Of a stretch of DNA of 64,000 nt, positions 1 through 64,000 are shown piece by piece. Location: the IMG/VR virus record IMGVR_UViG_3300029060_000343, one strand, 5' to 3'. How positions within the stretch are numbered: the first letter of the stretch is position 1; each line of letters starts with the position of its first letter. The translations under genes and the position numbers were made by a program. Source of the stretch: a virus. The notes under the pieces are model-generated. The model saw nothing but the letters and a program-made list of their open reading frames with translations, was not told the DNA's origin and did no database searches.

Positions 1-360
1 GCATCTTCGTATTAATATCATTTGTGAATATGGAGATATATCGGTAACATAAAAACAAACTGAGAACAGTCATTAAAATAGCTGTCGTGATAAATCCACT
101 ATTTCCAAAATGAATGTATATTTCGTAATTAAATATCGTCGTCAACCATTGCTGCACAATGATTCTATAACCGTTATGGATTGTAAACGGATTGATTTTT
201 GGGATAGTCTTATTCTGCACAATATATTTACCGGTCGAAATCATCCACCACATATCATTGTTAGGGTTGAGATTTACCGCACAGAAAATAATCAGAATAC
301 CGAGAAATGTGATGATATAAAAATACAAGATTTTTGTGATATTTATCTTCTTTTGCATTT
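1..360 (-). CDS. membrane protein, partial (N-terminus at 360, continues past window start)
   Basis: ATG at 358-360 (rc) preceded by AGGAG RBS. Open frame runs to the window edge and the translation is hydrophobic and TM-rich (MQKKINITKILYFYIITFLGILIIF...). The overlapping + ORF 110..469 lacks an RBS. Confidence 0.5.
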
Positions 361-536
361 TTGCTCCTATTTCAGTTTATTGGTCCTTGTCTCTTGCTGT
401 TGCCTTTCGTATCCTATCTGCAAACGTCGCAGTGTTCTACCATTCCTGCCAGTCTTAATATGTTCATGATAGTTCGTTGCTATTTAGATTTTCCTGTATG
501 TAATCTAACAGCTCTTTTACTTGCATTTTTCTTACC

Positions 537-800
537 TCAGTTTTCTTCAACAATTTCAACTGTAATTTTTACCCGGTCACCATTTACGAAATCATAAAAG
601 TTTGTATACTGCTTTTCTCCATAATCTGTCAAATCTTTATGCAGTTCTGCAATGTAATCCGCCTCATTTTTCCTTGTTTTGGGTCTTGTGTTAAATTCTG
701 TCTGCATCATTCTCTCCTCTAATTCGTCCAGGCTATATTTTCGGTAACTAATTCCGTAATTTGTAAATCCGCCGGACTGATATGTAATAAGTCGTGACAT
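537..800 (-). CDS. hypothetical protein (87 aa)
   Basis: ORF track; same strand as neighbours with short intergenic gaps. Confidence 0.45.
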   Translation of the reverse strand: MSRLITYQSGGFTNYGISYRKYSLDELEERMMQTEFNTRPKTRKNEADYIAELHKDLTDYGEKQYTNFYDFVNGDRVKITVEIVEEN

Positions 801-802
801 GA

Positions 803-1009
803 TTAATCCTCGTATCTATCCATTTCTTCGTCAAAAAGTGCCTGATGGATTTCCTCTTCTGTAAATGCTCTTTGATGTAACTGGGTACCGCATTGTGCGC
901 AAAAGAATGTCTTTTTTTCATAATCTCTGGAAATATTTTTCCTACATACCGGGCAATTACAACTGTGCAAATATGCATCATTGTTTATCGTTTCTTTGAT
1001 ATTTTTCAT
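803..1009 (-). CDS. small zinc-ribbon protein (CxxC..CxxC)
   Basis: ORF track; motifs CNCPVC and CAQCG; start codon sits next to the stop of the downstream gene. Confidence 0.5.
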   Translation of the reverse strand: MKNIKETINNDAYLHSCNCPVCRKNISRDYEKKTFFCAQCGTQLHQRAFTEEEIHQALFDEEMDRYED

Positions 1010-1029
1010 ATATCTCTCCTATTTTAAGA

Positions 1030-1203
1030 TTATCCCCTAAGCGAAATCATATTAAGCAGAATCACATTTTCACAATGTTGTTCCTTTTTAATCTGTTCTT
1101 CAATAAAATAAACACCTTTTTCTGTGAAAGCATCTACATTTTGTAATGTTACAAATGCCCTTCCGGGCTGTCCATCTGCATTAAAGTAAACCAAATATTT
1201 CAT
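1030..1203 (-). CDS. small protein (57 aa; MKYLVYFNADGQPGRAF...)
   Basis: Not in the ORF track (<60 aa). ATG (rc of 1201-1203) preceded by TAGGAGGATAAT, which is supplied by the 3' end of the upstream gene. Confidence 0.45.
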   Translation of the reverse strand: MKYLVYFNADGQPGRAFVTLQNVDAFTEKGVYFIEEQIKKEQHCENVILLNMISLRG

Positions 1204-1204
1204 A

Positions 1205-1336
1205 TTATCCTCCTAACATTTGTTGTACATTTGTTAATAACTCAGGAATTTTATAATAAACTTCGTATACAGCAACTAAGTTTGCTATAAAAAGAATAAC
1301 GATAAAAATGGCTGTTGCTATCATTGCTTTTTTCAT
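1205..1336 (-). CDS. small hydrophobic membrane peptide (43 aa)
   Basis: ATG (rc of 1334-1336) preceded by AAGAGGAGACATTATCT. Single TM-like stretch (AIFIVILFIANLVAV). Translationally coupled to the 1030..1203 gene. Confidence 0.45.
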   Translation of the reverse strand: MKKAMIATAIFIVILFIANLVAVYEVYYKIPELLTNVQQMLGG

Positions 1337-1684
1337 AGATAATGTCTCCTCTTAAATTTATTTATATAAAAACCGCTAATTTTATATATTTTTATAAAAA
1401 ATATCACTAAATATAAATATATGCCGAGTGATATGGCTTTTAACGATTATCCAGACTATCATTTTGGGTATTTTTACGCCTCCAATTTCTCTTTTTCCAG
1501 CCATTAGATAAAGTACCATCTTTATATAAAACAATTTGATTACAACAAGTACCCTTCTTTTTATGGTACGTTTTAACACTGCTTTACAAAAATCAGGCAA
1601 CGTAGCCTTTAAACTATCATTTACATATGATTTTTATGTATTCTTGGACATTGATATTTATTTTTGCATTTATCATCCATTGTT

Positions 1685-2176
1685 CTATCTTTTTGCTCTA
1701 ACTTTTCCAATGATTTGTTTCTTTTGTATCGGTCCGATAGTTCTGCTGTCGGTGCTTGCGTTCCGGTTATCTCCCATCACAAAAAATTCATTATCCTTTA
1801 GTGTAATGGTATCCGCCGCTAATCCACGCATATCCTGTCTGATTGCTTCTTTTGCAAATGGATCTTCTATGATTTCTCCATTGATCCGAATTTTTCCATT
1901 TTCGTCTATACTAACAGTTTCTCCTGGAAGGGCTATAATTCTTTTGATAAGATCCATTGACGGTGTATGAATGGCAACAACATCATATCGCTGCGGTTCC
2001 GATGTCAGGTATGTTACTAGGTTGATCTTCAAAACATCTCCGTTATGATAATTTGGTTCCATGGAACTTCCATCTACGATAAGTTTTCTGGAAAACAGTG
2101 ACATAACGAGATAAATCGCAAAAACCACTATGCAGTAAGGCCGCAGATTTTTAAAATATGCTTTTAAATTAGCCAT
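1685..2176 (-). CDS. lepB: signal peptidase I (S26 family)
   Basis: N-terminal TM segment, catalytic-Ser box GSSMEP, and a GDNRNASTDSR box characteristic of LepB/SipS; AAAGGAG RBS. Confidence 0.8.
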   Translation of the reverse strand: MANLKAYFKNLRPYCIVVFAIYLVMSLFSRKLIVDGSSMEPNYHNGDVLKINLVTYLTSEPQRYDVVAIHTPSMDLIKRIIALPGETVSIDENGKIRINGEIIEDPFAKEAIRQDMRGLAADTITLKDNEFFVMGDNRNASTDSRTIGPIQKKQIIGKVRAKR

Positions 2177-2192
2177 AAAAAACTCCTTTCAA

Positions 2193-2210
2193 TTATTATT
2201 ATGAAAGATT
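2193..2210 (-). promoter_or_regulatory. conserved intergenic motif copy (plus-strand ATTATTATGAAAGATT; coding-strand consensus TTTYCTKTCATAWTAAT)
   Basis: One of ≥34 copies located 30-60 nt upstream of minus-strand start codons; candidate element-specific promoter. Confidence 0.5.
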
Positions 2211-2329
2211 CGGAAAAATTTGTGTGCAGAAAATACAGCAAAACCCCCACATTGCTGTGGGGGTACCAGAGAAGAAAATGTGTTTTATGAAAGAGGTTTC
2301 CCATCTTCAATATTATTATGGCAGAAATG

Positions 2330-2566
2330 TTATAAAAATGCCGAACTGATAATCAGTTTCTCAGGAAGAATTTTCATATGCTCCGTTTCTGCCCATGGAA
2401 TTTTATAAACTTTTCCGTTTTCGCATGATCTAAAACCTGTTGTTTTGGCACTATCTCCTCTTTTTGTTCCATATATAGTTATTAACTCGGTTCCTTTCGG
2501 AATGAGATGTCCGTTAATGTCTGTGATGGGTTTTGTTGTCACGACATGCGAGTTGATCCAACCCAT
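2330..2566 (-). CDS. hypothetical protein (78 aa)
   Basis: ORF track; preceded by hairpin terminator, conserved motif and AAAGGAGAATACTTT-ATG. Confidence 0.45.
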   Translation of the reverse strand: MGWINSHVVTTKPITDINGHLIPKGTELITIYGTKRGDSAKTTGFRSCENGKVYKIPWAETEHMKILPEKLIISSAFL

Positions 2567-2649
2567 AAAGTATTCTCCTTTCTATCTTTTGTTTGATACC
2601 ATTATTATGACATAAAAACATGGAAGAAAGATTTTTCTGCACAGAAAAA

Positions 2650-2672
2650 CCGTGACAAACGCCACGGTTTTT
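2650..2672 (-). terminator. intrinsic terminator (CCGTGGCGTTTGTCACGG + U-run) after the macro-domain gene
   Basis: GC hairpin plus T/A run; readable on both strands. Confidence 0.6.
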
Positions 2673-2754
2673 CATCTTTAAGAGAAGGATACCACGTCCA
2701 TAGGTAACGTAACAAACGAATTTGTTTGAGTTAATCAATCTAAAATCCTGGTTC

Positions 2755-3213
2755 CTACCATAAATTTCGTTTTTCTTCCCATTTATAACATACGGTAATA
2801 TTCAGATCATCAATATCTCCGAATAATTCCTGTATAAAACTCCTTACGACTTCCCAGTCCATCCGATCCAGACCACAGCCAATTTTAGGCATTGCGATAG
2901 ATTTTATACCGTATGTAATGACAATATTGCGAAGCTCTTTTAATGCCGTCCGCATGGTCTTTTCCGAAGGCTTCATATAATATTTCGCCTTCGTCACCAG
3001 ATTTAGAACACGTGAGGTTACAATGCAGTATCCTTTACCGTTCCATACATTTGACCTGTAGTTTTTCTGCAGTTCCTGCTTCGTATTAAATCTTTTATTG
3101 AATTCAACAGCGATACCTTTTCCGCAAGCAAAATCAGCGGATATACACTGTACAAACCATACGTCAGGATCATCGATATCAAATAAATCCGCGTATTTTT
3201 CTATATATTGCAA
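2755..3213 (-). CDS. macro domain protein (ADP-ribose binding/hydrolase-like)
   Basis: Macro-domain-like glycine-rich segment (ISADFACGKGIAVEF); TTG start with GGGGGAG RBS; downstream hairpin terminator at 2650-2672. Confidence 0.6.
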   Translation of the reverse strand: MQYIEKYADLFDIDDPDVWFVQCISADFACGKGIAVEFNKRFNTKQELQKNYRSNVWNGKGYCIVTSRVLNLVTKAKYYMKPSEKTMRTALKELRNIVITYGIKSIAMPKIGCGLDRMDWEVVRSFIQELFGDIDDLNITVCYKWEEKRNLW

Positions 3214-3342
3214 GTGCTCTCCCCCTTTCTGTTTATAAAATTAATATGTCAGAATTTCTGTGCAGGAATTTGCTCACATCATTATTTTATGCTATAGTAA
3301 CTATAGAAAACAGAATACAGCAAAAATAAAAAAGGATAAGAA

Positions 3343-3645
3343 ATGGCAGAAATTAAAAAATTCCCTAACCAGTCAAGATATGAAGAACTGGCTATAATGG
3401 AAAAAGAAGAATTTGATAAGGAAATCGAGAAATACGAAGATCATCCGAAACTCAAGGATCTGATTGAAAAATACAGAGAAACATCTTCCGAAGGATATGC
3501 GAATCTGGCAAGGACCTCCATGAGAGGTGCTGCTGAATCCATCGAGGAAGCGAAACAAAATACAACGTTTTTAAAAGGGCTTGCGCTGGCAGCCGAATCC
3601 GGAAGACTTCAGGATATAATCAGCAAAATCATTTCGGAATTATAA
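3343..3645 (+). CDS. hypothetical protein (100 aa)
   Basis: RBS AAAAGGATAAGAA-ATG; own TATAGT-like -10 element; followed by a bidirectional hairpin terminator. Confidence 0.55.
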   Translation: MAEIKKFPNQSRYEELAIMEKEEFDKEIEKYEDHPKLKDLIEKYRETSSEGYANLARTSMRGAAESIEEAKQNTTFLKGLALAAESGRLQDIISKIISEL

Positions 3646-3649
3646 GAAA

Positions 3650-3683
3650 AACGCCTTGCCGGAAAAACCGGAAGGCGTTATTT
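3650..3683. terminator. bidirectional hairpin terminator between convergent genes
   Basis: CGCCTTGCCGG-AAAAA-CCGGAAGGCG flanked by A and T runs. Confidence 0.55.
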
Positions 3684-4031
3684 TTATGCGTTTTTGGATT
3701 TCTCCTGAGACTCTGCGTAGAGCTCATTAAAGAAATCATCCACATCCTGCATGAACTCAAGTTTTTCACTGTCGTTATGCAGAAAATTCTTGATGATTTT
3801 CAAACCTGTTTCACGTTCCATCCGGGACACAACTCCGACCACTTTACTTGAATACTTAACAGCTTCCCCTAACTTACTCTTACGGGCAAGTTCTCTATCG
3901 GGACGAGAATTAATTCTCTCATAAGTCATCAGATCCTCCGATGCCTTACCAAGTGCCTTAACGAGTTCGAAAGCTAATCTCGGCTGAGTCATTGTTGCCT
4001 TTAACAGGTTCGTTTCGTTTAAATTATTCAT
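3684..4031 (-). CDS. hypothetical protein (116 aa; start revised to MNNLNETN...)
   Basis: Strong AAGGAGG RBS 9 nt upstream of an internal ATG at 4029-4031. The N-terminal extension in the ORF track (to 4232) starts at a weak TTG with no RBS and runs through hairpin-rich sequence. Confidence 0.5.
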   Translation of the reverse strand: MNNLNETNLLKATMTQPRLAFELVKALGKASEDLMTYERINSRPDRELARKSKLGEAVKYSSKVVGVVSRMERETGLKIIKNFLHNDSEKLEFMQDVDDFFNELYAESQEKSKNA

Positions 4032-4447
4032 ATGATTTGCCCTCCTTGTGGCCATAACTGTTCCCCCGCCGGAAACAGTAAGAAATGTTTCGCTCGGCGG
4101 GAGCATTATAGATTTTTGGGAGGACGCTGCTTCCGTAACCGGATGAAGCAGCGAATCAGTGCCCATCCGGTCGGACTGTATTTTTAGAAAAAGGTTGGTT
4201 TTATATAATCTCTGGATAAACCGGAGTAACAAAAGTAAAATCTATAAGATCAACCGGGATTTTTATCTTAACCCCGGGAAAAGTTTTTCTCCATCTTTCT
4301 TTGATATTACTATTATGATAGAAAACTATGTGAAAAGTTTGCAGAATTCTTATATTGGTATGGACGAAAAGAAAGAGACGAAGTTTTCTCCGCCTCTTAA
4401 TACCTTACAGCTCTGCACAATCATTTCATTTTTTATGAAAAACGCTC

Positions 4448-4831
4448 CTATTTTTCGATGATGCTGTATTCGCTGCTTAATTCTTTGATTTTGTTGTTAA
4501 ATTCTTCCTGATCGATATATCCAAAATCTTTATCACTCAGAAGTTCTTCAATTTTTTTGGAGATGCTGGACAATTTGTCTGATAAGGAATCATTTTTTTC
4601 TTCTAGGCGATCAACCTCGGCTTCGGCATCTTCAAGCTCGGATTTCGTATCTTCTAGTTCGTCGTATAACCGGTCGTATTCTCGCTCCAAATTCTCATAC
4701 TCTTCCGCGTCATGTTCCTTTATTTTAAGAAATTCATGCAAAGCATCGAAAATTTCCGGTGCTACAAGTTCCCGAAAATCTTCCGTTTCTGAAATGCAAT
4801 GGATCTCGCCATTATATCTGCAAATGATCAT
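4448..4831 (-). CDS. coiled-coil acidic protein (127 aa)
   Basis: ORF track; E/D/L-rich heptad-like composition. Confidence 0.5.
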   Translation of the reverse strand: MIICRYNGEIHCISETEDFRELVAPEIFDALHEFLKIKEHDAEEYENLEREYDRLYDELEDTKSELEDAEAEVDRLEEKNDSLSDKLSSISKKIEELLSDKDFGYIDQEEFNNKIKELSSEYSIIEK

Positions 4832-4854
4832 GATTTTTCCTCCAGTTTCTTTTT

Positions 4855-5049
4855 CTAATACCTATTTCCTTCTTCTGATCCACGAAGATAAAGTGTTGTC
4901 ATTTTTCCCTGACTAAAACATCCCGGGCACAAACAGCCATGGTACGCCGTTTTATCCCTGTTTGAATACATCTTATGTCCGCAGTCAGTAAAGAAAAATG
5001 TTCCTTCGCCATGAATTTCAGGTGTTGTCTGATAAGTAGCATATTCCAT
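4855..5049 (-). CDS. small Cys/His-rich protein (64 aa)
   Basis: ORF track; CGHK...CLCPGC motif. Confidence 0.45.
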   Translation of the reverse strand: MEYATYQTTPEIHGEGTFFFTDCGHKMYSNRDKTAYHGCLCPGCFSQGKMTTLYLRGSEEGNRY

Positions 5050-5058
5050 GCTTTCCTC

Positions 5059-6009
5059 CTATGGATTGCATCTTTTGCAGGGATCGTATCCCTGATCGAT
5101 AAGATTTTGTCTGCTGCCGCTATAATCCTTCCTGTTTTGTGGTTTCATATCCGTAACACTGTCACAACCTGGCAGATGAAATTTATGCGTACTGGTATTG
5201 AGCACATAATCAATGTCAGAATCGTCTGTGTTTTCATCACTCTCTTTTTGAGCCGCTCCACTGATCCAGCTGTCACCTGTTGCGTAATCAATCTCGATAC
5301 CAGGTTGAACGTTATGGATAAATACACAGAAACAAACACCTTCTCCGTTATCTTCCGTAGAATATGCTTCCATAAGAACACCGTTAGCTACGGGATTATC
5401 GCCTGCAAATACAGGGGTCACACGATACATAACGTGATTTCCGGTATTTTTAACATAATCTGCGACCTCGTTTTCGAACGGAAGCATGCTGGTAACATTG
5501 AAATATCTCGTACCCGTGATCAGGTTCTTCTCGTTGGCATTTTCTCCTGAAAGCTGATATCCGATCAAATGACAACGGTTATAAAGATAATTACCATCTA
5601 CAATGCCGGGATATTTAACGGTATGCCATCCGGTAGGCTTAATCATTCCGATCTCTCCTCTTTCTTCCGTAGGCATTGTTTCCTTACCTACAAGCGCCAA
5701 GGCGGGACCGCATCTTCCGAGTTCATCCAGGGGACTGTAAAATTCATATCCGGCAGGCAAAGTATCATCTGCAGCAAAGAAGGGGATATTGTCGTTGATC
5801 GTGGTGTATACGTTCCCTGCGTAAACGGGAATTTGAGACGGATCGAATTCGTTTGATGAGGCTTCTGAATCAATTCCTGCTTCTGTTTGAATTGTTTCAG
5901 TTATAGGAATTGCCGTCGCAGGGTCTTCGTCTGCGGGTAATGAGGTTCCGCAGGAAGTCAGTAATAAAATCATTACCGATAATAACAAAATTAATTTCTT
6001 TTTCATCAT
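5059..6009 (-). CDS. secreted lipoprotein, DNA/RNA non-specific endonuclease-like
   Basis: Signal peptide plus lipobox (LLTSCG); NRCHLIGYQLSG resembles the DRGH active-site segment of Endonuclease_NS enzymes; Cys-rich C-terminal tail. Confidence 0.45.
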   Translation of the reverse strand: MMKKKLILLLSVMILLLTSCGTSLPADEDPATAIPITETIQTEAGIDSEASSNEFDPSQIPVYAGNVYTTINDNIPFFAADDTLPAGYEFYSPLDELGRCGPALALVGKETMPTEERGEIGMIKPTGWHTVKYPGIVDGNYLYNRCHLIGYQLSGENANEKNLITGTRYFNVTSMLPFENEVADYVKNTGNHVMYRVTPVFAGDNPVANGVLMEAYSTEDNGEGVCFCVFIHNVQPGIEIDYATGDSWISGAAQKESDENTDDSDIDYVLNTSTHKFHLPGCDSVTDMKPQNRKDYSGSRQNLIDQGYDPCKRCNP

Positions 6010-6065
6010 TTTCTCCTTTTAGTTCTATTTTATAAAAGAGCGGAAATAAATCCGCTCTTTTACCA

Positions 6066-6665
6066 TCAGGTATCATCTCTGTCCATCAAGCCCTTCGGAA
6101 GTATCCAGCCTTCAGGAGTAACAACATATTCTTTCTCTGAAGAATTTTCCGGAGCATCAATATCAGCCTTCTTTTTGCCGTAAATTTTTTCAACGGCATT
6201 GACGTAATCTGTCTGGATGTCGAAATACATCTTCATCCACAGATTCCCGTCTTCTCTGTAAGCGTTCACCTGCTTCGCCAACTGACGAATCTGCTCTTCC
6301 AGCTTTTCCTTGTCTTCTCCTTTCAGCTCTTCCTGCCCAATGATATAACCACCGTTTTTGCGAATAGACGGTAACACATCATGGGTCACCCAGTTTTTAA
6401 ATGCTTTTGCCTCTGCTTTACGGGATGAGAAGATCATCTCGTAGAGACCAGGTTCATTTACGAACTGATATTTGCGGCGGCCGTTTCCGATGTCAGCAAA
6501 TACTTCTTCTTTATCGCAATTATCCAGCATACGTAGAGCATTTTTTGCCTGCATGCCAAGGATTTCTGCTACGTCTTTTGCTAGAAACCATACGGATCCA
6601 TCATCGCGGATTGCTGCGCTCAGTTTGCCAATGTTTTTCTTACTGAAAATCTCAAATTTGTTCAT
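6066..6665 (-). CDS. BRO-N domain protein (phage antirepressor-like)
   Basis: N-terminal IRDDGSVWFLAKDVAEILG matches the Bro-N signature; conserved motif plus GGAGGAAACACA-ATG upstream. Confidence 0.65.
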   Translation of the reverse strand: MNKFEIFSKKNIGKLSAAIRDDGSVWFLAKDVAEILGMQAKNALRMLDNCDKEEVFADIGNGRRKYQFVNEPGLYEMIFSSRKAEAKAFKNWVTHDVLPSIRKNGGYIIGQEELKGEDKEKLEEQIRQLAKQVNAYREDGNLWMKMYFDIQTDYVNAVEKIYGKKKADIDAPENSSEKEYVVTPEGWILPKGLMDRDDT

Positions 6666-6698
6666 TGTGTTTCCTCCATTTATCTATTAATTGATATA

Positions 6699-6715
6699 AT
6701 TAATATGAAGGAAAA
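6699..6715 (-). promoter_or_regulatory. conserved intergenic motif copy (ATTAATATGAAGGAAAA)
   Basis: 35 nt upstream of the BRO-N gene start. Confidence 0.5.
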
Positions 6716-6949
6716 TAACTGTTGAAAGATGTAGGCTATATATTGTATAGAATAAAAGAAAAGAATGCAAAATATTGATATAAAATATAGGCTCACAATG
6801 TGAGCCTAATAAACCGCAAAGCCACATAAATAAAGGATTTCGTTAAATACAATATGTCGTGGAGAAGGACGAAAATGGAACAATATCTTGATTTAATTTG
6901 TCTTCTTTTCGATACAAAAAGAACCGCATTTCTGCGGTTCTTTGGAATA

Positions 6950-7822
6950 TCAATGTTCGTTATCTTGAATAATAGCAGGCTTAATGCGTTCTGTTGTCGC
7001 TTGCTGCTCTCGTTTGGTTTCCTCGACAACGGCATTAATATGCTTCATAAAATCAGAAGGTTCATCAATTTCTATATTATTTTCGTTTTCGGAGCATTCC
7101 TTTTCAAAATCTTTTATCGCTGCGTTGATTTCGCGTATTTCGAATTCATTGATTGAATTTTTACTGACTTCTTCGCGAAGTCGATCAATTAATTCGTGAG
7201 CTTTTTGTCTGATGTTTTGGTCATCGTTATATGCTAAAATATCAATGTGATAATTTCCAAACATTTCTCTTTTTGTTTTTAAGTCAAATTTTTTAAATTT
7301 GGCACGCAAGCTAACATCTTTGCTATTATCCTTAACCAAGACATCAAGATCTTTTTCTCGGCAATAACTTACAGCTTCTTTTCTTATCTCTTCGTATCGG
7401 CTATGAACAAGAAGATCAAGGTCATTGTCCCGACTATGACATAAAACAGCCCTTTGCACATCCTCATCATCGGAATTGACAAGTATATCCAAGTCTTTAT
7501 CACGACCATATCTGGCAACAGCTATATCGACAAATGGATCTTCATCATGTACCAAAATATCCAAATCTTTATCCCGTCCATATTCAGCGACAGTTATTCT
7601 AATCATCGGTTCTTCATCATGTACCAAAATATCCAAATCTTTATCCCGTCCATGTTTAGCAATGGCTATTTTAACGTAGGGTTCTTCACTATGTATCAGG
7701 ATATCCAAATCTTTATCATTTCCTAATTCTGCAAGGCTTCGTTTTATGTGCAAAGGAGCATTTAATAATTTCAAATCTTCTTTGACCTGTGGCGTATTTT
7801 CTTGCGTGTTTTCTGTTTTCAT
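6950..7822 (-). CDS. LRV (leucine-rich repeat variant)-repeat protein
   Basis: At least 8 tandem ~24-aa repeats (DKDLDILVHDEDPxVRxAVAxYGR); start set at the ATG after the GGGAGG RBS; produces a ~72-bp DNA tandem repeat. Confidence 0.6.
   Translation of the reverse strand: MKTENTQENTPQVKEDLKLLNAPLHIKRSLAELGNDKDLDILIHSEEPYVKIAIAKHGRDKDLDILVHDEEPMIRITVAEYGRDKDLDILVHDEDPFVDIAVARYGRDKDLDILVNSDDEDVQRAVLCHSRDNDLDLLVHSRYEEIRKEAVSYCREKDLDVLVKDNSKDVSLRAKFKKFDLKTKREMFGNYHIDILAYNDDQNIRQKAHELIDRLREEVSKNSINEFEIREINAAIKDFEKECSENENNIEIDEPSDFMKHINAVVEETKREQQATTERIKPAIIQDNEH
7440..7760. repeat. ~72-bp tandem DNA repeats (≥4 units) encoding LRV protein repeats
   Basis: ATCATGTACCAAAATATCCAAATCTTTATCCCGTCCAT... 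repeated. Confidence 0.6.
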
Positions 7823-7933
7823 AATTTTTCCTCCCAATAAAGTATTTTATGGTTAATTTATTCTGACATTATTATGAAGGAAAATAGACTTATAAAAATA
7901 TAAAAAAGAGTCACATTCCTGCGGTTCTAAATA

Positions 7934-9340
7934 TCAATGTTCTTCTCCCGGATAATTTTTGGATTTAGTTTGTTTATCCAACAAAGCTTGTTGTTCTCTT
8001 TTAGTTTTTTCTACTACAGAATCAATATGATCCAGGAAACTTTCGTAGTCCCCATTTTCTCTTGTTTGCAAGCCAATTTTTATTTTTTCCATTTGATTGT
8101 AATCAAATTTTGGGTTTGCATAAATAGACGCATCAATGCCATCCTCTAAACCCCATCTTATTTGAAGCATTTGCTCAGGATTAAAATCGGCGTTAGCATA
8201 CATAGAAACATCAATACCTGCCTCCAGGCCATATCTTATCTGCTGCATTTGTTCAGCATTAAATTCAGGTTTGGCATAGATAGAAATGTCAACATCTGTC
8301 TCTAAACCCTGTCTAATTTCCGTCATTTGTGTCCACTCGAATTCAGGCTTGGCATAGATGGAAACATCGAGTTTGGATTCCAGACCTTCTCTTATCTGTT
8401 CCATTTGGGTGCTATCAAATCTTGGATTTGCATAAATAGATACATCAATTTCATTTTCTAGTCCATATCTAATTTGTCGCATTTGACGGGCATTAAATTC
8501 AGGTTTGACATAAATAGAAACATCAATACCTGCCTCCAAACCTTGTCTTATTTCATGCATTTGTTCCCCATTAAATTCCGGACTTGCATAAACGGAAATA
8601 TCAACATCGTTTTTCAGTCCCAATCTTATTTCCTGCATTTGATTGGCGTTAAATAATTCTTTATTAATTTTGTAAGTAAGTAGTTTTTTAACTATCGCAT
8701 TTTCTCGAATAGTTTCATCTTGATCATTAATTAAAATATCCAAGTCTTTATTGCGACCTTTGTGTATTACACCTAACTTAACGCCTCTATCTGAATCATG
8801 TACAAGGATGTCAAGATCCTTGTCCCGGCCACACGCAGCGACCCACGTCCTAACGCCAGCATCCGAATCATGAACCAGAATATCCAAATCCTTACTGCGC
8901 CCTTTGGCGGCAACTACCATTCTAATATCTCTATCCGGATCATGGACAAGTATATCCAGATCTTCTTCTTTTCCTTTTTCGATTAAGGCGATTTTTTCAT
9001 TGATCGACATATCATTGCAATTCATAGTATTTTCTTGTTTTTTGATTTTTAAATTTTCTCTTATTTGCTTCATTTGAATCCAATCAAATTCGGGGTTAGC
9101 ATAAATAGAAACGTCGATGTTTTCTTTAAGCCCTTCTCTTATTTCTTCCATTTGTCCTTCATTGAATACCAGGTTGGCGTAGGCAGAGACATCGAGACCA
9201 TCTTCCAGGCCCCATCTTATTTGACGCATTTGTCCCCAACTAAATTCAGGTTTGGCATAAATGGAGATATCGATACCAGACTCCAATCCACTTCTTATCT
9301 CGTTTCTTTGAGCAATATTAAACTTTTCACGGTAAGTCAT
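7934..9340 (-). CDS. repeat protein (about ten ~34-aa repeats plus central LRV repeats)
   Basis: Repeats of the form SIYANPEFxxxQMxQIRxGLExxxDVS; central DLDILVHDxD LRV-like units. Confidence 0.55.
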   Translation of the reverse strand: MTYREKFNIAQRNEIRSGLESGIDISIYAKPEFSWGQMRQIRWGLEDGLDVSAYANLVFNEGQMEEIREGLKENIDVSIYANPEFDWIQMKQIRENLKIKKQENTMNCNDMSINEKIALIEKGKEEDLDILVHDPDRDIRMVVAAKGRSKDLDILVHDSDAGVRTWVAACGRDKDLDILVHDSDRGVKLGVIHKGRNKDLDILINDQDETIRENAIVKKLLTYKINKELFNANQMQEIRLGLKNDVDISVYASPEFNGEQMHEIRQGLEAGIDVSIYVKPEFNARQMRQIRYGLENEIDVSIYANPRFDSTQMEQIREGLESKLDVSIYAKPEFEWTQMTEIRQGLETDVDISIYAKPEFNAEQMQQIRYGLEAGIDVSMYANADFNPEQMLQIRWGLEDGIDASIYANPKFDYNQMEKIKIGLQTRENGDYESFLDHIDSVVEKTKREQQALLDKQTKSKNYPGEEH

Positions 9341-9454
9341 ATCTTAACTCCTTATAAAGAATATTTCCGGTTCAATTTGTGTCGATATTATTATGATAGA
9401 AAATCGTCCTACAAAAAAAGTAAAAAGAGCCACATTTCTGTGACTCTTTCAAAA

Positions 9455-10021
9455 TCATTCCGTTGCCCCATCGGTAACATTTCCAATATCCAGGATCAAA
9501 TCGCTGGAATCGGAATTCACGACACTGGGCAACTGGCCGTTCCATTTTTCATAATACTGCTGTTTCAAAATCTTTTCCGTGATGGAGTCATTTAGCAGCT
9601 TATTTGCGTCTGCTTCACCCTGTGCCTTAATAACCGCCGCGTCGGCCTCGGCCGCCTCAATCTGCCGCTTATTTTCGATCTGCTGCTTTTCGTAAGCAAG
9701 CTGCGCGGTCTGTTTGTCGGCGATTGCCTGATTGTAAGACTCCTCGAAATCAGTATTGGCAATAACAACTTTGTTGATAAATACCACTTCGTCACCGTAT
9801 TTTTGATTCAACGCTTCCTGAATCTTCTCCTGCGCGAGAGGCTCAATAATTCCTCTGTTTGTCGCATCGGTGGAATTTAATTCCTTACTACTGCTCTTGA
9901 TTGCAGAAGCAACCAGGCTATCAGAAATCAGATTCTTTTTATAATCTGATATGTTTGCATAGATCCATGCGCTCTTTTCGGAATTGATCGTATAGGTAAC
10001 AGTTACGCCCTCATAATACAA
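9455..10021 (-). CDS. SPFH/band-7 (prohibitin/HflC-like) domain protein, C-terminal region only; possibly truncated
   Basis: The EAAEADAAVIKAQGEADANKLL segment is typical of the SPFH C-terminal helix; weak TTG start with no good RBS; lies directly next to the IS605-like element. Confidence 0.4.
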   Translation of the reverse strand: MYYEGVTVTYTINSEKSAWIYANISDYKKNLISDSLVASAIKSSSKELNSTDATNRGIIEPLAQEKIQEALNQKYGDEVVFINKVVIANTDFEESYNQAIADKQTAQLAYEKQQIENKRQIEAAEADAAVIKAQGEADANKLLNDSITEKILKQQYYEKWNGQLPSVVNSDSSDLILDIGNVTDGATE

Positions 10022-10029
10022 AATCGTTC

Positions 10030-10266
10030 TTTCGGATTTTTCGCTCCATACCTGCCCGGTGTAAGTAATATCCTACTGTTTATTATTTGCCTAGCTAATC
10101 TTCTGGACAAAAGGAATCTTCCAGGTGAACTACCCCGACTTATAGAAGTCGGAACTTCCTAATTCAACCACCGCTGCATTGATCACGATACACGCAATCA
10201 ACGTCTTACGCAATGTCCACAGGCGTATGAGTTCGGGCTATTCCGTCCCTACTATAAATATTTGAT
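10030..10266 (-). ncRNA. putative omega-RNA (right-end RNA) scaffold region of the tnpB element
   Basis: Position immediately 3' of tnpB, as in characterised IS605 TnpB systems; no direct sequence evidence. Confidence 0.25.
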
Positions 10267-11400
10267 TTATGCTGCTGTCAGTGTCCGCAGGCCTTCCTGC
10301 AGGATGTTGATGGCGGCATTCCTGTCCCTGCCCATCGTCAGACCACAGTCACATTTCATGGTGCGGACCCTGAGATCCTTCATTTCCGGATGCAGGGAAC
10401 CGCAGCAGTGACAGATCTGGGATGACGGAAACCATTTATCGACCTTGATGAGATACTTGTTTCTGTCGGCAAGCTTGTATTCGAGCATGGACAGAAACAT
10501 GCCATATCCGTTATCCAGGGTAGCTTTACCGTTCCCGAAACCTTTGTTTGCCATGGCACGCATATTTAAGGATTCCACGCATACGACATCATACCGGTTG
10601 GCTATCCCGGTAGAGATCTTATGCAGGTTATCCAGACGCTGATTGGCAATGTGTTTGTGGATCCTGTTGATCTTACGGAGCTGCTTTATGTAATTACTGG
10701 ATTTCACTTCATTCTTACGGGAACCCTGCATGCGTGACAGCCGGCGCTGCGCCCTGGCAAGCTTCCTGCTGCTCTCGCGGTAGTATTTATGATTCGTGCC
10801 AACGTTGCCGTTGTTGTCCACGTACAGCCCATCAGAGGCATAATCCAGTCCGATGGCGTTGGTTTTATCGGCAGTATAGGTATTTACAGGAGTTTCGAAT
10901 TCGAACAGGACGGAGACATAATACTTCCCGTCGGATTCCTGGGATACCGTGGCAGATTTGATGTTCCAGTCGTCTCCGGGCATACGATGGATGACAGCTT
11001 TTACTTTACCGGCCTTAGGCAGCCTGATAAAGCCGCCGTCCACGATAGCAACAGTACCCTTCTGGTTGTTGGTGGTATAAGACCTGCGGCTTCGCTTTGC
11101 GGACTTGAACTTAGGAAAACCAGTATTCTTCTTGTGCGACTTACTGAAACAGTTACGGAAGGCAGCCTGCAAATCCAACTGCTTGTTAGCAAGCGCAAGG
11201 CTGTCCACTTCTTTAAGATATGGATGATCCTTCTTGTATTTGGCAGGAGTGATAGCAGGGAATTTACCGGTAGTTTCATAGCCCTCAATCTTATCGGACA
11301 GCATGAGATTATAAACCTTCCGGCAGCATCCAAAGGTTTTTGCAAACAGGGCGCGTTGTTCAGTCGTAGGGTAGATCCGGTATCTGTAAGCATGGTTCAT
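10267..11400 (-). CDS. tnpB: TnpB (IS200/IS605 family OrfB, RuvC-like RNA-guided nuclease)
   Basis: Conserved OrfB N-terminus (YRYRIYPT), RuvC-I (GLDYA), RuvC-II (VESL), CHCCG...CDCG zinc finger, and RuvC-III (RDRNAAINI). Confidence 0.85.
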   Translation of the reverse strand: MNHAYRYRIYPTTEQRALFAKTFGCCRKVYNLMLSDKIEGYETTGKFPAITPAKYKKDHPYLKEVDSLALANKQLDLQAAFRNCFSKSHKKNTGFPKFKSAKRSRRSYTTNNQKGTVAIVDGGFIRLPKAGKVKAVIHRMPGDDWNIKSATVSQESDGKYYVSVLFEFETPVNTYTADKTNAIGLDYASDGLYVDNNGNVGTNHKYYRESSRKLARAQRRLSRMQGSRKNEVKSSNYIKQLRKINRIHKHIANQRLDNLHKISTGIANRYDVVCVESLNMRAMANKGFGNGKATLDNGYGMFLSMLEYKLADRNKYLIKVDKWFPSSQICHCCGSLHPEMKDLRVRTMKCDCGLTMGRDRNAAINILQEGLRTLTAA

Positions 11401-11804
11401 CGAAAACTGTCACCTTTCTGTAAAATATCTTTCTTACTTATTATGAAAGATTATATTTGTTATATTAGGTTTTTGGCTCGTAATCAAAACCAAGGACGAG
11501 CCGCGTTGATCGCAATTTATCCTACCACTTATAGAAGGCGGGGATTTCTTGCTCGCGGCTTGTTAAATCCGTTCTGTACGGTCCGATTATCAATCTGTCC
11601 AAAAGTGATCCGAACGCCAGTATATCCTGTGGGGATAATCGCAAAAGACTGACCGAGAACACAAATAGCTAATCCCAGGATAAATTCATGTAAAATCCTT
11701 TTTGTTTTTGATGCTTTACTCTATTTTTCTTCAGTTAAAAAAATATTATGAAAGAAAATCATGATATAAAAACAGAAAACTCCGGAAATATTCCGGAGTC
11801 AATG

Positions 11805-12152
11805 TTACCTTTCTGAAATTGCCGCCGCATACGCCAAATAACATGCAATATCGCCAAGATCTTTTCTGCCAAATTCTTTTTCCAAAGGCATTTTATTATA
11901 CCTAAGAAAAATATTCAGACAATCCATAAACCGATCATGTGACGATGTACGATATTTGTCGTTTTCCATCTTCCACGTATTATCATGCGTTGCCCATTCC
12001 ATACGGTATTTGGTATACTTGATTGCTGCACTAAGTAAATCCGTTGCTAACTCCCTATTATCCTCATCTTCGCCAGATAGAGCATTCGGAAGCATGGTGC
12101 TTACGAGTATAGCGATATCTTCACATTCGGAATTGGTAAAAAAACTATTCAT
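11805..12152 (-). CDS. hypothetical protein (start revised to MNSFFTN...)
   Basis: GGAAGGAGGAA RBS before the internal ATG; terminator and motif upstream at 11742-11799. Confidence 0.5.
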   Translation of the reverse strand: MNSFFTNSECEDIAILVSTMLPNALSGEDEDNRELATDLLSAAIKYTKYRMEWATHDNTWKMENDKYRTSSHDRFMDCLNIFLRYNKMPLEKEFGRKDLGDIACYLAYAAAISER

Positions 12153-12492
12153 AGAAAAGTTCCTCCTTCCGGTCATCTAGCTCATGAAATAGCTCTTTTA
12201 CGTTTGTATACTCTTCTATTATCTGATCCATATCTGCTTCAGACAGATTAACTGCAGAATAACTTTCGATATGTTTATCGTTAAAGAGCGGGTCGTAAAC
12301 CGGTTTAAATATAAAATGAAATTCATTTTTGCATTTTGTTGGAAGTATAGAAACATGTTTTTCGGTAAATTCTTCTCCGGTATCAAAAACGAGCCGGACA
12401 TCATATCCATAGCCCTGTAATATGCGGACAATATGCTTTCCGCCATCAGGATTAGATGTTTTTTCTTCCTTTATAACTTTAAGCTGATACAT
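12145..12492 (-). CDS. hypothetical protein (115 aa)
   Basis: ORF track; motif at 12523-12538 upstream. Confidence 0.5.
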   Translation of the reverse strand: MYQLKVIKEEKTSNPDGGKHIVRILQGYGYDVRLVFDTGEEFTEKHVSILPTKCKNEFHFIFKPVYDPLFNDKHIESYSAVNLSEADMDQIIEEYTNVKELFHELDDRKEELFYE

Positions 12493-12554
12493 TCGTCTCC
12501 TCCATTTCTCTAGTATTGTATCATTAATATGTCAGAAATGGAAAGAGGAAATAT

Positions 12555-13424
12555 TCAGCGCTCAATATCTTTTGCTGAACAGCTATTAGGATGTTCATAA
12601 TCGCCATTTAGCACATCCTGCAGAAGAGAAGATCTTTCCGGTACTTTTTCTTCTATTTGTACTGTCCCACCGTGATCGCTCGATATTTCCATGACTACAT
12701 TTTTGAAAATTTCCTTTCCTATATACCCGTTTTCGCTTTTATCAAAATAACACGATGCACCGCCAAGAGAAATATTACCGACCGTTTCAATGTCGTATTC
12801 TCCATATTTTGTAGGATTTTCGAGGCTGATCTGACAACCATCGCGAAAAGTGACTATGCCGGTTTTGCGTTCGTTCATGAAAATCTGTAAATCTTCCGAT
12901 ATATCTGCGGAAGCGTATTCATTGAATTTTTCTGTCATTTCGTTTTTATTCAGCTCTGGATAAGATTTTTCCTTTGCTTTTTCTACAACCTGGTCCAGGA
13001 GATGCTCTGATTTCTCGAGTGTTCCTTTTTCGAACAATTCGTTTGTCAGGTCTGCACAAAATTTTGCAACACGGTAGTGATTGTCCTGGCTGAATTTTAG
13101 TAATCCATGTTCCTGTGTCATCTGGGGTTCAAAATCAAATATTTTTTGCTGTCCATTTCGTCTTGCAATATCATTGACATTTTTGCAGGCAGCGCAGGCC
13201 TTGTCATGAACTTTATTTCTTTCGTCGTTTGCCTTTTCGATTCTTGCTATATATTCCGACTGATCTATTCTTTCGGAAATAAGGAATGCGCGATTTCTTT
13301 CAATAGCAAGCTCCTGATTAGCGACTGTATTGACATATTTGGTTAATGTCTGTGCGTATTCAACGATTTCATCTGCACTCCCGGGAACTTTTTCCATAAG
13401 TGCGCTAAGTTTTTCTATATACAT
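12555..13424 (-). CDS. hypothetical protein (289 aa)
   Basis: ORF track; motif at 13446-13461 upstream. Confidence 0.55.
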   Translation of the reverse strand: MYIEKLSALMEKVPGSADEIVEYAQTLTKYVNTVANQELAIERNRAFLISERIDQSEYIARIEKANDERNKVHDKACAACKNVNDIARRNGQQKIFDFEPQMTQEHGLLKFSQDNHYRVAKFCADLTNELFEKGTLEKSEHLLDQVVEKAKEKSYPELNKNEMTEKFNEYASADISEDLQIFMNERKTGIVTFRDGCQISLENPTKYGEYDIETVGNISLGGASCYFDKSENGYIGKEIFKNVVMEISSDHGGTVQIEEKVPERSSLLQDVLNGDYEHPNSCSAKDIER

Positions 13425-13445
13425 AAAAACACCATCCTTTCTGCC

Positions 13446-13461
13446 ATTAATATGACAGAAA
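13446..13461 (-). promoter_or_regulatory. conserved intergenic motif copy (ATTAATATGACAGAAA)
   Basis: Upstream of 12555..13424. Confidence 0.5.
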
Positions 13462-13477
13462 GAACGGGTATAAAATC

Positions 13478-13930
13478 CTAAAGCAGTATCTTCTCTAACA
13501 GTTTCTTCCGCTCATACTCCTCTCGTACTGCGTTCAGGTCAGTTGGTTCCTTTATGGTAAAACGAGCTCTTAGGAATCTTTCCATATCTTTTTCGATATT
13601 CTCTATAGTTCCTTTTGTGGTTTTTCCAGGTCCTGCTGTAAGATAAAAAGTCCATTTTCCGAGAGCGTTATTGCCACGTCTCCCGTTTTCATCCGGAGCG
13701 AGGTCACAGCGAATTTCGATTCCGGACAAAGATATCTCCTTACATTCCGGTATCCAACGGTAATCTGTTATTACTCTCATCGCACCGCAAAATAACTGAA
13801 ACAACACGTTTCGGACATCATTCCAGTGTTCTGCACAGTCTATTTCTATCGTCTGCAGAAACCATTCGAACTCAAAATCCATATCAAGACGGGATCCGGG
13901 TGCTTCTGCAGCTTTTGTTCCTTCAAACAT
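13478..13930 (-). CDS. hypothetical protein (150 aa)
   Basis: ORF track; motif at 13958-13973 and hairpin 13990-14015 upstream. Confidence 0.5.
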   Translation of the reverse strand: MFEGTKAAEAPGSRLDMDFEFEWFLQTIEIDCAEHWNDVRNVLFQLFCGAMRVITDYRWIPECKEISLSGIEIRCDLAPDENGRRGNNALGKWTFYLTAGPGKTTKGTIENIEKDMERFLRARFTIKEPTDLNAVREEYERKKLLEKILL

Positions 13931-14261
13931 AATTTTCTCCTATTCTGTTATATATAACTATTATGAAAGATATTTTTTTAAATAACAAAATTTCCCGGAG
14001 CGGGGACTCCGGGAAACGCATCAAAGATAAAAGGGGAATCAGATCTGTTTTCATCTGATAATACTATTATAACAGCTTTGAAATTTATTGCAAATTTCTG
14101 CACAGAAATTATTACAAAGAAAAATAAACAAAAATAACAATACAAAACAGTATGTATTTAACAAAACAACTGTTCCATATTGTATTAATTTTAAAAATAT
14201 GATATTTTCGTTATGGCAAAAGTAGATAGATGTTTTTGTTTACGAAAGAGAGGCGAAAATC

Positions 14262-14375
14262 ATGGAAAATAATCATGAAACAAGCGGATCTAATGGACAA
14301 CCACAATCAAATCTAACCGAGCTTCTTTTATTCCTTCTTCTTATTTTTTTAATTCTTGTTCTAATTAAATTCTAA
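14262..14375 (+). CDS. small hydrophobic peptide (37 aa; MENNHETSGSNGQPQSNLTELLLFLLLIFLILVLIKF)
   Basis: AAGAGAGGCGAAAATC-ATG RBS; C-terminal TM-like segment; immediately followed by a perfect intrinsic terminator (14389-14422). Confidence 0.4.
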   Translation: MENNHETSGSNGQPQSNLTELLLFLLLIFLILVLIKF

Positions 14376-14388
14376 TTTTTCTTCTAAA

Positions 14389-14422
14389 GGAGATCTACTG
14401 TGCATTAGTAGATCTCTTTTTC
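14389..14422 (+). terminator. perfect intrinsic terminator after the 37-aa peptide gene
   Basis: GGAGATCTACT-GTGCAT-TAGTAGATCTC followed by TTTTTC. Confidence 0.65.
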
Positions 14423-14648
14423 TAATTGAATTCGCCTCTAACCACCATCATAATAGCAAAAAAATATTAAAAAAACTATATTTAATAGCTACAATTTTTT
14501 GCTACATTATTTGGAAAATGTGCACAAAAAACATTTTTTAATTTTGTATAGTATTTATTTATGTAATGGTTTAATATTTTTTTAAAAAGGTTATAATGAT
14601 ACGAAAACATATGTTCCGCCGAAAACTAAATTCATTCTTTGAAATTAT

Positions 14649-15083
14649 TTATTGATTAACAAAAAAATAAACGTCATAAACATCTGCATTTTGATGTGAT
14701 GAGATTTTAAAATATGCCTCGCATATTTTTAAGTAGTCAACTCTCCTTTTGGGAGGAATTGCTATTTCATATCTCGGATAAATGTAACGATACCAAAACA
14801 GATCCAGACACCGGTTTTGTTCGTAATACTCCATCCTTGGTTCAATAATTTGCAGAATTCCGCCTGATTTTAAATATCTGTGGAGACACTGAATCACCTT
14901 CGGTATATCAGCATGATGTAGTACGTTTTTAAGGCGAAATTCATCAACGGATCCTTCTTGCAATCCAATAATTTCGTTTGTTTCTGTATTGTATACATAA
15001 TTCAAATAGGGACCTTGAGTAATATCACATGTTTTATATCCAGGATATGGATTATATCCGCTGCCAAAATCAATTTTAAGCAT
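14649..15083 (-). CDS. small class I SAM-dependent methyltransferase-like protein
   Basis: KIDFGSG matches SAM-binding motif I (glycine-rich loop); FRLKNVLHHADIPKVIQCLHRYLKSGGILQIIEP matches the post-I/II segment of Methyltransf_11/23-type folds. Confidence 0.45.
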   Translation of the reverse strand: MLKIDFGSGYNPYPGYKTCDITQGPYLNYVYNTETNEIIGLQEGSVDEFRLKNVLHHADIPKVIQCLHRYLKSGGILQIIEPRMEYYEQNRCLDLFWYRYIYPRYEIAIPPKRRVDYLKICEAYFKISSHQNADVYDVYFFVNQ

Positions 15084-15092
15084 ACTGCACTC

Positions 15093-15893
15093 CTACGCCA
15101 AGTCGTGGTTTCCTATATCATGGCAGTAATCTTCCCACACAGAATAGACTTTATGGGAATACCGTTCATTAGAATGACAATTCGGTGCAATGATAATATC
15201 TGTCTTTTCGTATCCGGCTTCTTCCGTATCTGCGGATGCGTTTTTATCTCCATGATACCCAAACAGCCCAAATTCTTTTCCCTTCCACTCAAACGTGAAG
15301 AAATTATGTCCATCACTACGTAATAATTTAGCGCCCATGCCATAAAGCAGATCTTCATAGCTGTCTTTATAGTTTAAATTGTATCTGCCCATAAGATCTT
15401 CACATACAACCACGCCGATATCATCTGCTAAAATCATATCAACAAGTTCATATAACTTTTCCCCAGTAGACTCCCAAGATTTTGGAAGATTGATGCGTAA
15501 ATTAGGCACGTACTTTTTTGCAATCAATATCTGTTCTCTTCTGGCCTTATATTGTTCTTTAGAAGATATAGAGATTGCCATTTCTTCCAGTCCATTTTCC
15601 ACTAAAGCTTTTGTTAATTCTTCAGTTAATTTTGTACCATTTGTTACCAGACAAATTGTATTTACGTATTTATTCACTACTTCGAAATAATCTACGATAT
15701 TCGGTAAAAGCAAACTCTCTCCGCCCATAATGGTGGCTCTTTCCAGCATACCTACTTTTTTCATAATCTCTTCCATTTTTTCAATATCTAATATCTTTTC
15801 TCGCTTCTCCGGCTGAAAGCAAAAATAGCAGTTTTGATTACAATGAAAATTTGTGATAATTCGATACCGGAACACTCTATGATTATGTAACAT
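15093..15893 (-). CDS. radical SAM enzyme (viperin/MoaA/SPASM-core-like; no full SPASM Cys set)
   Basis: CNQNCYFCF (CxxxCxxC), GGESLL, and VTNGTKL...AISISS motifs. Start set at the ATG after the GGAGGAAAAT RBS. Confidence 0.65.
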   Translation of the reverse strand: MLHNHRVFRYRIITNFHCNQNCYFCFQPEKREKILDIEKMEEIMKKVGMLERATIMGGESLLLPNIVDYFEVVNKYVNTICLVTNGTKLTEELTKALVENGLEEMAISISSKEQYKARREQILIAKKYVPNLRINLPKSWESTGEKLYELVDMILADDIGVVVCEDLMGRYNLNYKDSYEDLLYGMGAKLLRSDGHNFFTFEWKGKEFGLFGYHGDKNASADTEEAGYEKTDIIIAPNCHSNERYSHKVYSVWEDYCHDIGNHDLA

Positions 15894-15906
15894 ATTTTCC
15901 TCCATA

Positions 15907-15930
15907 GAAAATGCCCCTGAATGGGGCATT
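15907..15930 (-). terminator. hairpin (attenuator/terminator) between the micro-ORF and the downstream radical SAM gene
   Basis: AAAATGCCCCTGAATGGGGCATTT, about 14 nt upstream of the radical SAM RBS. Confidence 0.5.
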
Positions 15931-16001
15931 TCTGTTAACGATTATTTATTCTCAGTAATAATAGCTAACTGACCGCATGCAGCTTTTGCAGTAATTTCTG
16001 C

Positions 16002-16067
16002 TTCAGTCGCAATGGCAACTGCGTAATCATAACCTGCTGCTCTTAACTGATTTGCGATTTTTTCCAT
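16002..16067 (-). CDS. micro-ORF (21 aa, MEKIANQLRAAGYDYASCHCD) between the two radical SAM genes
   Basis: AAAGGAGGAAAAATTC-ATG RBS. A second overlapping frame stays open to 15941 (…AVAIATEAEITAKAACGQLAIITENK). Followed by hairpin 15907-15930. Confidence 0.3.
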
Positions 16068-16088
16068 GAATTTTTCCTCCTTTATGTA

Positions 16089-16904
16089 TTACATCAAATT
16101 TCTTTTCTCGATAATACCAGATCCCATATGATTTTTCTCAGAAATCTCGTTCTCGTTAATAGGACTTAATTTTATAAAGAAATATCTAGGATCAAAATAT
16201 TTGGTCAAGATATTGATGTCAAAATCTTCATAGTCTACCAATGTCATATTGACAGTTGTTTTCAAATTACTATTTGTCCGAATCTGGCCCAGTTCTTCGA
16301 TAGACATCAGATTACTGATAGGAATTAAATTGTGTCGTCTTTCCTCATTAAGACTATGTAAGCTTACTTGTAACGTAATATTGTCTTTAATCCAGCTAAA
16401 ATCACTTCCCTGTAATCCAACTGTAGAGATATAATGATGCGTTCCTGGATATTTTTCGTCAATTATCTGAATGGCTTTTTTTACTTCTTCTATATTTAGG
16501 AACGGCTCTCCCATTCTGGTGTAATTGATTTTATGTTCCCAAGCATCTTCAAATCGATATTCCGGATTCTGTTTGATAATAAATTCCACCTGGGCTACAA
16601 TCTCTTCGGCTGTTAAGCAACGCCATCTTTTAAGTTTTCCGGTTGCGCAAAATTTACAATGCACAGGACAACCGCTCATACAACTAACACCAATCATCCA
16701 TCGATTGGTCCGGTCTCCAACTTCATATGTCTTCAGTGTGTTTTCATTGTTATTGATTGCGTCCTTTGTATAATTTGGTAAAAAAGTATCGGTGACTTCC
16801 AATGGATATCCATCCTCTGTTTCTAATGCATATACCTTTCCATTTGTAAAGGATCTGCTGCGTAATTCTTTTAACATAAGCACCTCCGTTTGTTTTTCTA
16901 CCAT
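16089..16904 (-). CDS. radical SAM enzyme, RlmN/Cfr-like (RNA methylating family), short form
   Basis: CPVHCKFCATG (CxxxCxxC followed by ATG, as in RlmN/Cfr) and RMGEPFLN (MGMGEPLLN-like). 271 aa, shorter than canonical RlmN. Motif at 16903-16919 upstream. Confidence 0.55.
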   Translation of the reverse strand: MVEKQTEVLMLKELRSRSFTNGKVYALETEDGYPLEVTDTFLPNYTKDAINNNENTLKTYEVGDRTNRWMIGVSCMSGCPVHCKFCATGKLKRWRCLTAEEIVAQVEFIIKQNPEYRFEDAWEHKINYTRMGEPFLNIEEVKKAIQIIDEKYPGTHHYISTVGLQGSDFSWIKDNITLQVSLHSLNEERRHNLIPISNLMSIEELGQIRTNSNLKTTVNMTLVDYEDFDINILTKYFDPRYFFIKLSPINENEISEKNHMGSGIIEKRNLM

Positions 16905-16919
16905 TAATATGACAGAAAA
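16903..16919 (-). promoter_or_regulatory. conserved intergenic motif copy (ATTAATATGACAGAAAA)
   Basis: Upstream of the RlmN-like radical SAM gene. Confidence 0.5.
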
Positions 16920-16964
16920 AGAGACAAAAAGATCATTTCTAAAAATTATAAGCTATATGTTAAA

Positions 16965-17160
16965 AGGATAATATTATATCCCTCATATGATTGAAAGTGA
17001 TAGAATTATGTTCCTTTAATTAATGAATTTAAAGGAATAGTGTATTATCCCTTTATGCAACCGGCACAGATTATTGTCCCGCTCATATTAAAAGTACCAA
17101 TATACTATCCCTCTCAAAACAATAAAAAAGAGGAACAGCTATCTGTCCCTCTCCGTTATT
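16965..17160. repeat. four degenerate direct repeats (…TATTATCCCTY / CTATCCCTCTC) at 40-70-bp spacing, iteron-like
   Basis: ATATTATATCCCTC (16970), GTATTATCCCTTT (17041), ATATACTATCCCTCTC (17100), GCTATCTGTCCCTCTCC (17140). Confidence 0.4.
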
Positions 17161-17678
17161 ATTGGTAATATTTCATTTACAGCTTTTTTAAATTCATCCA
17201 AATTACCGTATGCTCCCGCATTAATAATTGGAATATTATGATCCATGGCAATGCGAATTGCCTGGGCTGTTCCGCCGATCATTTTTCCACCACTTGTATG
17301 GCAAATAATGAAATCAACTGGATCATTAAGATCTTGCCCCAATATCTGATAAGCATCTCTTGCGATTAGTTTCTTTGCTGCTGGCTTCAGTGCAAACCAA
17401 TTCGGATGATAGTGGATGCTAATTTTTTCTACTGTTTCCGGAATAGGATCTGGCAAAATCAATTCAGAACCATTTCCATTAAATCCTTTCCATGGAAGAT
17501 AAATCTCTTTAGGTCCATTATATATATCACAGCCATCTTCGAAAGCTATATCGGCGCCATCAGCGGCTCCAGATCTTAATAGAAATCCTCGTTTGGCAAA
17601 ATATCGACCAAGGTAGTCAAAGAGTCCAAGGATTTCTTTTGGAGTTTTTCGGCTACCAATTCCTGCATATTTAATCAT
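17139..17678 (-). CDS. DprA/SLOG-family Rossmann-fold protein
   Basis: GIGSRKTP...RSGAADGADIAFEDG resembles the DprA/Smf and SLOG nucleotide-binding signature. Confidence 0.5.
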   Translation of the reverse strand: MIKYAGIGSRKTPKEILGLFDYLGRYFAKRGFLLRSGAADGADIAFEDGCDIYNGPKEIYLPWKGFNGNGSELILPDPIPETVEKISIHYHPNWFALKPAAKKLIARDAYQILGQDLNDPVDFIICHTSGGKMIGGTAQAIRIAMDHNIPIINAGAYGNLDEFKKAVNEILPIITERDR

Positions 17679-17702
17679 TTACTCTTCTCCATTTACAAAT
17701 AA

Positions 17703-18428
17703 CTAAGTGGGAACAAATAAAATTTGCTCATATAAGCAAATATCCTGCATAGACACCTGTTTATTGATATGCATATGTCCGAAGTACCATTTCTTATATT
17801 CCGTTGTGGCTCGTACTTCTTCCAGATAGTTAGAAATAATATCCGCCTGGTAAAGGCCTTTGCCGCCCATTAAAAACATATTGCTGGTGCACGGACTATG
17901 GGAAATAATTTTCATCCTTGCATGGTCTTTATTCCAGTCTGAGTCATCAAACTCTATAGAAGTTCTTATTCGTCTCATATACAATGTTTTGTTTGGTTCA
18001 GAGTCTGGTATATACCACGCATTAGCTTCTTTCTCATAGAAATCTTTAGCTGTATCGTCTACCCATCCTATAATTGTGTAACCATAACCACAAGACTTCA
18101 TCTGGTCAAGGCATTCATAAAATATTTCAGTTCCAACACCTTTACTTCTATGAGCTTCTGCTACCCCAAACGGTCCAAAATACCCTTTTCCCGTACAATC
18201 ATAACAAGCAAAACCAACTATCTCATGTTCAATAACACTTATAACGCATTTTCCTTCATGTAAAGCATGGTTTATTTCCATCAGCCAACCTTTTTCATCA
18301 GGAAACTCTTTTCTTACAAAGTTTAAAACTCTTTCAGAGTCACTAGGGAACACAACCCTTGTACCATATTTACAATCAATTCTCCATCTGTCCTTTGCAT
18401 ATAAATTAACTATCATATCTCCTATCAC
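17703..18428 (-). CDS. GNAT family N-acetyltransferase
   Basis: Acetyl-CoA-binding motif A (HRSKGVGTEIF) in a ~240-aa protein. Confidence 0.55.
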   Translation of the reverse strand: MIGDMIVNLYAKDRWRIDCKYGTRVVFPSDSERVLNFVRKEFPDEKGWLMEINHALHEGKCVISVIEHEIVGFACYDCTGKGYFGPFGVAEAHRSKGVGTEIFYECLDQMKSCGYGYTIIGWVDDTAKDFYEKEANAWYIPDSEPNKTLYMRRIRTSIEFDDSDWNKDHARMKIISHSPCTSNMFLMGGKGLYQADIISNYLEEVRATTEYKKWYFGHMHINKQVSMQDICLYEQILFVPT

Positions 18429-18445
18429 AATATTAACCCCCTTTA

Positions 18446-19024
18446 TTAATCAATAAAACTACTAACATGATAAGCTGTAACACCAAGTTTTTCTGCATAT
18501 TTTAGATACGATAACACATCATCAATAAATACTGCATCTTCTATACAATGATGACTATTGACACTTACCCATCCCCAAATGCGTGTTTTAGAACCTTTAA
18601 AGAAATAACCATATTTAGTCCAAACCACATTTTCTTTTAATGGGTTTGACACGCCTGCTTCTTCCATAAAAAATATCGAAAAGCTATTCCAATATTCATC
18701 AGGAACAAACCAATAATAGTCTTTAAAATTTATGCCACTACAGTATGTCTTCAACCATTCAAATTTGTCCATAACTTCAATCGGAGATATGATAGCTCCA
18801 CATATAAATTTGTTCTTTGTTCTTGCTTTTTTAAGTGTCTTAATTACTGCTTTTAGTGGTCTACTATGAAGAAATATATGATTTTCTATCTCTTTCATAG
18901 TTTGTCCGTTAGCAGTTCCATCTTTTGCACTTACATGGTTATTAAAACGATATTCTGCCAAAGTACCATCAATATCAACATAAATATATTTATTTTTCAA
19001 GGCTTTTATCATTTTTTTATTCAT
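18446..19024 (-). CDS. HAD-superfamily hydrolase (possible 5'(3')-deoxyribonucleotidase)
   Basis: HAD motif I YVDIDGTLA (DxDGT) near the N-terminus; size and context as in phage nucleotidases. Confidence 0.5.
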   Translation of the reverse strand: MNKKMIKALKNKYIYVDIDGTLAEYRFNNHVSAKDGTANGQTMKEIENHIFLHSRPLKAVIKTLKKARTKNKFICGAIISPIEVMDKFEWLKTYCSGINFKDYYWFVPDEYWNSFSIFFMEEAGVSNPLKENVVWTKYGYFFKGSKTRIWGWVSVNSHHCIEDAVFIDDVLSYLKYAEKLGVTAYHVSSFID

Positions 19025-19042
19025 ACTATTGATTCCCTTCCA

Positions 19043-19094
19043 AAAACACCCCTCCCTTTTCGTTTTAAGAAAAAGAGAAGGGAGGGGTGTTTTA
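19043..19094. terminator. large bidirectional hairpin terminator
   Basis: AAAACACCCCTCCCTT...AAGGGAGGGGTGTTTT. Confidence 0.6.
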
Positions 19095-19145
19095 CTTAAC
19101 TTAATGACATTGGATATTTCGTCAGGTGATTTCCAATTTGCTTAT

Positions 19146-19514
19146 TTACTTTTCAATCTCAGCTTCTTCTTCCATTTCGTCTAACTCGAACAATGCGCCT
19201 ACCTCCGGAAATAGCTTCGGTACCTCTTCCTCTTTCTTATCATCCATGAGTAGTGCTTCCAACAGATTCAGATTGCTGTAAATATCTTTATCCTCTACGG
19301 TGGCTGTTACCGCATCTTTTCCAAACTTCTCTTCCATTATTTTTTCAAAAGACGCTGCTGCGGTCCGCTCTGCTACCAGTTCATTTGCAGTCATACGAAA
19401 TAACAGATCCAATACTTTTAACTTTCCAGCATCTGTCTTTGCAGACATTGCATCATTATATAAGGATTTAATATGATCTTCATAAGTTGTGTTTTTCAAT
19501 TTCTTTTCCTCCAA
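19146..19514 (-). CDS. hypothetical protein (122 aa)
   Basis: ORF track; large hairpin terminator downstream at 19043-19094. Confidence 0.5.
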   Translation of the reverse strand: MEEKKLKNTTYEDHIKSLYNDAMSAKTDAGKLKVLDLLFRMTANELVAERTAAASFEKIMEEKFGKDAVTATVEDKDIYSNLNLLEALLMDDKKEEEVPKLFPEVGALFELDEMEEEAEIEK

Positions 19515-19522
19515 TGATAATA

Positions 19523-19747
19523 CTATCTTTCTGCCATCTCTATTTCATAGGCACCTTCAATCAATGTCTGTAAGGCGTCTTCCAATACATTTGTAGAATA
19601 TCCTGCAAATTTACCATCTGCAATTGGATCTTTTGTATAGCCAGATTCTCTGAGTTCAGAATTCGAAATCTCACGAAATCTTAATTCTTCCTGTAAATCT
19701 TTTGCATTGAATCCATTTGTTGCCATATAGTCTAAAATCTTTTGCAT
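19523..19747 (-). CDS. hypothetical protein (74 aa)
   Basis: ORF track; 8-nt spacing to the downstream gene. Confidence 0.45.
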   Translation of the reverse strand: MQKILDYMATNGFNAKDLQEELRFREISNSELRESGYTKDPIADGKFAGYSTNVLEDALQTLIEGAYEIEMAER

Positions 19748-19809
19748 ATTACACCTCAGATTTCTTTAAAAATGGCAGGGATATTTCACCCTGCCACTGT
19801 GTTTTTGGA

Positions 19810-20637
19810 TTAGTTGAACATTTCCTCGTCATCCATTTCGGGACCAGGGGTTTCAAATCCACTTGCCTGAGTTGGTGCTGCAGGTGCGGGCTGTTCGGGA
19901 GCGGGCTGTGCCGGTGCGGGAGCTGCAGGAGTCTTGCTCTGTGCAGGAGTCTCCTTCTTCTTCTCCTGATCGATATAGTCTACATCAATTGCGCTGTATC
20001 CCATATGAGAAATCAGGCTGTTGGTGTACTCCTTACCATCCTTACCTACGCTGGTCCAGGTTCTTTCCTGTCCGGGTCTGGTTACAACAGATATTCTGAT
20101 ACGGTTGCTCTCCTTGTCGAAACGACCGAACATCTTCTTCGCTCTCTCGATAGGAGTGGTCTTACCTTCCTCAGTCTTACCATTGTAAACCTTGATTACA
20201 TGGTTATGATAAGTGCCATCCATATCCTTGGTGCTCAGATAGATATCGAAGTGAGGCTGTCTCTCAGTCACACCGTCTGCCTTCACCTTATGGGTACCAT
20301 CCTGATTCAGTTCCTCGTTCATATGAACGTTCTTAACAAAACCAGTCAGTACGGTGATACCCTCATCCTCATAGCCTTTACTGCCACTCAGAACTGCGTC
20401 TGCATTCAGTACTCCGCCTCTGCCGGTATAACCAATTGCGGTTACCTTGTAGCCAACCTTTACATCAGTTACAGCTACTCCGGTATGTACCTTAAACTCT
20501 ACATCCTCATTTGCGTTGGTAGCCTTATTAAACTGATTTGCCTTGATTACGAGATCCATACCGCCTTCTTTAATCTCGGTAACCTCGCCCATAACTACTC
20601 TTACCTGTGTCTTACTACTTGTGTAAACTCTACTCAT
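19810..20637 (-). CDS. SSB-like protein (Pro/Ala-rich linker plus acidic C-terminal tip)
   Basis: C-terminus PAAPAPAQPAPEQPAPAAPTQ...PEMDDEEMFN mirrors the SSB linker and acidic-tip architecture; AAAGGAGTAAAAAA-ATG RBS. Product call is by architecture only. Confidence 0.4.
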   Translation of the reverse strand: MSRVYTSSKTQVRVVMGEVTEIKEGGMDLVIKANQFNKATNANEDVEFKVHTGVAVTDVKVGYKVTAIGYTGRGGVLNADAVLSGSKGYEDEGITVLTGFVKNVHMNEELNQDGTHKVKADGVTERQPHFDIYLSTKDMDGTYHNHVIKVYNGKTEEGKTTPIERAKKMFGRFDKESNRIRISVVTRPGQERTWTSVGKDGKEYTNSLISHMGYSAIDVDYIDQEKKKETPAQSKTPAAPAPAQPAPEQPAPAAPTQASGFETPGPEMDDEEMFN

Positions 20638-20739
20638 TTTTTTACTCCTTTTTGCGGATTCCTTCCGCTGGTTAAAATGTTGTCTGTTAGACGTACTTTT
20701 GTTTCCGTCTTTTACTTATGTAAAAAAAAACCGCAAAAG

Positions 20740-20835
20740 TGGTAAAAAAAGAGAGGATTTTTAAAAATTTTTTGAAAAATTTTGAAAAACTTTAAAAAAC
20801 TGAAAAAACTATTTTTTGAAAATTTTGTAAGATTT
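20740..20835. repeat. phased A/T-tract array (A5-6/T4-6 every ~10-11 bp) in a divergent promoter region
   Basis: AAAAATTTTTTGAAAAATTTTGAAAAACTTTAAAAAACTGAAAAAACTATTTTTTGAAAATTTTG. Confidence 0.5.
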
Positions 20836-20886
20836 TGTCGATTATGGTCACATATATAATAGAGAGGTAAATTAGGAGGAAATTTT

Positions 20887-21255
20887 ATGAAAGAATTATC
20901 TATTTGGCAGGAAGTTATGATGGAAAAATATCCTGAAAAAACCATGACATTGAATAATTTTTTCGAAGAACTGGGTTATAATGATTTACCTATATTTATG
21001 ATGCGCAATTTATATGGAGTTAGTGTCTTCCCGATTGCCAAAACTGCGATTGTATTAGAAAATGGAGAAAATGAGCTGTATGAGGAATTAAAAGATGTAT
21101 TTCCTTTTGATAAGCAGCTATTTTCCATTTGGAATGGGTATTTTACATTATTATTAAAAGATAAAGATGATAAGAAAAAAGCATCCTATGAAATCCAGAT
21201 ATTTGATGACTATATTTTAGTCCGACAAAATACTTATATTACAAAAGAACTGTAA
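20887..21255 (+). CDS. hypothetical protein (122 aa)
   Basis: AGGAGGAAATTTT-ATG RBS; divergent from 19810..20637 across an A-tract-rich promoter region. Confidence 0.5.
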   Translation: MKELSIWQEVMMEKYPEKTMTLNNFFEELGYNDLPIFMMRNLYGVSVFPIAKTAIVLENGENELYEELKDVFPFDKQLFSIWNGYFTLLLKDKDDKKKASYEIQIFDDYILVRQNTYITKEL

Positions 21256-21345
21256 AAAACGCCCCTAACAGCACAAAGATCTTTCCATCCTTTCTGTCTG
21301 CCAGGGGTGGTCTTTATTTTTCATAATCTGGAATGAAACTATTAT

Positions 21346-21666
21346 TTAATATACTATTCCAGTTCGTAAATCTTCTTCCATACGATATTTATCAATAAGT
21401 GGGGATTCATGTCTTGTGATATTATTATATACTTCTTCTACGATTGTATGGATTGCTGCGCCCGATTTCAGGTAAAACTCTTCACCATACTCTTTTATCA
21501 TTTGTTCCTTTATCATATCTGTTGTAGTATATAAATCGTATCCTTCTGTTGCCAGGGAAGTGCTTTTTTCTTTAATTTTTTCAGCAAGCGCTAAGTCTCC
21601 ACAAATTTGTTCTTTGTTTAGTGTTGTTGTTAAACTATTATAAGTAACATATTCAGGTGGGAACAT
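21346..21666 (-). CDS. hypothetical protein (start revised to MFPPEY...)
   Basis: AGGAAGAAAGATAAT-ATG RBS; its leader is a near-duplicate of the next gene's leader. Confidence 0.45.
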   Translation of the reverse strand: MFPPEYVTYNSLTTTLNKEQICGDLALAEKIKEKSTSLATEGYDLYTTTDMIKEQMIKEYGEEFYLKSGAAIHTIVEEVYNNITRHESPLIDKYRMEEDLRTGIVY

Positions 21667-21865
21667 ATTATCTTTCTTCCTTTCTCTCATCAAAATCCAC
21701 TTTTTCTATTTCCAGTTTTTCTGCATGGGTAGATTTTGCAAATTCCTCGTTATAGGCTTTCTTTTTCCATGCTGGCCAATTATTTATCTCTGCAGATGTT
21801 TTTTGATACAACTCATCAGGTAACGACATATTATCTTTCTTCCTCTCTTTCATCAAAATCCATCA
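21655..21865. repeat. duplicated ~40-nt leader/RBS segment in front of two adjacent small genes
   Basis: CATATTATCTTTCTTCCT(T/C)TCT(C/T)TCATCAAAATCCA at 21660-21700 and 21825-21865. Confidence 0.5.
21668..21829 (-). CDS. hypothetical small protein (start revised to MSLPDEL...)
   Basis: Same RBS/leader as 21346..21666 (paralogous 5' region). Confidence 0.4.
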   Translation of the reverse strand: MSLPDELYQKTSAEINNWPAWKKKAYNEEFAKSTHAEKLEIEKVDFDERKEER

Positions 21866-22538
21866 TTTCCTCTTCACCAAATTCTTTTTTTAAGATATTC
21901 CCAAGCATCGCATTGTATCTGATACGTTGTCCATCGTCATTTATTGCATTTATTGACATATTATAAAAATTGGGATTATCATGATTATATAACCAATCAT
22001 CTAACTGCAAATCTTCGTAAATCATATCATAAATACATGATTTTTTGAAGTACTCTGGATCTGCTTTTATTTCTTCCATACTATACTCTGCCATAAATTT
22101 ATTAACATACTCATATAAGTTGCTATCATCCGCATTTTTTACTCTGTTGATTCTGGTTGCAAACAAATCAATTCCTGCTGGCCACGTTTCATAGTCATAA
22201 TCCTGGTCAGAACTATTTTGAAAAGTGAAATGTCCATCAAACCAATTTTCAATCTCTCCTGGAAATTTATATCCGGAAACGCCTAACAAATCGTAGTTTG
22301 GCCAATAGACAAATCTCGATGTAAATAACGTATTTAACCAATATTCATCCATAAAAGCTTTTATAAATTTCGGTTCATTGGTGAGCGAACGTACAGATCG
22401 TACAGATGGAGCATAATCTTTGTTATAATCTATCCACTCGTTCGCGTGATTTCTCATTTCTGATTGTACTTTATCGATAAATGAAAGCAGGTCTTCCTGT
22501 TTTATCTGTTTGAAAAACATTCCAAATGCATAACTCAT
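21831..22538 (-). CDS. hypothetical protein (start revised to MSYAFGMFF...)
   Basis: GGAAAGGGATTAATTAT-ATG RBS. Confidence 0.5.
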   Translation of the reverse strand: MSYAFGMFFKQIKQEDLLSFIDKVQSEMRNHANEWIDYNKDYAPSVRSVRSLTNEPKFIKAFMDEYWLNTLFTSRFVYWPNYDLLGVSGYKFPGEIENWFDGHFTFQNSSDQDYDYETWPAGIDLFATRINRVKNADDSNLYEYVNKFMAEYSMEEIKADPEYFKKSCIYDMIYEDLQLDDWLYNHDNPNFYNMSINAINDDGQRIRYNAMLGNILKKEFGEEEMMDFDEREEER

Positions 22539-22542
22539 ATAA

Positions 22543-22779
22543 TTAATCCCTTTCCACATCTTCTTTTGCTTTATGATAGTTCTCGCTAAACTTTGCCGCA
22601 TATTCCTGTAAAGTATCATTATTATATGCATTCAAAAACTCATCCGTAGATACTGCTCTGCCGTTGAAATAATCCTCTATGGATTTTTCCCAATCACGTA
22701 TTACATCAATATCATAGTCACAAGCTTCAAATAACATATTTAGGTGTTCATCTTTTAAACTACAATAGAGATGATTCAA
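22543..22779 (-). CDS. hypothetical protein (78 aa)
   Basis: ORF track; 4-nt overlap with the next gene. Confidence 0.45.
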   Translation of the reverse strand: MNHLYCSLKDEHLNMLFEACDYDIDVIRDWEKSIEDYFNGRAVSTDEFLNAYNNDTLQEYAAKFSENYHKAKEDVERD

Positions 22780-23369
22780 TCCATATTTTTGTATCTATAG
22801 TCCACTTTATTTCCGTATTTCTTAAGATTTTCGATTCCTTCAGACATCTCCTGCTCGCTAGGAAGCTCACGTTCCCACCAGGAAACTCTCTTGATACGGT
22901 ACATGGCTCTTCTATCATCTAACTTCTTTTTATCTTCTTTGAATAGAGGATCTTTAATTCCGCACTGATAATTATCCGGATCCAAAATACCATCCTGTAT
23001 ATCATGGGAAGATGCTCCTCCAAACGTAAAGAATGTTTTTCCACAAAGAGTAAATACCTGGCCTCGTATTAAATGAATAACATTAGGTCTTACAAAGTGA
23101 ACACTTCCGCCATTCCATTCAGATACTGGCATAGCATCCAATCTATCATGATTTTCATGATTACCATCCACGAATAATGTAGTGAACGGCTTATTCTGAA
23201 GCCAGTTAAGCCAATATTCTTCTGTTTTTGATTCTATTTGATCCCATACGAGTCCAAAATCTCCACAGACAATAACGTAATCCTCTTTTGTCATTTTTGA
23301 TTGTTCTGGAAACGCTTCTTTGGATAATCTTGTGGGATCTCCATGAATATCTCCTGTAATATAGATCAT
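22776..23369 (-). CDS. metallophosphoesterase (calcineurin-like)
   Basis: GDIHG, GDFG and GNHE motifs in canonical order. Confidence 0.65.
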   Translation of the reverse strand: MIYITGDIHGDPTRLSKEAFPEQSKMTKEDYVIVCGDFGLVWDQIESKTEEYWLNWLQNKPFTTLFVDGNHENHDRLDAMPVSEWNGGSVHFVRPNVIHLIRGQVFTLCGKTFFTFGGASSHDIQDGILDPDNYQCGIKDPLFKEDKKKLDDRRAMYRIKRVSWWERELPSEQEMSEGIENLKKYGNKVDYRYKNMD

Positions 23370-23725
23370 TTTCGTTCCTCCATCATTTTTTGCATTTCCA
23401 GAATATCACTATTTGTTCCATATCGAATATTCCATGGCAGATATCCGGCAAATGCTTCTTTATCCAACATATCCATCGTGATTTCTTTAATGGTTATTCC
23501 GCTGACTGACTGGAATATACAGGCAGATGAATAAGGAAGATAATTCTTTGATCGCAAAAAATAAATATTGTAAAAAGGTAATTCTCTGCCATTTAACATT
23601 CTATTATTTCCGCGTTCTGCTAGAAAAACTGCGCCTGCTTTTATTGTAATTCTTCCGTCATCACATGAATAAATATCAAAATCACTCGTGAGTTCATAAA
23701 TATGCCCGTTTTCGAGATGTATCAT
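23366..23725 (-). CDS. hypothetical protein (119 aa)
   Basis: ORF track; 4-nt overlap with the metallophosphoesterase gene. Confidence 0.5.
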   Translation of the reverse strand: MIHLENGHIYELTSDFDIYSCDDGRITIKAGAVFLAERGNNRMLNGRELPFYNIYFLRSKNYLPYSSACIFQSVSGITIKEITMDMLDKEAFAGYLPWNIRYGTNSDILEMQKMMEERK

Positions 23726-23790
23726 GTATTACTCCTTTCGTAATATACTGAAGGACGGCAGTTATCTGCCGCCCAATGTATTAATATAAC

Positions 23791-24039
23791 TTAGTTCCAA
23801 ATCCAACTATGAGAATCTACAATATCTTCAAAGGATTTACTTTCAGCTCTATTTCCTTCGGCATTGTCATTAAATACTGGCTCAACTGTAACATAAAAAG
23901 TAACACCATTATGACGCACCAGCATTTTCCCTTGTTTTGGATTTGACATTGCAGCTTCGAACCCTTTTACATTATTCAATATTTCTGTCATTTTATTTGT
24001 TATTGCAACATTTCGTCTATCCATATCATTTCTCCTCAC
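23791..24039 (-). CDS. hypothetical protein (82 aa)
   Basis: ORF track. Confidence 0.45.
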   Translation of the reverse strand: MRRNDMDRRNVAITNKMTEILNNVKGFEAAMSNPKQGKMLVRHNGVTFYVTVEPVFNDNAEGNRAESKSFEDIVDSHSWIWN

Positions 24040-24058
24040 TTCACGTTAGAATGTCCAT

Positions 24059-24178
24059 TTACTTATACATCTCAGTCCACTCTTTTTCTGCAATTTTGCA
24101 GCCTTCAGTCAATGAATATCCTTCGTAATCGGCAAGATATTCAGCTCTACCCATAATATAAATATCCTTTTTACTCAT
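24059..24178 (-). CDS. small protein (39 aa, MSKKDIYIMGRAEYLADYEGYSLTEGCKIAEKEWTEMYK)
   Basis: Not in the ORF track. Strong GAAGGAGGACTAACG-ATG RBS; fills a 140-bp gap. Confidence 0.4.
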   Translation of the reverse strand: MSKKDIYIMGRAEYLADYEGYSLTEGCKIAEKEWTEMYK

Positions 24179-24180
24179 CG

Positions 24181-24780
24181 TTAGTCCTCCTTCACTTCCC
24201 AGTCAACGATCCATTTTGCAGACATATAAGTCCGATCCGCTGCATTGAACCAAAATGGTCTTTTGAACTGATATGCTGGAGCATGTTTTAATAACTCTAC
24301 CTCAACTCCGTCTTCTCTCGTCCAAATGATTTTTGTTCCAATCGGTAACTTGGAAAGATTATGTGTTTTCTTTTTCTCATTTTCTTCCCAGCAAAGTTTT
24401 CTCCAATTCAGAGCATGCTCGGAATCCGTCTCGCTAAGAAGCTTTAAAATAGACTCTGGACAATCATAGTAGCCAGGCCCCATGTCTTCAGAAATATCCT
24501 TGTAATAAAACATTCCATCCTTGACGGATGTAAGAAAAACATATCCCCGTACTTTTCCGTCATCTATCGGGACATAGATACTGTGTTCTTTTTCATCTTT
24601 ACCTGCATATCGTACCATATCCTTTACGGCTGCATAATACACGCTGCCTTTCATTGCAGATTTTAATACCTGGAAGTTGCCTTTATTGGGACCTTCCATA
24701 AAATAAGCATCACATTCTGCTTTACGGTCTACTATTCCACCTTTTTTTAAGTGAGTTGGCTGATATCCTGTCCATCCCAT
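24181..24780 (-). CDS. hypothetical protein (199 aa)
   Basis: ORF track. Confidence 0.5.
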   Translation of the reverse strand: MGWTGYQPTHLKKGGIVDRKAECDAYFMEGPNKGNFQVLKSAMKGSVYYAAVKDMVRYAGKDEKEHSIYVPIDDGKVRGYVFLTSVKDGMFYYKDISEDMGPGYYDCPESILKLLSETDSEHALNWRKLCWEENEKKKTHNLSKLPIGTKIIWTREDGVEVELLKHAPAYQFKRPFWFNAADRTYMSAKWIVDWEVKED

Positions 24781-24790
24781 AATTATCCTC

Positions 24791-25090
24791 CTATTTTTTG
24801 ATAAACTGCTCTATCCAATCGCTGCTTGTTTTACAGAATTTGTAACTCAGGTGAATCACATTCAATTCTGTAGCAATCTGGTACAGCCACATCTTTGCTT
24901 TTTCGCTGCCATCTTCCGCGAGTAATGACATCAATTTCCTAATCAGAAACGTTGGTCCGCCGCAGTTTTTACTTGCCAGAAAGTCCGAATAATAATCCTT
25001 GGCGTTCTGTGTTACTTCGCCTGTTGTATATCCGCCTTTCCAGGCTGCGTTGCCGTATTCGGCTATGTTATAGAAATCTTCATATTTCAT
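24791..25090 (-). CDS. hypothetical protein (99 aa)
   Basis: ORF track; motif at 25123-25140 upstream. Confidence 0.5.
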   Translation of the reverse strand: MKYEDFYNIAEYGNAAWKGGYTTGEVTQNAKDYYSDFLASKNCGGPTFLIRKLMSLLAEDGSEKAKMWLYQIATELNVIHLSYKFCKTSSDWIEQFIKK

Positions 25091-25122
25091 AATTTTTCTC
25101 CTTTTTTCTTATATTTTGTAGT

Positions 25123-25140
25123 ATTAATATGACAGATAAA
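25123..25140 (-). promoter_or_regulatory. conserved intergenic motif copy (ATTAATATGACAGATAAA)
   Basis: Upstream of 24791..25090; preceded by terminator 25157-25178. Confidence 0.5.
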
Positions 25141-25175
25141 AGGGCGCAAAAGAAAAAGAAGCCCGTGGGCTTCTT

Positions 25176-25361
25176 TTAAACCTGTGTTAATCCGCCGTCA
25201 GCGGTAATATGGATTCCATACTGATCAAGCTCTTCTTTTGTGCAATCTAATTCATTCTGGATCATTTTAAACCATTCTTCTTCGTCATCATACTGTTCAA
25301 ATGTTTCATCTATCAAAAGGCTAATCGCATTGTACAATATTGTTTTTAATCTCTCTTCCAT
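25176..25361 (-). CDS. hypothetical small protein (61 aa)
   Basis: ORF track; terminator at 25157-25178. Confidence 0.4.
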   Translation of the reverse strand: MEERLKTILYNAISLLIDETFEQYDDEEEWFKMIQNELDCTKEELDQYGIHITADGGLTQV

Positions 25362-25380
25362 TTATTTCTCCTTATTCTTC

Positions 25381-26379
25381 TTAAAATTCGATTTCACCAA
25401 TATTCATAAGCTTCTTAAAGATATGCTGTAACACAGGAACACAAATAGAATTCCCGGCCAGATGAAAAATCTGAGAGTCTGTTAAACCAACTCTCTTCAT
25501 CGCTGCGTAATCCTTATCCTTAAACCCCATTAATCTCCAACATTCCTTTGCGGACAACATCCGCAGGACACCGTTTGTGTACACTGCCTGACGGGGACTC
25601 GTTGTTAATGTCTTTGCGACGCCTTTTCCAACTCTTCCTCTTCTGGTTTTGGAATTAGGAAATGCAACATTAACGCAGTCTCCGTCTTCTACCAGTTTAT
25701 AGCCGATCTTTGTGGCTTCCCTGACATACAAATTACCGTTGTTCGTGAAAAACAGCTGTTTCTCCGCATCAGATAACGCATAATCCGCAGGATTGATTGT
25801 TTTGTCAAGATAATCGACTAAATGGTACTTCAGAGGAATTTCTTCCGGAAATTCGAATTCTTTCCCTGATAACAGGCTCACCACATACAGTCTTTCTCTT
25901 GCCTGCGGAATACCGTATTTACTCGCATCGAGAATGGCGTAGGTGCTGCGATATCCTAAACGGTCCATGGTTTCGATATAGTGATCGAGATGATGCTTAT
26001 GAGATACCTTTTTCCCCTGGGAGGCAAGATTGGGGACATTCTCCCAAATTACCACAGGCGGCCTTTTGTGTAACCCGCTTTCAATAATTTCAAGAGTACG
26101 GTTATATAGGATAGATCTACCTGTATTGATATCGTTTTTCCCCTCTTTCGTGAAATCCTGGCAGGGTGACCCATGGATGAGAATATCCACATCCATGTTC
26201 CAGTTAATAATATTCTGCGGTTTATAATTAATGTCGAAAATATTGTTGTAGGCCATCACTGCGTAAGGCAGGATCTCTACATAATCAATAGATTTGACAT
26301 TTAAACCGCAAAGTTCCAATGCTCTTCTGGGGGCACCAACACCTCCAAAAAGCTCTAAAATATTTGTCGTTTCTTTCAT
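25381..26379 (-). CDS. dcm: DNA (cytosine-5)-methyltransferase
   Basis: Motif I (LFGGVGA), motif IV ([11 protein letters not shown] catalytic Cys) and motif VI (ENVPNL); start at the ATG after the GAAGGAGAAAAAAT RBS. Confidence 0.85.
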
Positions 26380-26408
26380 ATTTTTTCTCCTTCTATCTAC
26401 TTTGATGA

Positions 26409-26426
26409 CATTAATATGACAGATAA
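26409..26426 (-). promoter_or_regulatory. conserved intergenic motif copy (ATTAATATGACAGATAAA)
   Basis: Upstream of dcm; preceded by terminator 26444-26465. Confidence 0.5.
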
Positions 26427-26468
26427 AAGGAAACAAAAGAAAAGAAGCCCGAAGGCTTCTCTTTCAAA

Positions 26469-26792
26469 TTACCAGCAAATGACCCAATACGGATCCTGTC
26501 TTACTCCGCCGCAGATGTCATCCGTAACATAACGGAAGGAAAAACCATTGCCGGTAAAATATTCTCTTAATTCTTTTTCTACGTTGAATTCGCAATATTT
26601 TTCGCTATCGCCGTATTTTTTCTGAAATTCTTTAAAAGGGCCGGGGTGATGGTTAAATGAAACATAACATTCGCGAAAACCCCTTTTTGCATATTCCATC
26701 ATCTTTTCCTCAATGGTTTTAATGCCATAATCAACGGCGTTTTTTCTCAGGGAGCAACCATCTGAGATTTTTCTCATTTCTTCTGCTGTCAT
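26469..26792 (-). CDS. hypothetical protein (107 aa)
   Basis: ORF track. Confidence 0.5.
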   Translation of the reverse strand: MTAEEMRKISDGCSLRKNAVDYGIKTIEEKMMEYAKRGFRECYVSFNHHPGPFKEFQKKYGDSEKYCEFNVEKELREYFTGNGFSFRYVTDDICGGVRQDPYWVICW

Positions 26793-27313
26793 CAGTTTAC
26801 CTTTTTCCTTTCCGGAAATAATTTTAACATACGCTGCTTAATTTCCTCATAATCAAACATCTCGGCATCAAAACTTAAATTCAGATCCATACCAAATCCC
26901 TGTTTGTACTTATAAAGATGCCCGTAATAGCCATCTGCTCCAGTATGAAATTCATCAGAACCATATTTGGTATGAATTTCGAAGTGAGCGGTGTCGCAGC
27001 CGAGATCGATATTCTTTACAATTGTTCCGTTGTAATATTGTTCGCCCAGATATGTGTCGAGCATAAACGGTTGACCTGCCTGAAATACAGATACGTCGAT
27101 AATATCCCATTCCAGCTCATTTTCAGTGCAATGGATCTTACGGATCCGAAGCTTTCCAAGCGGCGCCCCAGAAATAGAACCATCGAATACAAGTTTCTTT
27201 TCGCAGCCCCTATCCGTTCCGTTAGCAATATTCTCGAGGTACATCGGATCACCAACGGTCAATTTTGTAGTTCCGCGAACATCGATGATCTCTTCTTTTA
27301 AAATCTTTTCCAT
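26792..27313 (-). CDS. hypothetical protein (173 aa)
   Basis: ORF track. Confidence 0.5.
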   Translation of the reverse strand: MEKILKEEIIDVRGTTKLTVGDPMYLENIANGTDRGCEKKLVFDGSISGAPLGKLRIRKIHCTENELEWDIIDVSVFQAGQPFMLDTYLGEQYYNGTIVKNIDLGCDTAHFEIHTKYGSDEFHTGADGYYGHLYKYKQGFGMDLNLSFDAEMFDYEEIKQRMLKLFPERKKVN

Positions 27314-27315
27314 CG

Positions 27316-27552
27316 TTATTCCTCAACTTGGATCCCGTAATTGCAGAATCCGTATTCATCAGATACCCAGTCGGATGCGTCTTCAACCAGTTCATCTTCG
27401 TGGTATCCGTCTTCGTCAGTATAGTTTTCTTTATTGAATTTTTCCGGGAGTTCGACTTCCGTAGGCAGCGAAGCAAGTGTATCTGCAATTTCTTCTTCGG
27501 TCATTTCTTCTGCTCCGTCAGTTACATCCCATTTGATATTTATTGCTCTCAT
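27316..27552 (-). CDS. small acidic protein (start revised to MRAINIKW...)
   Basis: GGGAGAAAATAAT-ATG RBS. Confidence 0.45.
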   Translation of the reverse strand: MRAINIKWDVTDGAEEMTEEEIADTLASLPTEVELPEKFNKENYTDEDGYHEDELVEDASDWVSDEYGFCNYGIQVEE

Positions 27553-27660
27553 ATTATTTTCTCCCGTTCTTTCTTCTGCCGGCATGTTTGCACTGAAAGA
27601 AATAATTTTTTCTTTTTATGTCGTTTGAAAAATCTCTATAACGCATATTAGGCCACATAA

Positions 27661-28140
27661 TTATTTTTCGCTCCTTTTTCTTAATTCTGTAATCAACTGA
27701 TTGATGTGTGCGGTATGAATATCATCAAGACCACAGTCTCTCATATGATAATCTGTCTTCCATTCCCAGAACATCGGGCTGGATAAAACAGAATCCATGA
27801 ATTTCCGGTTTTCGCCGTAGATGCGTCCATCACTCTTTTTGATCCCTGATACGATTACAAAAGTATTAATCGTATTGTCCAGGCCATATTTTTCGACGAC
27901 CTTATCAACGGTTACTATGGGGCCTTCATCTCTCGTTTCGTTAAAGACATTGACGATATCTTTCCAGATGAAAGCGTAATAATCTCTGGCCGCCCATTTT
28001 AACTCATCCGCATTGTATGCTTCCAGAAATGAATGCAAGCAGATATTGGCTTCCGCCTTGACCTTGGATTCAACAACAAGTTGATCGTATGTCAGCCGAT
28101 GTTGGAAAACTTTTTCAAGAATTTCGGTGTTTTTATTCAT
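27661..28140 (-). CDS. hypothetical protein (159 aa)
   Basis: ORF track; motif at 28173-28189. Confidence 0.5.
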   Translation of the reverse strand: MNKNTEILEKVFQHRLTYDQLVVESKVKAEANICLHSFLEAYNADELKWAARDYYAFIWKDIVNVFNETRDEGPIVTVDKVVEKYGLDNTINTFVIVSGIKKSDGRIYGENRKFMDSVLSSPMFWEWKTDYHMRDCGLDDIHTAHINQLITELRKRSEK

Positions 28141-28237
28141 TTTATATTCCTCCTATTTTCTTTGATGTCGATATTAATATGAAGGAAAATAGGCATAAAA
28201 ATATCCCCGGTTTTGATAAAACCGAGGACATCAATTA

Positions 28238-28828
28238 TTAGCTGTGGATGAAGATAACTTTCTTCATTTTCCACAAGTTCAGTTTCCAAAGCGTCTGCGG
28301 GTGCGAATTAATGAAGGTATGGAATTTTTCAGTAACGAATTCCCTCATATGATCTTCCGTCATTGGAAATCCGTCAATATAATCTAAACTAACACAATTG
28401 CCGTCATAATAATACTGAAGTGTGATTCCGGCTCTGCTTACGTAAATTTTTGCTATGTAATTGGAAAATGAAGTTTTTCCGATTAGAATTTTCTCCGGAA
28501 GCGAAAATTTTTGGGACAGTTTGGAAATCTGCTTAAGCCCATGGAAGGCATCAATTACGAAATCGTAATTCTCATAATACATCTCGAAGTTATCCTTATA
28601 TGCCCTTCTTTTTTGGACATATTTTCCCATTTTGTCAAGTGTTTTGGTCTTAATTTCCAACATTTCTCCGTTTTCGAGATCCACCAGATGATACGCTGTC
28701 TTCTCTTTCCCGAAACTCATTTTCGTACGCTTGCAGATTATCATACGATCGGGTTTAATTCCACCTCTGTCCATCAGGAAGATTTCCCCGGGTTCGGGCG
28801 GTATGACTCTGAATGCTTTGTTTGACAT
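28238..28828 (-). CDS. hypothetical protein (196 aa)
   Basis: ORF track. Confidence 0.5.
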   Translation of the reverse strand: MSNKAFRVIPPEPGEIFLMDRGGIKPDRMIICKRTKMSFGKEKTAYHLVDLENGEMLEIKTKTLDKMGKYVQKRRAYKDNFEMYYENYDFVIDAFHGLKQISKLSQKFSLPEKILIGKTSFSNYIAKIYVSRAGITLQYYYDGNCVSLDYIDGFPMTEDHMREFVTEKFHTFINSHPQTLWKLNLWKMKKVIFIHS

Positions 28829-28852
28829 ATTTTTCTCCTTTATATGTTTTGA

Positions 28853-29077
28853 CTATCTTTGTGCCGGCCGGAAATCTTTGTCTCCGTATACTTTTGCATG
28901 TACTTTGCAGTATTCTTCGAAGAATAACTGATCAGAACACGGCGCTACTTCAGAATGTACCGTTTCGCGTATAAACGGATCCATCATTGCTTTTGCAAAT
29001 TCAAAGTCGATTTCCTTGCCGTAATTGTTGATTACCTTACCCAAAAAATATTTCTCCTTTTTTCGATTTTTCAACAC
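28853..29077 (-). CDS. hypothetical protein (74 aa)
   Basis: ORF track; motif at 29079-29093. Confidence 0.45.
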   Translation of the reverse strand: MLKNRKKEKYFLGKVINNYGKEIDFEFAKAMMDPFIRETVHSEVAPCSDQLFFEEYCKVHAKVYGDKDFRPAQR

Positions 29078-29118
29078 TATTATTATGATAAATTTTTAGC
29101 TCTTTATAAAAAACCGGA

Positions 29119-29790
29119 TCATTCCGGCTTTTCTTCCGCTATCTCTCTTAGCTGTATCGCTTCCTTTTGAATATCTATCGCATAAGAACTATACTCTCCT
29201 GCTTCGTATCTTTTTTTCGCCGTTTCGGCGGTCATATTATAGTACATAAGAGCTTCCGTCGTGTCCCGTTTACTCTCCAAAAGTTCTGCGAGATAATCAG
29301 CAGCCACAAGCAAATTCTGATATGGATCGTATAGATTATCGCAATCCAGCTTTTCCATTCTGTTTTTGTGGCAATGCTCATTTATCTGACAGAGCCCGAT
29401 ACAATTTCCATTGGAGACCGTTGGAATAAAAGCAGATTCTTTTTTCATTAACGCAAGCATAAGATACGGATCAATTTCATAATCCCTGCATATCTGTAAA
29501 AACTGCTTCTGCAATTTTTCATTAGCGAATAGATCCTTCGCTTCTTTCGGGAGTGATTCGAGAAGATGTTGAAATACCGCCAGCTCTTCTGCGTTTGTAT
29601 TTTCAAGAATTTTTATTTCAATAGGATCCGCCTGCGAATTCTCCCGGATTTCATTCTGATGGATAACGGTTTCTTTCTTTATTTCCAAAGCATTTATGGA
29701 ATGTGGGTTTACAGGAATCGGTGTAACCGGAGTCACAGACAAAATACCACACATGATTACTCCGATTCCTTCAGTTGCAAGGTTTAACAT
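29119..29790 (-). CDS. lytic transglycosylase (SLT domain) with N-terminal signal/TM
   Basis: KKESAF...GLCQIN resembles the SLT catalytic Glu and G(L/I)MQ(I/V) motif. Confidence 0.55.
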   Translation of the reverse strand: MLNLATEGIGVIMCGILSVTPVTPIPVNPHSINALEIKKETVIHQNEIRENSQADPIEIKILENTNAEELAVFQHLLESLPKEAKDLFANEKLQKQFLQICRDYEIDPYLMLALMKKESAFIPTVSNGNCIGLCQINEHCHKNRMEKLDCDNLYDPYQNLLVAADYLAELLESKRDTTEALMYYNMTAETAKKRYEAGEYSSYAIDIQKEAIQLREIAEEKPE

Positions 29791-29798
29791 ACTGAACT

Positions 29799-30422
29799 TT
29801 ATTCTCCTCTGTAATATAATGTGATTTCTGTCTGCGGATCTACTTCTGTGCCTGCTTCCGGAGACTGTCTTGTAATCATTCCCATCTCGAATTCATAAGG
29901 GTTTTCTCCGGATTCGTCCTTTAAAATACCTCCGATAGATAAATTATCTTCAATCACTTCGACAACGGCGTCATCGATCGTATATCCGAGATAACTGTTA
30001 ACGGTAACTGTATTCTTTTCTTCTATTTCTTCCTGTGGCAGTTCTGTGCTGCTTACAACGATAGTTACAGGAAGGAAAGTGTCTACTGTTTCTCCAGGAG
30101 CAATATCCTGTGACAATACCTCATAAGGGTGTTCTACATCTTCCTCCCAGACGATGTCGTAATATGTTACGCCGGCATTGGTTAATGTTTCTGTGGCTGC
30201 ATCAAGTACCATTCCGCATACATCCGGCATAATCACATCTTTTTCAACATATCCTTCTATTTTATCTTCGGACACATCGTTGCCGGAAACGTCGTTACCT
30301 GATACAGATGTTTCTGTGTTTCCTTCGGTGGCTGTCTTTTCATTTCTTATCACCACACCGCAAATGACGGCTGCGATAATTCCAATTCCAATCGCGCTAA
30401 CTACGATATTTTTTCTTGACAT
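29799..30422 (-). CDS. membrane-anchored protein with two PASTA-like domains
   Basis: N-terminal TM segment (IVVSAIGIGIIAAVICGVVI); two ~65-aa repeats with a PASTA-like pattern. Confidence 0.5.
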   Translation of the reverse strand: MSRKNIVVSAIGIGIIAAVICGVVIRNEKTATEGNTETSVSGNDVSGNDVSEDKIEGYVEKDVIMPDVCGMVLDAATETLTNAGVTYYDIVWEEDVEHPYEVLSQDIAPGETVDTFLPVTIVVSSTELPQEEIEEKNTVTVNSYLGYTIDDAVVEVIEDNLSIGGILKDESGENPYEFEMGMITRQSPEAGTEVDPQTEITLYYRGE

Positions 30423-31009
30423 ATTTGGATCTCCTTTTCTGTTAGCAGTTTTCTCTGTTTCAGAAGATCTACAACAATATCAACATACTTTTTTCGCAAA
30501 GATCCATTTGAAAGAATTTCTTCGATGACGGAAATATCCGTAACAGCTTCCTTATATGGCCGGGTGGATGTCAAAGCATCTAAAATATCGAGAACAGAAA
30601 GGAATTCGCAATACGCTGGTATTTCTCCGTCTTCGAAGTGTACAGGATATCCAGAGCCATCAATCTTTTCGTGATGTAAAAGTGCACACAGGACGACTTC
30701 TTTCGGATAATCCCGAAGCATATGAGCCCCCATTAAAGGATGCTTCTCCATATCCTTTTTTTCTTCCGGAGTATACTGGCTCGGTTTTGTTAGAATTTTT
30801 TCTGATATACCTATCTTTCCGATGTCATGCAGAAGACATCCTGTATAAAACACATTTCCGTCTATAGAGATGAGTTCGGGGTATTTTTCTGTGACCACTA
30901 TGCTGTTCTGTGCTACGCGAATGCTATGATCGTATGTTGTTTTGTCATAATTCTTTAACTGCCGAAGCAGATAAACTGTTTTTTCTTTCAATAAGGGAGT
31001 GATCATCAT
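30401..31009 (-). CDS. HD-GYP domain phosphohydrolase
   Basis: HDIGK and HHEKIDGSGYP motifs. Confidence 0.7.
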   Translation of the reverse strand: MMITPLLKEKTVYLLRQLKNYDKTTYDHSIRVAQNSIVVTEKYPELISIDGNVFYTGCLLHDIGKIGISEKILTKPSQYTPEEKKDMEKHPLMGAHMLRDYPKEVVLCALLHHEKIDGSGYPVHFEDGEIPAYCEFLSVLDILDALTSTRPYKEAVTDISVIEEILSNGSLRKKYVDIVVDLLKQRKLLTEKEIQICQEKIS

Positions 31010-31120
31010 TGTCCCCTTTCATAAAAAATACGGTAAAACAAAGGGGTAAGATGTAAACTCCTATATTCGTTCCATTATTATTATGAAAGATTATTTTTGA
31101 TAACGGGAAATTCTGCATAG

Positions 31121-31150
31121 AAATACCCGTGGAAGAATCCACGGGTATCT
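31121..31150 (-). terminator. intrinsic terminator after the flotillin-like gene
   Basis: ATACCCGTGGAAGAATCCACGGGTAT hairpin. Confidence 0.55.
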
Positions 31151-31153
31151 ATC

Positions 31154-32764
31154 CTATTCAGTTACTTCCGTATAATCTTTCAACGTTTCCGATGTTTCTA
31201 CGGGATCCTTTTTCTCTGTTGTTTCTCTGTTATTTTTCTTCTGCAGTGCTCCTGTAAGCAGTGATGTCGGATCAATACCAGTAGATTCTTTGATACCATC
31301 AGAAACCTGCGTTACGGTAGTCATAATATCACCCGCAAGCTGGCTGGTATTTCCACCAAACATCTTTATGGAATCTACGTTCGTATATCCCTTAGCCACA
31401 GCCTCTGCGATCTTAGGCAGCTGCTCGAAGTATACCTTCAAAGTATCCAGTTCCATCTGCTGTTTTGCAGCGTCACCATACTGTTTCATAGCTTCCGCCT
31501 TCTTTAAGATACCGGCTGCCTCTGCCTCTGCCTTTGCCTGAATTGCTTCTGCTTCTGCCTTACCTTTTGCTGCTACGGCTGCTGCCTCGGCAAGACCTGC
31601 TGCCTTAACTGCCTCTGCTGCCTGTTCCTTAGCGAATCTCTCTGCCTCGGACTTTGCTTTCTCAGCTTCTGCCTGTCTCTGGATCTCGAAGAGTTCTGCC
31701 TCTGCTCTCTTCTGTCTCTCATACTGCTCAGCATCTGCCTTCTGCTGTGCTGCGTATTTATTCGCTTCTGCAGTCTTCTTGACCTCAGCTTCCAGAGCTT
31801 TCTCCTTGATGGATACTTCTCTCTCCTTTAATTCCAGTTCCTTCTCCTGACGGGCCAGGTTCGCGTTCGCTGTAGTGATCTCCACGGTCTTACGCTGTTC
31901 CTCTTCTTGAATCTTATATGCTGCATCTGCCTCAGCCTTCTTAATATCAGACTCTTTCTTCAGTTCTGCTTTCTTAATAGCCAGTTCGGTCTGCTTCTGT
32001 GCAATCTCAGTATCCGCAATGACCTGTGCATCATTGGCATCCTTCTGTGCCTGTGCTCTTGCAATCGCCACATCTCTGTCTGCCTGTGCCTTTGCAACGG
32101 AAGCATCCTTCTGAATCTGAGACATGTTATCCTGTCCCAAAGCAGTGATCAGGTTGTTCTCATCCTCAATCTTCTGGATATTACAGGACTCGATCCAGAT
32201 ACCCAGGGCATTCATATCCTTCTGTGCCTTTGCCTGTACCTCGTCACCGAAGGTCTTACGGTCATTACACAGTTCCTTTAAACACTGGGTACCGATAATC
32301 TCACGCATATTACCCTGTAAGGAATCGGTCAGCGCATCGCGAATTCCCTGTTCTTTCATATTCAGGAAGTTCTTCATAGCAGCCTGTGCCATTTCATGAG
32401 TAACTCTCTTATTGGAATCTGCCCCGGGAAGTAACTGCCCATTTTTATCAATGGTAACATCCTTTTCTGTAAGGACTCTTACTTTTGCCACCGCATCGAT
32501 ATCTACACCAATGAAATCCTTAGTCGGAATATATCCATTTGTCTTAATGTCGATACTGATCTGCTTTAACATCAATTCATCCTTCTTTTCCAAGAAAGGA
32601 ATCTTAATACCTGCACGACCGATTAATACCTTCGGCTCCTTTTTGAGACCGGAAATAATGTATGCCTTATCGGGAGACGCTTTTACATACCCGGACATCA
32701 AAATTCCAATCATCGCTACCGCAATAACTACTGCTATAATAACTCCTACACTAACACCACTCAT
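31154..32764 (-). CDS. flotillin-like SPFH/band-7 protein
   Basis: N-terminal TM segment; SPFH core followed by a long Ala/Glu/Lys-rich coiled coil (EA repeats); start at the ATG after the AAAGGAGAAAA RBS. Confidence 0.7.
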   Translation of the reverse strand: MSGVSVGVIIAVVIAVAMIGILMSGYVKASPDKAYIISGLKKEPKVLIGRAGIKIPFLEKKDELMLKQISIDIKTNGYIPTKDFIGVDIDAVAKVRVLTEKDVTIDKNGQLLPGADSNKRVTHEMAQAAMKNFLNMKEQGIRDALTDSLQGNMREIIGTQCLKELCNDRKTFGDEVQAKAQKDMNALGIWIESCNIQKIEDENNLITALGQDNMSQIQKDASVAKAQADRDVAIARAQAQKDANDAQVIADTEIAQKQTELAIKKAELKKESDIKKAEADAAYKIQEEEQRKTVEITTANANLARQEKELELKEREVSIKEKALEAEVKKTAEANKYAAQQKADAEQYERQKRAEAELFEIQRQAEAEKAKSEAERFAKEQAAEAVKAAGLAEAAAVAAKGKAEAEAIQAKAEAEAAGILKKAEAMKQYGDAAKQQMELDTLKVYFEQLPKIAEAVAKGYTNVDSIKMFGGNTSQLAGDIMTTVTQVSDGIKESTGIDPTSLLTGALQKKNNRETTEKKDPVETSETLKDYTEVTE

Positions 32765-32825
32765 TTTAAATTTTCTCCTTTTATGTATTTTTGTGCTTCT
32801 TTTAGAATTGCATTTTTGTTTTGAT

Positions 32826-33012
32826 TCCTGACCGCTCTGCACAGTCTAAAAACTGGCAGGTTCCAGGTACATGACAGCATCACTTGACAATTCCTGCAAC
32901 AGATCCGCTTTCTGACCGTAAAAATCAGAAACCAGATTTTTTTATGCAGAACAGTGTTTGTTATAGCTGCCGTACCTTAACTGGAATTTCGTCGCAAACA
33001 CTCCGATGATCG
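32826..33012. repeat. solo copy (~185 bp, ~85% identical) of the right end of the 58.7-60.5 kb IS element (MITE-like remnant or standalone omega-RNA locus)
   Basis: Direct alignment of 32832-33010 with 58748-58930 (CTCTGCACAGTCTAAA(A/G)ACTGGCAGGTTCC...TTTTTTATGCA(G/A)AACAGTGTTTGTTATAGCTGCCGTACCT...). Confidence 0.6.
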
Positions 33013-33036
33013 AAATCGCTTTTCTTCTGAATCCAT

Positions 33037-33396
33037 CTACAATACCTTATAAATTATTATTGCATGTTGTAATGGATTTTCGATTTCGGCACCGCAATGT
33101 ACACAATTAACAAATTCCGGAATCTCCAACGCTGTTTTATAAATATTTCCTGTAAATCTTTGACATTCAGGACAATATATATTGAGATACTGTTCAACAA
33201 TATTATTATCAACACATATTTCCAAAATATCATATATAACTTTTAGATCCATCCCCAGTTCTCGATGAATTGCATCTGGATAAATCCACTCATTGGAATG
33301 GTACTGTTTCATAAATTCCATGAATGCATCTAAATCGATATTAAATTTCTTCTCCTTTAACAAAGGAGCCACGGTTTGAAAGATATTCGATTGCAC
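33037..33396 (-). CDS. hypothetical zinc-finger protein (CPECQ...CVHCG)
   Basis: ORF track; lies next to the solo IS right-end copy. Confidence 0.5.
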   Translation of the reverse strand: MQSNIFQTVAPLLKEKKFNIDLDAFMEFMKQYHSNEWIYPDAIHRELGMDLKVIYDILEICVDNNIVEQYLNIYCPECQRFTGNIYKTALEIPEFVNCVHCGAEIENPLQHAIIIYKVL

Positions 33397-33474
33397 TATT
33401 CATTCGCCCCATTTCTAAATCATTACATTTTTTCTATTTTCTTTCCCCATCAATATCCTGCCGGAGGAATCACA

Positions 33475-33678
33475 TCAAATTTCCACATGTGTTTGTTGTA
33501 AAAAAAAGAATGTGACGCTCATAAGGATGAGAAAAAATCCAAGCACCAACTGAATTGTGAAATCCGGGTCATGACAATGTTTTATTGCGTATACGATTTT
33601 CCAAGCTCCTATAATACAAATAATAGGAGCGGAAATATGAAATAAAGTTACCATAGAATATTCCTTCCTAATTTGCAA
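33475..33678 (-). CDS. small membrane protein (67 aa)
   Basis: ORF track; two hydrophobic segments. Confidence 0.4.
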   Translation of the reverse strand: MQIRKEYSMVTLFHISAPIICIIGAWKIVYAIKHCHDPDFTIQLVLGFFLILMSVTFFFLQQTHVEI

Positions 33679-33951
33679 ATAAATCTGCTACATTGGGTAC
33701 TTCTGAAGCATCAAAACTTTAAAACCATGTACTGTATTCTGCGTATTTTTCATTTTCTTTTCTCCTTTTATCTATATTGTTGATATTATTATGATAGAAA
33801 TGAATGTACGAATATTCTTTTTGTACGAAAAAGCTCCCCGGAGGGAGCTTAAAATCATTTTATGGTCAGGTCTTCGATACAGGTAAAGCCAATTTCATTT
33901 GTTGCTGAAAGTTTTAATCCGGTGGAATATTTCCATGGGATTTTGAGATCC

Positions 33952-34419
33952 CTATAAATTATTTTTTGCAGATTCCGGTAATCTGAGTATGACTTCAAAT
34001 TTAATTCCATTTAATACACCAAACATTTTATGTTCCCACTTAGGCTTTAATTTGAAATATTTTACAATCAACTGTCCGTTCTCCGCCACAGTAGAATATT
34101 CTATTTTGGTACTTTTAGAATTCACTTTTTCAATATGGGAAATTTCATCGTTATCCTTTACACATACAACATATTTTTCGGATGATGCATAATTGTCTGG
34201 ATATATTATTTCATAATAAGACTCATTATTTATAGTGGTTAAATCTTTTGTTTCTTCCTGTATATCATAAAATCCCGGAAATGAAGATATAAAAACCCCT
34301 ACAAACAAGGAAATAAAAGCTAATGGAATCCCTAGTAATAATAAATCTGCAGCTTTATTGTGTATTGCAAATATTATAACTATCATTAATAACCCAAGAT
34401 ATATTTTTACAAATAACAT
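33952..34419 (-). CDS. membrane protein (155 aa)
   Basis: ORF track; two N-terminal TM segments. Confidence 0.5.
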   Translation of the reverse strand: MLFVKIYLGLLMIVIIFAIHNKAADLLLLGIPLAFISLFVGVFISSFPGFYDIQEETKDLTTINNESYYEIIYPDNYASSEKYVVCVKDNDEISHIEKVNSKSTKIEYSTVAENGQLIVKYFKLKPKWEHKMFGVLNGIKFEVILRLPESAKNNL

Positions 34420-34582
34420 ATAATCCTCCTATTAATTCCTAGTAATTCGTCGGTTCCGGGGGGAATTTGTTCCGCTGTATATTTATCCGTTATATCCTCT
34501 TAGTTTCTGGAGACAGAATAATTCCTCTCGCATATAAATTTCCCTCCGTCATGTAAGAATCCAAGTAACATGTTTCTTTCCT

Positions 34583-35302
34583 TTAATTTACATGATCGAA
34601 ACTTAAGCTTTTTTCAAAAGCATATTTATGAAGAGTTATGATCATATCTTTCTCTAACTGTTCTTTCCAGTTATCCGCCTTCCAGTCCACATTTACCGGT
34701 GCGTCAATATAATCGAAAGATTCCCAATCGGTATCTTTATCTCCGTGTTTGACACAACAGAAATAGCTACAGACGGGTGTGTAATCTTCCCGTTTATTTT
34801 CATCCCGCGTACACTGCGCAACACTGTGGATGTTCAGTTCGATATCGAGGTATCCGCTTTCAAGTACCGCTGTGCCTATGATCGGATCGCAGTTTTCGAG
34901 CAGATCCGGCATCCAGTTCCTTCTAAGGCCATCGAGCGTATCAGTGGACTCAATGATGACGCAGCTGAACTTATAACCGGGCCTTTTCTTTGCTTCTTTT
35001 AACAGAATGCTGGCGGCGTATTCGCAACAATTGATCCAGTTTTCGTCTGCAAAGTCATTACAGATTTCAAGAGCTTCCTCTGTTTCGTAGATATGCCCTC
35101 CGGTGCCGAGATATGCACCCCAGTATTCGCCATTTTCAATACTTTTTAAAGCGAGTTCGGCAGCATGATCTTCTGAAACACAATAGTAACAAAGTGCGCC
35201 GTCTTCGTTGTATTGAAACATATATACCTCTTTTACGGGATTATATAATTCTCCGTTATTGCAAAGATAATGATACATCCCTTCTGCTGAATTAAATTTC
35301 AT
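34583..35302 (-). CDS. hypothetical protein (start revised to MKFNSAEGMY...)
   Basis: AAAGGAGAAAAAATAAG-ATG RBS. Confidence 0.5.
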   Translation of the reverse strand: MKFNSAEGMYHYLCNNGELYNPVKEVYMFQYNEDGALCYYCVSEDHAAELALKSIENGEYWGAYLGTGGHIYETEEALEICNDFADENWINCCEYAASILLKEAKKRPGYKFSCVIIESTDTLDGLRRNWMPDLLENCDPIIGTAVLESGYLDIELNIHSVAQCTRDENKREDYTPVCSYFCCVKHGDKDTDWESFDYIDAPVNVDWKADNWKEQLEKDMIITLHKYAFEKSLSFDHVN

Positions 35303-35318
35303 CTTATTTTTTCTCCTT

Positions 35319-35902
35319 TTAATATTTAATTTTGCATCCACATTTCGGGCAATATGCCGGCCGTATTTCATGATAATCGTCATTTGCAGCGAGTACTTCG
35401 TCACAATGAGGACATTTGATATAGTCGGCGTCATCGTCACCTTCATAGACGGCAGGCTCCGCTTTTCCTTTAGTCACACTATATCCTCTGCCAATCAATT
35501 CTTCAATTAAGGATCTATCGCTTGCGTCCATGATTGCGATCTCATCAGTGGATAATATACGCAGCTTTGAAGAATCTTTCTCGAGGGTATAACGGCCTTC
35601 GATACCTGTATCTCCTCCGTCACCGTAGAAATCTATCTGAACCTTGGCTCTAATTTTCAGATTATCGAGAATATCGATGGCTCTTTTCAACTGTTCCTCA
35701 ATGCAACCATCTACGCCAACGCTATAATAATCTTCCAGTTCGAGAAGTGCCTCATTTTTGAATGCGCGAATCATTTTTCTGGCTTCTAATACATCTTCTA
35801 CTAATCCGGATATTACTACGGCAAAAAGAAGATTGCCGATGTGATTTTTATGAACAGATATTGTTCCGTTGTTGTAAATCATAATTTTTTTCCTCCACTT
35901 GT
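35319..35902 (-). CDS. hypothetical protein (start revised to MIYNNGTIS...)
   Basis: GGAGGAAAAAAATT-ATG RBS; the ORF-track extension covers the motif and terminator; C-terminal CPHC...CPKCGC zinc ribbon. Confidence 0.5.
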
Positions 35903-35926
35903 CTTGGCTTTGTATTCTTATTATGA

Positions 35927-35943
35927 AAGAAAAAGCCTCCCGG
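35927..35943 (-). promoter_or_regulatory. conserved intergenic motif copy (CTTATTATGAAAGAAAA)
   Basis: Upstream of 35319..35902; preceded by terminator 35944-35970. Confidence 0.5.
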
Positions 35944-35970
35944 AAGATATCCGGAAGGCTTATAATTATT
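35944..35970 (-). terminator. intrinsic terminator
   Basis: AGCCTCCCGGAAGATATCCGGAAGGCT hairpin. Confidence 0.55.
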
Positions 35971-36097
35971 TCTTTATCTTCGCTTTCCATTCGACCATGG
36001 CATCATAAATAGGATCGTTGTCGTCAATAGAATTGATCATATTTGAGCGAAAACGGAAAATTTCTGCATAAGAAAAGCGCCATCAAGGCGCCGTTTC

Positions 36098-36523
36098 TTA
36101 TAATTCAATCAGCTGCTTCGCACACCAGCTCTGCATCATAGCTTTATAAGCATTCTCGTGATGTTTCGGTTTTCTCCAGACATTTTCTCTGTGTGTGCCG
36201 CCGTCGTATCTGTTCGGAACATTGATCCAGCCTCTGTGACCAAAACTCTTACCGAATCTCTCTGCTTCCAGAAGTGTTTCTGCTGTAATTTCATGAAGCA
36301 TGTTTTCATTACAACGACATCCATCTCCAAATTCGCGGGAAGGCTCATAATGATATACGATATTGAGTCCGTCTGATTCAAAATCGATCGACATCCAGGA
36401 ATTGTTCGGGGTAATTATATACAACCATTCCGACATTTCGCTTTGAAACAAAAATGATCTGAATCCTTCCGGTTTAATTTCTGCCGCCAGTTCTCTGTAA
36501 AAATTAATCTCTTCATTCATCAT
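36098..36523 (-). CDS. hypothetical protein (start revised to MMNEEINFY...)
   Basis: CGGAGGAAGAGTATTTTT-ATG RBS. Confidence 0.5.
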   Translation of the reverse strand: MMNEEINFYRELAAEIKPEGFRSFLFQSEMSEWLYIITPNNSWMSIDFESDGLNIVYHYEPSREFGDGCRCNENMLHEITAETLLEAERFGKSFGHRGWINVPNRYDGGTHRENVWRKPKHHENAYKAMMQSWCAKQLIEL

Positions 36524-36607
36524 AAAAATACTCTTCCTCCGTTTTTCTTTGATGCAATTAATATGAAAGAAAACAGTGAGGAAAAACAGCCGCAAGGGCT
36601 GCTTCTC

Positions 36608-36868
36608 TTATAATTTTTCATATAAAATTTTCTGGTCTTCTTCCGGAAGTGCTTCGTGATCTACTTGTTTTTCAGCATCTGAGTCTGTGCCGTTGCAGCC
36701 GTAATCGCAGAATTTGTAATTGCAACTTTCACACATACTGCACGGAGCGAGCGGCTTACCGCAAAGACATCTTGTGATACCTTTTGCGTAGATCACCTGC
36801 TCTTTTCCGCACCATGGGCAGATCTCAATCGTGAAGTCCTTCGGATTATATTTCATTTTCTTTGCCAT
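36608..36868 (-). CDS. zinc-ribbon protein (86 aa)
   Basis: CPWCG...CLCGKPLAPCSMCESCNYKFCDYGC; has its own extended -10 promoter (TGGTATAAT). Confidence 0.55.
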   Translation of the reverse strand: MAKKMKYNPKDFTIEICPWCGKEQVIYAKGITRCLCGKPLAPCSMCESCNYKFCDYGCNGTDSDAEKQVDHEALPEEDQKILYEKL

Positions 36869-36911
36869 CTAGTGATTCTCTCCCTGTGATTATTTTGCAA
36901 CCTCTGCCGTG

Positions 36912-36920
36912 ATTATACCA
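36912..36920 (-). promoter_or_regulatory. extended -10 element (TGGTATAAT) upstream of zinc-ribbon gene 36608..36868
   Basis: Reverse complement of ATTATACCA. Confidence 0.4.
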
Positions 36921-37082
36921 ATACAGGGTTTCATAGAATAAATTGTGTCTTTAACATCTTTTATGTCTTTGAGTTCGACACATGTAGCTAGCTTCTTGTC
37001 TGCGACAACCTCGACAAAAGTTTTGGCGAAACGCAAATATCCTTTTCTTGTTTTTAAATATACTTTTATGTTTTTCTCTCCT

Positions 37083-37916
37083 TTAATTTACATAAACATA
37101 CCACCAGCCGGTATGTTCGGTTTCTTCTCCATTTCTTTTATCTTCCTCAGGATCGTAATATCCGGTATTTACGGATATTTCTTCTCCCTGCGATCTGTAG
37201 AAGGCTTCAATGAGGTCGGCTACAACATTAGCTGTTTCTTCTGTTGCCACAAGAATCTGTCCGTCGTCATCGCACCAGATAGCGTCGCTTTCGTTTCCAG
37301 CAAGCATATCTGCAATGGCCACGATCCAGTTTGTTTTCGGCTTTTGAGGGAGGCTACCACTGTAATCCGCAGAAATAAATTCCTGTGCCTCTTCCGCCGT
37401 CATCAGATCCGCCATCATATTAATTTTACTGATATTACGTTTGCAGGTCTGAATAGCTTCTTTGCCGTTGCATTCTGACACTTTATTCCAGTCAGAACCG
37501 ATATCCCACTCCATATACTCTACTGATGATAACGGCGTATCGCTTTCCGAGGTAAGAAACGCATACTTAATGTTATCGGCATTATCGATATCGATCAGTA
37601 ATCTTCCATCGTTATTATCCTGACAATAGAACAGAACATCGTTAAGAGAATCCTCTGGGCAATATAATTCCTGATACTCTTTCAAAATATCGCTGCTGAT
37701 CACGCAGTCGCCCATATCGAAATTCGTATCGAGAATTCTTGGAATTTTTTCAGCGCAAGCTGAAATATATTTATTATTTTCTTTCAACCATTCCATTGTA
37801 TGCCTTGCTCGACTGATCATGCGCTCTCCGTAATTCCAGCCATAATATCTTGCCACCAATTTGCGGGTTCCGTCTGTTTCCTGATAGCGTACAAAAATCT
37901 GCGATCTCTGTCCCAT
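37083..37916 (-). CDS. hypothetical protein (start revised to MGQRSQIFVRY...)
   Basis: GGAGGAAAATATT-ATG RBS. Confidence 0.5.
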   Translation of the reverse strand: MGQRSQIFVRYQETDGTRKLVARYYGWNYGERMISRARHTMEWLKENNKYISACAEKIPRILDTNFDMGDCVISSDILKEYQELYCPEDSLNDVLFYCQDNNDGRLLIDIDNADNIKYAFLTSESDTPLSSVEYMEWDIGSDWNKVSECNGKEAIQTCKRNISKINMMADLMTAEEAQEFISADYSGSLPQKPKTNWIVAIADMLAGNESDAIWCDDDGQILVATEETANVVADLIEAFYRSQGEEISVNTGYYDPEEDKRNGEETEHTGWWYVYVN

Positions 37917-37965
37917 AATATTTTCCTCCATTTATCTATTTTGATATATTTAATATGAAAGAAAA

Positions 37966-37992
37966 AGCCTTCCGGAAGTTATCCGGAAGGTT
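37966..37992 (-). terminator. intrinsic terminator
   Basis: AGCCTTCCGGAAGTTATCCGGAAGGTT hairpin. Confidence 0.55.
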
Positions 37993-38015
37993 TGGAATAT
38001 TATTATAAATATTAA

Positions 38016-38106
38016 CGCCGTGGCGGGGAGTCGAACCCCGAAACCGGATTTTACTCCGAGATGGTGGATTAGCAATCCACTGCTGTACCATTTGAGCCAC
38101 CACGGC
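38016..38106 (-). tRNA. tRNA-Ser(GCU), class II
   Basis: Cloverleaf by eye: T-arm GGGGUUCGACUCCCC; anticodon loop UUGCUAA; long variable arm. Confidence 0.7.
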
Positions 38107-38119
38107 AAGAAATATAAAC

Positions 38120-38190
38120 GGCCCATTGCGGATTCGAACCGCAGTCCCTGGGGTCAAGGCCCAGTGCATTGACCGCTATGCTAATGGGCT
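38120..38190 (-). tRNA. tRNA-Gln(UUG) (anticodon loop CCUUGAC, atypical C33)
   Basis: T-arm GCGGUUCGAAUCCGC; anticodon stem CUGGG/CCCAG. Confidence 0.5.
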
Positions 38191-38197
38191 AAAAAAC

Positions 38198-38287
38198 GCC
38201 AGTGACAGGACTCGAACCTGTACGTCGACATAAATGCCGGCTTGCCTGTGTTCGAAGCAGGTGCTGTACCACTTGAGCCACACTGGC
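38198..38287 (-). tRNA. tRNA-Ser(CGA), class II
   Basis: T-arm CAGGUUCGAGUCCUG; loop UUCGAAC; long variable arm. Confidence 0.65.
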
Positions 38288-38289
38288 AG

Positions 38290-38380
38290 ACTCCCGTGCC
38301 CCGCAGATTGGCAGGTTTATCACGAATACCGCAGCCGTTAGTCAATTTCGACTGAAATACCGTTTAGCACGGGCTTTTTG
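38290..38380 (-). other. ~90-nt tRNA-sized structured element without canonical T-loop (tRNA pseudogene or unknown small RNA)
   Basis: Terminal complementarity GCCCGUG...CACGGG enclosing internal hairpins; no GTTCGAATC-type T-loop. Confidence 0.3.
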
Positions 38381-38437
38381 CATATACACTGAATAGAAAC
38401 AGGTGACTAATCTGCTTCGCACAGCTTAAATGCAAAG

Positions 38438-38511
38438 ACATCGGTGGGATTCGAACCCACGATAAAACCTGTTTTGCAGACAGGCGCCTTAGACCACTCG
38501 ACCACGATGCC
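38438..38511 (-). tRNA. tRNA-Cys(GCA)
   Basis: T-arm GUGGGUUCGAAUCCCAC; anticodon loop CUGCAAA. Confidence 0.7.
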
Positions 38512-38518
38512 ATAATAC

Positions 38519-38592
38519 TACGGACAGCGGGACTCGAACCCGCAAAGTACGATTTAGAAGACCGTTGTTTTATCCAATTAGACTATGCCCGT
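38519..38592 (-). tRNA. tRNA-Arg(UCU)
   Basis: T-arm GCGGGUUCGAGUCCCGC; anticodon loop CUUCUAA. Confidence 0.7.
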
Positions 38593-38598
38593 ATAAAA

Positions 38599-38671
38599 TA
38601 TCCCCAGGCAGATTTGAACTGCCGTTCCCTGCGTGAGAGGCAGATGTCCTTGACCGCTAGACTATGGGGAC
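38599..38671 (-). tRNA. tRNA-Glu(CUC)
   Basis: 5' GUCCCC Glu-like acceptor; T-arm GGCAGUUCAAAUCUGCC; loop CUCUCAC. Confidence 0.65.
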
Positions 38672-38675
38672 TTAA

Positions 38676-38767
38676 CGCTGTGACAGGGATTCGAACCCTG
38701 AAAGCGGGAATCTCACCCGACATGCCGGATTTCAAGGCCGGTGCTGTACCAGTTGAGCCATCACAGC
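38676..38767 (-). tRNA. tRNA-Ser(UGA), class II
   Basis: T-arm CAGGGUUCGAAUCCCUG; loop CUUGAAA; long variable arm. Confidence 0.65.
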
Positions 38768-38772
38768 AAAAG

Positions 38773-38863
38773 CGGAACGGGAGGGACTTGAACCCTCAAA
38801 GCGTGGATTGACACGACATGTCCGGCTTCCAACCGGGTCCTGTACCAATTGAGGCACCGCTCC
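38773..38863 (-). tRNA. tRNA-Ser(GGA), class II
   Basis: T-arm GAGGGUUCAAGUCCCUC; loop UUGGAAG; long variable arm. Confidence 0.6.
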
Positions 38864-38891
38864 ATATCAGGCTCTTTAACAAGAGCCTTTA

Positions 38892-39413
38892 TCATTTTGA
38901 AATTTTATCAGCAATTCCGGATGCAACATAAGACTCCGGCTTAACCTTTGCCTCAAAACCCATTGAAGTGACCCAGCCTATGAGCTCAGGAATCAATTCC
39001 TTCGTCTTACCATGTTCAGAATAACCAGCATCAATATGAATAGAAAACTCTGTGTTCAAAAATACGTCTTCATATTCCGTTGTCTCAAATATTGTAATAA
39101 GCTGTTCTGCTATTTCAAGTGAATCGCCGGTTTCCACACGAAGTTTTGTTCTTACATCTGAAATACGGTCACGTGCGTTAATCTTATAAAAGAAAATACC
39201 GCCGTGTCCTTCACAGATCACAGCAATTACACTTACTTCTTTCGTATAATCAAAATTCTGCGAATCCGTACCGATCGTAATATGAATACCGGTACCATAC
39301 TCTTTCATTCTTTCATAGTAAGCCTTTATATATTTTGGAATTTCCTGTATCATAAGCTCACCGTGTGATGGCGAAATCCAGTTTTCACTGTAATGTTTCT
39401 TACTCATGATCAC
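38892..39413 (-). CDS. hypothetical protein embedded in the tRNA array (possible RNase-H-like/DUF458-type fold)
   Basis: ORF track; TIGTDSQ segment; flanked by tRNAs on both sides. Confidence 0.45.
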   Translation of the reverse strand: MIMSKKHYSENWISPSHGELMIQEIPKYIKAYYERMKEYGTGIHITIGTDSQNFDYTKEVSVIAVICEGHGGIFFYKINARDRISDVRTKLRVETGDSLEIAEQLITIFETTEYEDVFLNTEFSIHIDAGYSEHGKTKELIPELIGWVTSMGFEAKVKPESYVASGIADKISK

Positions 39414-39437
39414 GTTGCTCCTTTCTGATATTTTTTA

Positions 39438-39513
39438 GCAGGCGCGGAGGGATTCGAACCCCCAGACAATCACGGTTTTGGAGACCGTTGCTGTACCAGT
39501 TGAGCCACGCACC
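39438..39513 (-). tRNA. tRNA-Trp(CCA)
   Basis: T-arm GGGGGUUCGAAUCCCUC; loop CUCCAAA. Confidence 0.7.
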
Positions 39514-39755
39514 CATAATAATGAACAATAAAAAACAGCCTCTTTTGATAAACTTTTTATCAGAAGATGCTGCAGAGAATGCCGGTAATTTTGTTATGCG
39601 AAAATTTTTGCATCAACAAATAAAGCAGTACATCTTCTTATCATGTCTACTCTCTGACCACGAACTATTGGATTGTCTGCTACATCTGTTTACGTTATGC
39701 ATAATTATTTACTCCTTCCTGCAATTTTTCTGTATCTGCATAAAAACTGGAAAAA

Positions 39756-39829
39756 TACGCCAAATCGGATTCGAACCGATACTAACAGGGGCTTAAACCC
39801 TGTGCCTCTGCCGATTGGGCTATTGGCGC
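39756..39829 (-). tRNA. tRNA with anticodon UAA (Leu codon UUA), class I length with Leu-type D-arm
   Basis: Loop UUUAAGC (G37); 3-bp D-stem with long D-loop; 5-nt variable region. Confidence 0.55.
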
Positions 39830-39833
39830 ATAA

Positions 39834-39906
39834 TGGGTATGACAGGCCATGATCCTGCAACCTTCGGCTTAAGAGGCCGATACTCTGCCACTTGAGTTAC
39901 ATACCC
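39834..39906 (-). tRNA. tRNA-Lys(CUU), noncanonical T-loop
   Basis: Perfect acceptor GGGUAUG/CAUACCC; loop CUCUUAA; T-loop AUCAUGG. Confidence 0.6.
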
Positions 39907-39928
39907 GTGGATACACATGCGGTATCAG

Positions 39929-40012
39929 TGCACCCGACGAGACTCGAACTCGCATGGAAAGTAATTCCGCCAGATTAAAAGTCTGGTGCCATACCAATTA
40001 GGCGACGGATGC
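39929..40012 (-). tRNA. class-II-shaped tRNA with anticodon UUU (Lys codon AAA)
   Basis: Loop CUUUUAA; extra arm GGAAUUACUUUCC; 3-bp D-stem. Confidence 0.5.
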
Positions 40013-40091
40013 ATACATTATAACTTTGATAATCGCTTGCATAACTGTTTTCGTTTCATGATTATTTCTCCTTTATTATAAAGATTTTCAA

Positions 40092-40163
40092 TCCCAAGGA
40101 CAGGATTTGAACCTGCGTTTGCCGGGTATGAACCGGCCGTACTCGCCGCTATACTACCCTGGA
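40092..40163 (-). tRNA. tRNA-Met(CAU), elongator or Ile2-type
   Basis: Loop UUCAUAC; T-arm GCAGGUUCAAAUCCUGU. Confidence 0.65.
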
Positions 40164-40164
40164 G

Positions 40165-40241
40165 TAGCGGGTCCAGGAGTCGAAGCCTGGTATCGCAAGG
40201 GTTATGAGCCCTGCATGGTAAATCCGTTCCACTCACCCGCA
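40165..40241 (-). tRNA. initiator tRNA-fMet(CAU)
   Basis: GGGCUCAUAACCC anticodon arm with three G-C pairs, identical to the bacterial initiator; 1:72 mismatch. Confidence 0.65.
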
Positions 40242-40243
40242 AA

Positions 40244-40316
40244 TGCTGATAACAGGACTCGAACCTGTAACCCCATGCTTGTAAGGCATATGCTCTCCCA
40301 GTTGAGCTACATCAGC
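40244..40316 (-). tRNA. tRNA-Val(UAC)
   Basis: Canonical cloverleaf; loop CUUACAA; T-arm CAGGUUCGAGUCCUG. Confidence 0.75.
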
Positions 40317-40320
40317 ATAG

Positions 40321-40391
40321 TTGTGGTGGACAGAGTCGGACTGTCGTTAACCGCTCATCAGACGGTCTTTCTACCATTGAAATACACCACA
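40321..40391 (-). tRNA. tRNA-Ile(GAU), noncanonical T-loop
   Basis: Loop CUGAUGA; T-loop UCCGACU. Confidence 0.55.
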
Positions 40392-40404
40392 ATATTTTTT
40401 ATGA

Positions 40405-40478
40405 AGCCTGTGACAAGATTTGAACTTGCAACCCTCTACTTACGAGATAGACGCTCTGCCAATTAGAGCTACACAGGC
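40405..40478 (-). tRNA. tRNA-Thr(CGU)
   Basis: Loop CUCGUAA; T-arm CAAGUUCAAAUCUUG. Confidence 0.7.
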
Positions 40479-40487
40479 ATTTTACAG

Positions 40488-40559
40488 TGCTCCCATGGCG
40501 ACTCGAACGCCAACTACAGAGTTCGTAGCCCTGCCGTCTATCCATTAGCGTATGAGAGC
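40488..40559 (-). tRNA. tRNA-Arg(ACG)
   Basis: Loop CUACGAA; T-arm GGCGUUCGAGUCGCC. Confidence 0.7.
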
Positions 40560-40563
40560 ATAG

Positions 40564-40634
40564 CAGGCGGTAACCGAATCGAACGGGTGTCTCACGGCTC
40601 AGAACCGCACGGTTTACCTCTAACCTAACCGCCT
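40564..40634 (-). tRNA. tRNA-Gln(CUG)
   Basis: Loop UUCUGAG; T-loop UUCGAUU. Confidence 0.6.
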
Positions 40635-40636
40635 AT

Positions 40637-40709
40637 AAGCCGCAGAAGGGACTCGAACCCTTAATCCCCTGATTACAAAGCAGGTGCATTACCATTGTGC
40701 TACAGCGGC
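40637..40709 (-). tRNA. tRNA-Thr(UGU)
   Basis: Loop UUUGUAA; T-arm AGGGUUCGAGUCCCU. Confidence 0.65.
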
Positions 40710-40723
40710 ATATTTAATTTCAG

Positions 40724-40807
40724 GGAGACCAGTGGGGCTCGAACCCACGTAGGAATTGCTTCCGCAGAGCCACAATCTGCTGCCTAACCAACTCGGCCAC
40801 AGCCTCC
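40724..40807 (-). tRNA. tRNA-His(GUG) with G-1:C73 and an unusual extra arm
   Basis: Loop UUGUGGC; 8-bp acceptor including G-1; extra arm GGAAGCAAUUCC. Confidence 0.5.
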
Positions 40808-40811
40808 ATAG

Positions 40812-40883
40812 CTGGAATGGCGGGACTTGAACCCACAACCTACCGGTTAACAGCCGGTCGCTCTACCATTGAGCTACAAACCA
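40812..40883 (-). tRNA. tRNA-Asn(GUU)-like copy with weakened acceptor stem (possible pseudo-tRNA)
   Basis: Body nearly identical to the tRNA-Asn at 41637..41709; two U·U mismatches in the acceptor. Confidence 0.4.
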
Positions 40884-40900
40884 ATACTATATTATCTAAA

Positions 40901-40974
40901 TGGGGCGAGTGAGAATCGAACTCACGACACACGGCTTATAAGGCCGCTGCTCTTGACCCCTGAGCTACCACCCC
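40901..40974 (-). tRNA. tRNA-Ile(UAU)
   Basis: Loop CUUAUAA; T-arm GUGAGUUCGAUUCUCAC. Confidence 0.6.
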
Positions 40975-41060
40975 TTATGAAATAAGGTTCGGTATAGATA
41001 TTCGTCTCATAGTCTTGTTTCTCCTTTATATTTGTTATACTCTTTCTACAGGAAAGAAAA

Positions 41061-41134
41061 TGTACCAGAAGGGATTCGAACCCATAGAAAACCGGATTTG
41101 AGCCGGCCCCGTCTGCCAGTTGCGGCACTGATGC
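41061..41134 (-). tRNA. tRNA with anticodon CAA (Leu codon UUG), class I length with Leu-type D-arm
   Basis: Loop CUCAAAU; D-arm CCGCAACUGGCAGACGG; short variable region. Confidence 0.5.
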
Positions 41135-41140
41135 ATACAG

Positions 41141-41213
41141 TCGGAATGACAGGTCTCGAACCTGCAGCCTCATGATCCCAAATCACGCGCGCTACCAATT
41201 GCGCCACATCCCG
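41141..41213 (-). tRNA. tRNA-Pro(UGG)
   Basis: 5' CGGGAUG; loop UUUGGGA; T-arm GCAGGUUCGAGACCUGU. Confidence 0.7.
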
Positions 41214-41219
41214 ATACAG

Positions 41220-41293
41220 TGCCCATGAGTGGTTTCGAACCACCAACCTCTGCCATCTGAAGACAGTTCGTCTGCCAATTGCGCCACATGGAC
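41220..41293 (-). tRNA. tRNA with anticodon CAG (Leu codon CUG), class I length
   Basis: Loop UUCAGAU; T-arm GGUGGUUCGAAACCACU; 5-nt variable region. Confidence 0.5.
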
Positions 41294-41300
41294 ATCACAG

Positions 41301-41378
41301 TACCTCGAATGGGAGTCGAACCCATAAACAATCACAGAGTCCTTAGCTCTGCCGCTTTGCCAATTTGCGTACCGAGGC
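41301..41378 (-). tRNA. tRNA with anticodon AAG (Leu codon CUU), short variable region
   Basis: Loop CUAAGGA; Leu-type D-arm CGCAAAUUGGCAAAGCG; T-arm UGGGUUCGACUCCCA. Confidence 0.5.
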
Positions 41379-41392
41379 ATATTTATTTTAAG

Positions 41393-41476
41393 TGGGCGAA
41401 GAAGGACTTGAACCTTCAGAAGCCGAAGCCAACTGTTTTACAGACAGTACCGCTGCCAATTACGGGATATTCGCCC
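41393..41476 (-). tRNA. tRNA-Tyr(GUA), class II
   Basis: Loop CUGUAAA; long variable arm; T-arm GAAGGUUCAAGUCCUUC. Confidence 0.7.
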
Positions 41477-41481
41477 AAAAG

Positions 41482-41569
41482 TCGGCAGGGTGAGAGTCGA
41501 ACTCACAATGTTTACCACGAGGGTCACAGTTTTACAGACTGCTTGCTTCAGCCTTTTGCATACCTGCCG
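41482..41569 (-). tRNA. tRNA-Tyr(GUA), second copy with divergent sequence, class II
   Basis: Loop CUGUAAA; perfect acceptor CGGCAGG/CCUGCCG; long variable arm. Confidence 0.65.
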
Positions 41570-41636
41570 TTAATAATATTCAGTTCCCATATAATAATAG
41601 TCTGGCATATCAGTCATCTCCTTTACATTTCTTAAG

Positions 41637-41709
41637 CTCTCACAGCAGGACTTGAACCTGCAACATCCCGGTTAACAGCCGGACGCTCTACCGATTGAGC
41701 TATGCGAGA
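41637..41709 (-). tRNA. tRNA-Asn(GUU)
   Basis: Loop CUGUUAA; T-arm GCAGGUUCAAGUCCUGC. Confidence 0.7.
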
Positions 41710-41713
41710 ATAG

Positions 41714-41786
41714 AGTGCGTGAACGGATTCGAACCGTCCCTTTCTGCTTGGAAGGCAGATGTGCTATCCGCTGACACTACACACAC
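41714..41786 (-). tRNA. tRNA-Gly(UCC)
   Basis: Loop CUUCCAA; T-arm GACGGUUCGAAUCCGUU. Confidence 0.65.
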
Positions 41787-41791
41787 ATAAG

Positions 41792-41867
41792 CGACTCCAA
41801 CGGGATTTGAACCCGTGTTATTCCTGCGTGACAGGCAGGTGCCATAAACCAGCTAGGCGATGGAGCC
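41792..41867 (-). tRNA. tRNA-Asp(GUC)
   Basis: Loop CUGUCAC; T-arm CACGGGUUCAAAUCCCGU. Confidence 0.65.
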
Positions 41868-41871
41868 ATAA

Positions 41872-41943
41872 TGCCTCGTTTCGGTTACGATCCGATCCTC
41901 TGGAGCTTCAATCCAGCGCTTCTACCAAGTTAGCTTACGAGGC
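41872..41943 (-). tRNA. tRNA-Phe(GAA), noncanonical T-loop
   Basis: Perfect acceptor GCCUCGU/ACGAGGC; loop UUGAAGC; T-loop AUCGUAA. Confidence 0.6.
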
Positions 41944-42050
41944 TCGGTAAAGTCAGTATCGTCTTTACCGCCATAAAATCGTTTATCCATATTTTTTCAA
42001 TGTCCTTTCGTATATTGTATAAATCCTGAGTGCCTGGTTCAGAATTTAAG

Positions 42051-42123
42051 AGCAGATGACGGAACTCGAATCCGCATTTCTGACTTGGCAAGCCAGTGTA
42101 TTAGCCAGCTATACGACATCTGC
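42051..42123 (-). tRNA. tRNA-Gly(GCC)
   Basis: Perfect acceptor GCAGAUG/CAUCUGC; loop UUGCCAA; T-arm GCGGAUUCGAGUUCCGU. Confidence 0.7.
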
Positions 42124-42190
42124 ATGTGGGACAAACGGAGTGCCTGGTTCCATAAGTCCCTGTTTTGTTGTATTACGGATATTTCCGTAG

Positions 42191-42263
42191 CGACCGATGC
42201 GGGATTCGAACCCACGTCTCGGGAGTGAAATTCCCGTGACCTCGTCCTCTAGTCGAATCGGCC
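42191..42263 (-). tRNA. tRNA-Glu(UUC)
   Basis: Perfect acceptor GGCCGAU/AUCGGUC; loop AUUUCAC; T-arm GUGGGUUCGAAUCCCGC. Confidence 0.65.
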
Positions 42264-42270
42264 AAATCAA

Positions 42271-42347
42271 TGGAGCATATGAGAATCGAACCCATCTGTT
42301 TTTCCTGTTTGCAAAACAGGCGACCACCCCTTGCAGTCCCATACCCC
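42271..42347 (-). tRNA. tRNA-Ala(UGC) with G3:U70
   Basis: 5' GGGGUAU with G3·U70 wobble; loop UUUGCAA; T-arm AUGGGUUCGAUUCUCAU. Confidence 0.6.
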
Positions 42348-42416
42348 ATATAATTAAAAAGACCACTAAACTAAGACAATTTCTTAATCCAGTGGTCATG
42401 ATTTCATATTTCCAAT

Positions 42417-42677
42417 CTATGCGCGGTTCCTGTTCCACCGGGTGCCTGTTCCGATATCTGCTGACCGCTTGAAACGGCTATGAAAAGAACCACTGAATGA
42501 ATTATGTAATTGTCTGAGATACGCTATAATCGCTGAAAAAAGACTGCATTCCGGCTTACTATCGACAATAAGATCCCATCCATAATGATAATTAGAGCGC
42601 ACCAAACCAAGCCCTGTTTCCAGTGCGAATGACATCTGTGTGAACTGAGGTTTGTTTTTCATAATCATTGCTATCAT
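42417..42677 (-). CDS. hypothetical small protein between the sigma-A promoter and the tRNA array
   Basis: AAGGAAAAGAAAGACC-ATG RBS; may be a leader ORF of the tRNA operon. Confidence 0.3.
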   Translation of the reverse strand: MIAMIMKNKPQFTQMSFALETGLGLVRSNYHYGWDLIVDSKPECSLFSAIIAYLRQLHNSFSGSFHSRFKRSADIGTGTRWNRNRA

Positions 42678-42786
42678 GGTCTTTCTTTTCCTTTCTAAAA
42701 ATTTTTGCATAAAAATACGGAGTCCAACAGCTAATCTCAGATAGAAAATCTAAGACTCGCGGCAGGCACTCCGTTCATCTACTGAT

Positions 42787-42815
42787 ACTATAACACCTAC
42801 CGGAAGTATTGTCAA
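42787..42815 (-). promoter_or_regulatory. canonical sigma-A-type promoter (TTGACA-N17-TATAGT) upstream of the tRNA array
   Basis: Reverse complement of 42810-42815 is TTGACA; 17-nt spacer; reverse complement of 42787-42792 is TATAGT. Confidence 0.55.
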
Positions 42816-42869
42816 CATATTTTTATTTCTTTTTCACTATTATTATGATAGATTTTTTATAAAAACAAA

Positions 42870-42894
42870 ACCTCCCGAGAAATTCCCGGGAGGT
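42870..42894 (-). terminator. intrinsic terminator
   Basis: ACCTCCCGAGAAATTCCCGGGAGGT hairpin. Confidence 0.55.
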
Positions 42895-42953
42895 CTCAAG
42901 TTAAAATAAAGGACCGCCGCTTCCGTGCATAACAATCACTCCTTTCTTCACGT

Positions 42954-43424
42954 CTATACAAGACTGAAATTTTCTCTATCTTTCAGCAGTCTTTCACGCA
43001 GATCAGCAAGCGTATAGATCTTATTTTCGTTCAAAAAAGCATAACCGTACCGATGTCCATACATAATAACTTCGATAACGGGACAAGAATCAAGCGCAAT
43101 TCCTTTCTGCGTACCCATGAACTGAAGAAAACAACCAATGTTCGCAAAAGGTCTTTCTCCTCCAATTTCACTGAGCTGAATGCGAATTTTTTCAACTTCT
43201 TTGATATAATTTTCAATCTCGTAGTCATCAATTATCTCGCCCTGCCATAAACCGAGTTCGTGCATTATATCCTTTGTTGTCTCGGACAGAGAATAAGTAA
43301 AATCACCGTCTACGATATAATTTATCTTCTTTTCCAGGTCCAGTTTAGACCATAATTCGCGGTAGTCTAGAAACGAAGATCTACCAATCAGTTCCTTCAT
43401 TTTTTCGTTAATTTTATTTGTCAT
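42954..43424 (-). CDS. hypothetical protein (156 aa)
   Basis: ORF track; CGGAGGTAAAAATTC-ATG RBS; motif at 43455-43471. Confidence 0.5.
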   Translation of the reverse strand: MTNKINEKMKELIGRSSFLDYRELWSKLDLEKKINYIVDGDFTYSLSETTKDIMHELGLWQGEIIDDYEIENYIKEVEKIRIQLSEIGGERPFANIGCFLQFMGTQKGIALDSCPVIEVIMYGHRYGYAFLNENKIYTLADLRERLLKDRENFSLV

Positions 43425-43454
43425 GAATTTTTACCTCCGATTTTCTTTGATGAT

Positions 43455-43471
43455 ATTAATATGAAAGAAAA
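43455..43471 (-). promoter_or_regulatory. conserved intergenic motif copy (ATTAATATGAAAGAAAA)
   Basis: 33 nt upstream of the 42954..43424 start. Confidence 0.5.
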
Positions 43472-43629
43472 AGAGTTGGAAAAACCGATTTTGATTTTCT
43501 TGTATTAATCAAATTCCCTTATTTTATTTGTTTTACGACAATAACATGAAAAATATTCGACAAATTATACTTTTCATTTTTGCTAAATATTGATATGATG
43601 GAAATGCATCAAAGAAAAAGAGGGATAAT

Positions 43630-44598
43630 ATGGAAAAGAAAAATGAACCGAAATTATATCATATCGAAGAAATGGAAGAATATCTCAATTCAATATTACC
43701 GGATTCTTCGAACTCTTTTAAATACCTTTATCTTAAAAAGCAGATTATGGCACATTTTTCTTTAGCAAGAAATGGCTATACTAATCGCATTTCCTCTTAT
43801 ACTGAAGTCAAAAGAGAAGCTTTAGATAAGCTTTGTTGTAAAATAGCTGAAGAATATGGAACAACTGAAAAAACATGGGCTCAACTGGCGAAGGAAAATG
43901 ACATTAATATCTCGACAGTTCAACATTATATTAAAAAATACGACCAAGAGCATCCAGGCTATTTTTCTCAAAAACCTAATAGAATAAATGAACATGAAAT
44001 TATTGAAATGTATTTTGAGAAAAAATATACAGCCAATGAAATAGCGGAAAAATTAGGGTGTTCCGCTTCTACCGTGTGGCGCGCAATCCGCAGTTATAGA
44101 AATATACATAAGGAGTTGGAGACGGACTGTAGTTTAACAAGAAATTTTTTAAACAAAGAAGATATAGAGATTGCCTGTGCATATCTCAATACGAACAGCA
44201 CTTATAAAGAAGTGGCTGCAAAGTATTCATGTAGTATTTCGACTGTCCAGTATTGCATTAAAAAATACAAGGCCGCTACGGCGAAAATGGAAGAAATTTC
44301 TCCCACTGTAGATAATAGTAATTTTGTGCGCTTGTATTTTGTAAAAAATGTTTCCATCGAGCAATTGACGGCCTATGGAAAATATTCCAGGGAAGATATA
44401 GAAAATGGTATAAAAGAATATTTGAGCGAATTATGTAAAAAATATACGGCTGATGAATTGATTGCGGAGCAGATTATTGAGGATTACATTAATGGTGAAA
44501 AAGCACACTCTTTAGCTAAAAAATACCATAAAGCAACAACAACCGTAACGGAGATCATAGAATTATATAAAAATTCCACACAAAAAGAACCGGGATAA
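43630..44598 (+). CDS. multi-HTH DNA-binding protein (4-5 tandem IS30/sigma-r4-like helix-turn-helix units)
   Basis: Repeats ISTVQHYIKKY, CSASTVWRAIRSY, CSISTVQYCIKKYK and TTTVTEIIELYK, each preceded by a helix; AAGAGGGATAAT-ATG RBS. Confidence 0.55.
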   Translation: MEKKNEPKLYHIEEMEEYLNSILPDSSNSFKYLYLKKQIMAHFSLARNGYTNRISSYTEVKREALDKLCCKIAEEYGTTEKTWAQLAKENDINISTVQHYIKKYDQEHPGYFSQKPNRINEHEIIEMYFEKKYTANEIAEKLGCSASTVWRAIRSYRNIHKELETDCSLTRNFLNKEDIEIACAYLNTNSTYKEVAAKYSCSISTVQYCIKKYKAATAKMEEISPTVDNSNFVRLYFVKNVSIEQLTAYGKYSREDIENGIKEYLSELCKKYTADELIAEQIIEDYINGEKAHSLAKKYHKATTTVTEIIELYKNSTQKEPG

Positions 44599-44681
44599 AA
44601 TCCGGTTCTTTTCATCTTAAGGTACTGCGCAATCTTGTCAATAAAGATAAATGATTCTCGCGTGTAAATCCCAAATCGACT

Positions 44682-46109
44682 TTAATCGCTCAGAGAGGTA
44701 TCACCAGGTATCCAATTCTCTTCTGCTTTCTTCCTGAATTTCGGTGCTACCGTCTCTTTATAAAACGCGGATTCTGAAGCCATAGCCATATCAATGATCC
44801 AGAATTCATCTCCGTTTTGCATCACGTCGATCGACCACTGACCGCTTAAATTAACGTCCGGCAGCAGTTCTTCGATTTCTTTCACAACGAGGCTTTTGTT
44901 TGATACATATTTCCGATACAATTCTTTTTCATGTATAGAATAAATAACATAATCATGCCGGTCATGGATATTAGAATTACGTGCAAAACGTTTTTTCATT
45001 GTTTCTGCGTCCCAGTAGGCATGAATGCCAAGTACCATGTCTATATCAAAGTCAACGAATATGCGATATTCTGTATGAAGCGGCAGCCCTTTGTAAATAG
45101 TGGGATTATTCTCCTTATCCTGAATAAATTCGCGGACCACCCATTCATTTGTTGTAGAAACACCGTAAATAGGATGCGGAATTGTCGTGGGAGCAGCCAT
45201 CTGCAACGCCTGCCAGTGGATAAATAACAGATATTCTCCCAATTCCCGTACTTCTTTTGCACCAAATACATGTGCATTACGAAAATCAAATTTGGAAGAA
45301 TAGGTTCCGGTTTTGATAAAATAGTCCTTATCTTCGCTCAATTCAAATGCTTTTCTGCAGTATGCATCCACGATATCCAGTGTCGTTCTGTTGAATGACA
45401 TATAATCCAGCCTCGTGAGCTGAAGTAATGTAAGCGGCACTTTAATGATTGTTGTTGCCGGGATTTTAAAAAATCCTCTGTCTAGGACTGGTCGGATCAT
45501 TTGTGGCAGCCAATAACCCATGGAATTTCTGTTACATCCGATCATATCATAGAGTCCGGAATCCATATCCAAAATATCCAATCCCTGCCGGAACATTCCA
45601 TAAAACGAAGCTGCTTTCTGTTCGTCTCCCGCTGCTTTTGCTTCCATATATTTCTGAAGCATAAGGTATACTATCTCACTACTTGACTCTTTCATATCCT
45701 TTGCCACAAACGTTCCTGTAAACTGAGGTCTTACATCTTTTGAAATTTTGAGCAATTCTTCCTTGAGTACTTTAACCTCGGTTTCAGGAAGGCTTTTTGT
45801 ATCAAGCGTCCCGTTTACTCTCTTCCCGTCAAATTTCCACACAACGGTCTGCGAGAGAAGTTCATCGACGATGCGGTCAATGATATCCTGGCTGCATCCA
45901 TTTGATAGAATACCTTCTTTTTCTTCGGCGGCCTGTTTTGCATTAATATCAAAAAGATTGTTGCTGTCGTTTTCGGAGGAATCAGTCTTTCGGTACATTT
46001 CCTCGAATTTATCAAGAAATTTTGGATCTGCTTTTAATATTTTTACAGCTTCGCCAAGTGATAAAGACTTTACATTTTTGCGTTTTGGTAGAAATATCTT
46101 CTCTAAAAA
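44682..46109 (-). CDS. hypothetical protein, possible C-terminal ATP-grasp-like domain (GTG start)
   Basis: C-terminal region (EYRIFVDFD...GQWSIDVMQNGDEFWIIDM) resembles the ATP-grasp strand-loop pattern; GTG start after a GGAGGAAG RBS. Confidence 0.4.
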   Translation of the reverse strand, partial: FLEKIFLPKRKNVKSLSLGEAVKILKADPKFLDKFEEMYRKTDSSENDSNNLFDINAKQAAEEKEGILSNGCSQDIIDRIVDELLSQTVVWKFDGKRVNGTLDTKSLPETEVKVLKEELLKISKDVRPQFTGTFVAKDMKESSSEIVYLMLQKYMEAKAAGDEQKAASFYGMFRQGLDILDMDSGLYDMIGCNRNSMGYWLPQMIRPVLDRGFFKIPATTIIKVPLTLLQLTRLDYMSFNRTTLDIVDAYCRKAFELSEDKDYFIKTGTYSSKFDFRNAHVFGAKEVRELGEYLLFIHWQALQMAAPTTIPHPIYGVSTTNEWVVREFIQDKENNPTIYKGLPLHTEYRIFVDFDIDMVLGIHAYWDAETMKKRFARNSNIHDRHDYVIYSIHEKELYRKYVSNKSLVVKEIEELLPDVNLSGQWSIDVMQNGDEFWIIDMAMASESAFYKETVAPKFRKKAEENWIPGDTSLSD

Positions 46110-46170
46110 ATTCACTTTTTCTTCCTCCTGTTTTCTGATTTCTATTAATATGTCAGAATTGGGATCTAGA

Positions 46171-46194
46171 AAAATCTCCCCGAAGGGAGATTTT
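46171..46194 (-). terminator. intrinsic terminator after the 687-aa gene
   Basis: AAAATCTCCCCGAAGGGAGATTTT. Confidence 0.6.
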
Positions 46195-46195
46195 C

Positions 46196-48259
46196 TTAAT
46201 TGTGTGTTGATAAACATGACCTCGTTATTTGCAATAAAAACTTGCATTTTTCGCATTTCTTACACAAGTCAAAACCTCTGCTCTGTCCTTTGCAAGTACC
46301 GACAGCATTTTCTACCGTCGCTTTTTCCGTTGTCGCATTTATGAAACGACTTCTCTCGTAACATCTCGGTAATCCGCTTTTCCAGAAAGCTTCTCTTGCG
46401 ACACCGGCCTCGTCCTGGCAGCCGTAGGTTTCGTCTACGCTCAAAACCACCGCAAAATTGAATTCTTTCTCATTGTAGTGATCTTTGATCGCCCAGTCCA
46501 TTGGATCGTAGTTATCGAGCAGGTGATTTCCCTGATGATAGAGTCCGTAATTATAATGCTGGAATTCTTCCGGAAGCTCCGGAACCTTTACATTACATAA
46601 TTTTGCAAGTTCCTCCGCCGTTCTCGCCTGGAACGTCAACACCACGGAAGGCTTTTTGCCGATAAAATAGCTCTTATAATCAGCTTTTGTCCAGTTATTT
46701 TCTCCTTTATGAAAAACCTTTGTACAACAGTACCAGAGCCCGTCGTTATAAAATGCATCGAAAGTTGTTTTGTCCATGGGAATTTCACCACGGAAACCTG
46801 AGAGGATCGTTTTTCTCAGATTTTTTTCGAACATCTCAACAACGGCATTTCTTACGAAAGCGTAGTTGCGTTCATAATCCTTTTCTTCCATATCTGCGAT
46901 CGCTTTTGCAATATTGTATCTGGCGAGCCACCTCTGATCGTATTTGAGTTCTTCTTCCGTCCGCAGATCATTCAGATTTATGGACTCGTATCTCGGAGTG
47001 TTTTTTGTTCCCCAGTCATTTGTCTTGCTGTTTTCTGGGGACAACATAAATTCGTTATCTCTTCCGTCTACGAGATCCATTATTTTAGTATTTACCTTAT
47101 CGATGTATCTTTCAATAAGATAATCGTATAAATGCTGCGAAGCATGACCGTCGTATTCCAGTTCATTTACGTCATCGAGAGTCGGTGCCACAAGAGGAAT
47201 CAACGGGATATTGCCGGCAGCAACGATCTCTTTTCTTCCGTTGTCTTCCAGACCTGGACAGATAATATTTGCCTTGCAGTAGGATAATTCCGGACAGGAT
47301 ACTTTTCCGTCATAGAATTTTTCTTTGATCAGCTGGAACATGTAAACAGCCCAGAAGGCTTCGCACTGATCCATGGATTTCAAAGTGCCGATCTTTACTC
47401 TGACGGCATCATTTTCTATGATGTTGGATAACTCCGCATCCGTTTCACTTACACCGTATCTGCTGCCGCCCCACAGATCACTTATATCAATTCCTGAAAG
47501 CGACGAATAAGGGAACCAGTTGCCTTCGATACGCCTGCTCATATCTCTTCCGGGACATCTTGAAAAGTTTCTCTGGATCGGATATTTGTAGACTGGCCGG
47601 TCAGATAAAATATAAAGGTTTTCGCCGTTTCTGATCAGAAATGCAAAGTAACTTTCATCGATATTTTTCTCATTTCTGATATAACACAGGGATACACCGG
47701 TAATCGCGCCTTTTGCTGCATAACGGATCACGTCACTGATACTTCTATACATATAAACTTCGCTAGAAGCTTTAAAAGAGCCTTCGTCGAATCTGCCTTT
47801 TGCAATCTGATCAAGTTTTAATCCCTTATTGATGCAGTAGTTTGCAGACGTAACAATATCCATGATGTTTTCGGCGCTCAGTTTATCGGATTCCAGATTG
47901 TAGAAGTCAAGTGCAGATTTTGCATTTCTGATGATCTCCTCTTCTGCTCCCGTTTCCAGGATTGCCTGATACAATTTTCTGCAATCTTCAGCCAATTCCT
48001 GCATCTCTGTATTTAAAATAATATCCATTAAGGAAACGGTCTTTTCTTTGATAAATTTCTTGAAATAGATACCAAGATAAGCTTCTGCAAATAATCCAGT
48101 CTCATCAATCTGAAGCACCTCTTTAATCTTATCGTCCATAACTTTGATGTCGTAATCAGATAATTTCCCGGACAGATTGATTGAAAAAGAAGTTTTTTCT
48201 TCACTGGGATCCAATCCTGTGATCTTCACCCATAAATTCAGTTTTTCTTTTAATGTCAT
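46196..48259 (-). CDS. large hypothetical protein (687 aa) with Cys-rich C-terminus
   Basis: Longest intact ORF in the window; terminator hairpin at 46171-46194. Confidence 0.6.
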   Translation of the reverse strand: MTLKEKLNLWVKITGLDPSEEKTSFSINLSGKLSDYDIKVMDDKIKEVLQIDETGLFAEAYLGIYFKKFIKEKTVSLMDIILNTEMQELAEDCRKLYQAILETGAEEEIIRNAKSALDFYNLESDKLSAENIMDIVTSANYCINKGLKLDQIAKGRFDEGSFKASSEVYMYRSISDVIRYAAKGAITGVSLCYIRNEKNIDESYFAFLIRNGENLYILSDRPVYKYPIQRNFSRCPGRDMSRRIEGNWFPYSSLSGIDISDLWGGSRYGVSETDAELSNIIENDAVRVKIGTLKSMDQCEAFWAVYMFQLIKEKFYDGKVSCPELSYCKANIICPGLEDNGRKEIVAAGNIPLIPLVAPTLDDVNELEYDGHASQHLYDYLIERYIDKVNTKIMDLVDGRDNEFMLSPENSKTNDWGTKNTPRYESINLNDLRTEEELKYDQRWLARYNIAKAIADMEEKDYERNYAFVRNAVVEMFEKNLRKTILSGFRGEIPMDKTTFDAFYNDGLWYCCTKVFHKGENNWTKADYKSYFIGKKPSVVLTFQARTAEELAKLCNVKVPELPEEFQHYNYGLYHQGNHLLDNYDPMDWAIKDHYNEKEFNFAVVLSVDETYGCQDEAGVAREAFWKSGLPRCYERSRFINATTEKATVENAVGTCKGQSRGFDLCKKCEKCKFLLQITRSCLSTHN

Positions 48260-48269
48260 ATTTTTCTCC

Positions 48270-48938
48270 TTATAAAATACCTGCGAATCTCAATACCTTG
48301 TTGCAATCAAGCTCATAAATATGAGAGTCCCAGTCGTCTCCCGGTTGTGTTTTTTGCACCGCAATCGGACATTTACAGACGGCATCGAAATTCTTTTTCA
48401 GCCAGTCATAAACATATTGATTCTGACCATTCCAGATATACTCGATATGAGCCGGAATACCAAAAATGGTTTTCATGTCGCGTATGGCTGATGCAAGAAC
48501 AACTGTACCAATTCCACGGTTTTTATAGCCATCTTCTGTAAACCATGCAGGAATTACCCAAGTATTTGCATCATTGCTCTTCTTGTGCATCTCGCAGTGG
48601 CAGATAATATCATCTCCTGCCTTTGCAATGTATTCGATCAATCCATTCTCTTCGTCTAAAAATCCGCAGCAGATAGTGATCCGGCGAAGATTATTTCTTT
48701 CCTCAAATTTCTTCAAGGATTTTTCATTTTCTTCAAACACTGTTTTATTGTGTTCGCTGTGATCAAAATAATATGTGGATTTTGTCATTGTGTATCTCGC
48801 CCTTCGCGCTTCCCATGAATCTAATACATCTGTTGTTGTATTGTAATGTTTTATTTCACAGGCTTGAATTTCATTGCGATCAAGAGATTTTTTTCCACAT
48901 ACTTCACATTCATATTGTGAAATCATTCTTCGTATCAT
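48270..48938 (-). CDS. hypothetical protein; N-terminal zinc ribbon plus possible GNAT-like C-terminus
   Basis: CEVCGKK...C N-terminus; GIGTVVLASAIRD resembles GNAT motif A. Confidence 0.4.
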   Translation of the reverse strand: MIRRMISQYECEVCGKKSLDRNEIQACEIKHYNTTTDVLDSWEARRARYTMTKSTYYFDHSEHNKTVFEENEKSLKKFEERNNLRRITICCGFLDEENGLIEYIAKAGDDIICHCEMHKKSNDANTWVIPAWFTEDGYKNRGIGTVVLASAIRDMKTIFGIPAHIEYIWNGQNQYVYDWLKKNFDAVCKCPIAVQKTQPGDDWDSHIYELDCNKVLRFAGIL

Positions 48939-48969
48939 CTTCTTCTCCCTCTTTCTTTAGTTTGACAGT

Positions 48970-48987
48970 ATTAATATGACAGATAAG
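48970..48987 (-). promoter_or_regulatory. conserved intergenic motif copy (ATTAATATGACAGATAAG)
   Basis: Upstream of 48270..48938; preceded by terminator 49000-49019. Confidence 0.5.
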
Positions 48988-48999
48988 AAGGTACGAAAA

Positions 49000-49019
49000 A
49001 TCCTCCCCTAAGGGAGGAT
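49000..49019 (-). terminator. intrinsic terminator
   Basis: ATCCTCCCCTAAGGGAGGAT hairpin. Confidence 0.5.
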
Positions 49020-49023
49020 CCTG

Positions 49024-49719
49024 TTAATTTTTTAATTCCTCGTAATGTTCCGTTAATTCCTCACTCAGCGCTTTTCCACTCTCACCGAATAACATTTTTA
49101 ACTGGAACGGAAGTCCGATCTCTTTGTCGGAAGCATTTGTTATAGCTTTTTTAATTTCATCCATGCGTTTGCTGTATTTGCAACCGGCCTTTTCTTCAGC
49201 AATCTTCACCAGTTTTTCCAGGAGATCGTCAGTGGGCGTGTTTTCCGGTGGACTCATCATCGGTGTCTCCTCTTCTTTTGCTGCAGCCGGTTCGGGATCT
49301 TCATTTTTCAACTCTTTTACACCTTTCGGTTCAGCTGTTTTTCTCGGAGCTCTCGGCTTCGATACTTTCTTATCGGAATTTTTTGCGGCAGCAGCCATGG
49401 ATAAAAGCTCGATCTCCTGTTCTTTCGCGAAATCCGCCATATCCCTGGGCACGGACGAAATGGTACATACACGGGACTCTTTCCGCTCCTTTAACATCCC
49501 GAGAACAAACAACAATGTATCTCTTTTCTCTGGAAGCGCCGTAGAAAGCTCCAGTTTATCATCCGGAATAGGCAGCTGGCGAAGCTTGTTATATTCACTA
49601 ATCCGCAGTTCAGTTCCAAGGACTGTGAACTTATCGAACATAGACGGGATCTTTTTGTTTTCTTTGATCAGATCTGATAATTTCTGGATTTCATCGCTCC
49701 AGATAAGTAATGTTGACAT
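49024..49719 (-). CDS. hypothetical protein with Lys/Pro/Glu-rich central region
   Basis: ORF track; terminator at 49000-49019. Confidence 0.5.
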   Translation of the reverse strand: MSTLLIWSDEIQKLSDLIKENKKIPSMFDKFTVLGTELRISEYNKLRQLPIPDDKLELSTALPEKRDTLLFVLGMLKERKESRVCTISSVPRDMADFAKEQEIELLSMAAAAKNSDKKVSKPRAPRKTAEPKGVKELKNEDPEPAAAKEEETPMMSPPENTPTDDLLEKLVKIAEEKAGCKYSKRMDEIKKAITNASDKEIGLPFQLKMLFGESGKALSEELTEHYEELKN

Positions 49720-49919
49720 ACGTTACACCTCCTTCTTTTAATATTATTATGACAGAATTTTTATAGAGTGGAAATTTCTGCACAAAAAGAACGAATAATA
49801 CATTCGCTCTTCATATATCAGGTTATGGATGAAAATTTAAAGGCCTCGTTAAACCTCTGTCGCCTATGCCAATTTTTCTTTCCAAGTTACAAATCACCCT
49901 GATATACATATGAAATCGC

Positions 49920-49947
49920 TTGTATATATATGAAACGGTAGTATAAT
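49920..49947 (+). promoter_or_regulatory. sigma-A-type promoter TTGTAT-N16-TATAAT for 49969..50274
   Basis: Read directly from sequence. Confidence 0.5.
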
Positions 49948-49968
49948 TGATATATAAGGAGGTGTATT

Positions 49969-50274
49969 ATGTACATTAATGGAGACGAACTAAAAGTAAT
50001 CTTATTGAAAATCTACGAAACATTAAATATACAGACAGATTGTAATTTTACTGATATTCTTTATGAACGGCTTAAAAATTATGAAAATGATGAGAGTGTA
50101 GCTCAATTTTTTCAGGACAAGAATCATTGTGATATCATCCCTTCTCTGGCAAGTGAAAAGGAAATTACTTCTTTGAAATCTGAATTGATAACCTTATTGC
50201 AGGATATTAAAACTCACCAGACAGAAGAATTAGAAAAAGGACCTATACAATTTAATGAAAATAATGAACGCTAA
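49969..50274 (+). CDS. hypothetical protein (101 aa)
   Basis: Canonical promoter TTGTAT-N16-TATAAT plus AAGGAGG RBS; terminator at 50274-50298. Confidence 0.55.
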   Translation: MYINGDELKVILLKIYETLNIQTDCNFTDILYERLKNYENDESVAQFFQDKNHCDIIPSLASEKEITSLKSELITLLQDIKTHQTEELEKGPIQFNENNER

Positions 50275-50298
50275 AAAAGAGAGCAAAAGCTCTCTTTT
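50274..50298. terminator. bidirectional terminator
   Basis: AAAAAGAGAGCAAAAGCTCTCTTTT. Confidence 0.6.
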
Positions 50299-50427
50299 AT
50301 TTTACTATTTCCACAGTGATTTTTACGCGATCCCCATTTACAAAATCGTAAGAGTTCGTGTTACTAATGCTTTCCGCTATCTGACCATTTCCTTCCGTCT
50401 ACTCTTTTCTGCATAATAATTTTTATA

Positions 50428-50456
50428 TTGACAAATAGAACATATGTTTGTATAGT
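50428..50456 (+). promoter_or_regulatory. sigma-A-type promoter TTGACA-N17-TATAGT for 50477..50755
   Basis: Read directly from sequence. Confidence 0.55.
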
Positions 50457-50476
50457 ATTTTCGGAGGGATTTTATA

Positions 50477-50755
50477 ATGATAATTTCAGATTCTATCTTC
50501 GACACCAAACATATTCGCTGCGTTCCGGTCATTGCTGTATTTTCGACTTCTGGTGCTATCAAGCCATTGTATGTGACAATTAACTGGATAAAATTTAAAA
50601 TAGAAAACTACGCCGTCCAGAACAATGCATTCGGAGATAACTGGATCTATTTCTTGTGCGATATTATGGACGGCAATAAAAAGAAACAAATCAAACTGCA
50701 ATACAATCTGTCAGAGCATGCCTGGTTCGTGGACGCCAAATATCTCAGCTCATAA
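50477..50755 (+). CDS. hypothetical protein (92 aa)
   Basis: Canonical TTGACA-N17-TATAGT promoter plus CGGAGGGATTTTATA-ATG RBS. Confidence 0.55.
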   Translation: MIISDSIFDTKHIRCVPVIAVFSTSGAIKPLYVTINWIKFKIENYAVQNNAFGDNWIYFLCDIMDGNKKKQIKLQYNLSEHAWFVDAKYLSS

Positions 50756-50757
50756 GA

Positions 50758-51009
50758 CTATGCCGCACATATTCCGACATACCCACAACCATGTATAACT
50801 TTATATCTGTCATCTTTCTCAAAACAGAAATCCAGACTTTCTGCGGGACATTCTTCCGGATCAATCCATCCGGTCCGGTTTGCTCGCATGATCGTCCCAT
50901 CTTCGCATCGCCAGATCACATCTCCTTTTTCGAAAGTTGTATCCGTGCTGCTTTTCGTCACCTTATAAACAACATTTTTCTCCATTACCGTTTCTCCTCT
51001 GCGGTCCAC
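50758..51009 (-). CDS. hypothetical protein (83 aa)
   Basis: ORF track. Confidence 0.45.
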   Translation of the reverse strand: MDRRGETVMEKNVVYKVTKSSTDTTFEKGDVIWRCEDGTIMRANRTGWIDPEECPAESLDFCFEKDDRYKVIHGCGYVGICAA

Positions 51010-51206
51010 GGCACAACGATACCTAATAATTTCAAATAAGCGTACACTTCTTTGTATCCACCTACCCCGAACATGCGGATCTTACTTAAGTTTCCGTAGT
51101 CGATAATATCGCCCACGGTTTTGATTCCGGCACGACGAAGAACGCTATAAGTTCGGTGGGAAAACTTCTCCGATCCAAGTAGCATATACAAAGGCGTGGC
51201 CACCAA
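50985..51206 (-). CDS. RNA polymerase alpha C-terminal-domain-like (HhH) small protein; TTG start or frameshifted continuation of 51145..51417
   Basis: FSHRTYSVLRRAGIKTVGDIIDYGNLSKIRMFGVGGYKEVYAYL matches the alpha-CTD helix-hairpin-helix pattern (SVRSxNCLKxAGIxTVGDL...NFGKKSLxEI). Confidence 0.45.
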   Translation of the reverse strand: MVATPLYMLLGSEKFSHRTYSVLRRAGIKTVGDIIDYGNLSKIRMFGVGGYKEVYAYLKLLGIVVPWTAEEKR

Positions 51207-51417
51207 TGCTCCTGTCCGCGGTGGTGATCATGATCGGCGTGTCTTTCCTCATCTTTTTGATCCGCAGCATTTTCGATGCCGCATCGTAAAGTTCCTGCAA
51301 TGTTAAAATATGCGGCTCTACGGGCGAACTATTTTTATCCATAACGAATCTCCTTCTAATACTATATATGAATGATTTTACGGGAAACGAAAATACCTGC
51401 ACAGAAAAAGCCGACAA
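51145..51417 (-). CDS. hypothetical protein (90 aa); overlaps and may be the frameshifted N-terminal part of the alpha-CTD-like ORF
   Basis: 62-bp overlap in a different frame with 50985..51206. Confidence 0.35.
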   Translation of the reverse strand: MSAFSVQVFSFPVKSFIYSIRRRFVMDKNSSPVEPHILTLQELYDAASKMLRIKKMRKDTPIMITTADRSIGGHAFVYATWIGEVFPPNL

Positions 51418-51432
51418 TATGCCGGCTTTTTC

Positions 51433-51738
51433 TTAAATCTCGCTGTCATCGATATTTCGCAGTTCTTCCGCTATCTTCAGCAAGCAATCGCTGTCGATGT
51501 ATGAAATAACCGCCACGGTATTGCGATATCCGCTTAACTTACCATACTCCCAATAGGCTCCCCATTCGTCGTTGTAATCTTCTTTTCCGGGGCTTGTCAC
51601 TTTATATTCAATTTTTCTTTTTTGCAGGAACGGCTCCAGTTTATTCAGCGCTACTCCGGGAAGAAGCAGGTGCTGCTTTTCGTTTCGGTATGTAATTTCG
51701 GGATTGTACATTACATTACCTTTCTCCCACCGAAGCAA
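51433..51738 (-). CDS. hypothetical protein (101 aa), paralog of 51711..52037
   Basis: MYNPEITY...PGVALNKLEPF aligns with MYNPQIVY...PGVILNKLIPF in the next gene. Confidence 0.5.
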   Translation of the reverse strand: MLRWEKGNVMYNPEITYRNEKQHLLLPGVALNKLEPFLQKRKIEYKVTSPGKEDYNDEWGAYWEYGKLSGYRNTVAVISYIDSDCLLKIAEELRNIDDSEI

Positions 51739-52037
51739 GGATCATTGGCGCTTACATGAAGCAGGTCTTCTGCGATCTTATGCAGGCATTCAGTATCGAC
51801 TTTTGCTACTACGGCGGCGACACCATTGATTCTAGGTCTGCCGCGGTATACGCACCCACCGGGCCAGCCGTCTTCGAATTCACTTTGGGGAACCGTTCTA
51901 TATTCAATTTTATTTTCTTCCATAAAAGGAATCAGTTTATTTAAAATTACTCCCGGAACAACGGTAACTTCTTCTTTTTCAGAATATACAATTTGTGGAT
52001 TATACATTTCTGCCTCCTTATTCATTTGATGAATCAA
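51711..52037 (-). CDS. hypothetical protein (108 aa), paralog of 51433..51738
   Basis: Tandem duplicate. Confidence 0.5.
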   Translation of the reverse strand: MIHQMNKEAEMYNPQIVYSEKEEVTVVPGVILNKLIPFMEENKIEYRTVPQSEFEDGWPGGCVYRGRPRINGVAAVVAKVDTECLHKIAEDLLHVSANDPCFGGRKVM

Positions 52038-52063
52038 TTATAATACAAATATTAACGACAGTC

Positions 52064-52080
52064 AAAATTCTGCACAGAAA
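52064..52080 (-). promoter_or_regulatory. TTTCTGCACAGAAA inverted-repeat box (TTCTG-CA-CAGAA), one of ~8-10 intergenic copies
   Basis: Other copies at 2633-2650, 3252-3270 (variant), 14092-14110, 49771-49790, 51391-51410, 60490-60505 and 31108-31127 (variant). Confidence 0.4.
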
Positions 52081-52770
52081 CTAATGAGCTATATCCTGCT
52101 TCTTACTTTGTGTTATATTTCTGTTATGTGTTACATTATCTGCATAAGTCAGCATTTCGGTCAATTTGGGGCATTCAAGATAACATTCCAAAGAACTTGC
52201 TGTTCGTATATGATCAATTTCAGCCTTTTTGATTTTTGTTCCCAGTTCGCTTATGTAAGCAATGTATTTGTTATCGCCATTATCTTCTGAAATTTTAATT
52301 TCAGAATTTCCTTTATTATTTTGCAGCCAGATCTTCTTATCTGGATATTCATGTTTTAAACAATGATAAGCTTTTTCGATATTTGATGTGAACGGCATTT
52401 TGTTCTGAATAAAATCCGAAATATTGACTCTTAATCCAGTTTCTTCGGCACGTTCGTGAAAAATATCTACGTATGCCGTTTTAACGAAAAATCCAAATGG
52501 CGATTCGTCAGAAAAATCTCTTTGAAGAACAACCGTCGTCATTGTTGTAGCCAGTTCTCTTCCATCAATCGTTATTCCGTGTCCTACCGGATCGTCTCCC
52601 ATATCTAATCCAAACATTCTGCGGTAACCAGCTGTCATTGCGATGCGGATCGTTATGATCGGACCATCGATTTTTTCAATTTCTGCCGTCGTTTTTCGGA
52701 ATTCCTGGTTATGAAAACCTATGTAAATTCCGATATTAACGACCTGTCCTACTTCGTAGCTTTTTTGCAT
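52081..52770 (-). CDS. hypothetical protein (229 aa)
   Basis: ORF track. Confidence 0.5.
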   Translation of the reverse strand: MQKSYEVGQVVNIGIYIGFHNQEFRKTTAEIEKIDGPIITIRIAMTAGYRRMFGLDMGDDPVGHGITIDGRELATTMTTVVLQRDFSDESPFGFFVKTAYVDIFHERAEETGLRVNISDFIQNKMPFTSNIEKAYHCLKHEYPDKKIWLQNNKGNSEIKISEDNGDNKYIAYISELGTKIKKAEIDHIRTASSLECYLECPKLTEMLTYADNVTHNRNITQSKKQDIAH

Positions 52771-53186
52771 TCCGTTTCCTCCAAGCCATAAAACTCTCCA
52801 AAATCAGTTTCTGTAAAAGACGATGTATAAAGCGTCACGATGTGGTTTTCTTTATCGAAGCCATCATAAATATCAAAAATAATATCCTTAATTACCTGCC
52901 CTTCGACATAGCGTTCCTCATCTCCCTGCAAAAAGAAATCGGTAACTTTGGCATCTATCAGATCTTCAAGGACAGCATCGTCCGGTGCATCGATATCTAT
53001 GCAGTCACTGAGATTTAATACGAGAATGTTTCCTTCATAAGAAACATCATATTTATTAAAATCAAAACGGTATTTCTTTCCATACTTTTCCATACAGATA
53101 TTTCCAACATATATGGATTCTTTAGCAGGTTCCTTTTTGAGTCTGATGCATGCAGTTGCTTTTAAATTCATATTTTTCAATAGCAT
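52749..53186 (-). CDS. hypothetical protein (145 aa)
   Basis: ORF track. Confidence 0.5.
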   Translation of the reverse strand: MLLKNMNLKATACIRLKKEPAKESIYVGNICMEKYGKKYRFDFNKYDVSYEGNILVLNLSDCIDIDAPDDAVLEDLIDAKVTDFFLQGDEERYVEGQVIKDIIFDIYDGFDKENHIVTLYTSSFTETDFGEFYGLEETECKKATK

Positions 53187-53204
53187 AATTAATTTTCCTC
53201 TCTT

Positions 53205-53717
53205 CTACTGTATGTTCGATGAATATCCCAGGATATTTTCGTATGAAATATTTTTGTTCTTTACGAATTTAAAGGGATATTTTAACATTTCCAATTCCCA
53301 GTTGTAAGTCGCAAGCGCTATTCCTACCTCGCGCTTTTCGATATTTCTCGGAAGCGATGCGTTTCCTGCAAGATATTCGCGCATTGCTACGTACTTGGGT
53401 ATTTCTTCTGATAGATAATTGATGCGGAATTGATCTGCGGCGTTATCCGACAAAATTAATTTGGATCTCTCGGCATAATCATCTGCCAGATGCCTATCAA
53501 TGATAGCAAGCGCCTCGTATGTGCCGAAGTTCCAATCCACAACAAGTTCAAACATATCGTGTCCCGCGATGATTCCGTAACCTTCGTAATATTCTTCTGT
53601 TAAAAAGGTCCCATCCGGTATCGCAAGAACAACTGGCTTTTTCCCGTCATAGCCCATGGATTCTTTTCCTGCTGCTTTTTTATTAATTGGAGCATATGTT
53701 TGTGTCCAAAATCCCAT
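53205..53717 (-). CDS. hypothetical protein (170 aa)
   Basis: ORF track. Confidence 0.5.
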   Translation of the reverse strand: MGFWTQTYAPINKKAAGKESMGYDGKKPVVLAIPDGTFLTEEYYEGYGIIAGHDMFELVVDWNFGTYEALAIIDRHLADDYAERSKLILSDNAADQFRINYLSEEIPKYVAMREYLAGNASLPRNIEKREVGIALATYNWELEMLKYPFKFVKNKNISYENILGYSSNIQ

Positions 53718-53719
53718 AA

Positions 53720-53959
53720 TTATTCCTCTCTTCCGTATGTGCTATATTCGTTGTCGCAGGAACATTCGACAATTTTGATATTATGCTTTTTGGTATAATC
53801 CTTGTTGATCAGAATAACCAGAGATCCATCTTTGTTCTCATCTACGGATACAATGCTATTCTCCTCGCCATGAATACCGATGGACATTCCAGTCAGAGGT
53901 CTCTCATGTCTTCCTGCAGACAAGGTTCCATTTTTATTGGTTTTAACCATAAAACCCAT
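53720..53959 (-). CDS. hypothetical protein (79 aa)
   Basis: ORF track; motif at 53991-54009. Confidence 0.45.
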   Translation of the reverse strand: MGFMVKTNKNGTLSAGRHERPLTGMSIGIHGEENSIVSVDENKDGSLVILINKDYTKKHNIKIVECSCDNEYSTYGREE

Positions 53960-54039
53960 GATTATTAATTCCTCCTCTTTTCTTTGATTTCTCTTAATAT
54001 GAAAGAAAACCGCGGATAAAATCCACGGTTTCTCATAAA

Positions 54040-55092
54040 CTAATTAATAACTTTATGGACAACAGCTGCCTGACATTCCGTTCCCGATACATATACCGGT
54101 GGAATCCAGTGCAGGATCAGTTTTCTTTCACCGTTCCTCGATCCGGTCCAGTAATGATGCCAGTGTGCCCTCCTTGTGTGTGCCGGTAAAGAACGTTTTA
54201 CACAAATGTTCAGTTCGGATGTTTGCCCTTTACAATTATCTGAAGATTTCTTTTGTTTCTTCTGCGAACGAATTTCTGATCCGTACCGATAACCACATTC
54301 CCATTGACGGATTTCAGAAAACCTATTTTTGATACGTCCACTGGGATGATATGTATTTTTCGTAACTGAAGATTCCTGTATCTCTGCATTGTCTGCGCAC
54401 AGATATAATAAAGCATTCAACATATAGAAACAGAATTCCGTCCAATCCACGTTTCGGTCTGATTCGTCGCATGAAAAATCATTTTTGTCGAAAATGAAAA
54501 TTCCATCTTCATTATCGTTTGGAACCAGTGCGGCTTTGCCAAACATAACCCTGCCATCTTCCTTTACGCGTTCCGTGTACAAAAGATATCCATTTTCTTT
54601 CCTGATTATATTTATGAATGCTCCGTGGAAATTTTTCCGGAAAATGCCATCCTCAGAAAATTCCAGATAAAATGTCTGATACGGCAGCCGGTCCAGTATT
54701 CTTACAGGTAATTTGATTTCTTCCGAATCTGCCAAAGCAAGCTCAAGTTCCGAATCAAACTTATATACCTGTTTATTTGCGGCCCATTTATTCGGCATTA
54801 GATACGAAGAAAATAATTCTGCGGCTAACGCTCTGTCTTCTTCTGGATCTTCTGGTATCTCGCCATTTCCAGTCATCATTTTGTACATTTGAGAACGGCC
54901 TGATAATAAAATATCATTGATGTATTTGAATTTTCCGTTATAAGACGGATTCATGAAATCAGTGTCGTACCAGATAAACAAAAGGACATCGTCGATATTT
55001 AAAAGTGTCTGTTTGATCGCCCTGGTCCATTTATTATTATAAGGATGACTGTTTAAATCCATTATTTTTGCAAAATATAATGGTGTATACAT
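54040..55092 (-). CDS. hypothetical protein (350 aa)
   Basis: ORF track. Confidence 0.5.
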   Translation of the reverse strand: MYTPLYFAKIMDLNSHPYNNKWTRAIKQTLLNIDDVLLFIWYDTDFMNPSYNGKFKYINDILLSGRSQMYKMMTGNGEIPEDPEEDRALAAELFSSYLMPNKWAANKQVYKFDSELELALADSEEIKLPVRILDRLPYQTFYLEFSEDGIFRKNFHGAFINIIRKENGYLLYTERVKEDGRVMFGKAALVPNDNEDGIFIFDKNDFSCDESDRNVDWTEFCFYMLNALLYLCADNAEIQESSVTKNTYHPSGRIKNRFSEIRQWECGYRYGSEIRSQKKQKKSSDNCKGQTSELNICVKRSLPAHTRRAHWHHYWTGSRNGERKLILHWIPPVYVSGTECQAAVVHKVIN

Positions 55093-55105
55093 TTGTTCTC
55101 CTTAT

Positions 55106-55525
55106 CTATATTTCTCTGCTGTTTTTGAAAGCCTGCAATAGCGCTTCGGCAATTTCTTTTTCATACAAACCACAGCAACCAGTGCAATCAATGTCGGCAA
55201 GTACACGTTTAAAGAAATCCTCGAACTTGTTATTCAGATAATCCGCTGCGATAATTTCTGATAATTCCAGAACAATCTTTGGGTTTTTCTTTTCTTCAGT
55301 ATAACCGGGGATTTTTAAATCCTGATCGATCCAGTATAACTTTTCGACATTGATCCGGATCCGCCGTTTTTCTCCGTCTCCGAAGATAATTACGTCTACC
55401 AATGGACTATTCGGTGACGGTATTTCTGCAATAACGCCAAATGTCTCTATATAAAAACGATCCGGTTCTTCTCCATAACCCTGTACAAAACACTTGATTC
55501 CTTTTTTCGCTTCTGTGATATGCAT
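55106..55525 (-). CDS. hypothetical protein (139 aa)
   Basis: ORF track. Confidence 0.5.
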   Translation of the reverse strand: MHITEAKKGIKCFVQGYGEEPDRFYIETFGVIAEIPSPNSPLVDVIIFGDGEKRRIRINVEKLYWIDQDLKIPGYTEEKKNPKIVLELSEIIAADYLNNKFEDFFKRVLADIDCTGCCGLYEKEIAEALLQAFKNSREI

Positions 55526-55534
55526 ATTTTTCTC

Positions 55535-55849
55535 CTATTCTTCCAAATATTTACGGATTGCTGCTTCCGCTCTCTTCTGAAAACGTTTATAATCCGTGGC
55601 TGTTACGATAGACTTAAGATCTGTCAGCCAGAGATTGTGATACCAATCGTCATCGGATTCATATAGGTTTATGGAAATCCCCCTTCTTCCATAATCTCTT
55701 ATAGTCTCCCACTGTACATCGGCAATATATCGACCTGCGTCTGTATCAATCAAAATATATCCATAAATATCCAATGTCCGATCAGTGTTCAGTCGCATCA
55801 GATCCTTTGGTGCGAATCTATGCCAGTCGAATTTAATGTCTCTTTGCAT
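55535..55849 (-). CDS. hypothetical protein (104 aa)
   Basis: ORF track; motif at 55883-55899. Confidence 0.5.
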   Translation of the reverse strand: MQRDIKFDWHRFAPKDLMRLNTDRTLDIYGYILIDTDAGRYIADVQWETIRDYGRRGISINLYESDDDWYHNLWLTDLKSIVTATDYKRFQKRAEAAIRKYLEE

Positions 55850-55963
55850 TTTTTCTTTCCTCCATTTCTCTATTTGATGATATTAATATGAAAGAAAATA
55901 AGATCCCGAGTTTGGAATCCTATACCAGACTTTTCTATGGCTTTTCCGCAACTTTTCTTCTGA

Positions 55964-56158
55964 TTATACCTGCGGTAAAACAGCCACAAATACGACAATT
56001 GCGGTGAGAAACACAAATAAAAGGAACGGAAGAAAATTAACGAAACGATATACGACTACGGTATAGTTTTGCTCGCGAGAATATCCGGTAAAAGCATCCA
56101 CCGACGCTATCGATATTCCAGCGCTTATGAAAATAATTGGAAAATACACAGTCAACAT
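55964..56158 (-). CDS. small membrane protein (64 aa, two TM)
   Basis: ORF track; hydrophobic. Confidence 0.4.
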   Translation of the reverse strand: MLTVYFPIIFISAGISIASVDAFTGYSREQNYTVVVYRFVNFLPFLLFVFLTAIVVFVAVLPQV

Positions 56159-56172
56159 AATTTCCCTCTTTT

Positions 56173-56607
56173 CTAATCCATTTTTCTCATATAATCCTGA
56201 TTCGGACTCTGATATATTATGACCTGATTTTCGTTTGCGTAGACCATTCCCAGTTCGGTAATTGCACGGCGCTTGATTTCTTCGAGATTTATACTGCTCT
56301 CCAAACGTTCTATTTCCTCGTCATTGCTTCTTTTTATGGTATTTAATTCTTTTTCCAACTGGGATATTTCGCTGATTTTTGCAGTGAGTTCCGCCTGCGA
56401 CTGGATGTAATTTATAAGTACCATGGCGCATAAAAATAAAGCAGCTACAAGAAATAAAACATACCCGATGTTCATATGTTTTGCTTTTTCCCGGTTATGT
56501 CTCGTTTCATTTGATAAAATCCGTGGTTTTGAATTCATTTCGCGAATCAATTCATCAGCGGTTGCTGTGTAAACATATCTCTGCTGTATTCGTCTGTGTT
56601 CTGTCAT
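56173..56607 (-). CDS. DivIC/FtsB/FtsL-like septum-formation-initiator-type protein (TM plus coiled coil)
   Basis: Single TM segment (LFLVAALFLCAMVLI) followed by a leucine-zipper-like coiled coil (ELTAKISEISQLEKELNTIKRSNDEEIERLES); start at the ATG after the AGAGGGAAT RBS. Confidence 0.5.
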   Translation of the reverse strand: MTEHRRIQQRYVYTATADELIREMNSKPRILSNETRHNREKAKHMNIGYVLFLVAALFLCAMVLINYIQSQAELTAKISEISQLEKELNTIKRSNDEEIERLESSINLEEIKRRAITELGMVYANENQVIIYQSPNQDYMRKMD

Positions 56608-56727
56608 ATTCCCTCTGATGTATAAATAATACGTGTTATTTATAATTATTATGACAGAAAAGCAAAAAGAAACTCGCATAATTGCGAGTTCCCTAATTTT
56701 GGTGTCTGTAATTCTCTTATCGTACTA

Positions 56728-56928
56728 TTAATCATACTCAATCATATTGCTGATTTCAACGCTAATTTTATCAATTTCGTTCTGATAGAATTCTTTTTCT
56801 TTTTTGGATTTTGCAGACTTATACATATCTTCCGCAACTTTTCTTTGCATACACAAAGCATCAATTTTTGTCATCTTTTTCTCCTTGCCTGGTGTTTTTA
56901 TTAAATGTAAATAATTCATATAATTCAC
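56728..56928 (-). CDS. hypothetical small protein (66 aa)
   Basis: ORF track. Confidence 0.4.
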   Translation of the reverse strand: MNYMNYLHLIKTPGKEKKMTKIDALCMQRKVAEDMYKSAKSKKEKEFYQNEIDKISVEISNMIEYD

Positions 56929-57124
56929 ATAAGACTAAAACTGTGACACAGACTACATATATCATCCCGAATATTGGATTATGTTGAATTATTGTTAAAT
57001 AATTGCTCTTTTGTATCGGTGAACCCAATGAAATTTTTTCGTATGATATTGTATTTCTGAATATCACAAGACTCACCGTGTTTACGAGAATTCCGATAAC
57101 AGATAAATATTTGCATATAATCAT
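56861..57124 (-). CDS. small membrane protein (87 aa)
   Basis: ORF track; two hydrophobic helices; overlaps the previous ORF, so one of the two may be mis-started. Confidence 0.35.
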   Translation of the reverse strand: MIICKYLSVIGILVNTVSLVIFRNTISYEKISLGSPIQKSNYLTIIQHNPIFGMIYVVCVTVLVLCELYELFTFNKNTRQGEKDDKN

Positions 57125-57168
57125 GTAAAAACCTCCTAAATTACTGTTGTAAACTTCGATTTTCTTCG

Positions 57169-58221
57169 CTATAATCGCAGCGTTGTTCCTGTTGTTTTCT
57201 CGAACAAATTATAAATATCTCTCTTCTCGAATTTGAATCCGCCGGCTCCCTTATGTCCGCCGCCTCCGAACAGTTTGACAATTTCTGCCACATTGATATC
57301 TTCCTTGTCGCTGCGGATAGAGACCCCGTTTCCGTAATTAACAATGAACAGATCAAGCTGCGGATACGTATCGCGCATGTAATCCAGAACATCGAATATA
57401 TATTTGGAATCATCAATGTAGGCAATATCGTATGTTCTTGTATAGTCATCTTCCATCGGAATATCCAGTGTCCCGAATTTGATCTGATTCTTAATGTTTT
57501 CAACATGCTCTTTTCTTTTTGCTTTCTCTGCTTTGAGCATAATTCTATCGGTATCGGAGCCATAATAAATTGGAGGCAATCCGATTTTTGATAATCTTCT
57601 GCGAACATACAGATTATTCCCATAAGCGGCAAACAGGAGATTTTCATCCTTAAATTTATAGTTTCCTTCAAAACAGGTTTTCCAATCCCTTGTATCGTAA
57701 GCGGAAATCCATAGACATATATTTTCTGTAGTAATACAACTTGCATCAGGAAGAAAATTAATACCACAATAATACATGTAATCTAATATAAGAGAGGTTC
57801 CTGAAGAATGCCCGTTTGAATAATAATTGACCAGGAAAGAATCTTCTAACATATTCCCGAAACTTACGCCCCAGGAATATCTGTTGATATACTGGCTTGT
57901 CAGATGATGGTCCAGCAAAACGAACCGGCTGTTAATATCAGGCAGGCTATCGATATATTCAGCATCCGCCTCATTGCAGGAAATATCGCAGGCAATAACT
58001 TTACCGAAGCTTTCAGCGATAGCCGCATCGGTTAAAGCTTCCTTGACTCGTCCACTCATCACCCCGTTACTAAGATGTACAACCTTAATATTTTTATCCG
58101 GAAACATGCATCTCAAAACGATTTCTGCTCCAGCTCCATCGGCGTCATCATGTGTCAGTAACAAAATGCGGTCGTCTTTATTAACTTTTGCAAGTTTTCC
58201 AAATAATTCGTTTCTAAACAT
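57169..58221 (-). CDS. DHH/DHHA1 family phosphoesterase (NrnA-like)
   Basis: LLTHDDADGAGAEIVL (DHH motif region) and C-terminal GGGHKGAGG (DHHA1 GGGH motif). Confidence 0.6.
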   Translation of the reverse strand: MFRNELFGKLAKVNKDDRILLLTHDDADGAGAEIVLRCMFPDKNIKVVHLSNGVMSGRVKEALTDAAIAESFGKVIACDISCNEADAEYIDSLPDINSRFVLLDHHLTSQYINRYSWGVSFGNMLEDSFLVNYYSNGHSSGTSLILDYMYYCGINFLPDASCITTENICLWISAYDTRDWKTCFEGNYKFKDENLLFAAYGNNLYVRRRLSKIGLPPIYYGSDTDRIMLKAEKAKRKEHVENIKNQIKFGTLDIPMEDDYTRTYDIAYIDDSKYIFDVLDYMRDTYPQLDLFIVNYGNGVSIRSDKEDINVAEIVKLFGGGGHKGAGGFKFEKRDIYNLFEKTTGTTLRL

Positions 58222-58324
58222 AATTTTCTCCTTCTTTCTTTGTTTTTATTAATATGAAAGATTTATGTCCATAAAAGAAAACTTCCAGCCGAAGCCGGAA
58301 GTTATATATTTTATTGTTTCCGGC

Positions 58325-58504
58325 TTATAAACCGAAAATTTTATCAACTTTTACCAGTCCTGCGTTTGCTACAGCCCATGCCATTACAACATAGATCATT
58401 GCGACATTTTTGCCGCAATACGTGTTAAGAAATGCTATAATTAACACGCTGATAACAAAACTTGCAACCATAATGAAAATTAAAGAAATATTTTTCTGCA
58501 TATT
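58325..58504 (-). CDS. small membrane protein (start revised to MQKNISLIF...)
   Basis: AGGAGGAATCAAAT-ATG RBS; two TM segments. Confidence 0.4.
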   Translation of the reverse strand, partial: NMQKNISLIFIMVASFVISVLIIAFLNTYCGKNVAMIYVVMAWAVANAGLVKVDKIFGL

Positions 58505-58741
58505 TGATTCCTCCTGTTTTAAGGAGCTCCCTGTTGCTCCAATTATCTTTGATAACATTAATATGCAGGAAAATATATTTCTAATTCCAAAGCTATCCGA
58601 AATACTTCAGCACCTTGCAACCCTCTTTTGAAAAACTGATATAAGCGTATCTGCAGAATCCAATGGAAGGAACATTTGCGACATTTTCTATCATATTCTC
58701 GTGCAAATGGCCATGAAAATGGTACACAGGCTGTCTGTTCA

Positions 58742-58975
58742 GTAGATACCATCTGACAGCTCTGCACAGTCTAAAGACTGGCAGGTTCCTGGTATATAGC
58801 AGCATCACTTAACGATTCTTACAACGGATCCGGTTTCTGATTTTTATGGTCAGGAAGCGGATCTTTTTTATGCAAAACAGTGTTTGTTATAGCTGCCGTA
58901 CCTAAATGGAATTTCGCTGCAAACGCTCCGATGAGCGCTTAACGCAGCCGGATCCTGTCGAACCCGTTTGTATGA
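58742..58975 (-). ncRNA. putative omega-RNA scaffold region 3' of the tnpB-like gene
   Basis: By position; an ~85%-identical solo copy of this segment sits at 32826-33012. Confidence 0.25.
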
Positions 58976-60442
58976 TTAACAGTGACATTTATGGTATTCG
59001 TAACTTCGCAATCCGAAGCTAGAAGGATATTTCTTATTCTCTGCAAGGAGCGCGTTCATGCAGGCATCATGTGTTATCAGGAACATGGGGAAGGTGTCGA
59101 TACATTTCTGTCTGTCGGCGGCCGTGCCGGTGTCGTTACTGTTCTTTAGCAGGAACGCCGAATACAGATCTCTCTGTATGTAGTGGCCGCCAACGAAACT
59201 TCCCCGGCAAGAAAGCTTCTTTCGGACGTAGTCATCCGTTACATGGTTGTACTGACTGGCGCGGAAGTTTACGGTATCGATCTTAATTAACTCCCCGCCG
59301 CCGGAAGCGAGCCGGCTTTCCAGAATCTTTAGGAACGCTGCCGGTGCGTGGTTGCCTATGGATTTTCCGAACCGCTTCCTGCTCCGGAACCGGCCATCGG
59401 CTTTCTTCGTGGCAGACTTCGATCTCCGTGCAAGACCATGGAAAAACATCTTTTCCACGTACGCGGTATCTGCCTTCGAGGCAATTTCATTCGCAAGCCG
59501 GTGGTGGCCGGTATTTATCGCATCGGCATGCCGGCGTTCCATGGACTTCTTGCGGAACTGAAGCTTCCTGTAGTGCTTCGAACGAATCCACTTCCTTGCA
59601 CCCTTGCGGACAGTGCCGTCCGGCAGATAATTATCCGGATTCGTGATGCGTCTGCTCCGGTCCATGGCTCTCTGAGTCCGCCTGATTTGCGCAGAATGAT
59701 CTTTTGCATCGGAACTGAGTACCGTCAGTTTACAGGAATCCTTGGTCACGATAGCCGCGGTAGAGATCCCGATATCCAGTCCGGCGGTTCCATGACAGAC
59801 CGGATGCTTTACCGGGGGCTTTCCTTCCAGAACCAGCTGCAAGTAGTAGTGGTATTTCGTACCCACGGGCTTCCTCTGGATACGGCAGTACTTTACACGG
59901 GATTTCAGAGCTTTCCGGTCATAATCCGTCCGGATCTGCGGCTGGATCACCTGCCCGCGCCAATAAAGCCGGCCGTCTTTGAACCGCATGCCGGAAGTAT
60001 TTTTCTTACCTTCCATGCTTTCGAATTCATCGTATTTCCTGAAATGAATACATTTCCCGTTATCAAACAGATACTTCTCCACGGACCGCCATACGGAAGA
60101 AGCGATCTTCTGGGCTACATCAGAGTCAATGGATTTCTTGTATCTGTGCTGCTGTACAGCAACATACGTATGCAGCTGGTATTCACTGAGTCCATAACCT
60201 CGGCGGATGTCAGCAAGCTCCTGATTGATGCGGTTCTTATCAACTTTCGATAGACCAGACTCCTTCCTCGCAGCCAGATGATCTCGATACTCCGGATCCT
60301 GTATTAACTTCCGGAGTTGCTTCCGGCAGTGCCGCACAAGGACGTTGTAGATCTGCTGTCCACACCAGAAAGTATGAGAAAGCCACCGGTCCTGCTCGAG
60401 AGAAGTATTCAGTTTTAATGTCAAACCGAATGATTCTGTCAT
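58976..60442 (-). CDS. tnpB: TnpB-like RuvC-fold protein (IS605/IS1341 family) with degenerate zinc finger
   Basis: RuvC-I (GLDIGIS), RuvC-II region (AYVEKMF) and RuvC-III-like (QRDLYSAFLLKN); the usual CxxC...CxxC module keeps only one Cys. Confidence 0.65.
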   Translation of the reverse strand: MTESFGLTLKLNTSLEQDRWLSHTFWCGQQIYNVLVRHCRKQLRKLIQDPEYRDHLAARKESGLSKVDKNRINQELADIRRGYGLSEYQLHTYVAVQQHRYKKSIDSDVAQKIASSVWRSVEKYLFDNGKCIHFRKYDEFESMEGKKNTSGMRFKDGRLYWRGQVIQPQIRTDYDRKALKSRVKYCRIQRKPVGTKYHYYLQLVLEGKPPVKHPVCHGTAGLDIGISTAAIVTKDSCKLTVLSSDAKDHSAQIRRTQRAMDRSRRITNPDNYLPDGTVRKGARKWIRSKHYRKLQFRKKSMERRHADAINTGHHRLANEIASKADTAYVEKMFFHGLARRSKSATKKADGRFRSRKRFGKSIGNHAPAAFLKILESRLASGGGELIKIDTVNFRASQYNHVTDDYVRKKLSCRGSFVGGHYIQRDLYSAFLLKNSNDTGTAADRQKCIDTFPMFLITHDACMNALLAENKKYPSSFGLRSYEYHKCHC

Positions 60443-60457
60443 AAATACTCCTTATAT

Positions 60458-60475
60458 AGTTATTATGACAGAATT
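60458..60475 (-). promoter_or_regulatory. conserved intergenic motif copy (AGTTATTATGACAGAATT) directly upstream of the tnpB-like gene, followed by a TTTCTGCACAGAAA box
   Basis: Lies inside the inferred IS left end. Confidence 0.45.
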
Positions 60476-60726
60476 TGAGTTCCCTGCAGATTTCTGCACA
60501 GAAAGACGCATTCCTCCTCACGGTCTGAAGACAGGAGGCTTCCTGCTATGGTATTTGTGAATGAGTGTCCGTTATGAATAGCGCACGAAATTGCCCGGTA
60601 CATCCCGGAATCTCCCGTTTACGAACCTCAAAACGCTTTTCTTCCTCGGAAAACATGACTTTTTTCGCTGTATCATTATGCATGATTTTTCTTCTTAACA
60701 ATCTGTCCAAAAACATAATTTCTCTC

Positions 60727-62412
60727 CTATATTATAAATACGCCGACTACTTCATTCAACCGGTCTACGATAGCTTTTACGTCCTTGATCTGCTCATCGA
60801 TTGCTGCGATCTGTCCTGTCATCTCATTAATCGTAGCTGAGGTCTCCTCCGTGGATGCAGCATTCTCTTCGGATATCGCAGATAAGGATTCTGCACTTTC
60901 GATGATAGCATCTTTGCTGGAATTGATCTCTTTCACTTTTGCCGCAATTTCAGTAATCTTATCCGATACGCTGCCGATACTTTCCATAACACGTTCGAAG
61001 TCGCTATGCATATCTTTTAAGACCTGTTCTTCTTTTGCGACTGCTTCACGGATCATTCCGGCAGAAGTTGTGCTTCTTTCGGAAATCGCCAGGATATTTG
61101 CGATGATATTTTTGATCTCTGTTGCGGATCCATTGGATTGTTCTGCGAGATTTTTAATTTCCCCTGCGACAACAGCAAATCCTTTTCCTGCTTCTCCCGC
61201 TCTTGCTGCCTCAATAGATGCATTCAGGGAAAGCAGATTTGTCTGCTCGGCAATGGATGCGATAATCGTGGCTGCTTCGCTGATCTTTTGTACAGCACTA
61301 TTTGTTTCCATGACGCTGTCTGCTACTTCGTCGGAAGCTTTGTTTGTAGCTCCGTTTGCAGATAACAATTCGTCCAGCGTTTTCATGGTTGCATTTGAGA
61401 TTTCACGGATCTGTCCGGAAGCATCCATGGCATTTTCGGACAGAACATTCGCGCTCACGATAGCTTCGCCGACTGCCGCCATCTGCTCATTGATATTCTG
61501 GGCATGATTTGCCAGGTCCATGGCTCCGCTCGAGATCTCTTCGACTGCGGTATTGACACTGACGGCAGCATCATTGCAGACAGCAACCTCATGATTGACG
61601 AGTCCGGTGTCCTGAAGCAGATTTCCCGATGATTCATTTACCCGTTCTATAGTCCGGACCATATTTTGCTTAAGATCTGTTGCTGCACCGATCAGCTGAT
61701 TGGTTTCCTTCAGAATAGAATGAATCCGGACATCTGCGGTAAAATTTCCTTTTGAAAATTCTGTGATCACGTATACTATTTTTGCGAGCGGTTTGCAGAT
61801 CGCTTTTGCTGAGATCATTGCTATAACAATCCAGAACAACAGAGATGCAGCATAAACGATAATCGACTGTTTTGTGATATTATTTATGCCGCTTAATACA
61901 TCGGATTCATTTGCCGTTATGACCGCTATGTATTTCTCATTGATTCCTACATAATAAGCGGCATATTTCAGGGTGCCGTTAAAATTATATTCGATAATAT
62001 CCGGTTCCGGATGTTTGCCCGCGTTGATCTGACTGATCAATGTTTTTACCGCTTCGTTTTCTACGGATTTTCCTACTTTTTCTTTTGTCGGGTGGTACAG
62101 CATTTCAGCCGTATAACCGTCAACAATATAAAGATAGGATGAATCGACATCAGTAACGGTATAATTATTTGCTTTTGCAGATAAAAAATTATAAGAAAGA
62201 GCGTCGTCATCTCCTTCGAATAAAGCAGAATCCAGTGTGCTGCCGCATTGCTCCACAATAGAAAGCATATAATTTTTAGTCAGGCTTTTTACCTCTTTTG
62301 AAGTTGCCTTCGTGGATGCTGTCGTCACACCTAAAAGTACTGCGACAAGCGGCAGGGCTACTGCGAGCAAAAGAACCCGATACATACTGAAAATGTTCTT
62401 TTTGTGGTCCAT
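60727..62412 (-). CDS. methyl-accepting chemotaxis protein
   Basis: Highly conserved MCP signalling hairpin ([33 protein letters not shown]); N-terminal TM, periplasmic region, second TM and HAMP topology. Confidence 0.85.
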
Positions 62413-62532
62413 AACTTACCTCCATTTAGCTGTTATTTTTTGTATTTGCTCCAGAGTATCCAAAAATTTTTTGAGTTCCGAATCTATTGTTTTTGGCGGA
62501 TCTTTAGGTATATTTTTAATTCCAAGCATACT

Positions 62533-62889
62533 TTACCCTCTTCCACATAAAAGAGCCATATCTCCTTTTATTTCCTGTGTCTGTGCAATAGTCTTTGATA
62601 CTTTTTGGCTATGCTCTTCCACCATGTATAATGACATGCAGAAAAATAACGGAAGAATATCTGTTATCTGCGATCCGGATAATTTCACTGTTATTTCTCC
62701 GGTCGTCCTGTTTTTCGTAGACATAGCCTTCAGCATATTATAAGCAGCCATCAAACTGTCCGCGGAAATGGAGAAATTGCCGGCCTTTGCGATCATTCCG
62801 CTCGACTTTTTTATCGCGTTCAGATATTCTTTGTATTCTGCCTGATTGGAAAAGGTGATGTTCACGATTGGTGAATTAGCGGCGGACAA
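62533..62889 (-). CDS. hypothetical protein (start revised to a TTG after the AAAGGAG RBS)
   Basis: The ORF-track 5' extension covers the conserved motif (62935-62951) and a terminator. Confidence 0.4.
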   Translation of the reverse strand: MSAANSPIVNITFSNQAEYKEYLNAIKKSSGMIAKAGNFSISADSLMAAYNMLKAMSTKNRTTGEITVKLSGSQITDILPLFFCMSLYMVEEHSQKVSKTIAQTQEIKGDMALLCGRG

Positions 62890-63001
62890 TTTTTTTATAT
62901 TCAATTTTTTACTCCTTTTATAATATTTTTCATATTTATTATGAAAGAATTTGGTAAAAAATAAAGAAAAGCGCTGCTTTTGCAACGCCTTTCATAATTA
63001 A

Positions 63002-63394
63002 TTAGCCTACTGCATACTGTTCTACCACAATCGCCGGCCATACAATCTGTGGTTCTACACGACGCATTTCTTCCCCATCGAATAAATATCTTCTCAGATT
63101 TCCTTTATTATCAGAAAATTCCAGATAACTTCCCCGCTGAATAAAACTACCAATCGCGGAAAGGACTTTATCCAGTGCATAAAATGTATCTTCGGGATAA
63201 CTATGGTATTTTAATTCTGCACTTGAATCCTTTTTGTCTATTACATAGAATCCAATCTCTTCCATGATCGCATCGAAATCGCAGCCTCCAAATTCCACGG
63301 CAAGTTCTTTATCTTCGAGAATAGCGTCAACGGCAGAATCTTTTTTACCTGGTTTTATTCTTAGGATTCCTTCCCTGTAAATTAAGTCGCACAT
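63002..63394 (-). CDS. hypothetical protein (130 aa)
   Basis: ORF track. Confidence 0.5.
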   Translation of the reverse strand: MCDLIYREGILRIKPGKKDSAVDAILEDKELAVEFGGCDFDAIMEEIGFYVIDKKDSSAELKYHSYPEDTFYALDKVLSAIGSFIQRGSYLEFSDNKGNLRRYLFDGEEMRRVEPQIVWPAIVVEQYAVG

Positions 63395-63415
63395 ATTTTG
63401 CTTTCTCCTTTGGTT

Positions 63416-64000
63416 TTAGGCAATATAATGAATATCCATATCATAATTCAATGCGATTTTTACATAAGTAATATGCATATTTTTATATGCATCCATATGG
63501 CTCTCATCGATGTAATCATCATTAAAATCTACTTTAACTGCATCTCCGGAAACAACAAAGCTGTTTGTTTTCTTTTCATAGATCGCATCTTTCCCTAAAA
63601 AAACAATATTGATACTATTATTCGCATTATCATCTACCCAGAACCTATTTCTATTTGTACCAAACAGATTTAGGCTAACGGATTCATTACAGAAGGTAAA
63701 GCCTTCCTGTGTATAAACTGTTACCGAATAAGTAGTATCTTTTTCGCCGGTATTTACAATATTCAGATCCATAATTGCATCTTCAAAAGTTTCCCCATCA
63801 TTCAATTCCAAAGCAATCGCAGAAAGACAATCATAATTAAGCTTAATCTTTTTGGAGAATGCTACTACCTTATGAATCTCAGAATGATATTCCGGTGCTA
63901 ACTTATCCAATAAGTACTCTCTTACCTCTTCTGCAGTAGGATAGTTGAATCTAAAATGATAATGAAATCTACCGGGTCTATTAATTAGATATTCATTTAA
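63416..64000 (-). CDS. hypothetical protein, partial (open to window end)
   Basis: The frame stays open upstream of the ORF-track TTG start through to position 64000 (…LNEYLINRPGRFHYHFRFNYPTAEEVREYLLDKLAPEY…). Confidence 0.45.
   Translation of the reverse strand, partial: LNEYLINRPGRFHYHFRFNYPTAEEVREYLLDKLAPEYHSEIHKVVAFSKKIKLNYDCLSAIALELNDGETFEDAIMDLNIVNTGEKDTTYSVTVYTQEGFTFCNESVSLNLFGTNRNRFWVDDNANNSINIVFLGKDAIYEKKTNSFVVSGDAVKVDFNDDYIDESHMDAYKNMHITYVKIALNYDMDIHYIA

Follow-up and report, generated by a model that had tools for sequence, protein, structure and literature searches.

A motif of 17–25 nt recurs ahead of about 36 genes in the window (the whole 64,000-nt stretch analysed, belonging to an uncultured giant phage of the human gut whose genome measures at least 253 kb) and almost certainly serves as a promoter of the phage itself. 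On the gene strand its consensus reads wwTTCTkTCATAwTAAT, with a pyrimidine-purine step after it. In our preferred, still tentative reading it would be the main promoter class of the phage, -35-independent and read by the host core enzyme with a phage specificity factor; start point, function and reader are all predicted from the DNA. A sequence-only reading had proposed that the motif itself is a promoter and that its class differs from that of host sigma-A, as is usual for phage-specific transcription. This is supported by the motif's strand bias, intergenic position, fixed short distance to the ribosome-binding site and purine at +1, and also by its conservation in diverged relatives, its replacement by a sister version at orthologous genes and the existence of separate canonical promoters.

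All 34 copies listed in the sequence-only reading were confirmed as strong matrix matches, mostly with an offset of 0–3 nt; the copy given as 35927 lies at 35917–35933. Two additional sites, at 2312–2328 and 43589–43605, bring the number in the window to 36. The degenerate 17-mer used earlier gave 8 exact matches, on one strand only, versus 0 expected, and 55 matches with up to 3 mismatches versus 13.4 ± 3.8 expected. A weight matrix was derived from the sites and the window was scanned on the gene-sense and antisense strands, yielding 38 versus 13 matches at ≥12 bits, 36 versus 3 at 16 bits and 35 versus 1 at ≥18 bits. The scores were bimodally distributed, so the motif constitutes a distinct site class and not a composition effect. 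The orientation with the minus-strand genes and the non-coding location were likewise borne out: almost all sites are intergenic and the few overlaps are all with dubious short ORFs from crude gene calling. Outside the window the motif continues, with 44 strong sites in 83 kb of extended sequence. The sites, termed A-type, are listed below with their matrix scores, together with the other features discussed; both tnpB-like genes are preceded by a copy, as had been claimed.

2195–2211, minus strand, A-type motif GAATCTTTCATAATAATAATT, before a 163-aa gene (1685–2176), predicted start 15 nt from the start codon; 21.9 bits
2312–2328, minus strand, A-type motif (new), in tandem, 117 nt upstream of the 2195 site; 22.9 bits
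2601–2617, minus strand, A-type motif, palindrome 2635–2646 upstream, 33 nt from motif position 0; 20.7 bits
3240–3256, minus strand, A-type motif, before gene 2755–3213; 21.7 bits
4309–4325, minus strand, A-type motif, next called gene far (~270 nt); 21.0 bits
6699–6715, minus strand, A-type motif, before Bro-N gene 6066–6665; 26.2 bits
7868–7884, minus strand, A-type motif, before gene 6950–7822; 25.6 bits
9387–9403, minus strand, A-type motif, before a 468-aa gene (7934–9340); 25.9 bits
11437–11453, minus strand, A-type motif, before tnpB 10267–11400 (TnpB domains); 19.2 bits
11742–11758, minus strand, A-type motif; 24.7 bits
12523–12539, minus strand, A-type motif, before gene 12145–12492; 23.2 bits
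13446–13462, minus strand, A-type motif, before gene 12555–13424; 23.5 bits
13957–13973, minus strand, A-type motif, before gene 13478–13930, immediately preceded by a terminator; 21.3 bits
14066–14107, minus strand, palindrome (14096–14107) with a canonical TTGCAA-16-TATAAT promoter directly downstream
16903–16919, minus strand, A-type motif, before radical-SAM gene 16089–16877; 27.2 bits
20713–20727, minus strand, B-type motif TTTTTTACATAAGTA, inside the shared segment 17909–22795
25123–25139, minus strand, A-type motif, before gene 24791–25090, terminator 18 nt upstream; 25.2 bits
26410–26426, minus strand, A-type motif, before C5 DNA methyltransferase gene 25381–26379 (Pfam DNA_methylase); 25.3 bits
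28173–28189, minus strand, A-type motif, before gene 27661–28140; 26.6 bits
29079–29095, minus strand, weaker A-type motif with T instead of C at position 0, before AcrIC5-like gene 28853–29044 (Pfam AcrIC5); 16.2 bits
31077–31093, minus strand, A-type motif, palindrome 31111–31122 upstream; 24.5 bits
33785–33801, minus strand, A-type motif; 25.5 bits
35917–35933, minus strand, A-type motif, overlapped by a terminator U-tract; 25.3 bits
36557–36573, minus strand, A-type motif, before gene 36098–36523; 25.9 bits
37949–37965, minus strand, A-type motif, before gene 37083–37916; 23.8 bits
42787–42815, minus strand, canonical host-type promoter TTGACA-17-(TG)TATAGT, before the tRNA array; 11/12 matches plus TG
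42839–42855, minus strand, A-type motif, in tandem with the preceding canonical promoter, both before the tRNA array; 21.5 bits
43455–43471, minus strand, A-type motif, before gene 42954–43424; 28.3 bits
43589–43605, minus strand, A-type motif (new); 19.7 bits
46144–46160, minus strand, A-type motif, before a 477-aa gene (44682–46115); 19.8 bits
48970–48986, minus strand, A-type motif, before gene 48270–48938; 25.6 bits
49743–49759, minus strand, A-type motif, palindrome 49776–49787 upstream; 25.3 bits
52037–52079, minus strand, palindrome (52068–52079) with a canonical TTGACT-17-TATAAT promoter directly downstream
53993–54009, minus strand, A-type motif, its 5' part forming the U-tract of the upstream terminator; 20.7 bits
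55882–55898, minus strand, A-type motif, before an operon with AcrVA2-like gene 54040–55092 (Pfam AcrVA2-like); 28.5 bits
56645–56661, minus strand, A-type motif, before a 144-aa gene (~56173–56607); 27.2 bits
58248–58264, minus strand, A-type motif, before DHH phosphoesterase-like gene 57169–58221; 20.6 bits
58557–58573, minus strand, A-type motif, before a 58-aa gene; 21.9 bits
60459–60475, minus strand, A-type motif, before a TnpB-like 488-aa gene (58976–60442), palindrome 60492–60503 upstream; 21.8 bits
60492–60503, no strand assigned, palindrome TTCTGTGCAGAA, candidate regulator site, at -49 to -38 of the A-type promoter
62935–62951, minus strand, A-type motif, before gene 62533–62904; 21.8 bits

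The element would be contiguous, from about -20 to -4, and composed of wwTTCTkT, CATAwT at -12 to -7, and AAT. The A at -11 and the T at -7 are invariant, as are the C at -16 and the AAT at -6 to -4; C at -12 is nearly so (94–99% of the sites; 95–99% in 88 non-redundant sites). Where an extended -10 has its TG, T at -15 is conserved and -14 is G or T, with G in only ~35% of the sites. Transcription would start at the conserved purine 7 nt past the T at -7 (motif position 16), leaving leaders of 13–45 nt with an AGGAGG ribosome-binding site. The scoring matrix does not cover this position; among 51 non-redundant sites of relatives, 97% have a purine there, mostly after a T or C. The distance from the predicted start to the start codon was 13–45 nt at 27 of the 36 sites (mode 27–31, with rough gene calls), and several apparently longer distances are due to those calls, as at the 56645 site, which precedes the 144-aa gene. 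At every site the predicted start is upstream of the ribosome-binding site, the shortest leader being 13 nt. The 5' leader after the motif is partly conserved and ATCAAAG-like.

No TTGACA-like box was found 17 bp upstream of the motif, where the expected position carries at most 0.7 bit and is merely T-rich; the earlier statement that there is no separate -35 therefore holds, and neither a canonical sigma-A/sigma-70 hexamer at 16–18 bp nor a T at -12 is present. The -10 core, previously set on TAWTAAT, is better placed on CATAWT, two bases farther upstream, because the purine then falls at +1 and the distance to an upstream palindrome equals that in canonical promoters. In this register the geometry would fit an extended -10 promoter lacking a -35 element, with a predicted start point.

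Canonical TTGACA-17-TATAAT promoters exist as separate sites in the same genome, one of them preceding a gene for a stand-alone alpha-CTD-like protein. The palindrome TTCTGTGCAGAA occupies -49 to -38 of both A-type and canonical promoters, lying 32–33 nt upstream of motif position 0 in the four A-type copies listed. This equal distance sets CATAWT in register with TATAAT and suggests one polymerase geometry for both promoter types. Within the motif, TTCTG looks like one half-site of this palindrome. Both the motif at 60459–60475 and its palindrome are within an element inserted relative to L123.

The motif had been described as usually preceded by a GC-rich hairpin with a U-run. This was observed at about half of the sites, which does not sustain the word usually: under a strict rule, a terminator-like hairpin with a T run was found within ~35 nt upstream (53 nt at one site) at 20 of the 44 sites of the extended 83 kb. 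The gene downstream of such a terminator would need a promoter there. At 54005, 55894, 35929 and 37961 the terminator U-tract is the motif's own TTTTCT. The hairpin stems show compensatory changes among relatives, the promoter remaining unchanged.

The sister contigs measure 205–474 kb, and the host, a gut Firmicute, is probably one of the Lachnospiraceae. Single window proteins are indexed in 250–770 blocks of a public assembly collection; no cultured or annotated relatives were found among the GenBank phages or the IMG/VR copy searched. The A-type motif is kept in relatives whose marker protein is 56–68% identical (9–11 sense versus 0–2 antisense sites per 20 kb). In the sister lineage a different version, TTTTTKACATAWATAAATAR, occupies the same place, also before the orthologous nrdG; this B-type version has other bases at -16, -13 and -7, the last being A in place of T, and shares the C at -12. 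The segment 17909–22795 is 96–99.5% identical to the sister lineage and carries the B-type motif. Gene content varies between close relatives, with three breakpoints at 48–84 nt from a motif and others at 90–1700 nt; being only sometimes near the motif, they do not support a role in cassette shuffling.

Behind the motif lie unidirectional clusters of small genes of accessory and anti-defence-like type, the latter including AcrIC5-like, AcrVA2-like, methyltransferase and macro domain genes. This content argues for an early promoter class, the timing being read from gene content only, and speaks against the middle/late label given earlier. A phage sigma factor or RNA polymerase, the search for which had been suggested, was not found: Pfam and PHROGs revealed no sigma factor, sigma-binding protein or polymerase subunit, including split beta/beta'-like subunits, in ~91 kb of the genome of at least 253 kb, nor a sigma factor, sigma-binding protein or polymerase subunit in ~50 kb of sister genomes. 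Proteins similar to gp55, gp33 or gp39 and sporulation-type sigma genes were likewise not found in the sequence reachable. Only tRNAs reached the Rfam gathering score in the window.

According to the preferred reading, the motif would be recognized by the host core enzyme, a multisubunit polymerase of bacterial type, and a phage factor, perhaps sigma-like or remodelling sigma-A, would confer the specificity. Unaided host sigma-A is argued against by the near-invariant C at -12 and the low frequency of G at -14, while the anti-defence-like genes, expected to be expressed at once, count against reading by a newly made phage factor. A strong extended -10 promoter served by unmodified sigma-A, and conserved by selection for strength as in T4/T5 early promoters, would allow such immediate expression and require no undiscovered factor. 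CATAAT agrees with TATAAT at 5 of 6 positions, including A at -11 and T at -7, and the T at -17 and -15 with the partial G at -14 resemble the TRTG -16 region of Gram-positive promoters. This explanation is nevertheless improbable: the C at -12 is kept in the sister version too whereas T stands there in this genome's canonical promoters, the invariant C at -16 and AAT at -6 to -4 lack a counterpart in sigma-A recognition, and the sister differences at -16, -13 and -7 fit poorly with both lineages using one host sigma-A. Slightly less likely still is a non-promoter element, either an RNA-level signal (processing site, leader element) or a site for a regulator or recombination protein at gene-cassette boundaries. 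The conserved leader, the variable gene content with some breakpoints close to the motif, and the half-site likeness of TTCTG would agree with it, but no Rfam family other than tRNA occurs in the window, the AT-rich element has no conserved pairing, the layout is -10-like with a purine at the expected start, the other breakpoints are 90–1700 nt away, and a terminator precedes about half of the sites.

It is more plausible than either of these, although rather unlikely, that a phage-encoded polymerase independent of the host enzyme uses the motif as its early promoter; this could be a virion multisubunit polymerase that enters with the DNA, as in phiKZ and AR9, or a single-subunit one. The genome and sister contig sizes, the clustered accessory genes and the two promoter versions in two lineages, which resemble polymerase-promoter co-evolution, are in line with it, and the AR9 early promoter AAATATATATTAT-(6N)-G has the same layout (PMC5312081). 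Judged by layout, the motif would fit the virion-polymerase early promoters of AR9 and phiKZ equally well. Against it stand the lack of a recognised polymerase subunit in ~91 kb, the presence of canonical host-type promoters in suitable places, one of them ahead of the tRNA array, the palindrome distance shared by both promoter classes, and the partial TG at -15/-14, which is typical of sigma-dependent recognition. A recently exchanged 5-kb segment carries the 'foreign' promoter version into the genome. We consider it unlikely that TTTCTkTCATAwTAAT and TTTTTKACATAWATAAATA, both lacking a -35 and having an invariant C at -12, are read by a pair of diverged, so far unrecognisable phage-encoded specificity factors or polymerases in these very prevalent giant phages of the human gut; if true, this would be a natural system for promoter-reader co-evolution, possibly with a new kind of promoter-recognition protein.

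Phages of this group are very common in metagenomes of the human gut. With the consensus and the predicted start, transcription units become annotatable among ~90% unknown genes, including anti-CRISPR-like ones, and the consensus provides a search key for related genomes. A testable prediction is a factor preferring C at -12 and needing no -35 box, and how versions A and B differ before orthologous genes indicates where to seek the specificity determinant in a full-genome comparison.

Regarding known systems, sporulation sigma factors recognize -10 elements of the CATA type (sigma-E/K) or CATnnTA (sigma-G). The motif shares with them the C at -12 followed by ATA, and CATAWTA fits CATnnTA; unlike in sporulation promoters, no matching -35 (GnATR or similar) is present. 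Phage-encoded sigma-F/G-like factors exist, and Firmicute phages, gut phages included, carry sporulation-type sigma genes (PMC9429907, PMC10294663). This link is to be taken as a lead only.

The T4 late promoter TATAAATA is read with gp55 and lies in front of late structural genes, spanning about -13 to -6, and the middle/late promoters of Thermus phage P23-45 are extended -10, -35-independent promoters of a redirected host polymerase. As in both, only a -10-region element is conserved here, with sigma-dependent geometry. The sister CATAWATA agrees with TATAAATA at 7 of 8 positions and the A-type motif at only 5 of 8; since the genes served are accessory and anti-defence-like and not late structural ones, the A-type motif does not correspond to a gp55-dependent T4-type late promoter. 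Arbiol et al. are said to have described, in 2010, T4-type modules of a promoter plus a stem-loop between small early genes. The same order of terminator hairpin, conserved promoter and ribosome-binding site between small accessory genes was found here, the stem-loop preceding the promoter at the 20 of 44 sites mentioned, in a region whose gene content also varies among close relatives; T4 early promoters, in contrast, are sigma-70 promoters with a -35 box.

The early promoter motifs of giant phages 'differ from phage to phage', and bioinformatic searches can locate them in front of early operons (PMC5312081, PMC7598289). Phages of the phiKZ/AR9 type encode split beta/beta'-like polymerase subunits, one set of which is carried in the virion. 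Like those of AR9, phiKZ and phiR1-37, the motif is a contiguous, highly conserved AT-rich element centred near -10, ending at -7 and lacking a -35; as in these phages, the start is 6–7 nt downstream, and tens of copies precede unidirectional small-gene clusters in genomes above 200 kb, and as in AR9 and phiKZ the element has 13–17 nt. The architecture agrees with that of a phiKZ/AR9-type early promoter. It differs from these systems in its sequence with two invariant C's, in that no split beta/beta' genes were seen in the 91 kb reachable, in the canonical host-type promoters and the dUTPase encoded by the genome, and in the host, which is not Bacillus or Pseudomonas. Phage-specific promoters lacking a -35 are well known in large phages, and the A-type motif and its sister variant appear undescribed. 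As such promoters are to be expected in large phages, the finding refines current knowledge and does not overturn it.

The 17-nt element described in the sequence-only reading proved to be a real repeat, with eight exact matches, all in one orientation, against none expected, and 55 matches at up to three mismatches against 13.4 expected. The scores of an iterated weight matrix were bimodal and, at 18 bits or more, 35 sites were in gene sense and one antisense, which upholds the strand bias reported earlier. All 34 sites listed in that reading were recovered, one of them with its coordinate corrected by 10 nt (from 35927 to 35917); two others, at 2312 and 43589, had been missed. In the window joined to its flanks (82,858 nt searched), 44 strong sites were detected, essentially all intergenic on crude gene calls, so the motif also occurs outside the window. 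The logo of this A-type motif is ww-T-T-C-T-(G/T)-T-C-A-T-A-(A/T)-T-A-A-T-a-n-Y-R, followed by an A-rich leader; its G/T and A/T positions did not covary (Fisher p = 0.25), which gives no evidence of subclasses. A terminator had been placed before most copies; a terminator-like hairpin was found at 20 of the 44 sites, but about half have none. In four cases the T-rich 5' end of the motif itself forms the U-tract. A comparison of nine relatives at one orthologous site showed compensating changes between the hairpin stems, with the promoter region invariant. A function of the motif as a recombination signal was considered and was not supported.

The window is AT-rich (35–43% GC), and nearly all its ORFs are on the minus strand, preceded by AGGAGG-type ribosome-binding sites. 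One part of the human-gut metagenome contig ENA ERZ918708 k127_138811 (102.6 kb) is identical to the window, and ULYR01077957.1 (253,625 bp) carries a 100% identical gene for the marker protein, a flanking 322-aa protein used to find relatives; sister contigs measure 205–474 kb. Further contigs are ERZ28618227 scaffold_145 (137,636 bp) and, for the lineage with the B-type motif described below, ERZ28658274 scaffold_8 (299,584 bp). The gene content is phage-like and the majority of genes are without known function. Recognisable products are Bro-N/anti-repressor, C5 methyltransferase, macro domain, DprA-like, NrdG, dUTPase and guanylate kinase proteins, a flotillin/LemA/TPM set, two TnpB-like proteins and AcrIC5-like and AcrVA2-like proteins; the extra 10 kb upstream obtained by the metagenome scan encodes NADAR, DUF5688 and metalloprotease-like proteins. 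Features of this region are as follows.

38015-42348, minus strand, array of 35 tRNA genes covering most amino acids
28853-29044, minus strand, AcrIC5-like gene
54040-55092, minus strand, AcrVA2-like gene

No match was obtained by megablast of 20 kb against GenBank phages, by tblastn with a 1537-aa protein or in two protein-based scans of IMG/VR; two other window proteins had distant matches only, and an exact-motif scan of IMG/VR gave single chance matches only, among the matches listed. Weak evidence of the host comes from one 2-kb fragment that had been placed in the bin of an uncultured Lachnospiraceae genome. We read the window as part of an accessory region, probably early, of an uncultured giant phage of a gut Firmicute. 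An RNaseH-like ORF lies within the tRNA array (38892-39413), and two small plus-strand ORFs of 101 and 92 aa, without family match, diverge from the main gene direction (49969-50755). In diverged relatives, a full-length Cas8c/Csd1 gene (260 bits; 4332-6203 of locus L176) occurs at a distance of a few kb from that of the marker protein.

For the analysis of promoter geometry the first conserved C was numbered 0, so that CATAWT occupies positions 4-9. Position 15 is mainly T or C, and purines occupy position 16 in 87% of the window sites and in 97% of 51 non-redundant sites of other genomes. The sites of relatives were located with the matrix built from the window, and therefore independent evidence is restricted to the positions outside it, namely 16 and beyond and -7 and further upstream. 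If position 16 is taken as +1, CATAWT spans -12 to -7, its A at -11 and its T at -7 being invariant; the TG of an extended -10 corresponds in position to T at -15 and G/T at -14; TTCT has its invariant C at -16, and AAT extends from -6 to -4. The predicted start precedes the start codon by 13–45 nt (mode 27–31) in 27 of the 36 window sites and, one doubtful ORF call excepted, is never 3' of the ribosome-binding site. At 17 bp upstream a TTGACA-like signal is absent and there is only a weak T-rich patch. The motif is very probably a promoter of some kind, and that it should be something else altogether is highly improbable; its start site, timing and reading enzyme are inferred.

The region also contains, as sites of their own, a few promoters of the canonical host type, of which one stands in tandem with an A-type motif before the tRNA array.

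42787-42815, minus strand, TTGACA-17-TGtTATAGT, before the tRNA array, in tandem with the A-type motif at 42839-42855
52037-52065, minus strand, TTGACT-17-TATAAT
14066-14093, minus strand, TTGCAA-16-TATAAT
50428-50456, plus strand, TTGACA-17-TATAGT, between the 101- and 92-aa ORFs, able to drive only the downstream 92-aa ORF

Over the whole region, canonical matches numbered 64 against 57 expected; as they are not enriched, canonical promoters constitute a small class. Both classes are accompanied by the palindrome TTCTGTGCAGAA, with arms TTTCTG/CAGAAA, present at about ten intergenic places where about 3 would be expected.

60492-60503, palindrome copy
52068-52079, palindrome copy
49776-49787, palindrome copy
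31111-31122, palindrome copy
14096-14107, palindrome copy
2635-2646, palindrome copy
1168-1179 of locus L125, palindrome copy
1789-1800 of L125, palindrome copy

Five or six copies are situated 32–33 nt 5' of motif position 0 and three are 2–3 nt 5' of the -35 hexamer of canonical promoters, so that in both classes the palindrome spans approximately -49 to -38 relative to the -10 element. The sequence that separates palindrome from motif is variable, and thus the distance itself is apparently maintained. This position gives independent support for CATAWT being in register with TATAAT, and suggests a single regulator for both promoter classes, working with the same polymerase geometry. The palindrome is likely the site of a dimeric regulator, either an activator or an Aca-like repressor; the 5' part of the motif is similar to the palindrome's half-site, TTCTG. 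Within a 700-nt AT-rich gap without ORF (13930-14649, minus strand), a candidate small RNA of about 85 nt, without Rfam match, would start from the palindrome and canonical promoter at 14066-14107 and end at the hairpin 13985-14015.

Scanning of public metagenome contigs with the marker protein yielded 37 loci with 56–100% identity. Loci at 56–68% marker identity had 9–11 sense A-type sites per 20 kb versus 0–2 antisense, with positions relative to genes conserved, and 88 non-redundant sites gave the same logo, without evidence of subclasses. Locus L150 (OOBI01000067.1, 84% marker match) is a conjugative element with a TraG/VirB4-like ATPase, an integrase and NlpC/P60, in which the motif is absent, and was set aside.

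A sister lineage (L130-L141 and L184) and a third lineage (L182, with a 65% identical helicase) lack the A-type motif, with 0–1 matches per 20 kb. Their genes are preceded instead by TTTTT(G/T)ACATA(A/T)ATAAATA(G/A), the B-type motif; the orthologous nrdG genes, about 70% identical in DNA, have the A-type motif here and the B-type in the sister lineage. Common to the two versions are a T-run, CATA(A/T) with its C at -12, and G/T at -14; they differ at -16, -13, -7 and downstream. The segment 17909-22795 is 96–99.5% identical to the sister lineage, which is otherwise about 70% identical or unalignable, and contains no A-type site and a single B-type site.

20713-20727, sole B-type site of the segment 17909-22795

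The near-identity and the B-type site indicate that the two lineages exchange DNA, and the segment is a recent exchange that brought a promoter of the other version. A helicase-based step added 10 kb in two sister lineages, with accessory genes only. Within the gene of a 468-aa protein (7934-9340, minus strand), stretches of about 250 nt are repeated, and these match a sister-lineage gene as well, at 66–79% DNA identity.

A 1.8-kb TnpB-like insertion (58976-60503; 12835-14638 of L125) is absent from the 99.6%-identical locus L123; relative to L123 it stands in place of 400 nt of a metallophosphatase gene. The insertion brings a palindrome and an A-type promoter with it, so this mobile element uses the promoter version of the phage. 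Both TnpB-like proteins were looked up for copies elsewhere in the genome or host, and were found only at the locus studied here. A 186-nt repeat is present in two copies (58752-58937 and 32827-33012, minus strand), 84% identical and with compensating changes in a hairpin; the copy directly 3' of the TnpB-like gene is possibly a guide-RNA or right-end region, and the second copy, situated upstream of the flotillin gene, is an orphan.

Recognition by an element-encoded sigma factor or RNA polymerase had been proposed; no such gene was detected by Pfam and PHROGs among about 110 proteins, in approximately 91 kb of a genome of at least 253 kb, and precomputed Pfam matches over about 50 kb of sister genomes included no sigma or polymerase subunit. 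Nor did any of these 110 proteins match a known polymerase-binding family, apart from a 72-aa protein (50985-51203, minus strand) similar to the RNA polymerase alpha C-terminal domain (27.3 bits, Pfam threshold 23.8). Its gene belongs to a five-gene operon of small proteins behind the palindrome and canonical promoter at 52037-52079, and the protein could be a decoy or a DNA-binding factor acting on host transcription. The only sizeable plus-strand gene (43630-44598) encodes a 322-aa protein with three helix-turn-helix units, one of them sigma region 4-like (38.5 bits), a Mor-like C-terminus and no sigma region 2; the protein may act as a regulator at the palindrome or the motif.

Our tentative preference is that the motif would be read by the host core enzyme with a phage-specified factor, for which the sigma-like -10 geometry, the partial TG, the palindrome position common to both classes, the working-looking host-type promoters of the genome and the alpha-CTD-like protein all argue. 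Reading by a phage polymerase is less likely; the genome size, the anti-defence-like genes behind the motif, for which immediate expression is expected, the near-identical architecture of AR9 early promoters and the rule that such motifs vary between phages (PMC5312081, PMC7598289) speak for it. Unaided host sigma-A is a quite improbable reader, given the C at -12 invariant in both versions, the extra invariant positions and the A instead of T at -7 in the sister version.

With respect to known systems, the terminator-promoter modules between small early genes of T4-type phages are the same module as here, but T4 promoters have a -35 box, and the shuffling role is unsupported here. T4 late and P23-45 middle/late promoters are -35-independent promoters of a redirected host polymerase, and are also among the close parallels. 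A tentative parallel is offered by the -10 elements of sporulation sigmas (CATA...). Firmicute phages and gut phages are known to encode sigmas of the sporulation type (PMC9429907, PMC10294663), and no such gene was found here in the 91 kb searched. AR9 early promoters are AAATATATATTAT-(6N)-G, and such motifs vary from phage to phage (PMC5312081, PMC7598289). Giant-phage early promoters have the same layout as those described here; polymerase genes are a defining feature of that class, and none was recognised in the approximately 91 kb searched here. The phenomenon is of a known kind; no earlier description appears to exist of the motif, of its sister version, of the shared palindrome or of the host phage group.

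Follow-up and report, generated by a model that had tools for sequence, protein, structure and literature searches.

A near-palindrome of 12-17 bp, TTTCTGTGCAGAAATTT, is found upstream of a subset of the promoters in a huge phage from the human gut. The question raised by this box is whether it represents an operator for a dimeric regulator, a sequence derived from an insertion element, or a part of the promoters themselves. The window analysed here, a stretch of 64,000 nucleotides, is part of this Bacillota phage; the contig of a relative is 341 kb long, and copies were found in dozens of gut metagenomes and in the assembly of one cultured isolate.

Read along the direction of transcription, the 12-mer of the box is TTCTGTGCAGAA. 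Its dyad, TTCTG-TG-CAGAA, consists of two 5-bp inverted repeats with a gap of 2 bp, and the flanks, a nearly invariant T at one end and ATTT at the opposite end, lengthen it towards AATTTCTG-TG-CAGAAATT. All eight copies listed in an earlier sequence-only reading of this DNA, together with their coordinates, were borne out by a mismatch scan of the window. Four of them are exact, three differ at one position and one at two positions. All eight are located in non-coding DNA (a coding flag at 31111 is due to a spurious 65-aa ORF call), and in five of the eight a terminator hairpin directly precedes the box. One additional copy, which is flipped and has one mismatch, was also observed. These nine loci are as follows.

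2635-2646, minus strand: exact box (TTCTGTGCAGAA on this strand) directly after a terminator hairpin; its promoter (CATAAT 2604-2609, 25 nt away) drives a 78-aa ORF, 2330-2566
3256-3267, plus strand: box with one mismatch (TTCTGTGCAGGA) in a divergent region, 25 nt before TATAGT 3293-3298; plus-strand target, a weakly ArdA-like gene, 3343-3645
14096-14107, minus strand: exact box, 24 nt before TATAAT 14066-14071; drives a predicted short non-coding transcript
31111-31122, minus strand: box with one mismatch (TTCTATGCAGAA) after a terminator hairpin, 25 nt before CATAAT 31080-31085; target, an HD-domain gene, 30401-31009
49776-49787, minus strand: box with one mismatch (TTTTGTGCAGAA) after a terminator, 24 nt before a TG-extended CATAAT 49746-49751; target, a 231-aa gene, 49024-49719
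51395-51406, minus strand: box with two mismatches (TTCTGTGCAGGT) after a terminator, 24 nt before CATATA 51365-51370; target, an operon that in relatives encodes Zn-ribbon and alpha-CTD-like proteins
52068-52079, minus strand: exact box followed by TTGACT-17-TATAAT (52037-52065), 25 nt from box to -10; targets, paralogous 98-aa and 92-aa ORFs
60492-60503, minus strand: exact box within a mobile TnpB element, about 55 nt from its left end; the promoter (CATAAT 60462-60467, 24 nt away) drives tnpB
2220-2231, plus strand: flipped ninth copy (TTCTGCACACAA towards the gene), 16 nt from CATAAT 2198-2203; adjoins the signal-peptidase gene 1685-2176 on its upstream side

When up to two mismatches to TTCTGCACAGAA were allowed, 26 matches were detected in the window, compared with 6.6 +/- 2.7 (maximum 14) in 100 shuffles. 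The eight copies with at most one mismatch, including that at 2220, all fall within the non-coding 15.7% of the window (binomial p ~4e-7). In the window the box is enriched over shuffled sequence, and none of these eight copies is coding.

The position of the box relative to the promoter is much more restricted than was thought earlier. It had been described as lying 5-25 nt upstream of a conserved motif, and as replacing this motif at 51.39 and 52.06 kb. However, in all eight listed copies the end of the box is exactly 24 or 25 nt from a -10 hexamer of the (C/T)ATAAT type, which is often TG-extended, and at the two latter loci a CATATA or TATAAT hexamer is present at the usual distance; in some relatives the counterpart of the 51395 promoter shows a perfect box and CATAAT. 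When the window and its relatives were pooled, 32 of 45 families defined by their spacers exhibited this spacing (20 at 24 nt and 12 at 25 nt), and the same box, spacing and orientation are thus retained in about 32 unrelated promoter families whose spacers have diverged, although these numerous families may stem from one ancestral cassette. As the loci from the metagenome scan were picked with a pattern that already held the spacing, only their non-selected boxes are unbiased, and a strict hexamer is present at 24-25 nt in 18 of these 37. The central TG of the box is constantly aimed at the promoter: in this orientation the hexamer lies at 24-25 nt in 73 of 79 unique sequences, whereas for the other orientation, represented by 19 sequences, the distances are scattered from 12 to 30 nt without any peak.

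These results bear directly upon the proposal that the box is an operator for a dimeric regulator. The part of it that stands is that a protein-binding site provides the best reading and that the dyad is real; the TG orientation and the spacing of 24-25 nt, however, are unlike those of a generic symmetric operator. An operator for a symmetric homodimeric repressor would be expected in either orientation and at variable positions over the core promoter, which disagrees with the same counts, and a free-floating operator is disfavoured because the position of the box is so constrained. The fixed TG orientation and the distance lock in about 32 families point instead to an architecture-dependent element, either activator-type or RNA polymerase-associated.

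The sequence conservation at these promoters is also concentrated in the box. The 49776 box is invariant among orthologues with 61-91% protein identity, whereas 10 of the 24 spacer positions vary. For orthologous promoters overall, variable positions number 3 of 84 in the box versus 25 of 170 in the spacer (Fisher p = 0.009), and by this comparison of sequences the box is under purifying selection relative to the spacer. Among 36 families with unrelated spacers, hardly any variation is seen at positions T0 to T16. A -10 hexamer is present at every box promoter, but the -35 appears to be weak or absent; the G that gives the TTG of a -35 hexamer (16-17 nt spacer) is found in only 15 of the 36 families, and a sigma-70-type scan for two hexamers identified full promoters at only two boxes of the window, those at 52068 and 49776. 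If transcription is assumed to start about 7 nt after the hexamer, the box would be centred at -42.5 or -43.5, cover about -48 to -37, and abut and partly overlap the weakly conserved -35 position.

The box is most likely a docking site of a transcription factor that marks one gene class. More specifically, the reading that we favour, with moderate confidence, is that it constitutes an upstream promoter element of the activator type for one promoter class of this huge Bacillota gut phage. A sequence-specific DNA-binding protein, probably encoded by the phage, would occupy the box and contact RNA polymerase through sigma region 4 and/or the alpha-CTD, thereby activating transcription in the manner of Mor/C of phage Mu and of lambda cI at PRM. 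Where the distance differs, as it does in the flipped orientation at 2220 (16 nt) and for the opposing promoter 3240 (7 nt), the same protein would act as a repressor. The box would thus define a set under common control, made up of genes for accessory, anti-defence and host-takeover functions, the resident TnpB transposon and a small RNA. Against this reading, a purely symmetric homodimer leaves the constant orientation of the central TG unexplained. Such an element is ordinary in kind, being a phage-specific regulatory site with a geometry already known from phage Mu. Its interest is that it would give an uncultured clade of huge phages from the human gut a promoter grammar, in which the rule box-24/25-(C/T)ATAAT picks out one putatively co-regulated set from sequence alone (anti-defence-like and accessory genes, the TnpB transposon and the small RNA) and makes gene timing and the regulator testable.

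Among known systems, the closest geometry appears to be that of the phage Mu Mor/C site. The Mor site is a 16-bp element that has its centre at -43.5 and carries two inverted repeats of 5 bp, and the C site is a 16-bp imperfect dyad at -43.5 in promoters that have a -10 but lack a -35 (PMC4390567, PMC2582627). The Mor/C promoters (Pm, Plys, PI, PP, and Pmom) resemble the box promoters in having a dyad made of two 5-bp inverted repeats, in its centre at about -43.5 over the -35 position (for the box, a putative one that depends upon the assumed start site), apparently also in a good -10 hexamer with a poor or absent -35, and in serving a phage-specific gene class (PMC4390567, PMC2582627). They differ in that their sequence is unrelated and the gap between the repeats is 6 bp rather than the 2 bp of the box; moreover, the host here is of the Bacillota, no canonical Mor/C protein of about 130 aa was found in the window but only local helix-turn-helix similarities in a protein with four such modules, about 40% of the box promoters retain the TTG, and binding and activation at the box are putative.

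Some likeness is also seen to the cI, CRP/FNR and MotA sites. Lambda cI at OR2/PRM and class II CRP/FNR sites (-41.5) are dimer-type sites one turn upstream of the -35 and can activate one promoter while repressing a divergent one, which may be compared with the location of the 3256 box between plus- and minus-strand promoters. However, the box is shorter (12-18 bp versus 17-22 bp) and does not belong to a tripartite operator, and genes resembling those for cI/Cro or CRP/FNR were not seen. The MotA box of T4 is likewise phage-specific, strictly oriented, at a fixed distance from a host-type -10 and a marker of a temporal class, but it is centred at -30, replaces the -35 hexamer, has no dyad and depends upon AsiA.

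An alternative that we consider unlikely, though the strongest of those weighed here, is that the box is a repressor operator, where a protein bound just upstream of the -35 position and overlapping it would block RNA polymerase and thus turn early or accessory genes off later in infection, or hold them off in a carrier state. The dyad sequence is as expected with classical dimeric repressors, and some copies overlap a core promoter. Only 7 nt separate the end of the 3256 box from the opposing CATATTAAT -10 (3240-3248) of the minus-strand Macro-domain gene 2755-3213, while the 2220 copy, at 16 nt from its -10, deviates in geometry, having its centre near -34 and overlapping the -35 region. In some left-end variants of the TnpB element two abutting inverted boxes cover the -35 region, and the presence of the phage in the assembly of a cultured isolate makes a carrier or lysogenic state possible. 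The C1 operators of P1 are similar in that many sites of about 17 bp are dispersed across a large phage genome at unrelated operons, with a possible carrier state. However, LexA boxes, P1 C1 sites and other dispersed operators of repressors occupy variable positions over the core promoter, in contrast to the fixed position of the box, and a lock at one helical turn upstream of the -35 in a fixed orientation, as seen in about 32 families, is needless for steric occlusion.

Core promoter elements are typically as strict in orientation and spacing, and the box could be an extended upstream promoter element, its 17-nt block being read directly by RNA polymerase, through a sigma-like subunit that the phage modifies or encodes, or through an alpha-CTD-like protein, with no separate factor involved. 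This is less probable than repression, although the ATTT flank sits at the start of the -35 hexamer and relatives express from a box promoter a 181-aa protein that combines a sigma-4-like helix-turn-helix with an alpha-CTD-like domain. In the lineage of the window, however, this gene lacks the N-terminal 115 residues and the boxes are intact. Further, 24-25 nt to the -10 is too far for a -35 element of the sigma-70 family (16-19 nt), the sigma-54 pattern (GG-N10-GC) is unmet in the sequence, and the GC-containing core is unlike A/T-rich UP elements. A UP element proper, in which alpha-CTD binds an A/T-rich tract between -60 and -40, was rejected because G and C occur in the invariant core CTGTGCAG.

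It has also been considered that the unit of terminator, box and promoter is maintained mainly as a recombination module for shuffling gene cassettes, with regulation secondary. In the PeSLs of T4-type phages, which are composite terminator/early-promoter motifs acting as points of genetic exchange (PMC4122927, PMC2839356), a terminator and a conserved promoter motif similarly flank small variable ORFs in plastic regions (PMC4122927), but there is no dyad box at -43. Besides the terminator hairpins that precede the boxes, this possibility is consistent with the variation in gene content between boxes among sister phages, and with two blocks of sister-genome homology that start 50-70 nt upstream of a box, a very small sample of breakpoints. 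An identity of 12-17 nt is, however, short for homologous recombination, and neither the exact spacing nor the purifying selection on the box versus the spacer is explained, so that as the main function it is improbable; a role in recombination is compatible with an upstream promoter element and does not exclude it.

The earlier reading had further noted the box at the outer ends of an IS605-like element and its solo copy, and had suggested that it could be IS-derived. The relevant features are:

58753-60560, minus strand: TnpB-only element of the IS605 family, about 1.8 kb
58760-58769, minus strand: CTGTGCAGAG, 7 nt inside the right end of this element
32828-33012, minus strand: solo right-end copy of the element, 84% identical and without tnpB, ending in the same CTGTGCAGAGCGGTCAG

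The element, which takes the place of 397 bp of a metallophosphatase gene (sister phages have this gene intact), comprises a left-end hairpin, the box promoter, a 488-aa tnpB (58976-60442) and an omega-RNA-like right end of about 185 nt terminating in ..CTGTGCAGAGCTGTCAG. The sequence CTCTGCACAG is indeed present at 58760 and 32835, but only at the right ends of the element and its solo copy. That at 58760 was rejected as a box, since it is built from the 3' arm of the last hairpin (CAGTC-TTTA-GACTG) and the family-conserved TGCAGAG. Despite the occurrence of CTGTGCAGAG at both right ends and of a box close to the left end, it is very improbable that the boxes derive from transposon ends of the IS605 family, imitate them, or serve as targets for the guide RNA of TnpB. 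The right-end terminus ..TGCAGAGC(A/T)GTCAG is conserved in bacterial members of the TnpB family, and TGCAGAGCAGTCAG is retained in 10 bacterial relatives that lack the box. The flanks after ..GCTGTCAG differ among five insertions that share the terminus, which indicates a variable guide distinct from the box, the right-end sequence being scaffold. A target of a TldR-like RNA-guided repressor, which needs a nuclease-dead TnpB, was rejected because the RuvC residues D223, E330, and D425 are invariant in 15 homologues. Beyond promoter elements, the other boxes share no sequence with the element. None of the 80 relatives fetched has a box with promoter geometry upstream of tnpB, and in the closest bacterial relatives inspected tnpA rather than a box is located there. 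The origin of the box from an IS was thus contradicted by a right-end sequence that is a family-wide terminus, by bacterial relatives without the box and by 60492 being a normal box promoter; the comparison shows that the phage-resident element exchanged tnpA for a phage-type promoter.

As to the protein that would occupy the box under the activator reading, the window yielded no gene of the canonical Mor/C, CRP/FNR or cI-like type. Two features may be relevant in this context:

43630-44598, plus strand: candidate regulator of 322 aa with four tandem helix-turn-helix modules of the sigma-region-4/Mor-like type
13981-14059, minus strand: predicted small RNA, about 78 nt long, with its promoter at the 14096 box

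The 322-aa protein, which the earlier reading had already put forward as a candidate, is conserved in all relatives and is the only helix-turn-helix protein among about 65 ORFs scanned. Its match to Pfam Mor (PF08765; residues 280-319) is below threshold (E = 0.002, 18.6 bits versus a cut-off of 24.9), and its matches to the PHROG category 'late transcriptional activator' involve single helix-turn-helix modules only. It is conceivable, though improbable, that the box docks this protein as a single-chain counterpart of a Mor/C tetramer, with feedback via the small RNA, which would mask the ribosome-binding leaders of the regulator mRNA and of genes of the CATATTAAT class and so form a timing switch of protein plus RNA. 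Within this proposal, the built-in asymmetry of the protein would account for the strict orientation of a near-palindromic site. The predicted small RNA, which consists of a 5' hairpin, a single-stranded UUCCCCUUUUAUCUUUGAUGC stretch and an intrinsic terminator, is conserved and is complementary to the leaders of another gene class; its best predicted target is the leader of the gene for the 322-aa protein.

The box is a real and non-random feature of this DNA. All eight copies of this near-palindromic 12-mer (TTCTGCACAGAA / TTCTGTGCAGAA, with the core CTGTGCAG) that were listed in the sequence-only reading are present in the window, where they start at 2635, 3256, 14096, 31111, 49776, 51395, 52068, and 60492, and a ninth copy, which is flipped, was found at 2220–2231. 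Altogether, 26 matches to TTCTGCACAGAA with at most two mismatches occur in the window, as compared with 6.6 ± 2.7 (maximum 14) in shuffled sequences. The expected enrichment between genes was also observed, as the copies with no more than one mismatch all lie within the non-coding 15.7% of the window.

Toward the gene that follows, the box reads TTCTGTGCAGAA, and for all eight listed copies a −10 hexamer (CATAAT, TATAAT, TATAGT, or CATATA) starts 24 or 25 nt past its end. This distance supersedes the earlier description of the boxes as lying 5–25 nt upstream of a conserved motif. The copies at 51.39 and 52.06 kb, where the box was thought to replace this motif, also have the hexamer at the usual distance, and the 52068 box is followed by TTGACT-17-TATAAT. 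The 3256 box is the single one on the + strand and it serves the single nearby + strand gene. An intrinsic-terminator hairpin, the T-tract of which extends into the box, precedes five of the eight copies.

A second promoter type, which is commoner (about 15 sites in the window), has the sequence tttTCTkTCATATTAAT without a −35 hexamer. It is usually located directly after a terminator, and the conserved leader aTCATCAAAGAAAAnnGGAGG is often found downstream of it. Examples of its sites are as follows:

12523, 13446, 16903, 25123, 26410, 28173, 36557, 43455, 46144, 48970, 53993, 55882, and 58248, minus strand: promoters of the second type

None of the second-type promoters in the window has a box at −43; some relatives combine both. 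A rule that the box never occurs with CATATTAAT-type −10 hexamers agrees with the window (0 of 15), but it was rejected because in three loci fetched from relatives (L132, L150, and L165) the box is 24 nt from CATATT.

The orthologous promoters of sister phages (61–91% protein identity) retain the box, and additional box promoters are also present there. A search of IMG/VR with the box-plus-−10 pattern gave 20 single matches, one of which (L003) was a confirmed relative, and when metagenome contigs were scanned for box + ATTT + N19–22 + YATAAT, 90 stretches were identified, nearly all of them from human gut and several of them sharing a contig (e.g., seven on one 253-kb contig). When the pooled boxes were grouped by their variable spacer core, 45 families were obtained, and in 32 of them the −10 hexamer lies at one of the two usual distances, 24 nt in 20 families and 25 nt in 12. 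In an unbiased sample, consisting of the 37 boxes in the scan-fetched loci that do not match the search pattern, a strict (C/T)ATAAT is present at 24–25 nt in 18; several others have CATATT or TAAAAT there and the remainder are coding-sequence or flipped sites. The orientation of the box relative to the promoter is strict: in the TG orientation, 73 of 79 unique sequences have the hexamer at 24–25 nt, whereas in the 19 sequences of opposite orientation, which are promoters diverging from the far side of the box, the hexamers are scattered from 12 to 30 nt. Among orthologous promoters, variation is found at 3 of 84 positions in the box vs. 25 of 170 in the spacer (p = 0.009). In 36 families, conservation extends over T-TTCTGTGCAGAA-ATTT, with a tendency to AA(T) upstream where a terminator is absent, and these conserved flanks indicate that the arms extend toward AATTTCTG / CAGAAATT, the central TG never being flipped. 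At the −35 position, which the ATTT flank enters, TTG is found in only about 40% of the families.

If transcription is assumed to start about 7 nt past the hexamer, the box would cover approximately −48 to −37, with its centre at −42.5 or −43.5. An element that is locked in phase and orientation, preceding a weak −35 by one turn and with a good −10 beyond it, is by analogy the arrangement of activator-dependent promoters, and the closest described case to this geometry is phage Mu. The site of its activator C, an imperfect dyad of 16 bp, is at −43.5 of late promoters that have a −10 but lack a −35 (PMC2582627); according to a recent preprint, Mor and C both bind as tetramers, which touch alpha-CTD, the beta flap, and sigma region 4 (bioRxiv 10.1101/2025.05.02.651988). 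Due to this arrangement and the likeness to phage Mu, a trans-acting activator at the box is favoured, and we give about an even chance to the view that a trans-acting protein activates transcription from it. On sequence grounds, the box is best described as a phage-specific upstream promoter box of Mor/C-like geometry, a new member of a kind that is already known. Given their positions, repression by the same protein would occur at some copies: only 7 nt separate the end of the 3256 box from an opposing promoter's −10, the flipped 2220 copy has a −10 16 nt away, and in some TnpB left ends two inverted boxes abut. It is also possible that the box is the site of a pure repressor, that a modified polymerase recognises it directly, or that it may have a recombination role like that of PeSL, the terminator/promoter cassettes of T4-type phages. 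Sigma-54, an UP element, a restriction site, parS, and origin iterons are excluded by the sequence or by the promoter-locked geometry.

For the favoured activator, scans of about 65 ORFs (Pfam, PHROG, and NCBIfam) detected no HTH protein besides the 322-aa product of 43630–44598 (+), the candidate regulator of the sequence-only reading. This protein (4xHTH) is built from four mutually homologous modules, each about 55 aa long and of the sigma-region-4 / Mor-like type. It shows local matches to PHROG "late transcriptional activator" families and a sub-threshold Pfam match to Mor, and it is not a member of the Mor/C family. Its predicted structure is mediocre (pLDDT 69, pTM 0.51), in a Foldseek comparison of the model with the PDB no match had an E value lower than 0.29, and a sequence search of the PDB gave only a weak YlxM-like match. 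We speculate that the orientation rule could be explained by a single asymmetric chain, for which this protein is a candidate. In relatives, a box promoter precedes the gene of a 181-aa protein that combines a sigma-4-like HTH with an alpha-CTD-like domain, and the corresponding region of the window is the following:

50758–51342, minus strand: Zn-ribbon / alpha-CTD-like remnant (vs. L027, a relative's locus, 6809–8017)

The deletion here fuses residues 1–61 of a 151-aa Zn-ribbon protein, out of frame, to residues 116–181 of the 181-aa protein. As the N-terminal 115 residues of the alpha-CTD-like protein are deleted in the window's lineage and the boxes persist, it is unlikely to be required, and unlikely to be the box binder.

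The 60492 box is located at the left end of an IS605-family element (58753–60560, −), in which 58976–60442 encodes a divergent 488-aa TnpB with an intact RuvC triad. This TnpB-only element, about 1.8 kb long, interrupts a metallophosphatase gene, of which it replaces 397 bp, and it is delimited by the intact 238-aa gene in sister phages (empty site: L034 4700–6000). A second, independent TnpB insertion elsewhere has the same left end including the box, with differences at 4 of 24 spacer positions, which indicates that the 60492 box is part of the element itself; its geometry is that of the other box promoters, and it probably drives tnpB. A second insertion site, present in other strains, adjoins an RNase-A-like toxin gene. 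The left-end variants in L151 and L194 have two abutting inverted boxes (TTCTGTGCAGAAATCTGCACAGAA) over approximately −48 to −25 of the tnpB promoter.

Five insertions share the right end ..CAGTCTTTAGACTGTGCAGAGCTGTCAG, beyond which their flanks differ; because of this shared terminus and the varying flanks, CTGTGCAGAG, 7 nt inside the end, is scaffold. A TnpB guide or TldR target as the origin of the box was rejected in view of the intact triad and the variable flanks after ..GCTGTCAG. The idea that the box could be IS-derived was not upheld either, since the right-end likeness consists of a family-conserved heptamer plus a lineage-specific hairpin arm, and the bacterial relatives lack the box (none in promoter geometry at 80 bacterial TnpB relative loci). 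In these relatives (34–53% identity) the terminus is ..TGCAGAGCAGTCAG, preceded by a different hairpin, and in the closest ones inspected tnpA is directly upstream of tnpB. The left-end box is a phage-type promoter, in place of tnpA, in the phage-resident lineage. Solo copies of the right end, about 185 nt long, occur at 32828–33012 in the window as well as in L029 and L032. A search of IMG/VR for TnpB gave no match, nor did the initial genome scan, for which a single protein was the query, and Rfam had no family match for the omega-RNA-like region. The window also has a second TnpB, of the classical IS605 type (10022–11400, −; 377 aa), with HTH_OrfB, OrfB_IS605, and zinc-ribbon domains and about 245 nt of non-coding sequence after it; no box is associated with it.

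The promoter of the 14096 box is followed by a predicted RNA of about 78 nt (13981–14059, −), comprising a 5′ hairpin, single-stranded UUCCCCUUUUAUCUUUGAUGC, and a terminator. Its 15 unique homologues (in L026, L027, L029, L032, L034, and several loci among L127–L206) form three subfamilies, in which box-24-TATAAT and the seed UUAUCUUUGAUG are kept and the hairpins differ. The leader CAUCAAAGAAAA..GGAGG, which is conserved in genes behind CATATTAAT-type promoters, is complementary to the seed (also written UAUCUUUGAUG), and in several phage genes the leader together with the Shine-Dalgarno region is complementary to UUCCCCUUUUAUCUUUGAUGC. Five targets reach −19 kcal/mol or lower (shuffled seeds: 0.7 expected; P about 0.007), the best predicted ones being 43630 (the 4xHTH leader, −25.5 kcal/mol), 36098, 27661, 53720, and 25381, and relatives keep the complementarity to the 4xHTH leader. 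No Rfam family matched this RNA, and covariation in the 5′ hairpin was not captured by RNAalifold, the subfamilies being aligned out of register. The RNA resembles anti-SD small RNAs and the P1 c4 antisense RNA.

Exact-protein look-ups matched window proteins in human-gut metagenome contigs, and a 91% identical relative sits on a 341-kb contig. The assembly of a cultured isolate, Clostridium sp. AF34-10BH (GCA_003478095.1, contig QUEC01000004.1, 167.7 kb; L046), appears to contain a close relative of the phage, as one gene copy there is 95% identical and has phage neighbours; this suggests a host, in which the phage might persist in a carrier or lysogenic state. Taken together, these matches indicate that the window is part of a huge phage with a gut Clostridia host. 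A megablast of 12 kb of the window gave no match among GenBank phages. The − strand carries almost all of the genes, and their ribosome-binding sites are of the Bacillota type (AGGAGG). Most ORFs lack a family assignment; those that can be recognised are of accessory or anti-defence kinds, and they include a cluster of likely anti-defence genes. Large tRNA arrays, such as the one present here, are typical of very large phages.

38015–42348, minus strand: array of 35 tRNA genes, for most amino acids
28853–29044: AcrIC5 family (E = 4e-17), likely anti-defence
54040–55092: AcrVA2-like gene, likely anti-defence
3343–3645: weakly ArdA-like protein, likely anti-defence
2755–3213: Macro-domain protein, likely anti-defence

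Further recognisable ORFs encode an HD-domain protein, a flotillin, an MCP-domain protein, and a cytosine methylase. In-frame tandem repeats (periods, 72 and 78 nt) are present at 7413–9310 within the neighbouring ORFs 6950–7837 and 7934–9340, which both belong to PHROG 20647.

Follow-up and report, generated by a model that had tools for sequence, protein, structure and literature searches.

An operon in which two radical SAM enzymes are encoded around a very small open reading frame raises the question of what the small peptide is for and which of the neighbouring enzymes it serves. The operon belongs to a phage and occupies positions 14649-16904 on the minus strand of the window, the whole 64,000-nt stretch of viral DNA that was analysed (IMGVR_UViG_3300029060_000343). 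Its four genes encode a radical SAM enzyme (rSAM1), a 41-aa peptide, a second radical SAM enzyme (rSAM2) and a methyltransferase (Table 1). A sequence-only reading had seen in the succession of small peptide, hairpin and radical SAM enzyme the layout of a RiPP precursor and its maturase, with RNA or nucleotide modification as the alternative. rSAM1 probably starts at ATG 16877, giving 262 aa (260-265 aa in relatives), and rSAM2 probably starts at ATG 15893, giving 266 aa (236-268 aa in relatives); each of these codons has a GGAGG 5 nt upstream.

Table 1. Coordinates of the module and of its flanking hairpin in the window.
Feature	Coordinates	Strand	Description
Methyltransferase	14649..15083	-	Minimal class I SAM-dependent methyltransferase, 144 aa; motif I DFGSGYNP; family-specific NVxHH and LDxxWYR
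rSAM2	15093..15893	-	266-aa radical SAM enzyme of the MoaA/viperin/twitch fold group
Stem-loop after the peptide gene	15906..15933	-	Core AAAUGCCCC / GGGGCAUUU, then UUUUCU; dG -17.6 kcal/mol
41-aa tail ORF	15942..16067	-	Own GGAGG at 16076-16080; homologous to the RlmN/Cfr C-terminal tail
rSAM1	16089..16904	-	Very probably a split class-A (RlmN/Cfr-type) radical SAM enzyme, large subunit; 271-aa ORF
Upstream terminator-like hairpin	17127..17154	-	12-pair stem, then TTTATTGTTT T-run; ends a DprA-like gene

The small gene had been described as a 21-aa micro-ORF with a GGAGG Shine-Dalgarno sequence and a second open frame continuing beyond it. The ORF and its Shine-Dalgarno sequence are present, but the 21-aa version is a one-base misreading of a single uninterrupted 41-aa frame (MEKIANQLRAAGYDYAVAIATEAEITAKAACGQLAIITENK), and re-sequencing of the region is therefore unnecessary. 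The peptide comprises the helix, the last beta-strand 'YAVAIAT' and the 'AACGQL' loop of the RlmN/Cfr fold, its part of the RlmN alignment reading '...G(F/I)..V......(D)I.AACGQL', and its sole cysteine, Cys31, aligns with RlmN C355 and Cfr C338, the methyl-carrier cysteine in the C-terminal loop of those enzymes. This cysteine and 'AACGQL' are invariant, but they are provided in trans by the separate ORF and not by the rSAM1 polypeptide. Homologues of the peptide number 238, of which the best 120 are all 38-71 aa long and 110 of these 120 contain a single cysteine; the sequence is near-invariant along its length across distant phages, and a division into leader and core is not seen. The gene is under purifying selection, with a pN/pS of 0.26 at a pS that is saturated at 0.78. 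As judged from homology, the micro-ORF is a detached piece of an RlmN-like enzyme and not a natural-product precursor, and since it corresponds to the RlmN/Cfr tail it would complete the upstream rSAM1 rather than feed the downstream rSAM2. Of the 120 best database matches, about 6 give the 40-aa gene a name, and in isolate genomes it is a 'hypothetical protein'.

RlmN is the C2-methylase of 23S rRNA A2503 and tRNA A37 and Cfr is the C8-methylase of A2503, both being class-A radical SAM methylases. The assignment of rSAM1 as RlmN/Cfr-like, made from CPVHCKFCATG and RMGEPFLN, is upheld. It possesses the cluster cysteines C79, C83 and C86 in a CxxxCxxC motif and all of the core motifs GEP, STxG and SLH(S/A) found in RlmN/Cfr, and it ends just short of the last helix-strand-loop of the fold, without a C-terminal Cys tail of its own. 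Its best NCBIfam matches are the RlmN and Cfr models, over the radical SAM core only and far under the equivalog cut-offs: 80.3 bits against TIGR00048 (RlmN; cut-off 290 bits) and 48-52 bits against the Cfr models (cut-offs 468-550). When rSAM1 and the peptide are concatenated, residues 67-306 align with RlmN structure 6fz6 (E 2e-14) and the concatenate also aligns with RlmN structures 4pl1, 5hr6 and 3rf9 (3rfa is identical in sequence). A profile built from 22 enzyme-peptide pairs matches RlmN (E 2e-22) and Cfr (E 8e-19) and no other solved structure in the PDB.

The separation of enzyme and tail recurs well beyond the window. The pair is present in approximately 65 phage or MAG loci and is fused in none of these, and a separate small ORF with the pattern G-[YF]-D-x-A-V-A-I-A-T-x-A-E-I-x-A-x-A-A-C-G-Q-L occurs in 41 of the 42 phage loci and the majority of MAG loci. 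Syntenic homologues of the module carry it almost without exception, and the absence that the sequence-only reading had named as counting against it is not seen. The order rSAM1-tail-rSAM2-methyltransferase is found in the window and in L055-58; the tail gene follows the methyltransferase in most four-gene loci (rSAM1-rSAM2-methyltransferase-tail, approximately 20 loci), precedes rSAM1 in L028, and lies 1.1-2.6 kb downstream in L003, L012, L014, L022 and L035. About half of the loci have the tail without any second radical SAM gene, and four complete phage genomes contain the enzyme and tail only, with neither rSAM2 nor the different radical SAM enzyme found in other loci (rSAM3). In P0378, a single 695-aa ORF joins a tail-like segment at the N-terminus to two radical SAM domains, one of them rSAM1-like, which argues that the tail belongs to the enzyme. 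A broken or pseudogenised RlmN, produced by nonsense mutation or sequencing error, is ruled out by the recurrence of the pair, the varied positions of the peptide gene and the purifying selection. In the window, the gap between rSAM1 and the peptide is 21 nt, in frame, with an ATG on both sides; read-through, recoding or a gene-60-type bypass was rejected as a general mechanism, given that elsewhere the two ORFs are 2 nt apart and out of frame, overlap, have other genes between them or stand in the opposite order, and that the peptide has its own Shine-Dalgarno sequence. The split RlmN-like form is, as far as sequence comparison can tell, widespread in phages. In one database the rSAM1 family yields 2,229 matches at E <= 1e-5, and in a second 2,916 representatives at 50% identity at E <= 1e-3, a figure that also counts more distant RlmN-like proteins. 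The family appears to be virtually restricted to phages, its few matches from genome collections being metagenome-assembled contigs, and the enzyme gene is recorded as 'hypothetical' or 'radical SAM protein'.

The hairpin reported just 5' of the next ribosome-binding site is present and separates the enzyme-tail pair from the accessory pair formed by rSAM2 and the methyltransferase. It is more stable than most shuffled sequences (z = -2.96, with one of 200 shuffles folding equally well). The proposal that it is an attenuator is not borne out, as no alternative pairing of the attenuator type was found; the stem-loop was not flagged in a consensus terminator scan and has no Rfam match. In L058, where rSAM1 is approximately 89% identical, a hairpin of different sequence followed by UCUUUUU occupies the equivalent place. 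From its sequence, the element appears terminator-like and may act as a leaky terminator or as an RNA stabiliser. The upstream hairpin marks the 5' boundary of the transcription unit of the module and is followed by an intergenic gap of 234 nt containing one weak promoter-like match (17033-17005, 9 of 12 positions); in the promoter scan, such sites were no commoner than in shuffled sequence.

Two features in addition to the split set rSAM1 apart from RlmN and Cfr. The first is the resolving cysteine (RlmN C118, Cfr C105), which lies seven residues before the first cluster cysteine and is reported to be indispensable (PMC9692996). In the window the C118 column is Gly72, and 151 of 152 family sequences have Gly there; Cys75, close by, varies, being Thr or Val in 22 of the 152, including all of the most divergent members, and L031 is among the members with no cysteine other than the three cluster ligands and the tail Cys. 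The adduct-resolving step must therefore work differently here, and with no spare cysteine in some members turnover may not be canonical. A strict rule that the split equals loss of C118 is weakened by a representative search, in which fused RlmN-like clades also lack C118 and one RlmN-like clade lacks any Cys loop. ANB28 and a paralogue in L004 are unsplit phage relatives with both cysteines. The second feature is the absence of the N-terminal HhH-like/RNA-binding domain of RlmN, only about 64 residues preceding the core and matches to the RlmN model beginning at profile position 91-101; the substrate may on that account not be tRNA or rRNA. The split family is furthermore carried by phages, often with a methyltransferase and another radical SAM enzyme as partners.

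The accessory pair of rSAM2 and methyltransferase is found only beside the split enzyme, in approximately 30 loci, and rSAM2 homologues adjoin rSAM1 in a four-gene module in every context inspected. The sequence-only reading recognised rSAM2 as a radical SAM enzyme from CNQNCYFCF, GGESLL, VTNGTKL and AISISS, which is sustained; its comparison with viperin and SPASM-core enzymes is not. Pfam detects Radical_SAM and Fer4_12 alone, with neither a SPASM nor an RRE domain. The viperin model NF038283 gives 49 bits against a cut-off of 180 bits and is matched at profile positions 11-119 of 281 only, and the PADLOC pVip models match residues 17-116 only (E 5e-16); the C-terminal half of rSAM2 is thus left without a sequence match. 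Like MoaA (GTP 3',8-cyclase) and viperin, which both act on nucleoside triphosphates, rSAM2 has a partial TIM-barrel radical SAM core with a CNxxCxFC-type motif; MoaA and Tes are better fold matches than viperin, which is among the top ones. Identity to the nearest folds, MoaA and viperin, is 13-20%, all curated cut-offs are missed, and rSAM2 is on these comparisons a member of neither family. The first two cysteines of its cluster motif are 3 residues apart in the window and 5-11 in relatives. Three further cysteines, C81, C164 and C257, are invariant or near-invariant, lie on barrel strands and suggest an auxiliary cluster or catalytic thiols. They are scattered over three regions of the sequence, unlike the auxiliary-cluster cysteines of MoaA, which are grouped near the C-terminus, and no MoaA-type C-terminal cluster site was found in rSAM2, the MoaA models matching the N-terminal core only. 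Treatment of rSAM2 and rSAM3 as one family was rejected because hhalign aligns their N-terminal core alone. The ORF assigned as a 144-aa class I methyltransferase is methyltransferase-like, its motif I being invariant in the family; it falls just below the Pfam Methyltransf_11 cut-off (20.1 against 21.2 bits), matches PHROG 5399 (phrog_5399, 'SAM-dependent methyltransferase'; E 8e-23) and has the type 11 methyltransferase 3i9f as its closest solved structure (E 1e-5).

Modification of RNA or of nucleotides is still the most fitting functional frame for the operon, and the explanation favoured here, with reasonable but not high confidence, is that it encodes a two-piece class-A radical SAM adenine C-methylase, likely acting on RNA, together with an accessory enzyme pair. 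That the architecture is a split RlmN/Cfr enzyme with the tail supplied in trans is very probable, whereas adenine methylation of RNA as the reaction stands at slightly below even. Given the shared RlmN/Cfr motifs and the Cys loop, the same two-SAM ping-pong chemistry is expected. The peptide would dock in trans as the last beta-strand, placing its cysteine beside the SAM-bound [4Fe-4S] cluster, and a first SAM would methylate this cysteine. Cleavage of a second SAM would then generate a 5'-deoxyadenosyl radical that takes a hydrogen from the S-methyl group, and the resulting S-CH2 radical could add to C2 or C8 of adenine to yield methyl-adenine. The target would most probably be RNA, namely rRNA or position 37 of phage or host tRNA, and rSAM2 and the methyltransferase may share this substrate or work on the adduct. 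The window contains 35 tRNA genes, tRNA genes lie within 6 kb of the module in 10 of 39 loci, and in L058 a Thg1-like gene adjoins it.

A substrate other than RNA is unlikely, but it has the better claim among the alternatives: the adenine could be part of phage DNA or of a free nucleotide or cofactor (NAD+, ADP-ribose or an immune signal derived from these), the module then forming part of a counter-defence island. NAD+ salvage genes adjoin the module in at least 13 of about 40 non-redundant loci and in several distinct lineages flank it directly (NMNAT-Nudix and NAMPT, or PncA, NAPRTase, NadE, NadK and NadD), a setting that the RNA-methylase reading leaves unexplained. A Tad2/Sequestin gene lies three genes upstream of the module in L052, a NADAR gene is approximately 4 kb from the module in the window's close relatives, four loci have ADP-ribosylglycohydrolase genes, and replication genes are neighbours in L001, L002, L046 and L058. 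The missing RlmN N-terminal domain points the same way, as does the presence of purine/pyrimidine-nucleotide enzymes (MoaA, viperin) among the nearest folds of rSAM2. However, the argument is one of association, and phage auxiliary genes cluster whatever their function; no NAD genes were found in the window from 5 to 26 kb; we know of no class-A radical SAM methylase with a substrate other than RNA; and the low speed of radical SAM methylases tells against modification of DNA across a whole genome. The repeated siting beside NAD+ salvage, anti-Thoeris and tRNA genes suggests that the module may have an overlooked part in phage take-over or counter-defence.

Quite unlikely, and a little more so, is that the tail is sacrificial. 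Without a resolving cysteine the peptide would be left covalently bridged to adenine, acting as a consumable methylene donor whose Cys-S-CH2- link to C2 or C8 tags, and perhaps inactivates, host or phage RNA or an NAD-related nucleotide in stoichiometric fashion; rSAM2 and the methyltransferase, or rSAM3 and a Cys-tailed protein, would, where present, process the adduct further. The near-universal Gly in the C118 column and the members without a spare cysteine are in keeping with this, and the C118A mutant of RlmN traps a stable protein-RNA crosslink (PMC9692996). So are the strong ribosome-binding site of the peptide, the freely movable position of its gene, the extra cysteines of rSAM2, which would fit C-S chemistry, and a tandem duplication of the tail module in Vibrio phage D479, which is odd for a structural subunit. 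Against it, the tail of P0378 is fused to the N-terminus of the enzyme, where a single turnover would crosslink the entire enzyme to its target, and the four complete genomes with enzyme and tail have no rSAM2 or rSAM3. In addition, fused RlmN-like clades show that loss of C118 is not tied to the split, and a peptide adduct on tRNA or rRNA would damage the phage's own translation.

The RiPP interpretation, in which rSAM2 and the methyltransferase mature the 41-aa peptide, is very improbable and already largely refuted. It draws on the layout in the window and on other loci, in which rSAM3 adjoins a precursor-like protein of approximately 110 aa with a Gly/Cys-rich tail. It is contradicted by the homology of the peptide to the RlmN/Cfr catalytic tail, by its conservation without a leader and core, by the absence of SPASM and RRE domains from rSAM2 and by the fact that the peptide tracks rSAM1 and not rSAM2; the layout itself does not hold elsewhere, most related loci having the peptide gene after the methyltransferase or before rSAM1 and no hairpin. 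Least probable of all is that rSAM2 makes viperin-like ddh-nucleotide chain terminators unrelated to the adjacent RlmN-like gene, which its partial viperin matches and fold would suggest, but its score, its closer resemblance to MoaA and Tes, its constant place in the four-gene module and the invariant extra cysteines in its unmatched half argue otherwise.

The split methylase can be compared with two known situations. GrcA/YfiD is a 'spare part' of pyruvate formate-lyase, which carries a glycyl-radical motif and repairs the damaged full-length enzyme. It resembles the 41-aa peptide in being a small stand-alone protein that copies a radical enzyme's C-terminal catalytic segment and supplies it in trans; here, however, the large subunit never has a tail of its own and the chemistry is based on a Cys-methyl group. 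A glycyl-radical reading of 'RAAGY' in the peptide was rejected, as R-x-x-G-Y is not conserved in the sense of that motif and the CGQL homology accounts for the peptide. The second comparison is with phage genes split or invaded by mobile elements, such as the T4-type split nrdA and gp39-60, or by inteins. The split family is itself targeted: L037 and P0361 have an intein with a LAGLIDADG endonuclease ahead of the third cluster Cys, and HNH endonuclease genes lie near the module in several loci, which makes such elements a plausible origin of the fission. In contrast to those genes, the split is old and shared by the whole clade, the halves can change order, and most loci have no endonuclease between them.

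Methylation via a methyl-cysteine radical on the protein itself has its textbook case in RlmN and Cfr, the latter also being of clinical importance as a resistance enzyme. That chemistry is known, but the split arrangement appears to be new: a full-text search of the searchable literature turned up no account of the module or of any RlmN/Cfr enzyme that is split or comes from a phage, in agreement with the earlier impression that the combination is undescribed. A methyl-carrier cysteine on a diffusible 4.5-kDa peptide, without a resolving cysteine, would revise the view of the last step of the chemistry and would provide a convenient two-component system in which each half-reaction could be studied separately; the split enzyme could also serve for site-specific peptide-RNA crosslinking. 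If the peptide were instead consumed, phages would be using gene-encoded peptide-nucleobase conjugation against their hosts.

The interval 14649-16904 on the minus strand of the window contains four collinear ORFs, and every sequence motif picked out in this interval by an earlier sequence-only reading was found. The ORFs encode an RlmN/Cfr-like radical SAM protein (rSAM1), a short peptide (the tail), a second radical SAM protein (rSAM2) and a small methyltransferase (MT), and are collectively referred to as the module. The peptide gene had been read as a 21-aa ORF followed by a second open frame, but it is a single uninterrupted frame translated as MEKIANQLRAAGYDYAVAIATEAEITAKAACGQLAIITENK. 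The alternative ATG of rSAM1 is probably better placed than the start of the longer frame. A strong terminator-like hairpin closes the upstream DprA-like gene, so that the four module genes resemble a single transcription unit. PHROG matches, a Bro-N protein, a TnpB-like gene, a C5 DNA methylase and 35 tRNA genes identify the window as phage DNA.

Features of the module and other regions of the window
Feature	Position	Strand	Remarks
TnpB/IS605 OrfB-like gene	10267-11400	-	HTH_OrfB_IS605, OrfB_IS605 and Cas12f1-like TNB domains
AT-rich stretch (~700 nt)	13931-14648		directly 3' of MT; no ORF of >=60 aa
MT, 144-aa protein	14649-15083	-	
rSAM2, 266-aa radical SAM protein	15093-15893	-	start of a longer 278-aa frame falls within the tail/rSAM2 hairpin
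Tail ORF, 41 aa	15942-16067	-	own GGAGG
rSAM1, 271-aa radical SAM protein	16089-16904	-	alternative start ATG 16877 gives 262 aa, GGAGG 5 nt upstream
Terminator-like hairpin, strong	17127-17154		closes the DprA-like gene
241-aa ORF	17703-18428	-	GNAT acetyltransferase domain (residues 40-133) and C-terminal metallophosphoesterase-like fragment
Array of 35 tRNA genes	38015-42348	-	all 20 amino acids; ~21 kb from the module

Among NCBIfam models, rSAM1 is closest to RlmN and Cfr, although it scores 80 bits against the 290-bit cut-off of the RlmN model and matches only the core (profile positions ~100-250 of 355). Adding the 41-aa peptide to rSAM1 carries the alignment with solved RlmN structures through to the end; the peptide accounts for the final helix and strand and for the loop '..AACGQLA', in which the cysteine corresponds to the methyl-carrier C355 of E. 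coli RlmN. A profile built from 22 enzyme and peptide pairs from different loci was searched against the whole PDB, and RlmN (E 2e-22) and Cfr (E 8e-19) were the sole matches, again reaching 'aaCGQL'. In RlmN and Cfr, SAM methylates this cysteine first, and the added methyl is then converted into the radical species attacking C2 or C8 of adenine (PMC9692996). By sequence homology, the micro-ORF is the missing tail of rSAM1. The sequence-only description of the locus was largely correct, except that its interpretation of the peptide as a RiPP precursor fails, given that the peptide is homologous to the RlmN/Cfr catalytic tail.

The split extends well beyond the window. A total of 2,229 rSAM1 relatives were retrieved at E <= 1e-5, the best 120 of which are 257-281 aa long. 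In a context set of 40 viral contigs and two isolate genomes, Kehishuvirus 'tikkala' and Moorella phage MTATph1, a separate small ORF encodes the conserved peptide in 41 of 42 loci, the sole exception being ended by a contig edge. A search with the tail peptide returned 238 homologues; the best 120 of these are all 38-71 aa with a nearly invariant motif, and 110 of the same 120 possess a single cysteine. The tail gene exhibits a pS of 0.78, with synonymous sites saturated, and a pN of 0.20. It may lie directly after the enzyme gene, 1.1-2.6 kb downstream, after MT or before the enzyme gene, which rules out read-through or frameshifting as a general route for joining enzyme and tail. More distant members also show the split: enzyme and tail are parted by two small genes in Pectobacterium phage Arno162, and Vibrio phage D479 carries a tandem tail duplication inside a single ORF (L050 4815-5096; 2 x VKEAGFDAGLAIATDAEVxAGAACGQMAIL). 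Collectively, these comparisons show a genuine split of long standing that the whole clade shares. All matches in genome collections come from metagenome-assembled contigs, with no isolate genomes among them, and their bins are mostly gut Bacilli or Clostridia and a few Bacteroidales or archaea. In locus L037 (4759-6561) and in protein P0361, rSAM1 is interrupted directly ahead of the third cluster cysteine (GCPVGCKF / C...VHN / CATG) by a 339-aa intein bearing a LAGLIDADG homing endonuclease.

The homology, architecture, conservation and linkage of enzyme and tail are established, and the best-supported architecture, which is very probable, is that of a class-A radical SAM enzyme in two pieces, with its methyl-carrier cysteine supplied in trans. 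The tail peptide would dock onto rSAM1 and the pair would use ping-pong chemistry as in class-A enzymes. The reaction is tentatively assigned as C-methylation of adenine, most likely in a presumed RNA substrate. A literature search found no paper on the split arrangement, in line with the earlier view that the combination appears undescribed.

The resolving cysteine of these enzymes, C118 in RlmN and C105 in Cfr, has been described as 'indispensable' (PMC9692996). In the window the corresponding residue is Gly72, and 151 of 152 aligned members have Gly in this column. C75, three residues past the C118 column, is Cys in 130 of the 152 and Thr or Val elsewhere, including in all the most divergent members. 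In several rSAM1 members the three cluster ligands are the only cysteines, and in L031, one of these, the peptide too has one cysteine only. Adduct resolution would have to proceed without the second cysteine. The RlmN N-terminal domain is absent from the split family. Unsplit phage relatives with both cysteines are found in Stenotrophomonas phage ANB28, amid tRNA genes, and as a paralogue in L004. An exhaustive search over 1.84 billion representatives recovered four RlmN-like forms: canonical, fused without a C118 equivalent, split, and a clade that stops before the Cys loop. The fused proteins (P0427, P0430, P0453 and others) carry an 'SNCGQ' tail and have Ile, Met or Thr in the C118 column; loss of C118 is thus not unique to split enzymes. 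The last clade (P0414, P0426, P0431 and others) ends right after the last strand and has neither the Cys loop nor a C118 equivalent.

A different radical SAM protein, rSAM3, sits between enzyme and tail in other loci (L003, L007, L008, L010, L012, L014, L022 and L035; for example, L035 6776-7087 and 7090-7977), and is also present in uncultured phages of 630-735 kb. It is 274-310 aa long, has four extra invariant cysteines (C17, C175 and a CxC motif) and has only the core in common with rSAM2. Its usual neighbour is a protein of ~110 aa (100-150 aa overall, 103-116 aa in five of six loci) with a Gly/Ser-rich tail, the motif ...D-x-x-C-x-R-G-G...C-COOH and, always, a C-terminal cysteine; the two genes are frequently inserted as a pair between rSAM1 and the tail gene. 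In the 695-aa protein P0378 (L060 67-2154), one ORF encodes an N-terminal tail-like segment (..LGYEFYISTISANEKHVGAACGNLAL..) followed by one domain resembling rSAM1 and another resembling rSAM3, a circular permutation combined with a Rosetta-stone fusion. P0378 joins all three functions and argues for a tail that belongs to the enzyme and may be attached to one terminus or the other or provided in trans; coming from a single contig, this fusion lends support without being decisive.

Relatives of rSAM2 number just 124, each of them either unnamed or carrying a generic name, and 50,697 isolate phage genomes gave no match to it. In every locus whose context was inspected, it lies in the same module as rSAM1, MT and the tail. 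Genes of such modules often overlap and their commonest order is rSAM1-rSAM2-MT-tail; the order in the window, rSAM1-tail-rSAM2-MT, is a minority arrangement shared with L055-L058. The AF2 model of rSAM2 is confident (pLDDT 93) and its best fold matches include SPASM/twitch enzymes. Family-specific scores are all far under cut-offs. This includes viperin, to which rSAM2 had been likened and whose model is matched only in its first half. Three further cysteines, C81, C164 and C257, show complete or near-complete conservation, and relatives differ in the distance between the first two cluster cysteines. The assignment of the 144-aa protein as a small class I methyltransferase is supported, the protein probably being a minimal, type-11-like member of the class. 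The MoaA-fold rSAM2 and MT would act together with the split enzyme, and the whole explanation, combining split enzyme, RNA adenine methylation and accessory pair, is considered rather probable.

The tail gene and rSAM2 are separated by a stem-loop, AAAUGCCCC-AUUCA-GGGGCAUUU, followed by UUCU (-17.6 kcal/mol, z = -2.96), which has no match in Rfam. In L058, where rSAM1 is ~89% identical, the equivalent site also forms a hairpin (z = -3.7), but one built from another sequence, AUACUCCUUAA...UUAAGGAGUAU, with UCUUUUU after it. The hairpin is thus kept in structure and not in sequence, as would suit a leaky terminator or 3' stabiliser dividing the enzyme-tail pair from the accessory pair. The proposal of an attenuator found no backing, as neither alternative pairing nor leader logic was seen.

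NAD+ salvage genes adjoin the module in at least 13 of ~40 non-redundant loci, and no NAD genes lie near the module in the window itself. Loci with such genes directly at the module are L004, L005, L007, L008, L017, L019, L024, L037, L043-48, L054, L065, L066 and L075. The arrangements of the salvage genes include NMNAT-Nudix and NAMPT directly upstream; PncA-NAPRTase-Nudix upstream with NadE-NadK-NadD-CinA downstream; and a PncA-like isochorismatase downstream. Genes for ADP-ribosylglycohydrolase (L004/5/7/8), Tad2/Sequestin (L052) and NADAR (L055/56) also occur near the module. Of 39 loci, 10 have tRNA genes within 6 kb and one more has a tmRNA gene; the module is followed by a Thg1-like gene in L058 and flanked by replication genes in further loci. 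These neighbours suggest a take-over or counter-defence role, an association that does not fix the substrate. The tRNA array of the window may be of relevance if tRNA position 37 is a target of the split RlmN-like enzyme.

In the 99%-identical relatives L055-57, MT is directly followed by a metallophosphoesterase gene, with more genes beyond it. The 241-aa ORF of the window may have arisen by recombination from the Metallophos gene that relatives carry at the same position. Prohibitin-like SPFH/Band-7 genes are found repeatedly in the vicinity of the RlmN-like gene, in L001 (Kehishuvirus), L056/L057 and the search hits H11 and H24, and the RlmN-like region is annotated as 'prohibitin family protein' in two Stenotrophomonas/Xanthomonas phage records.
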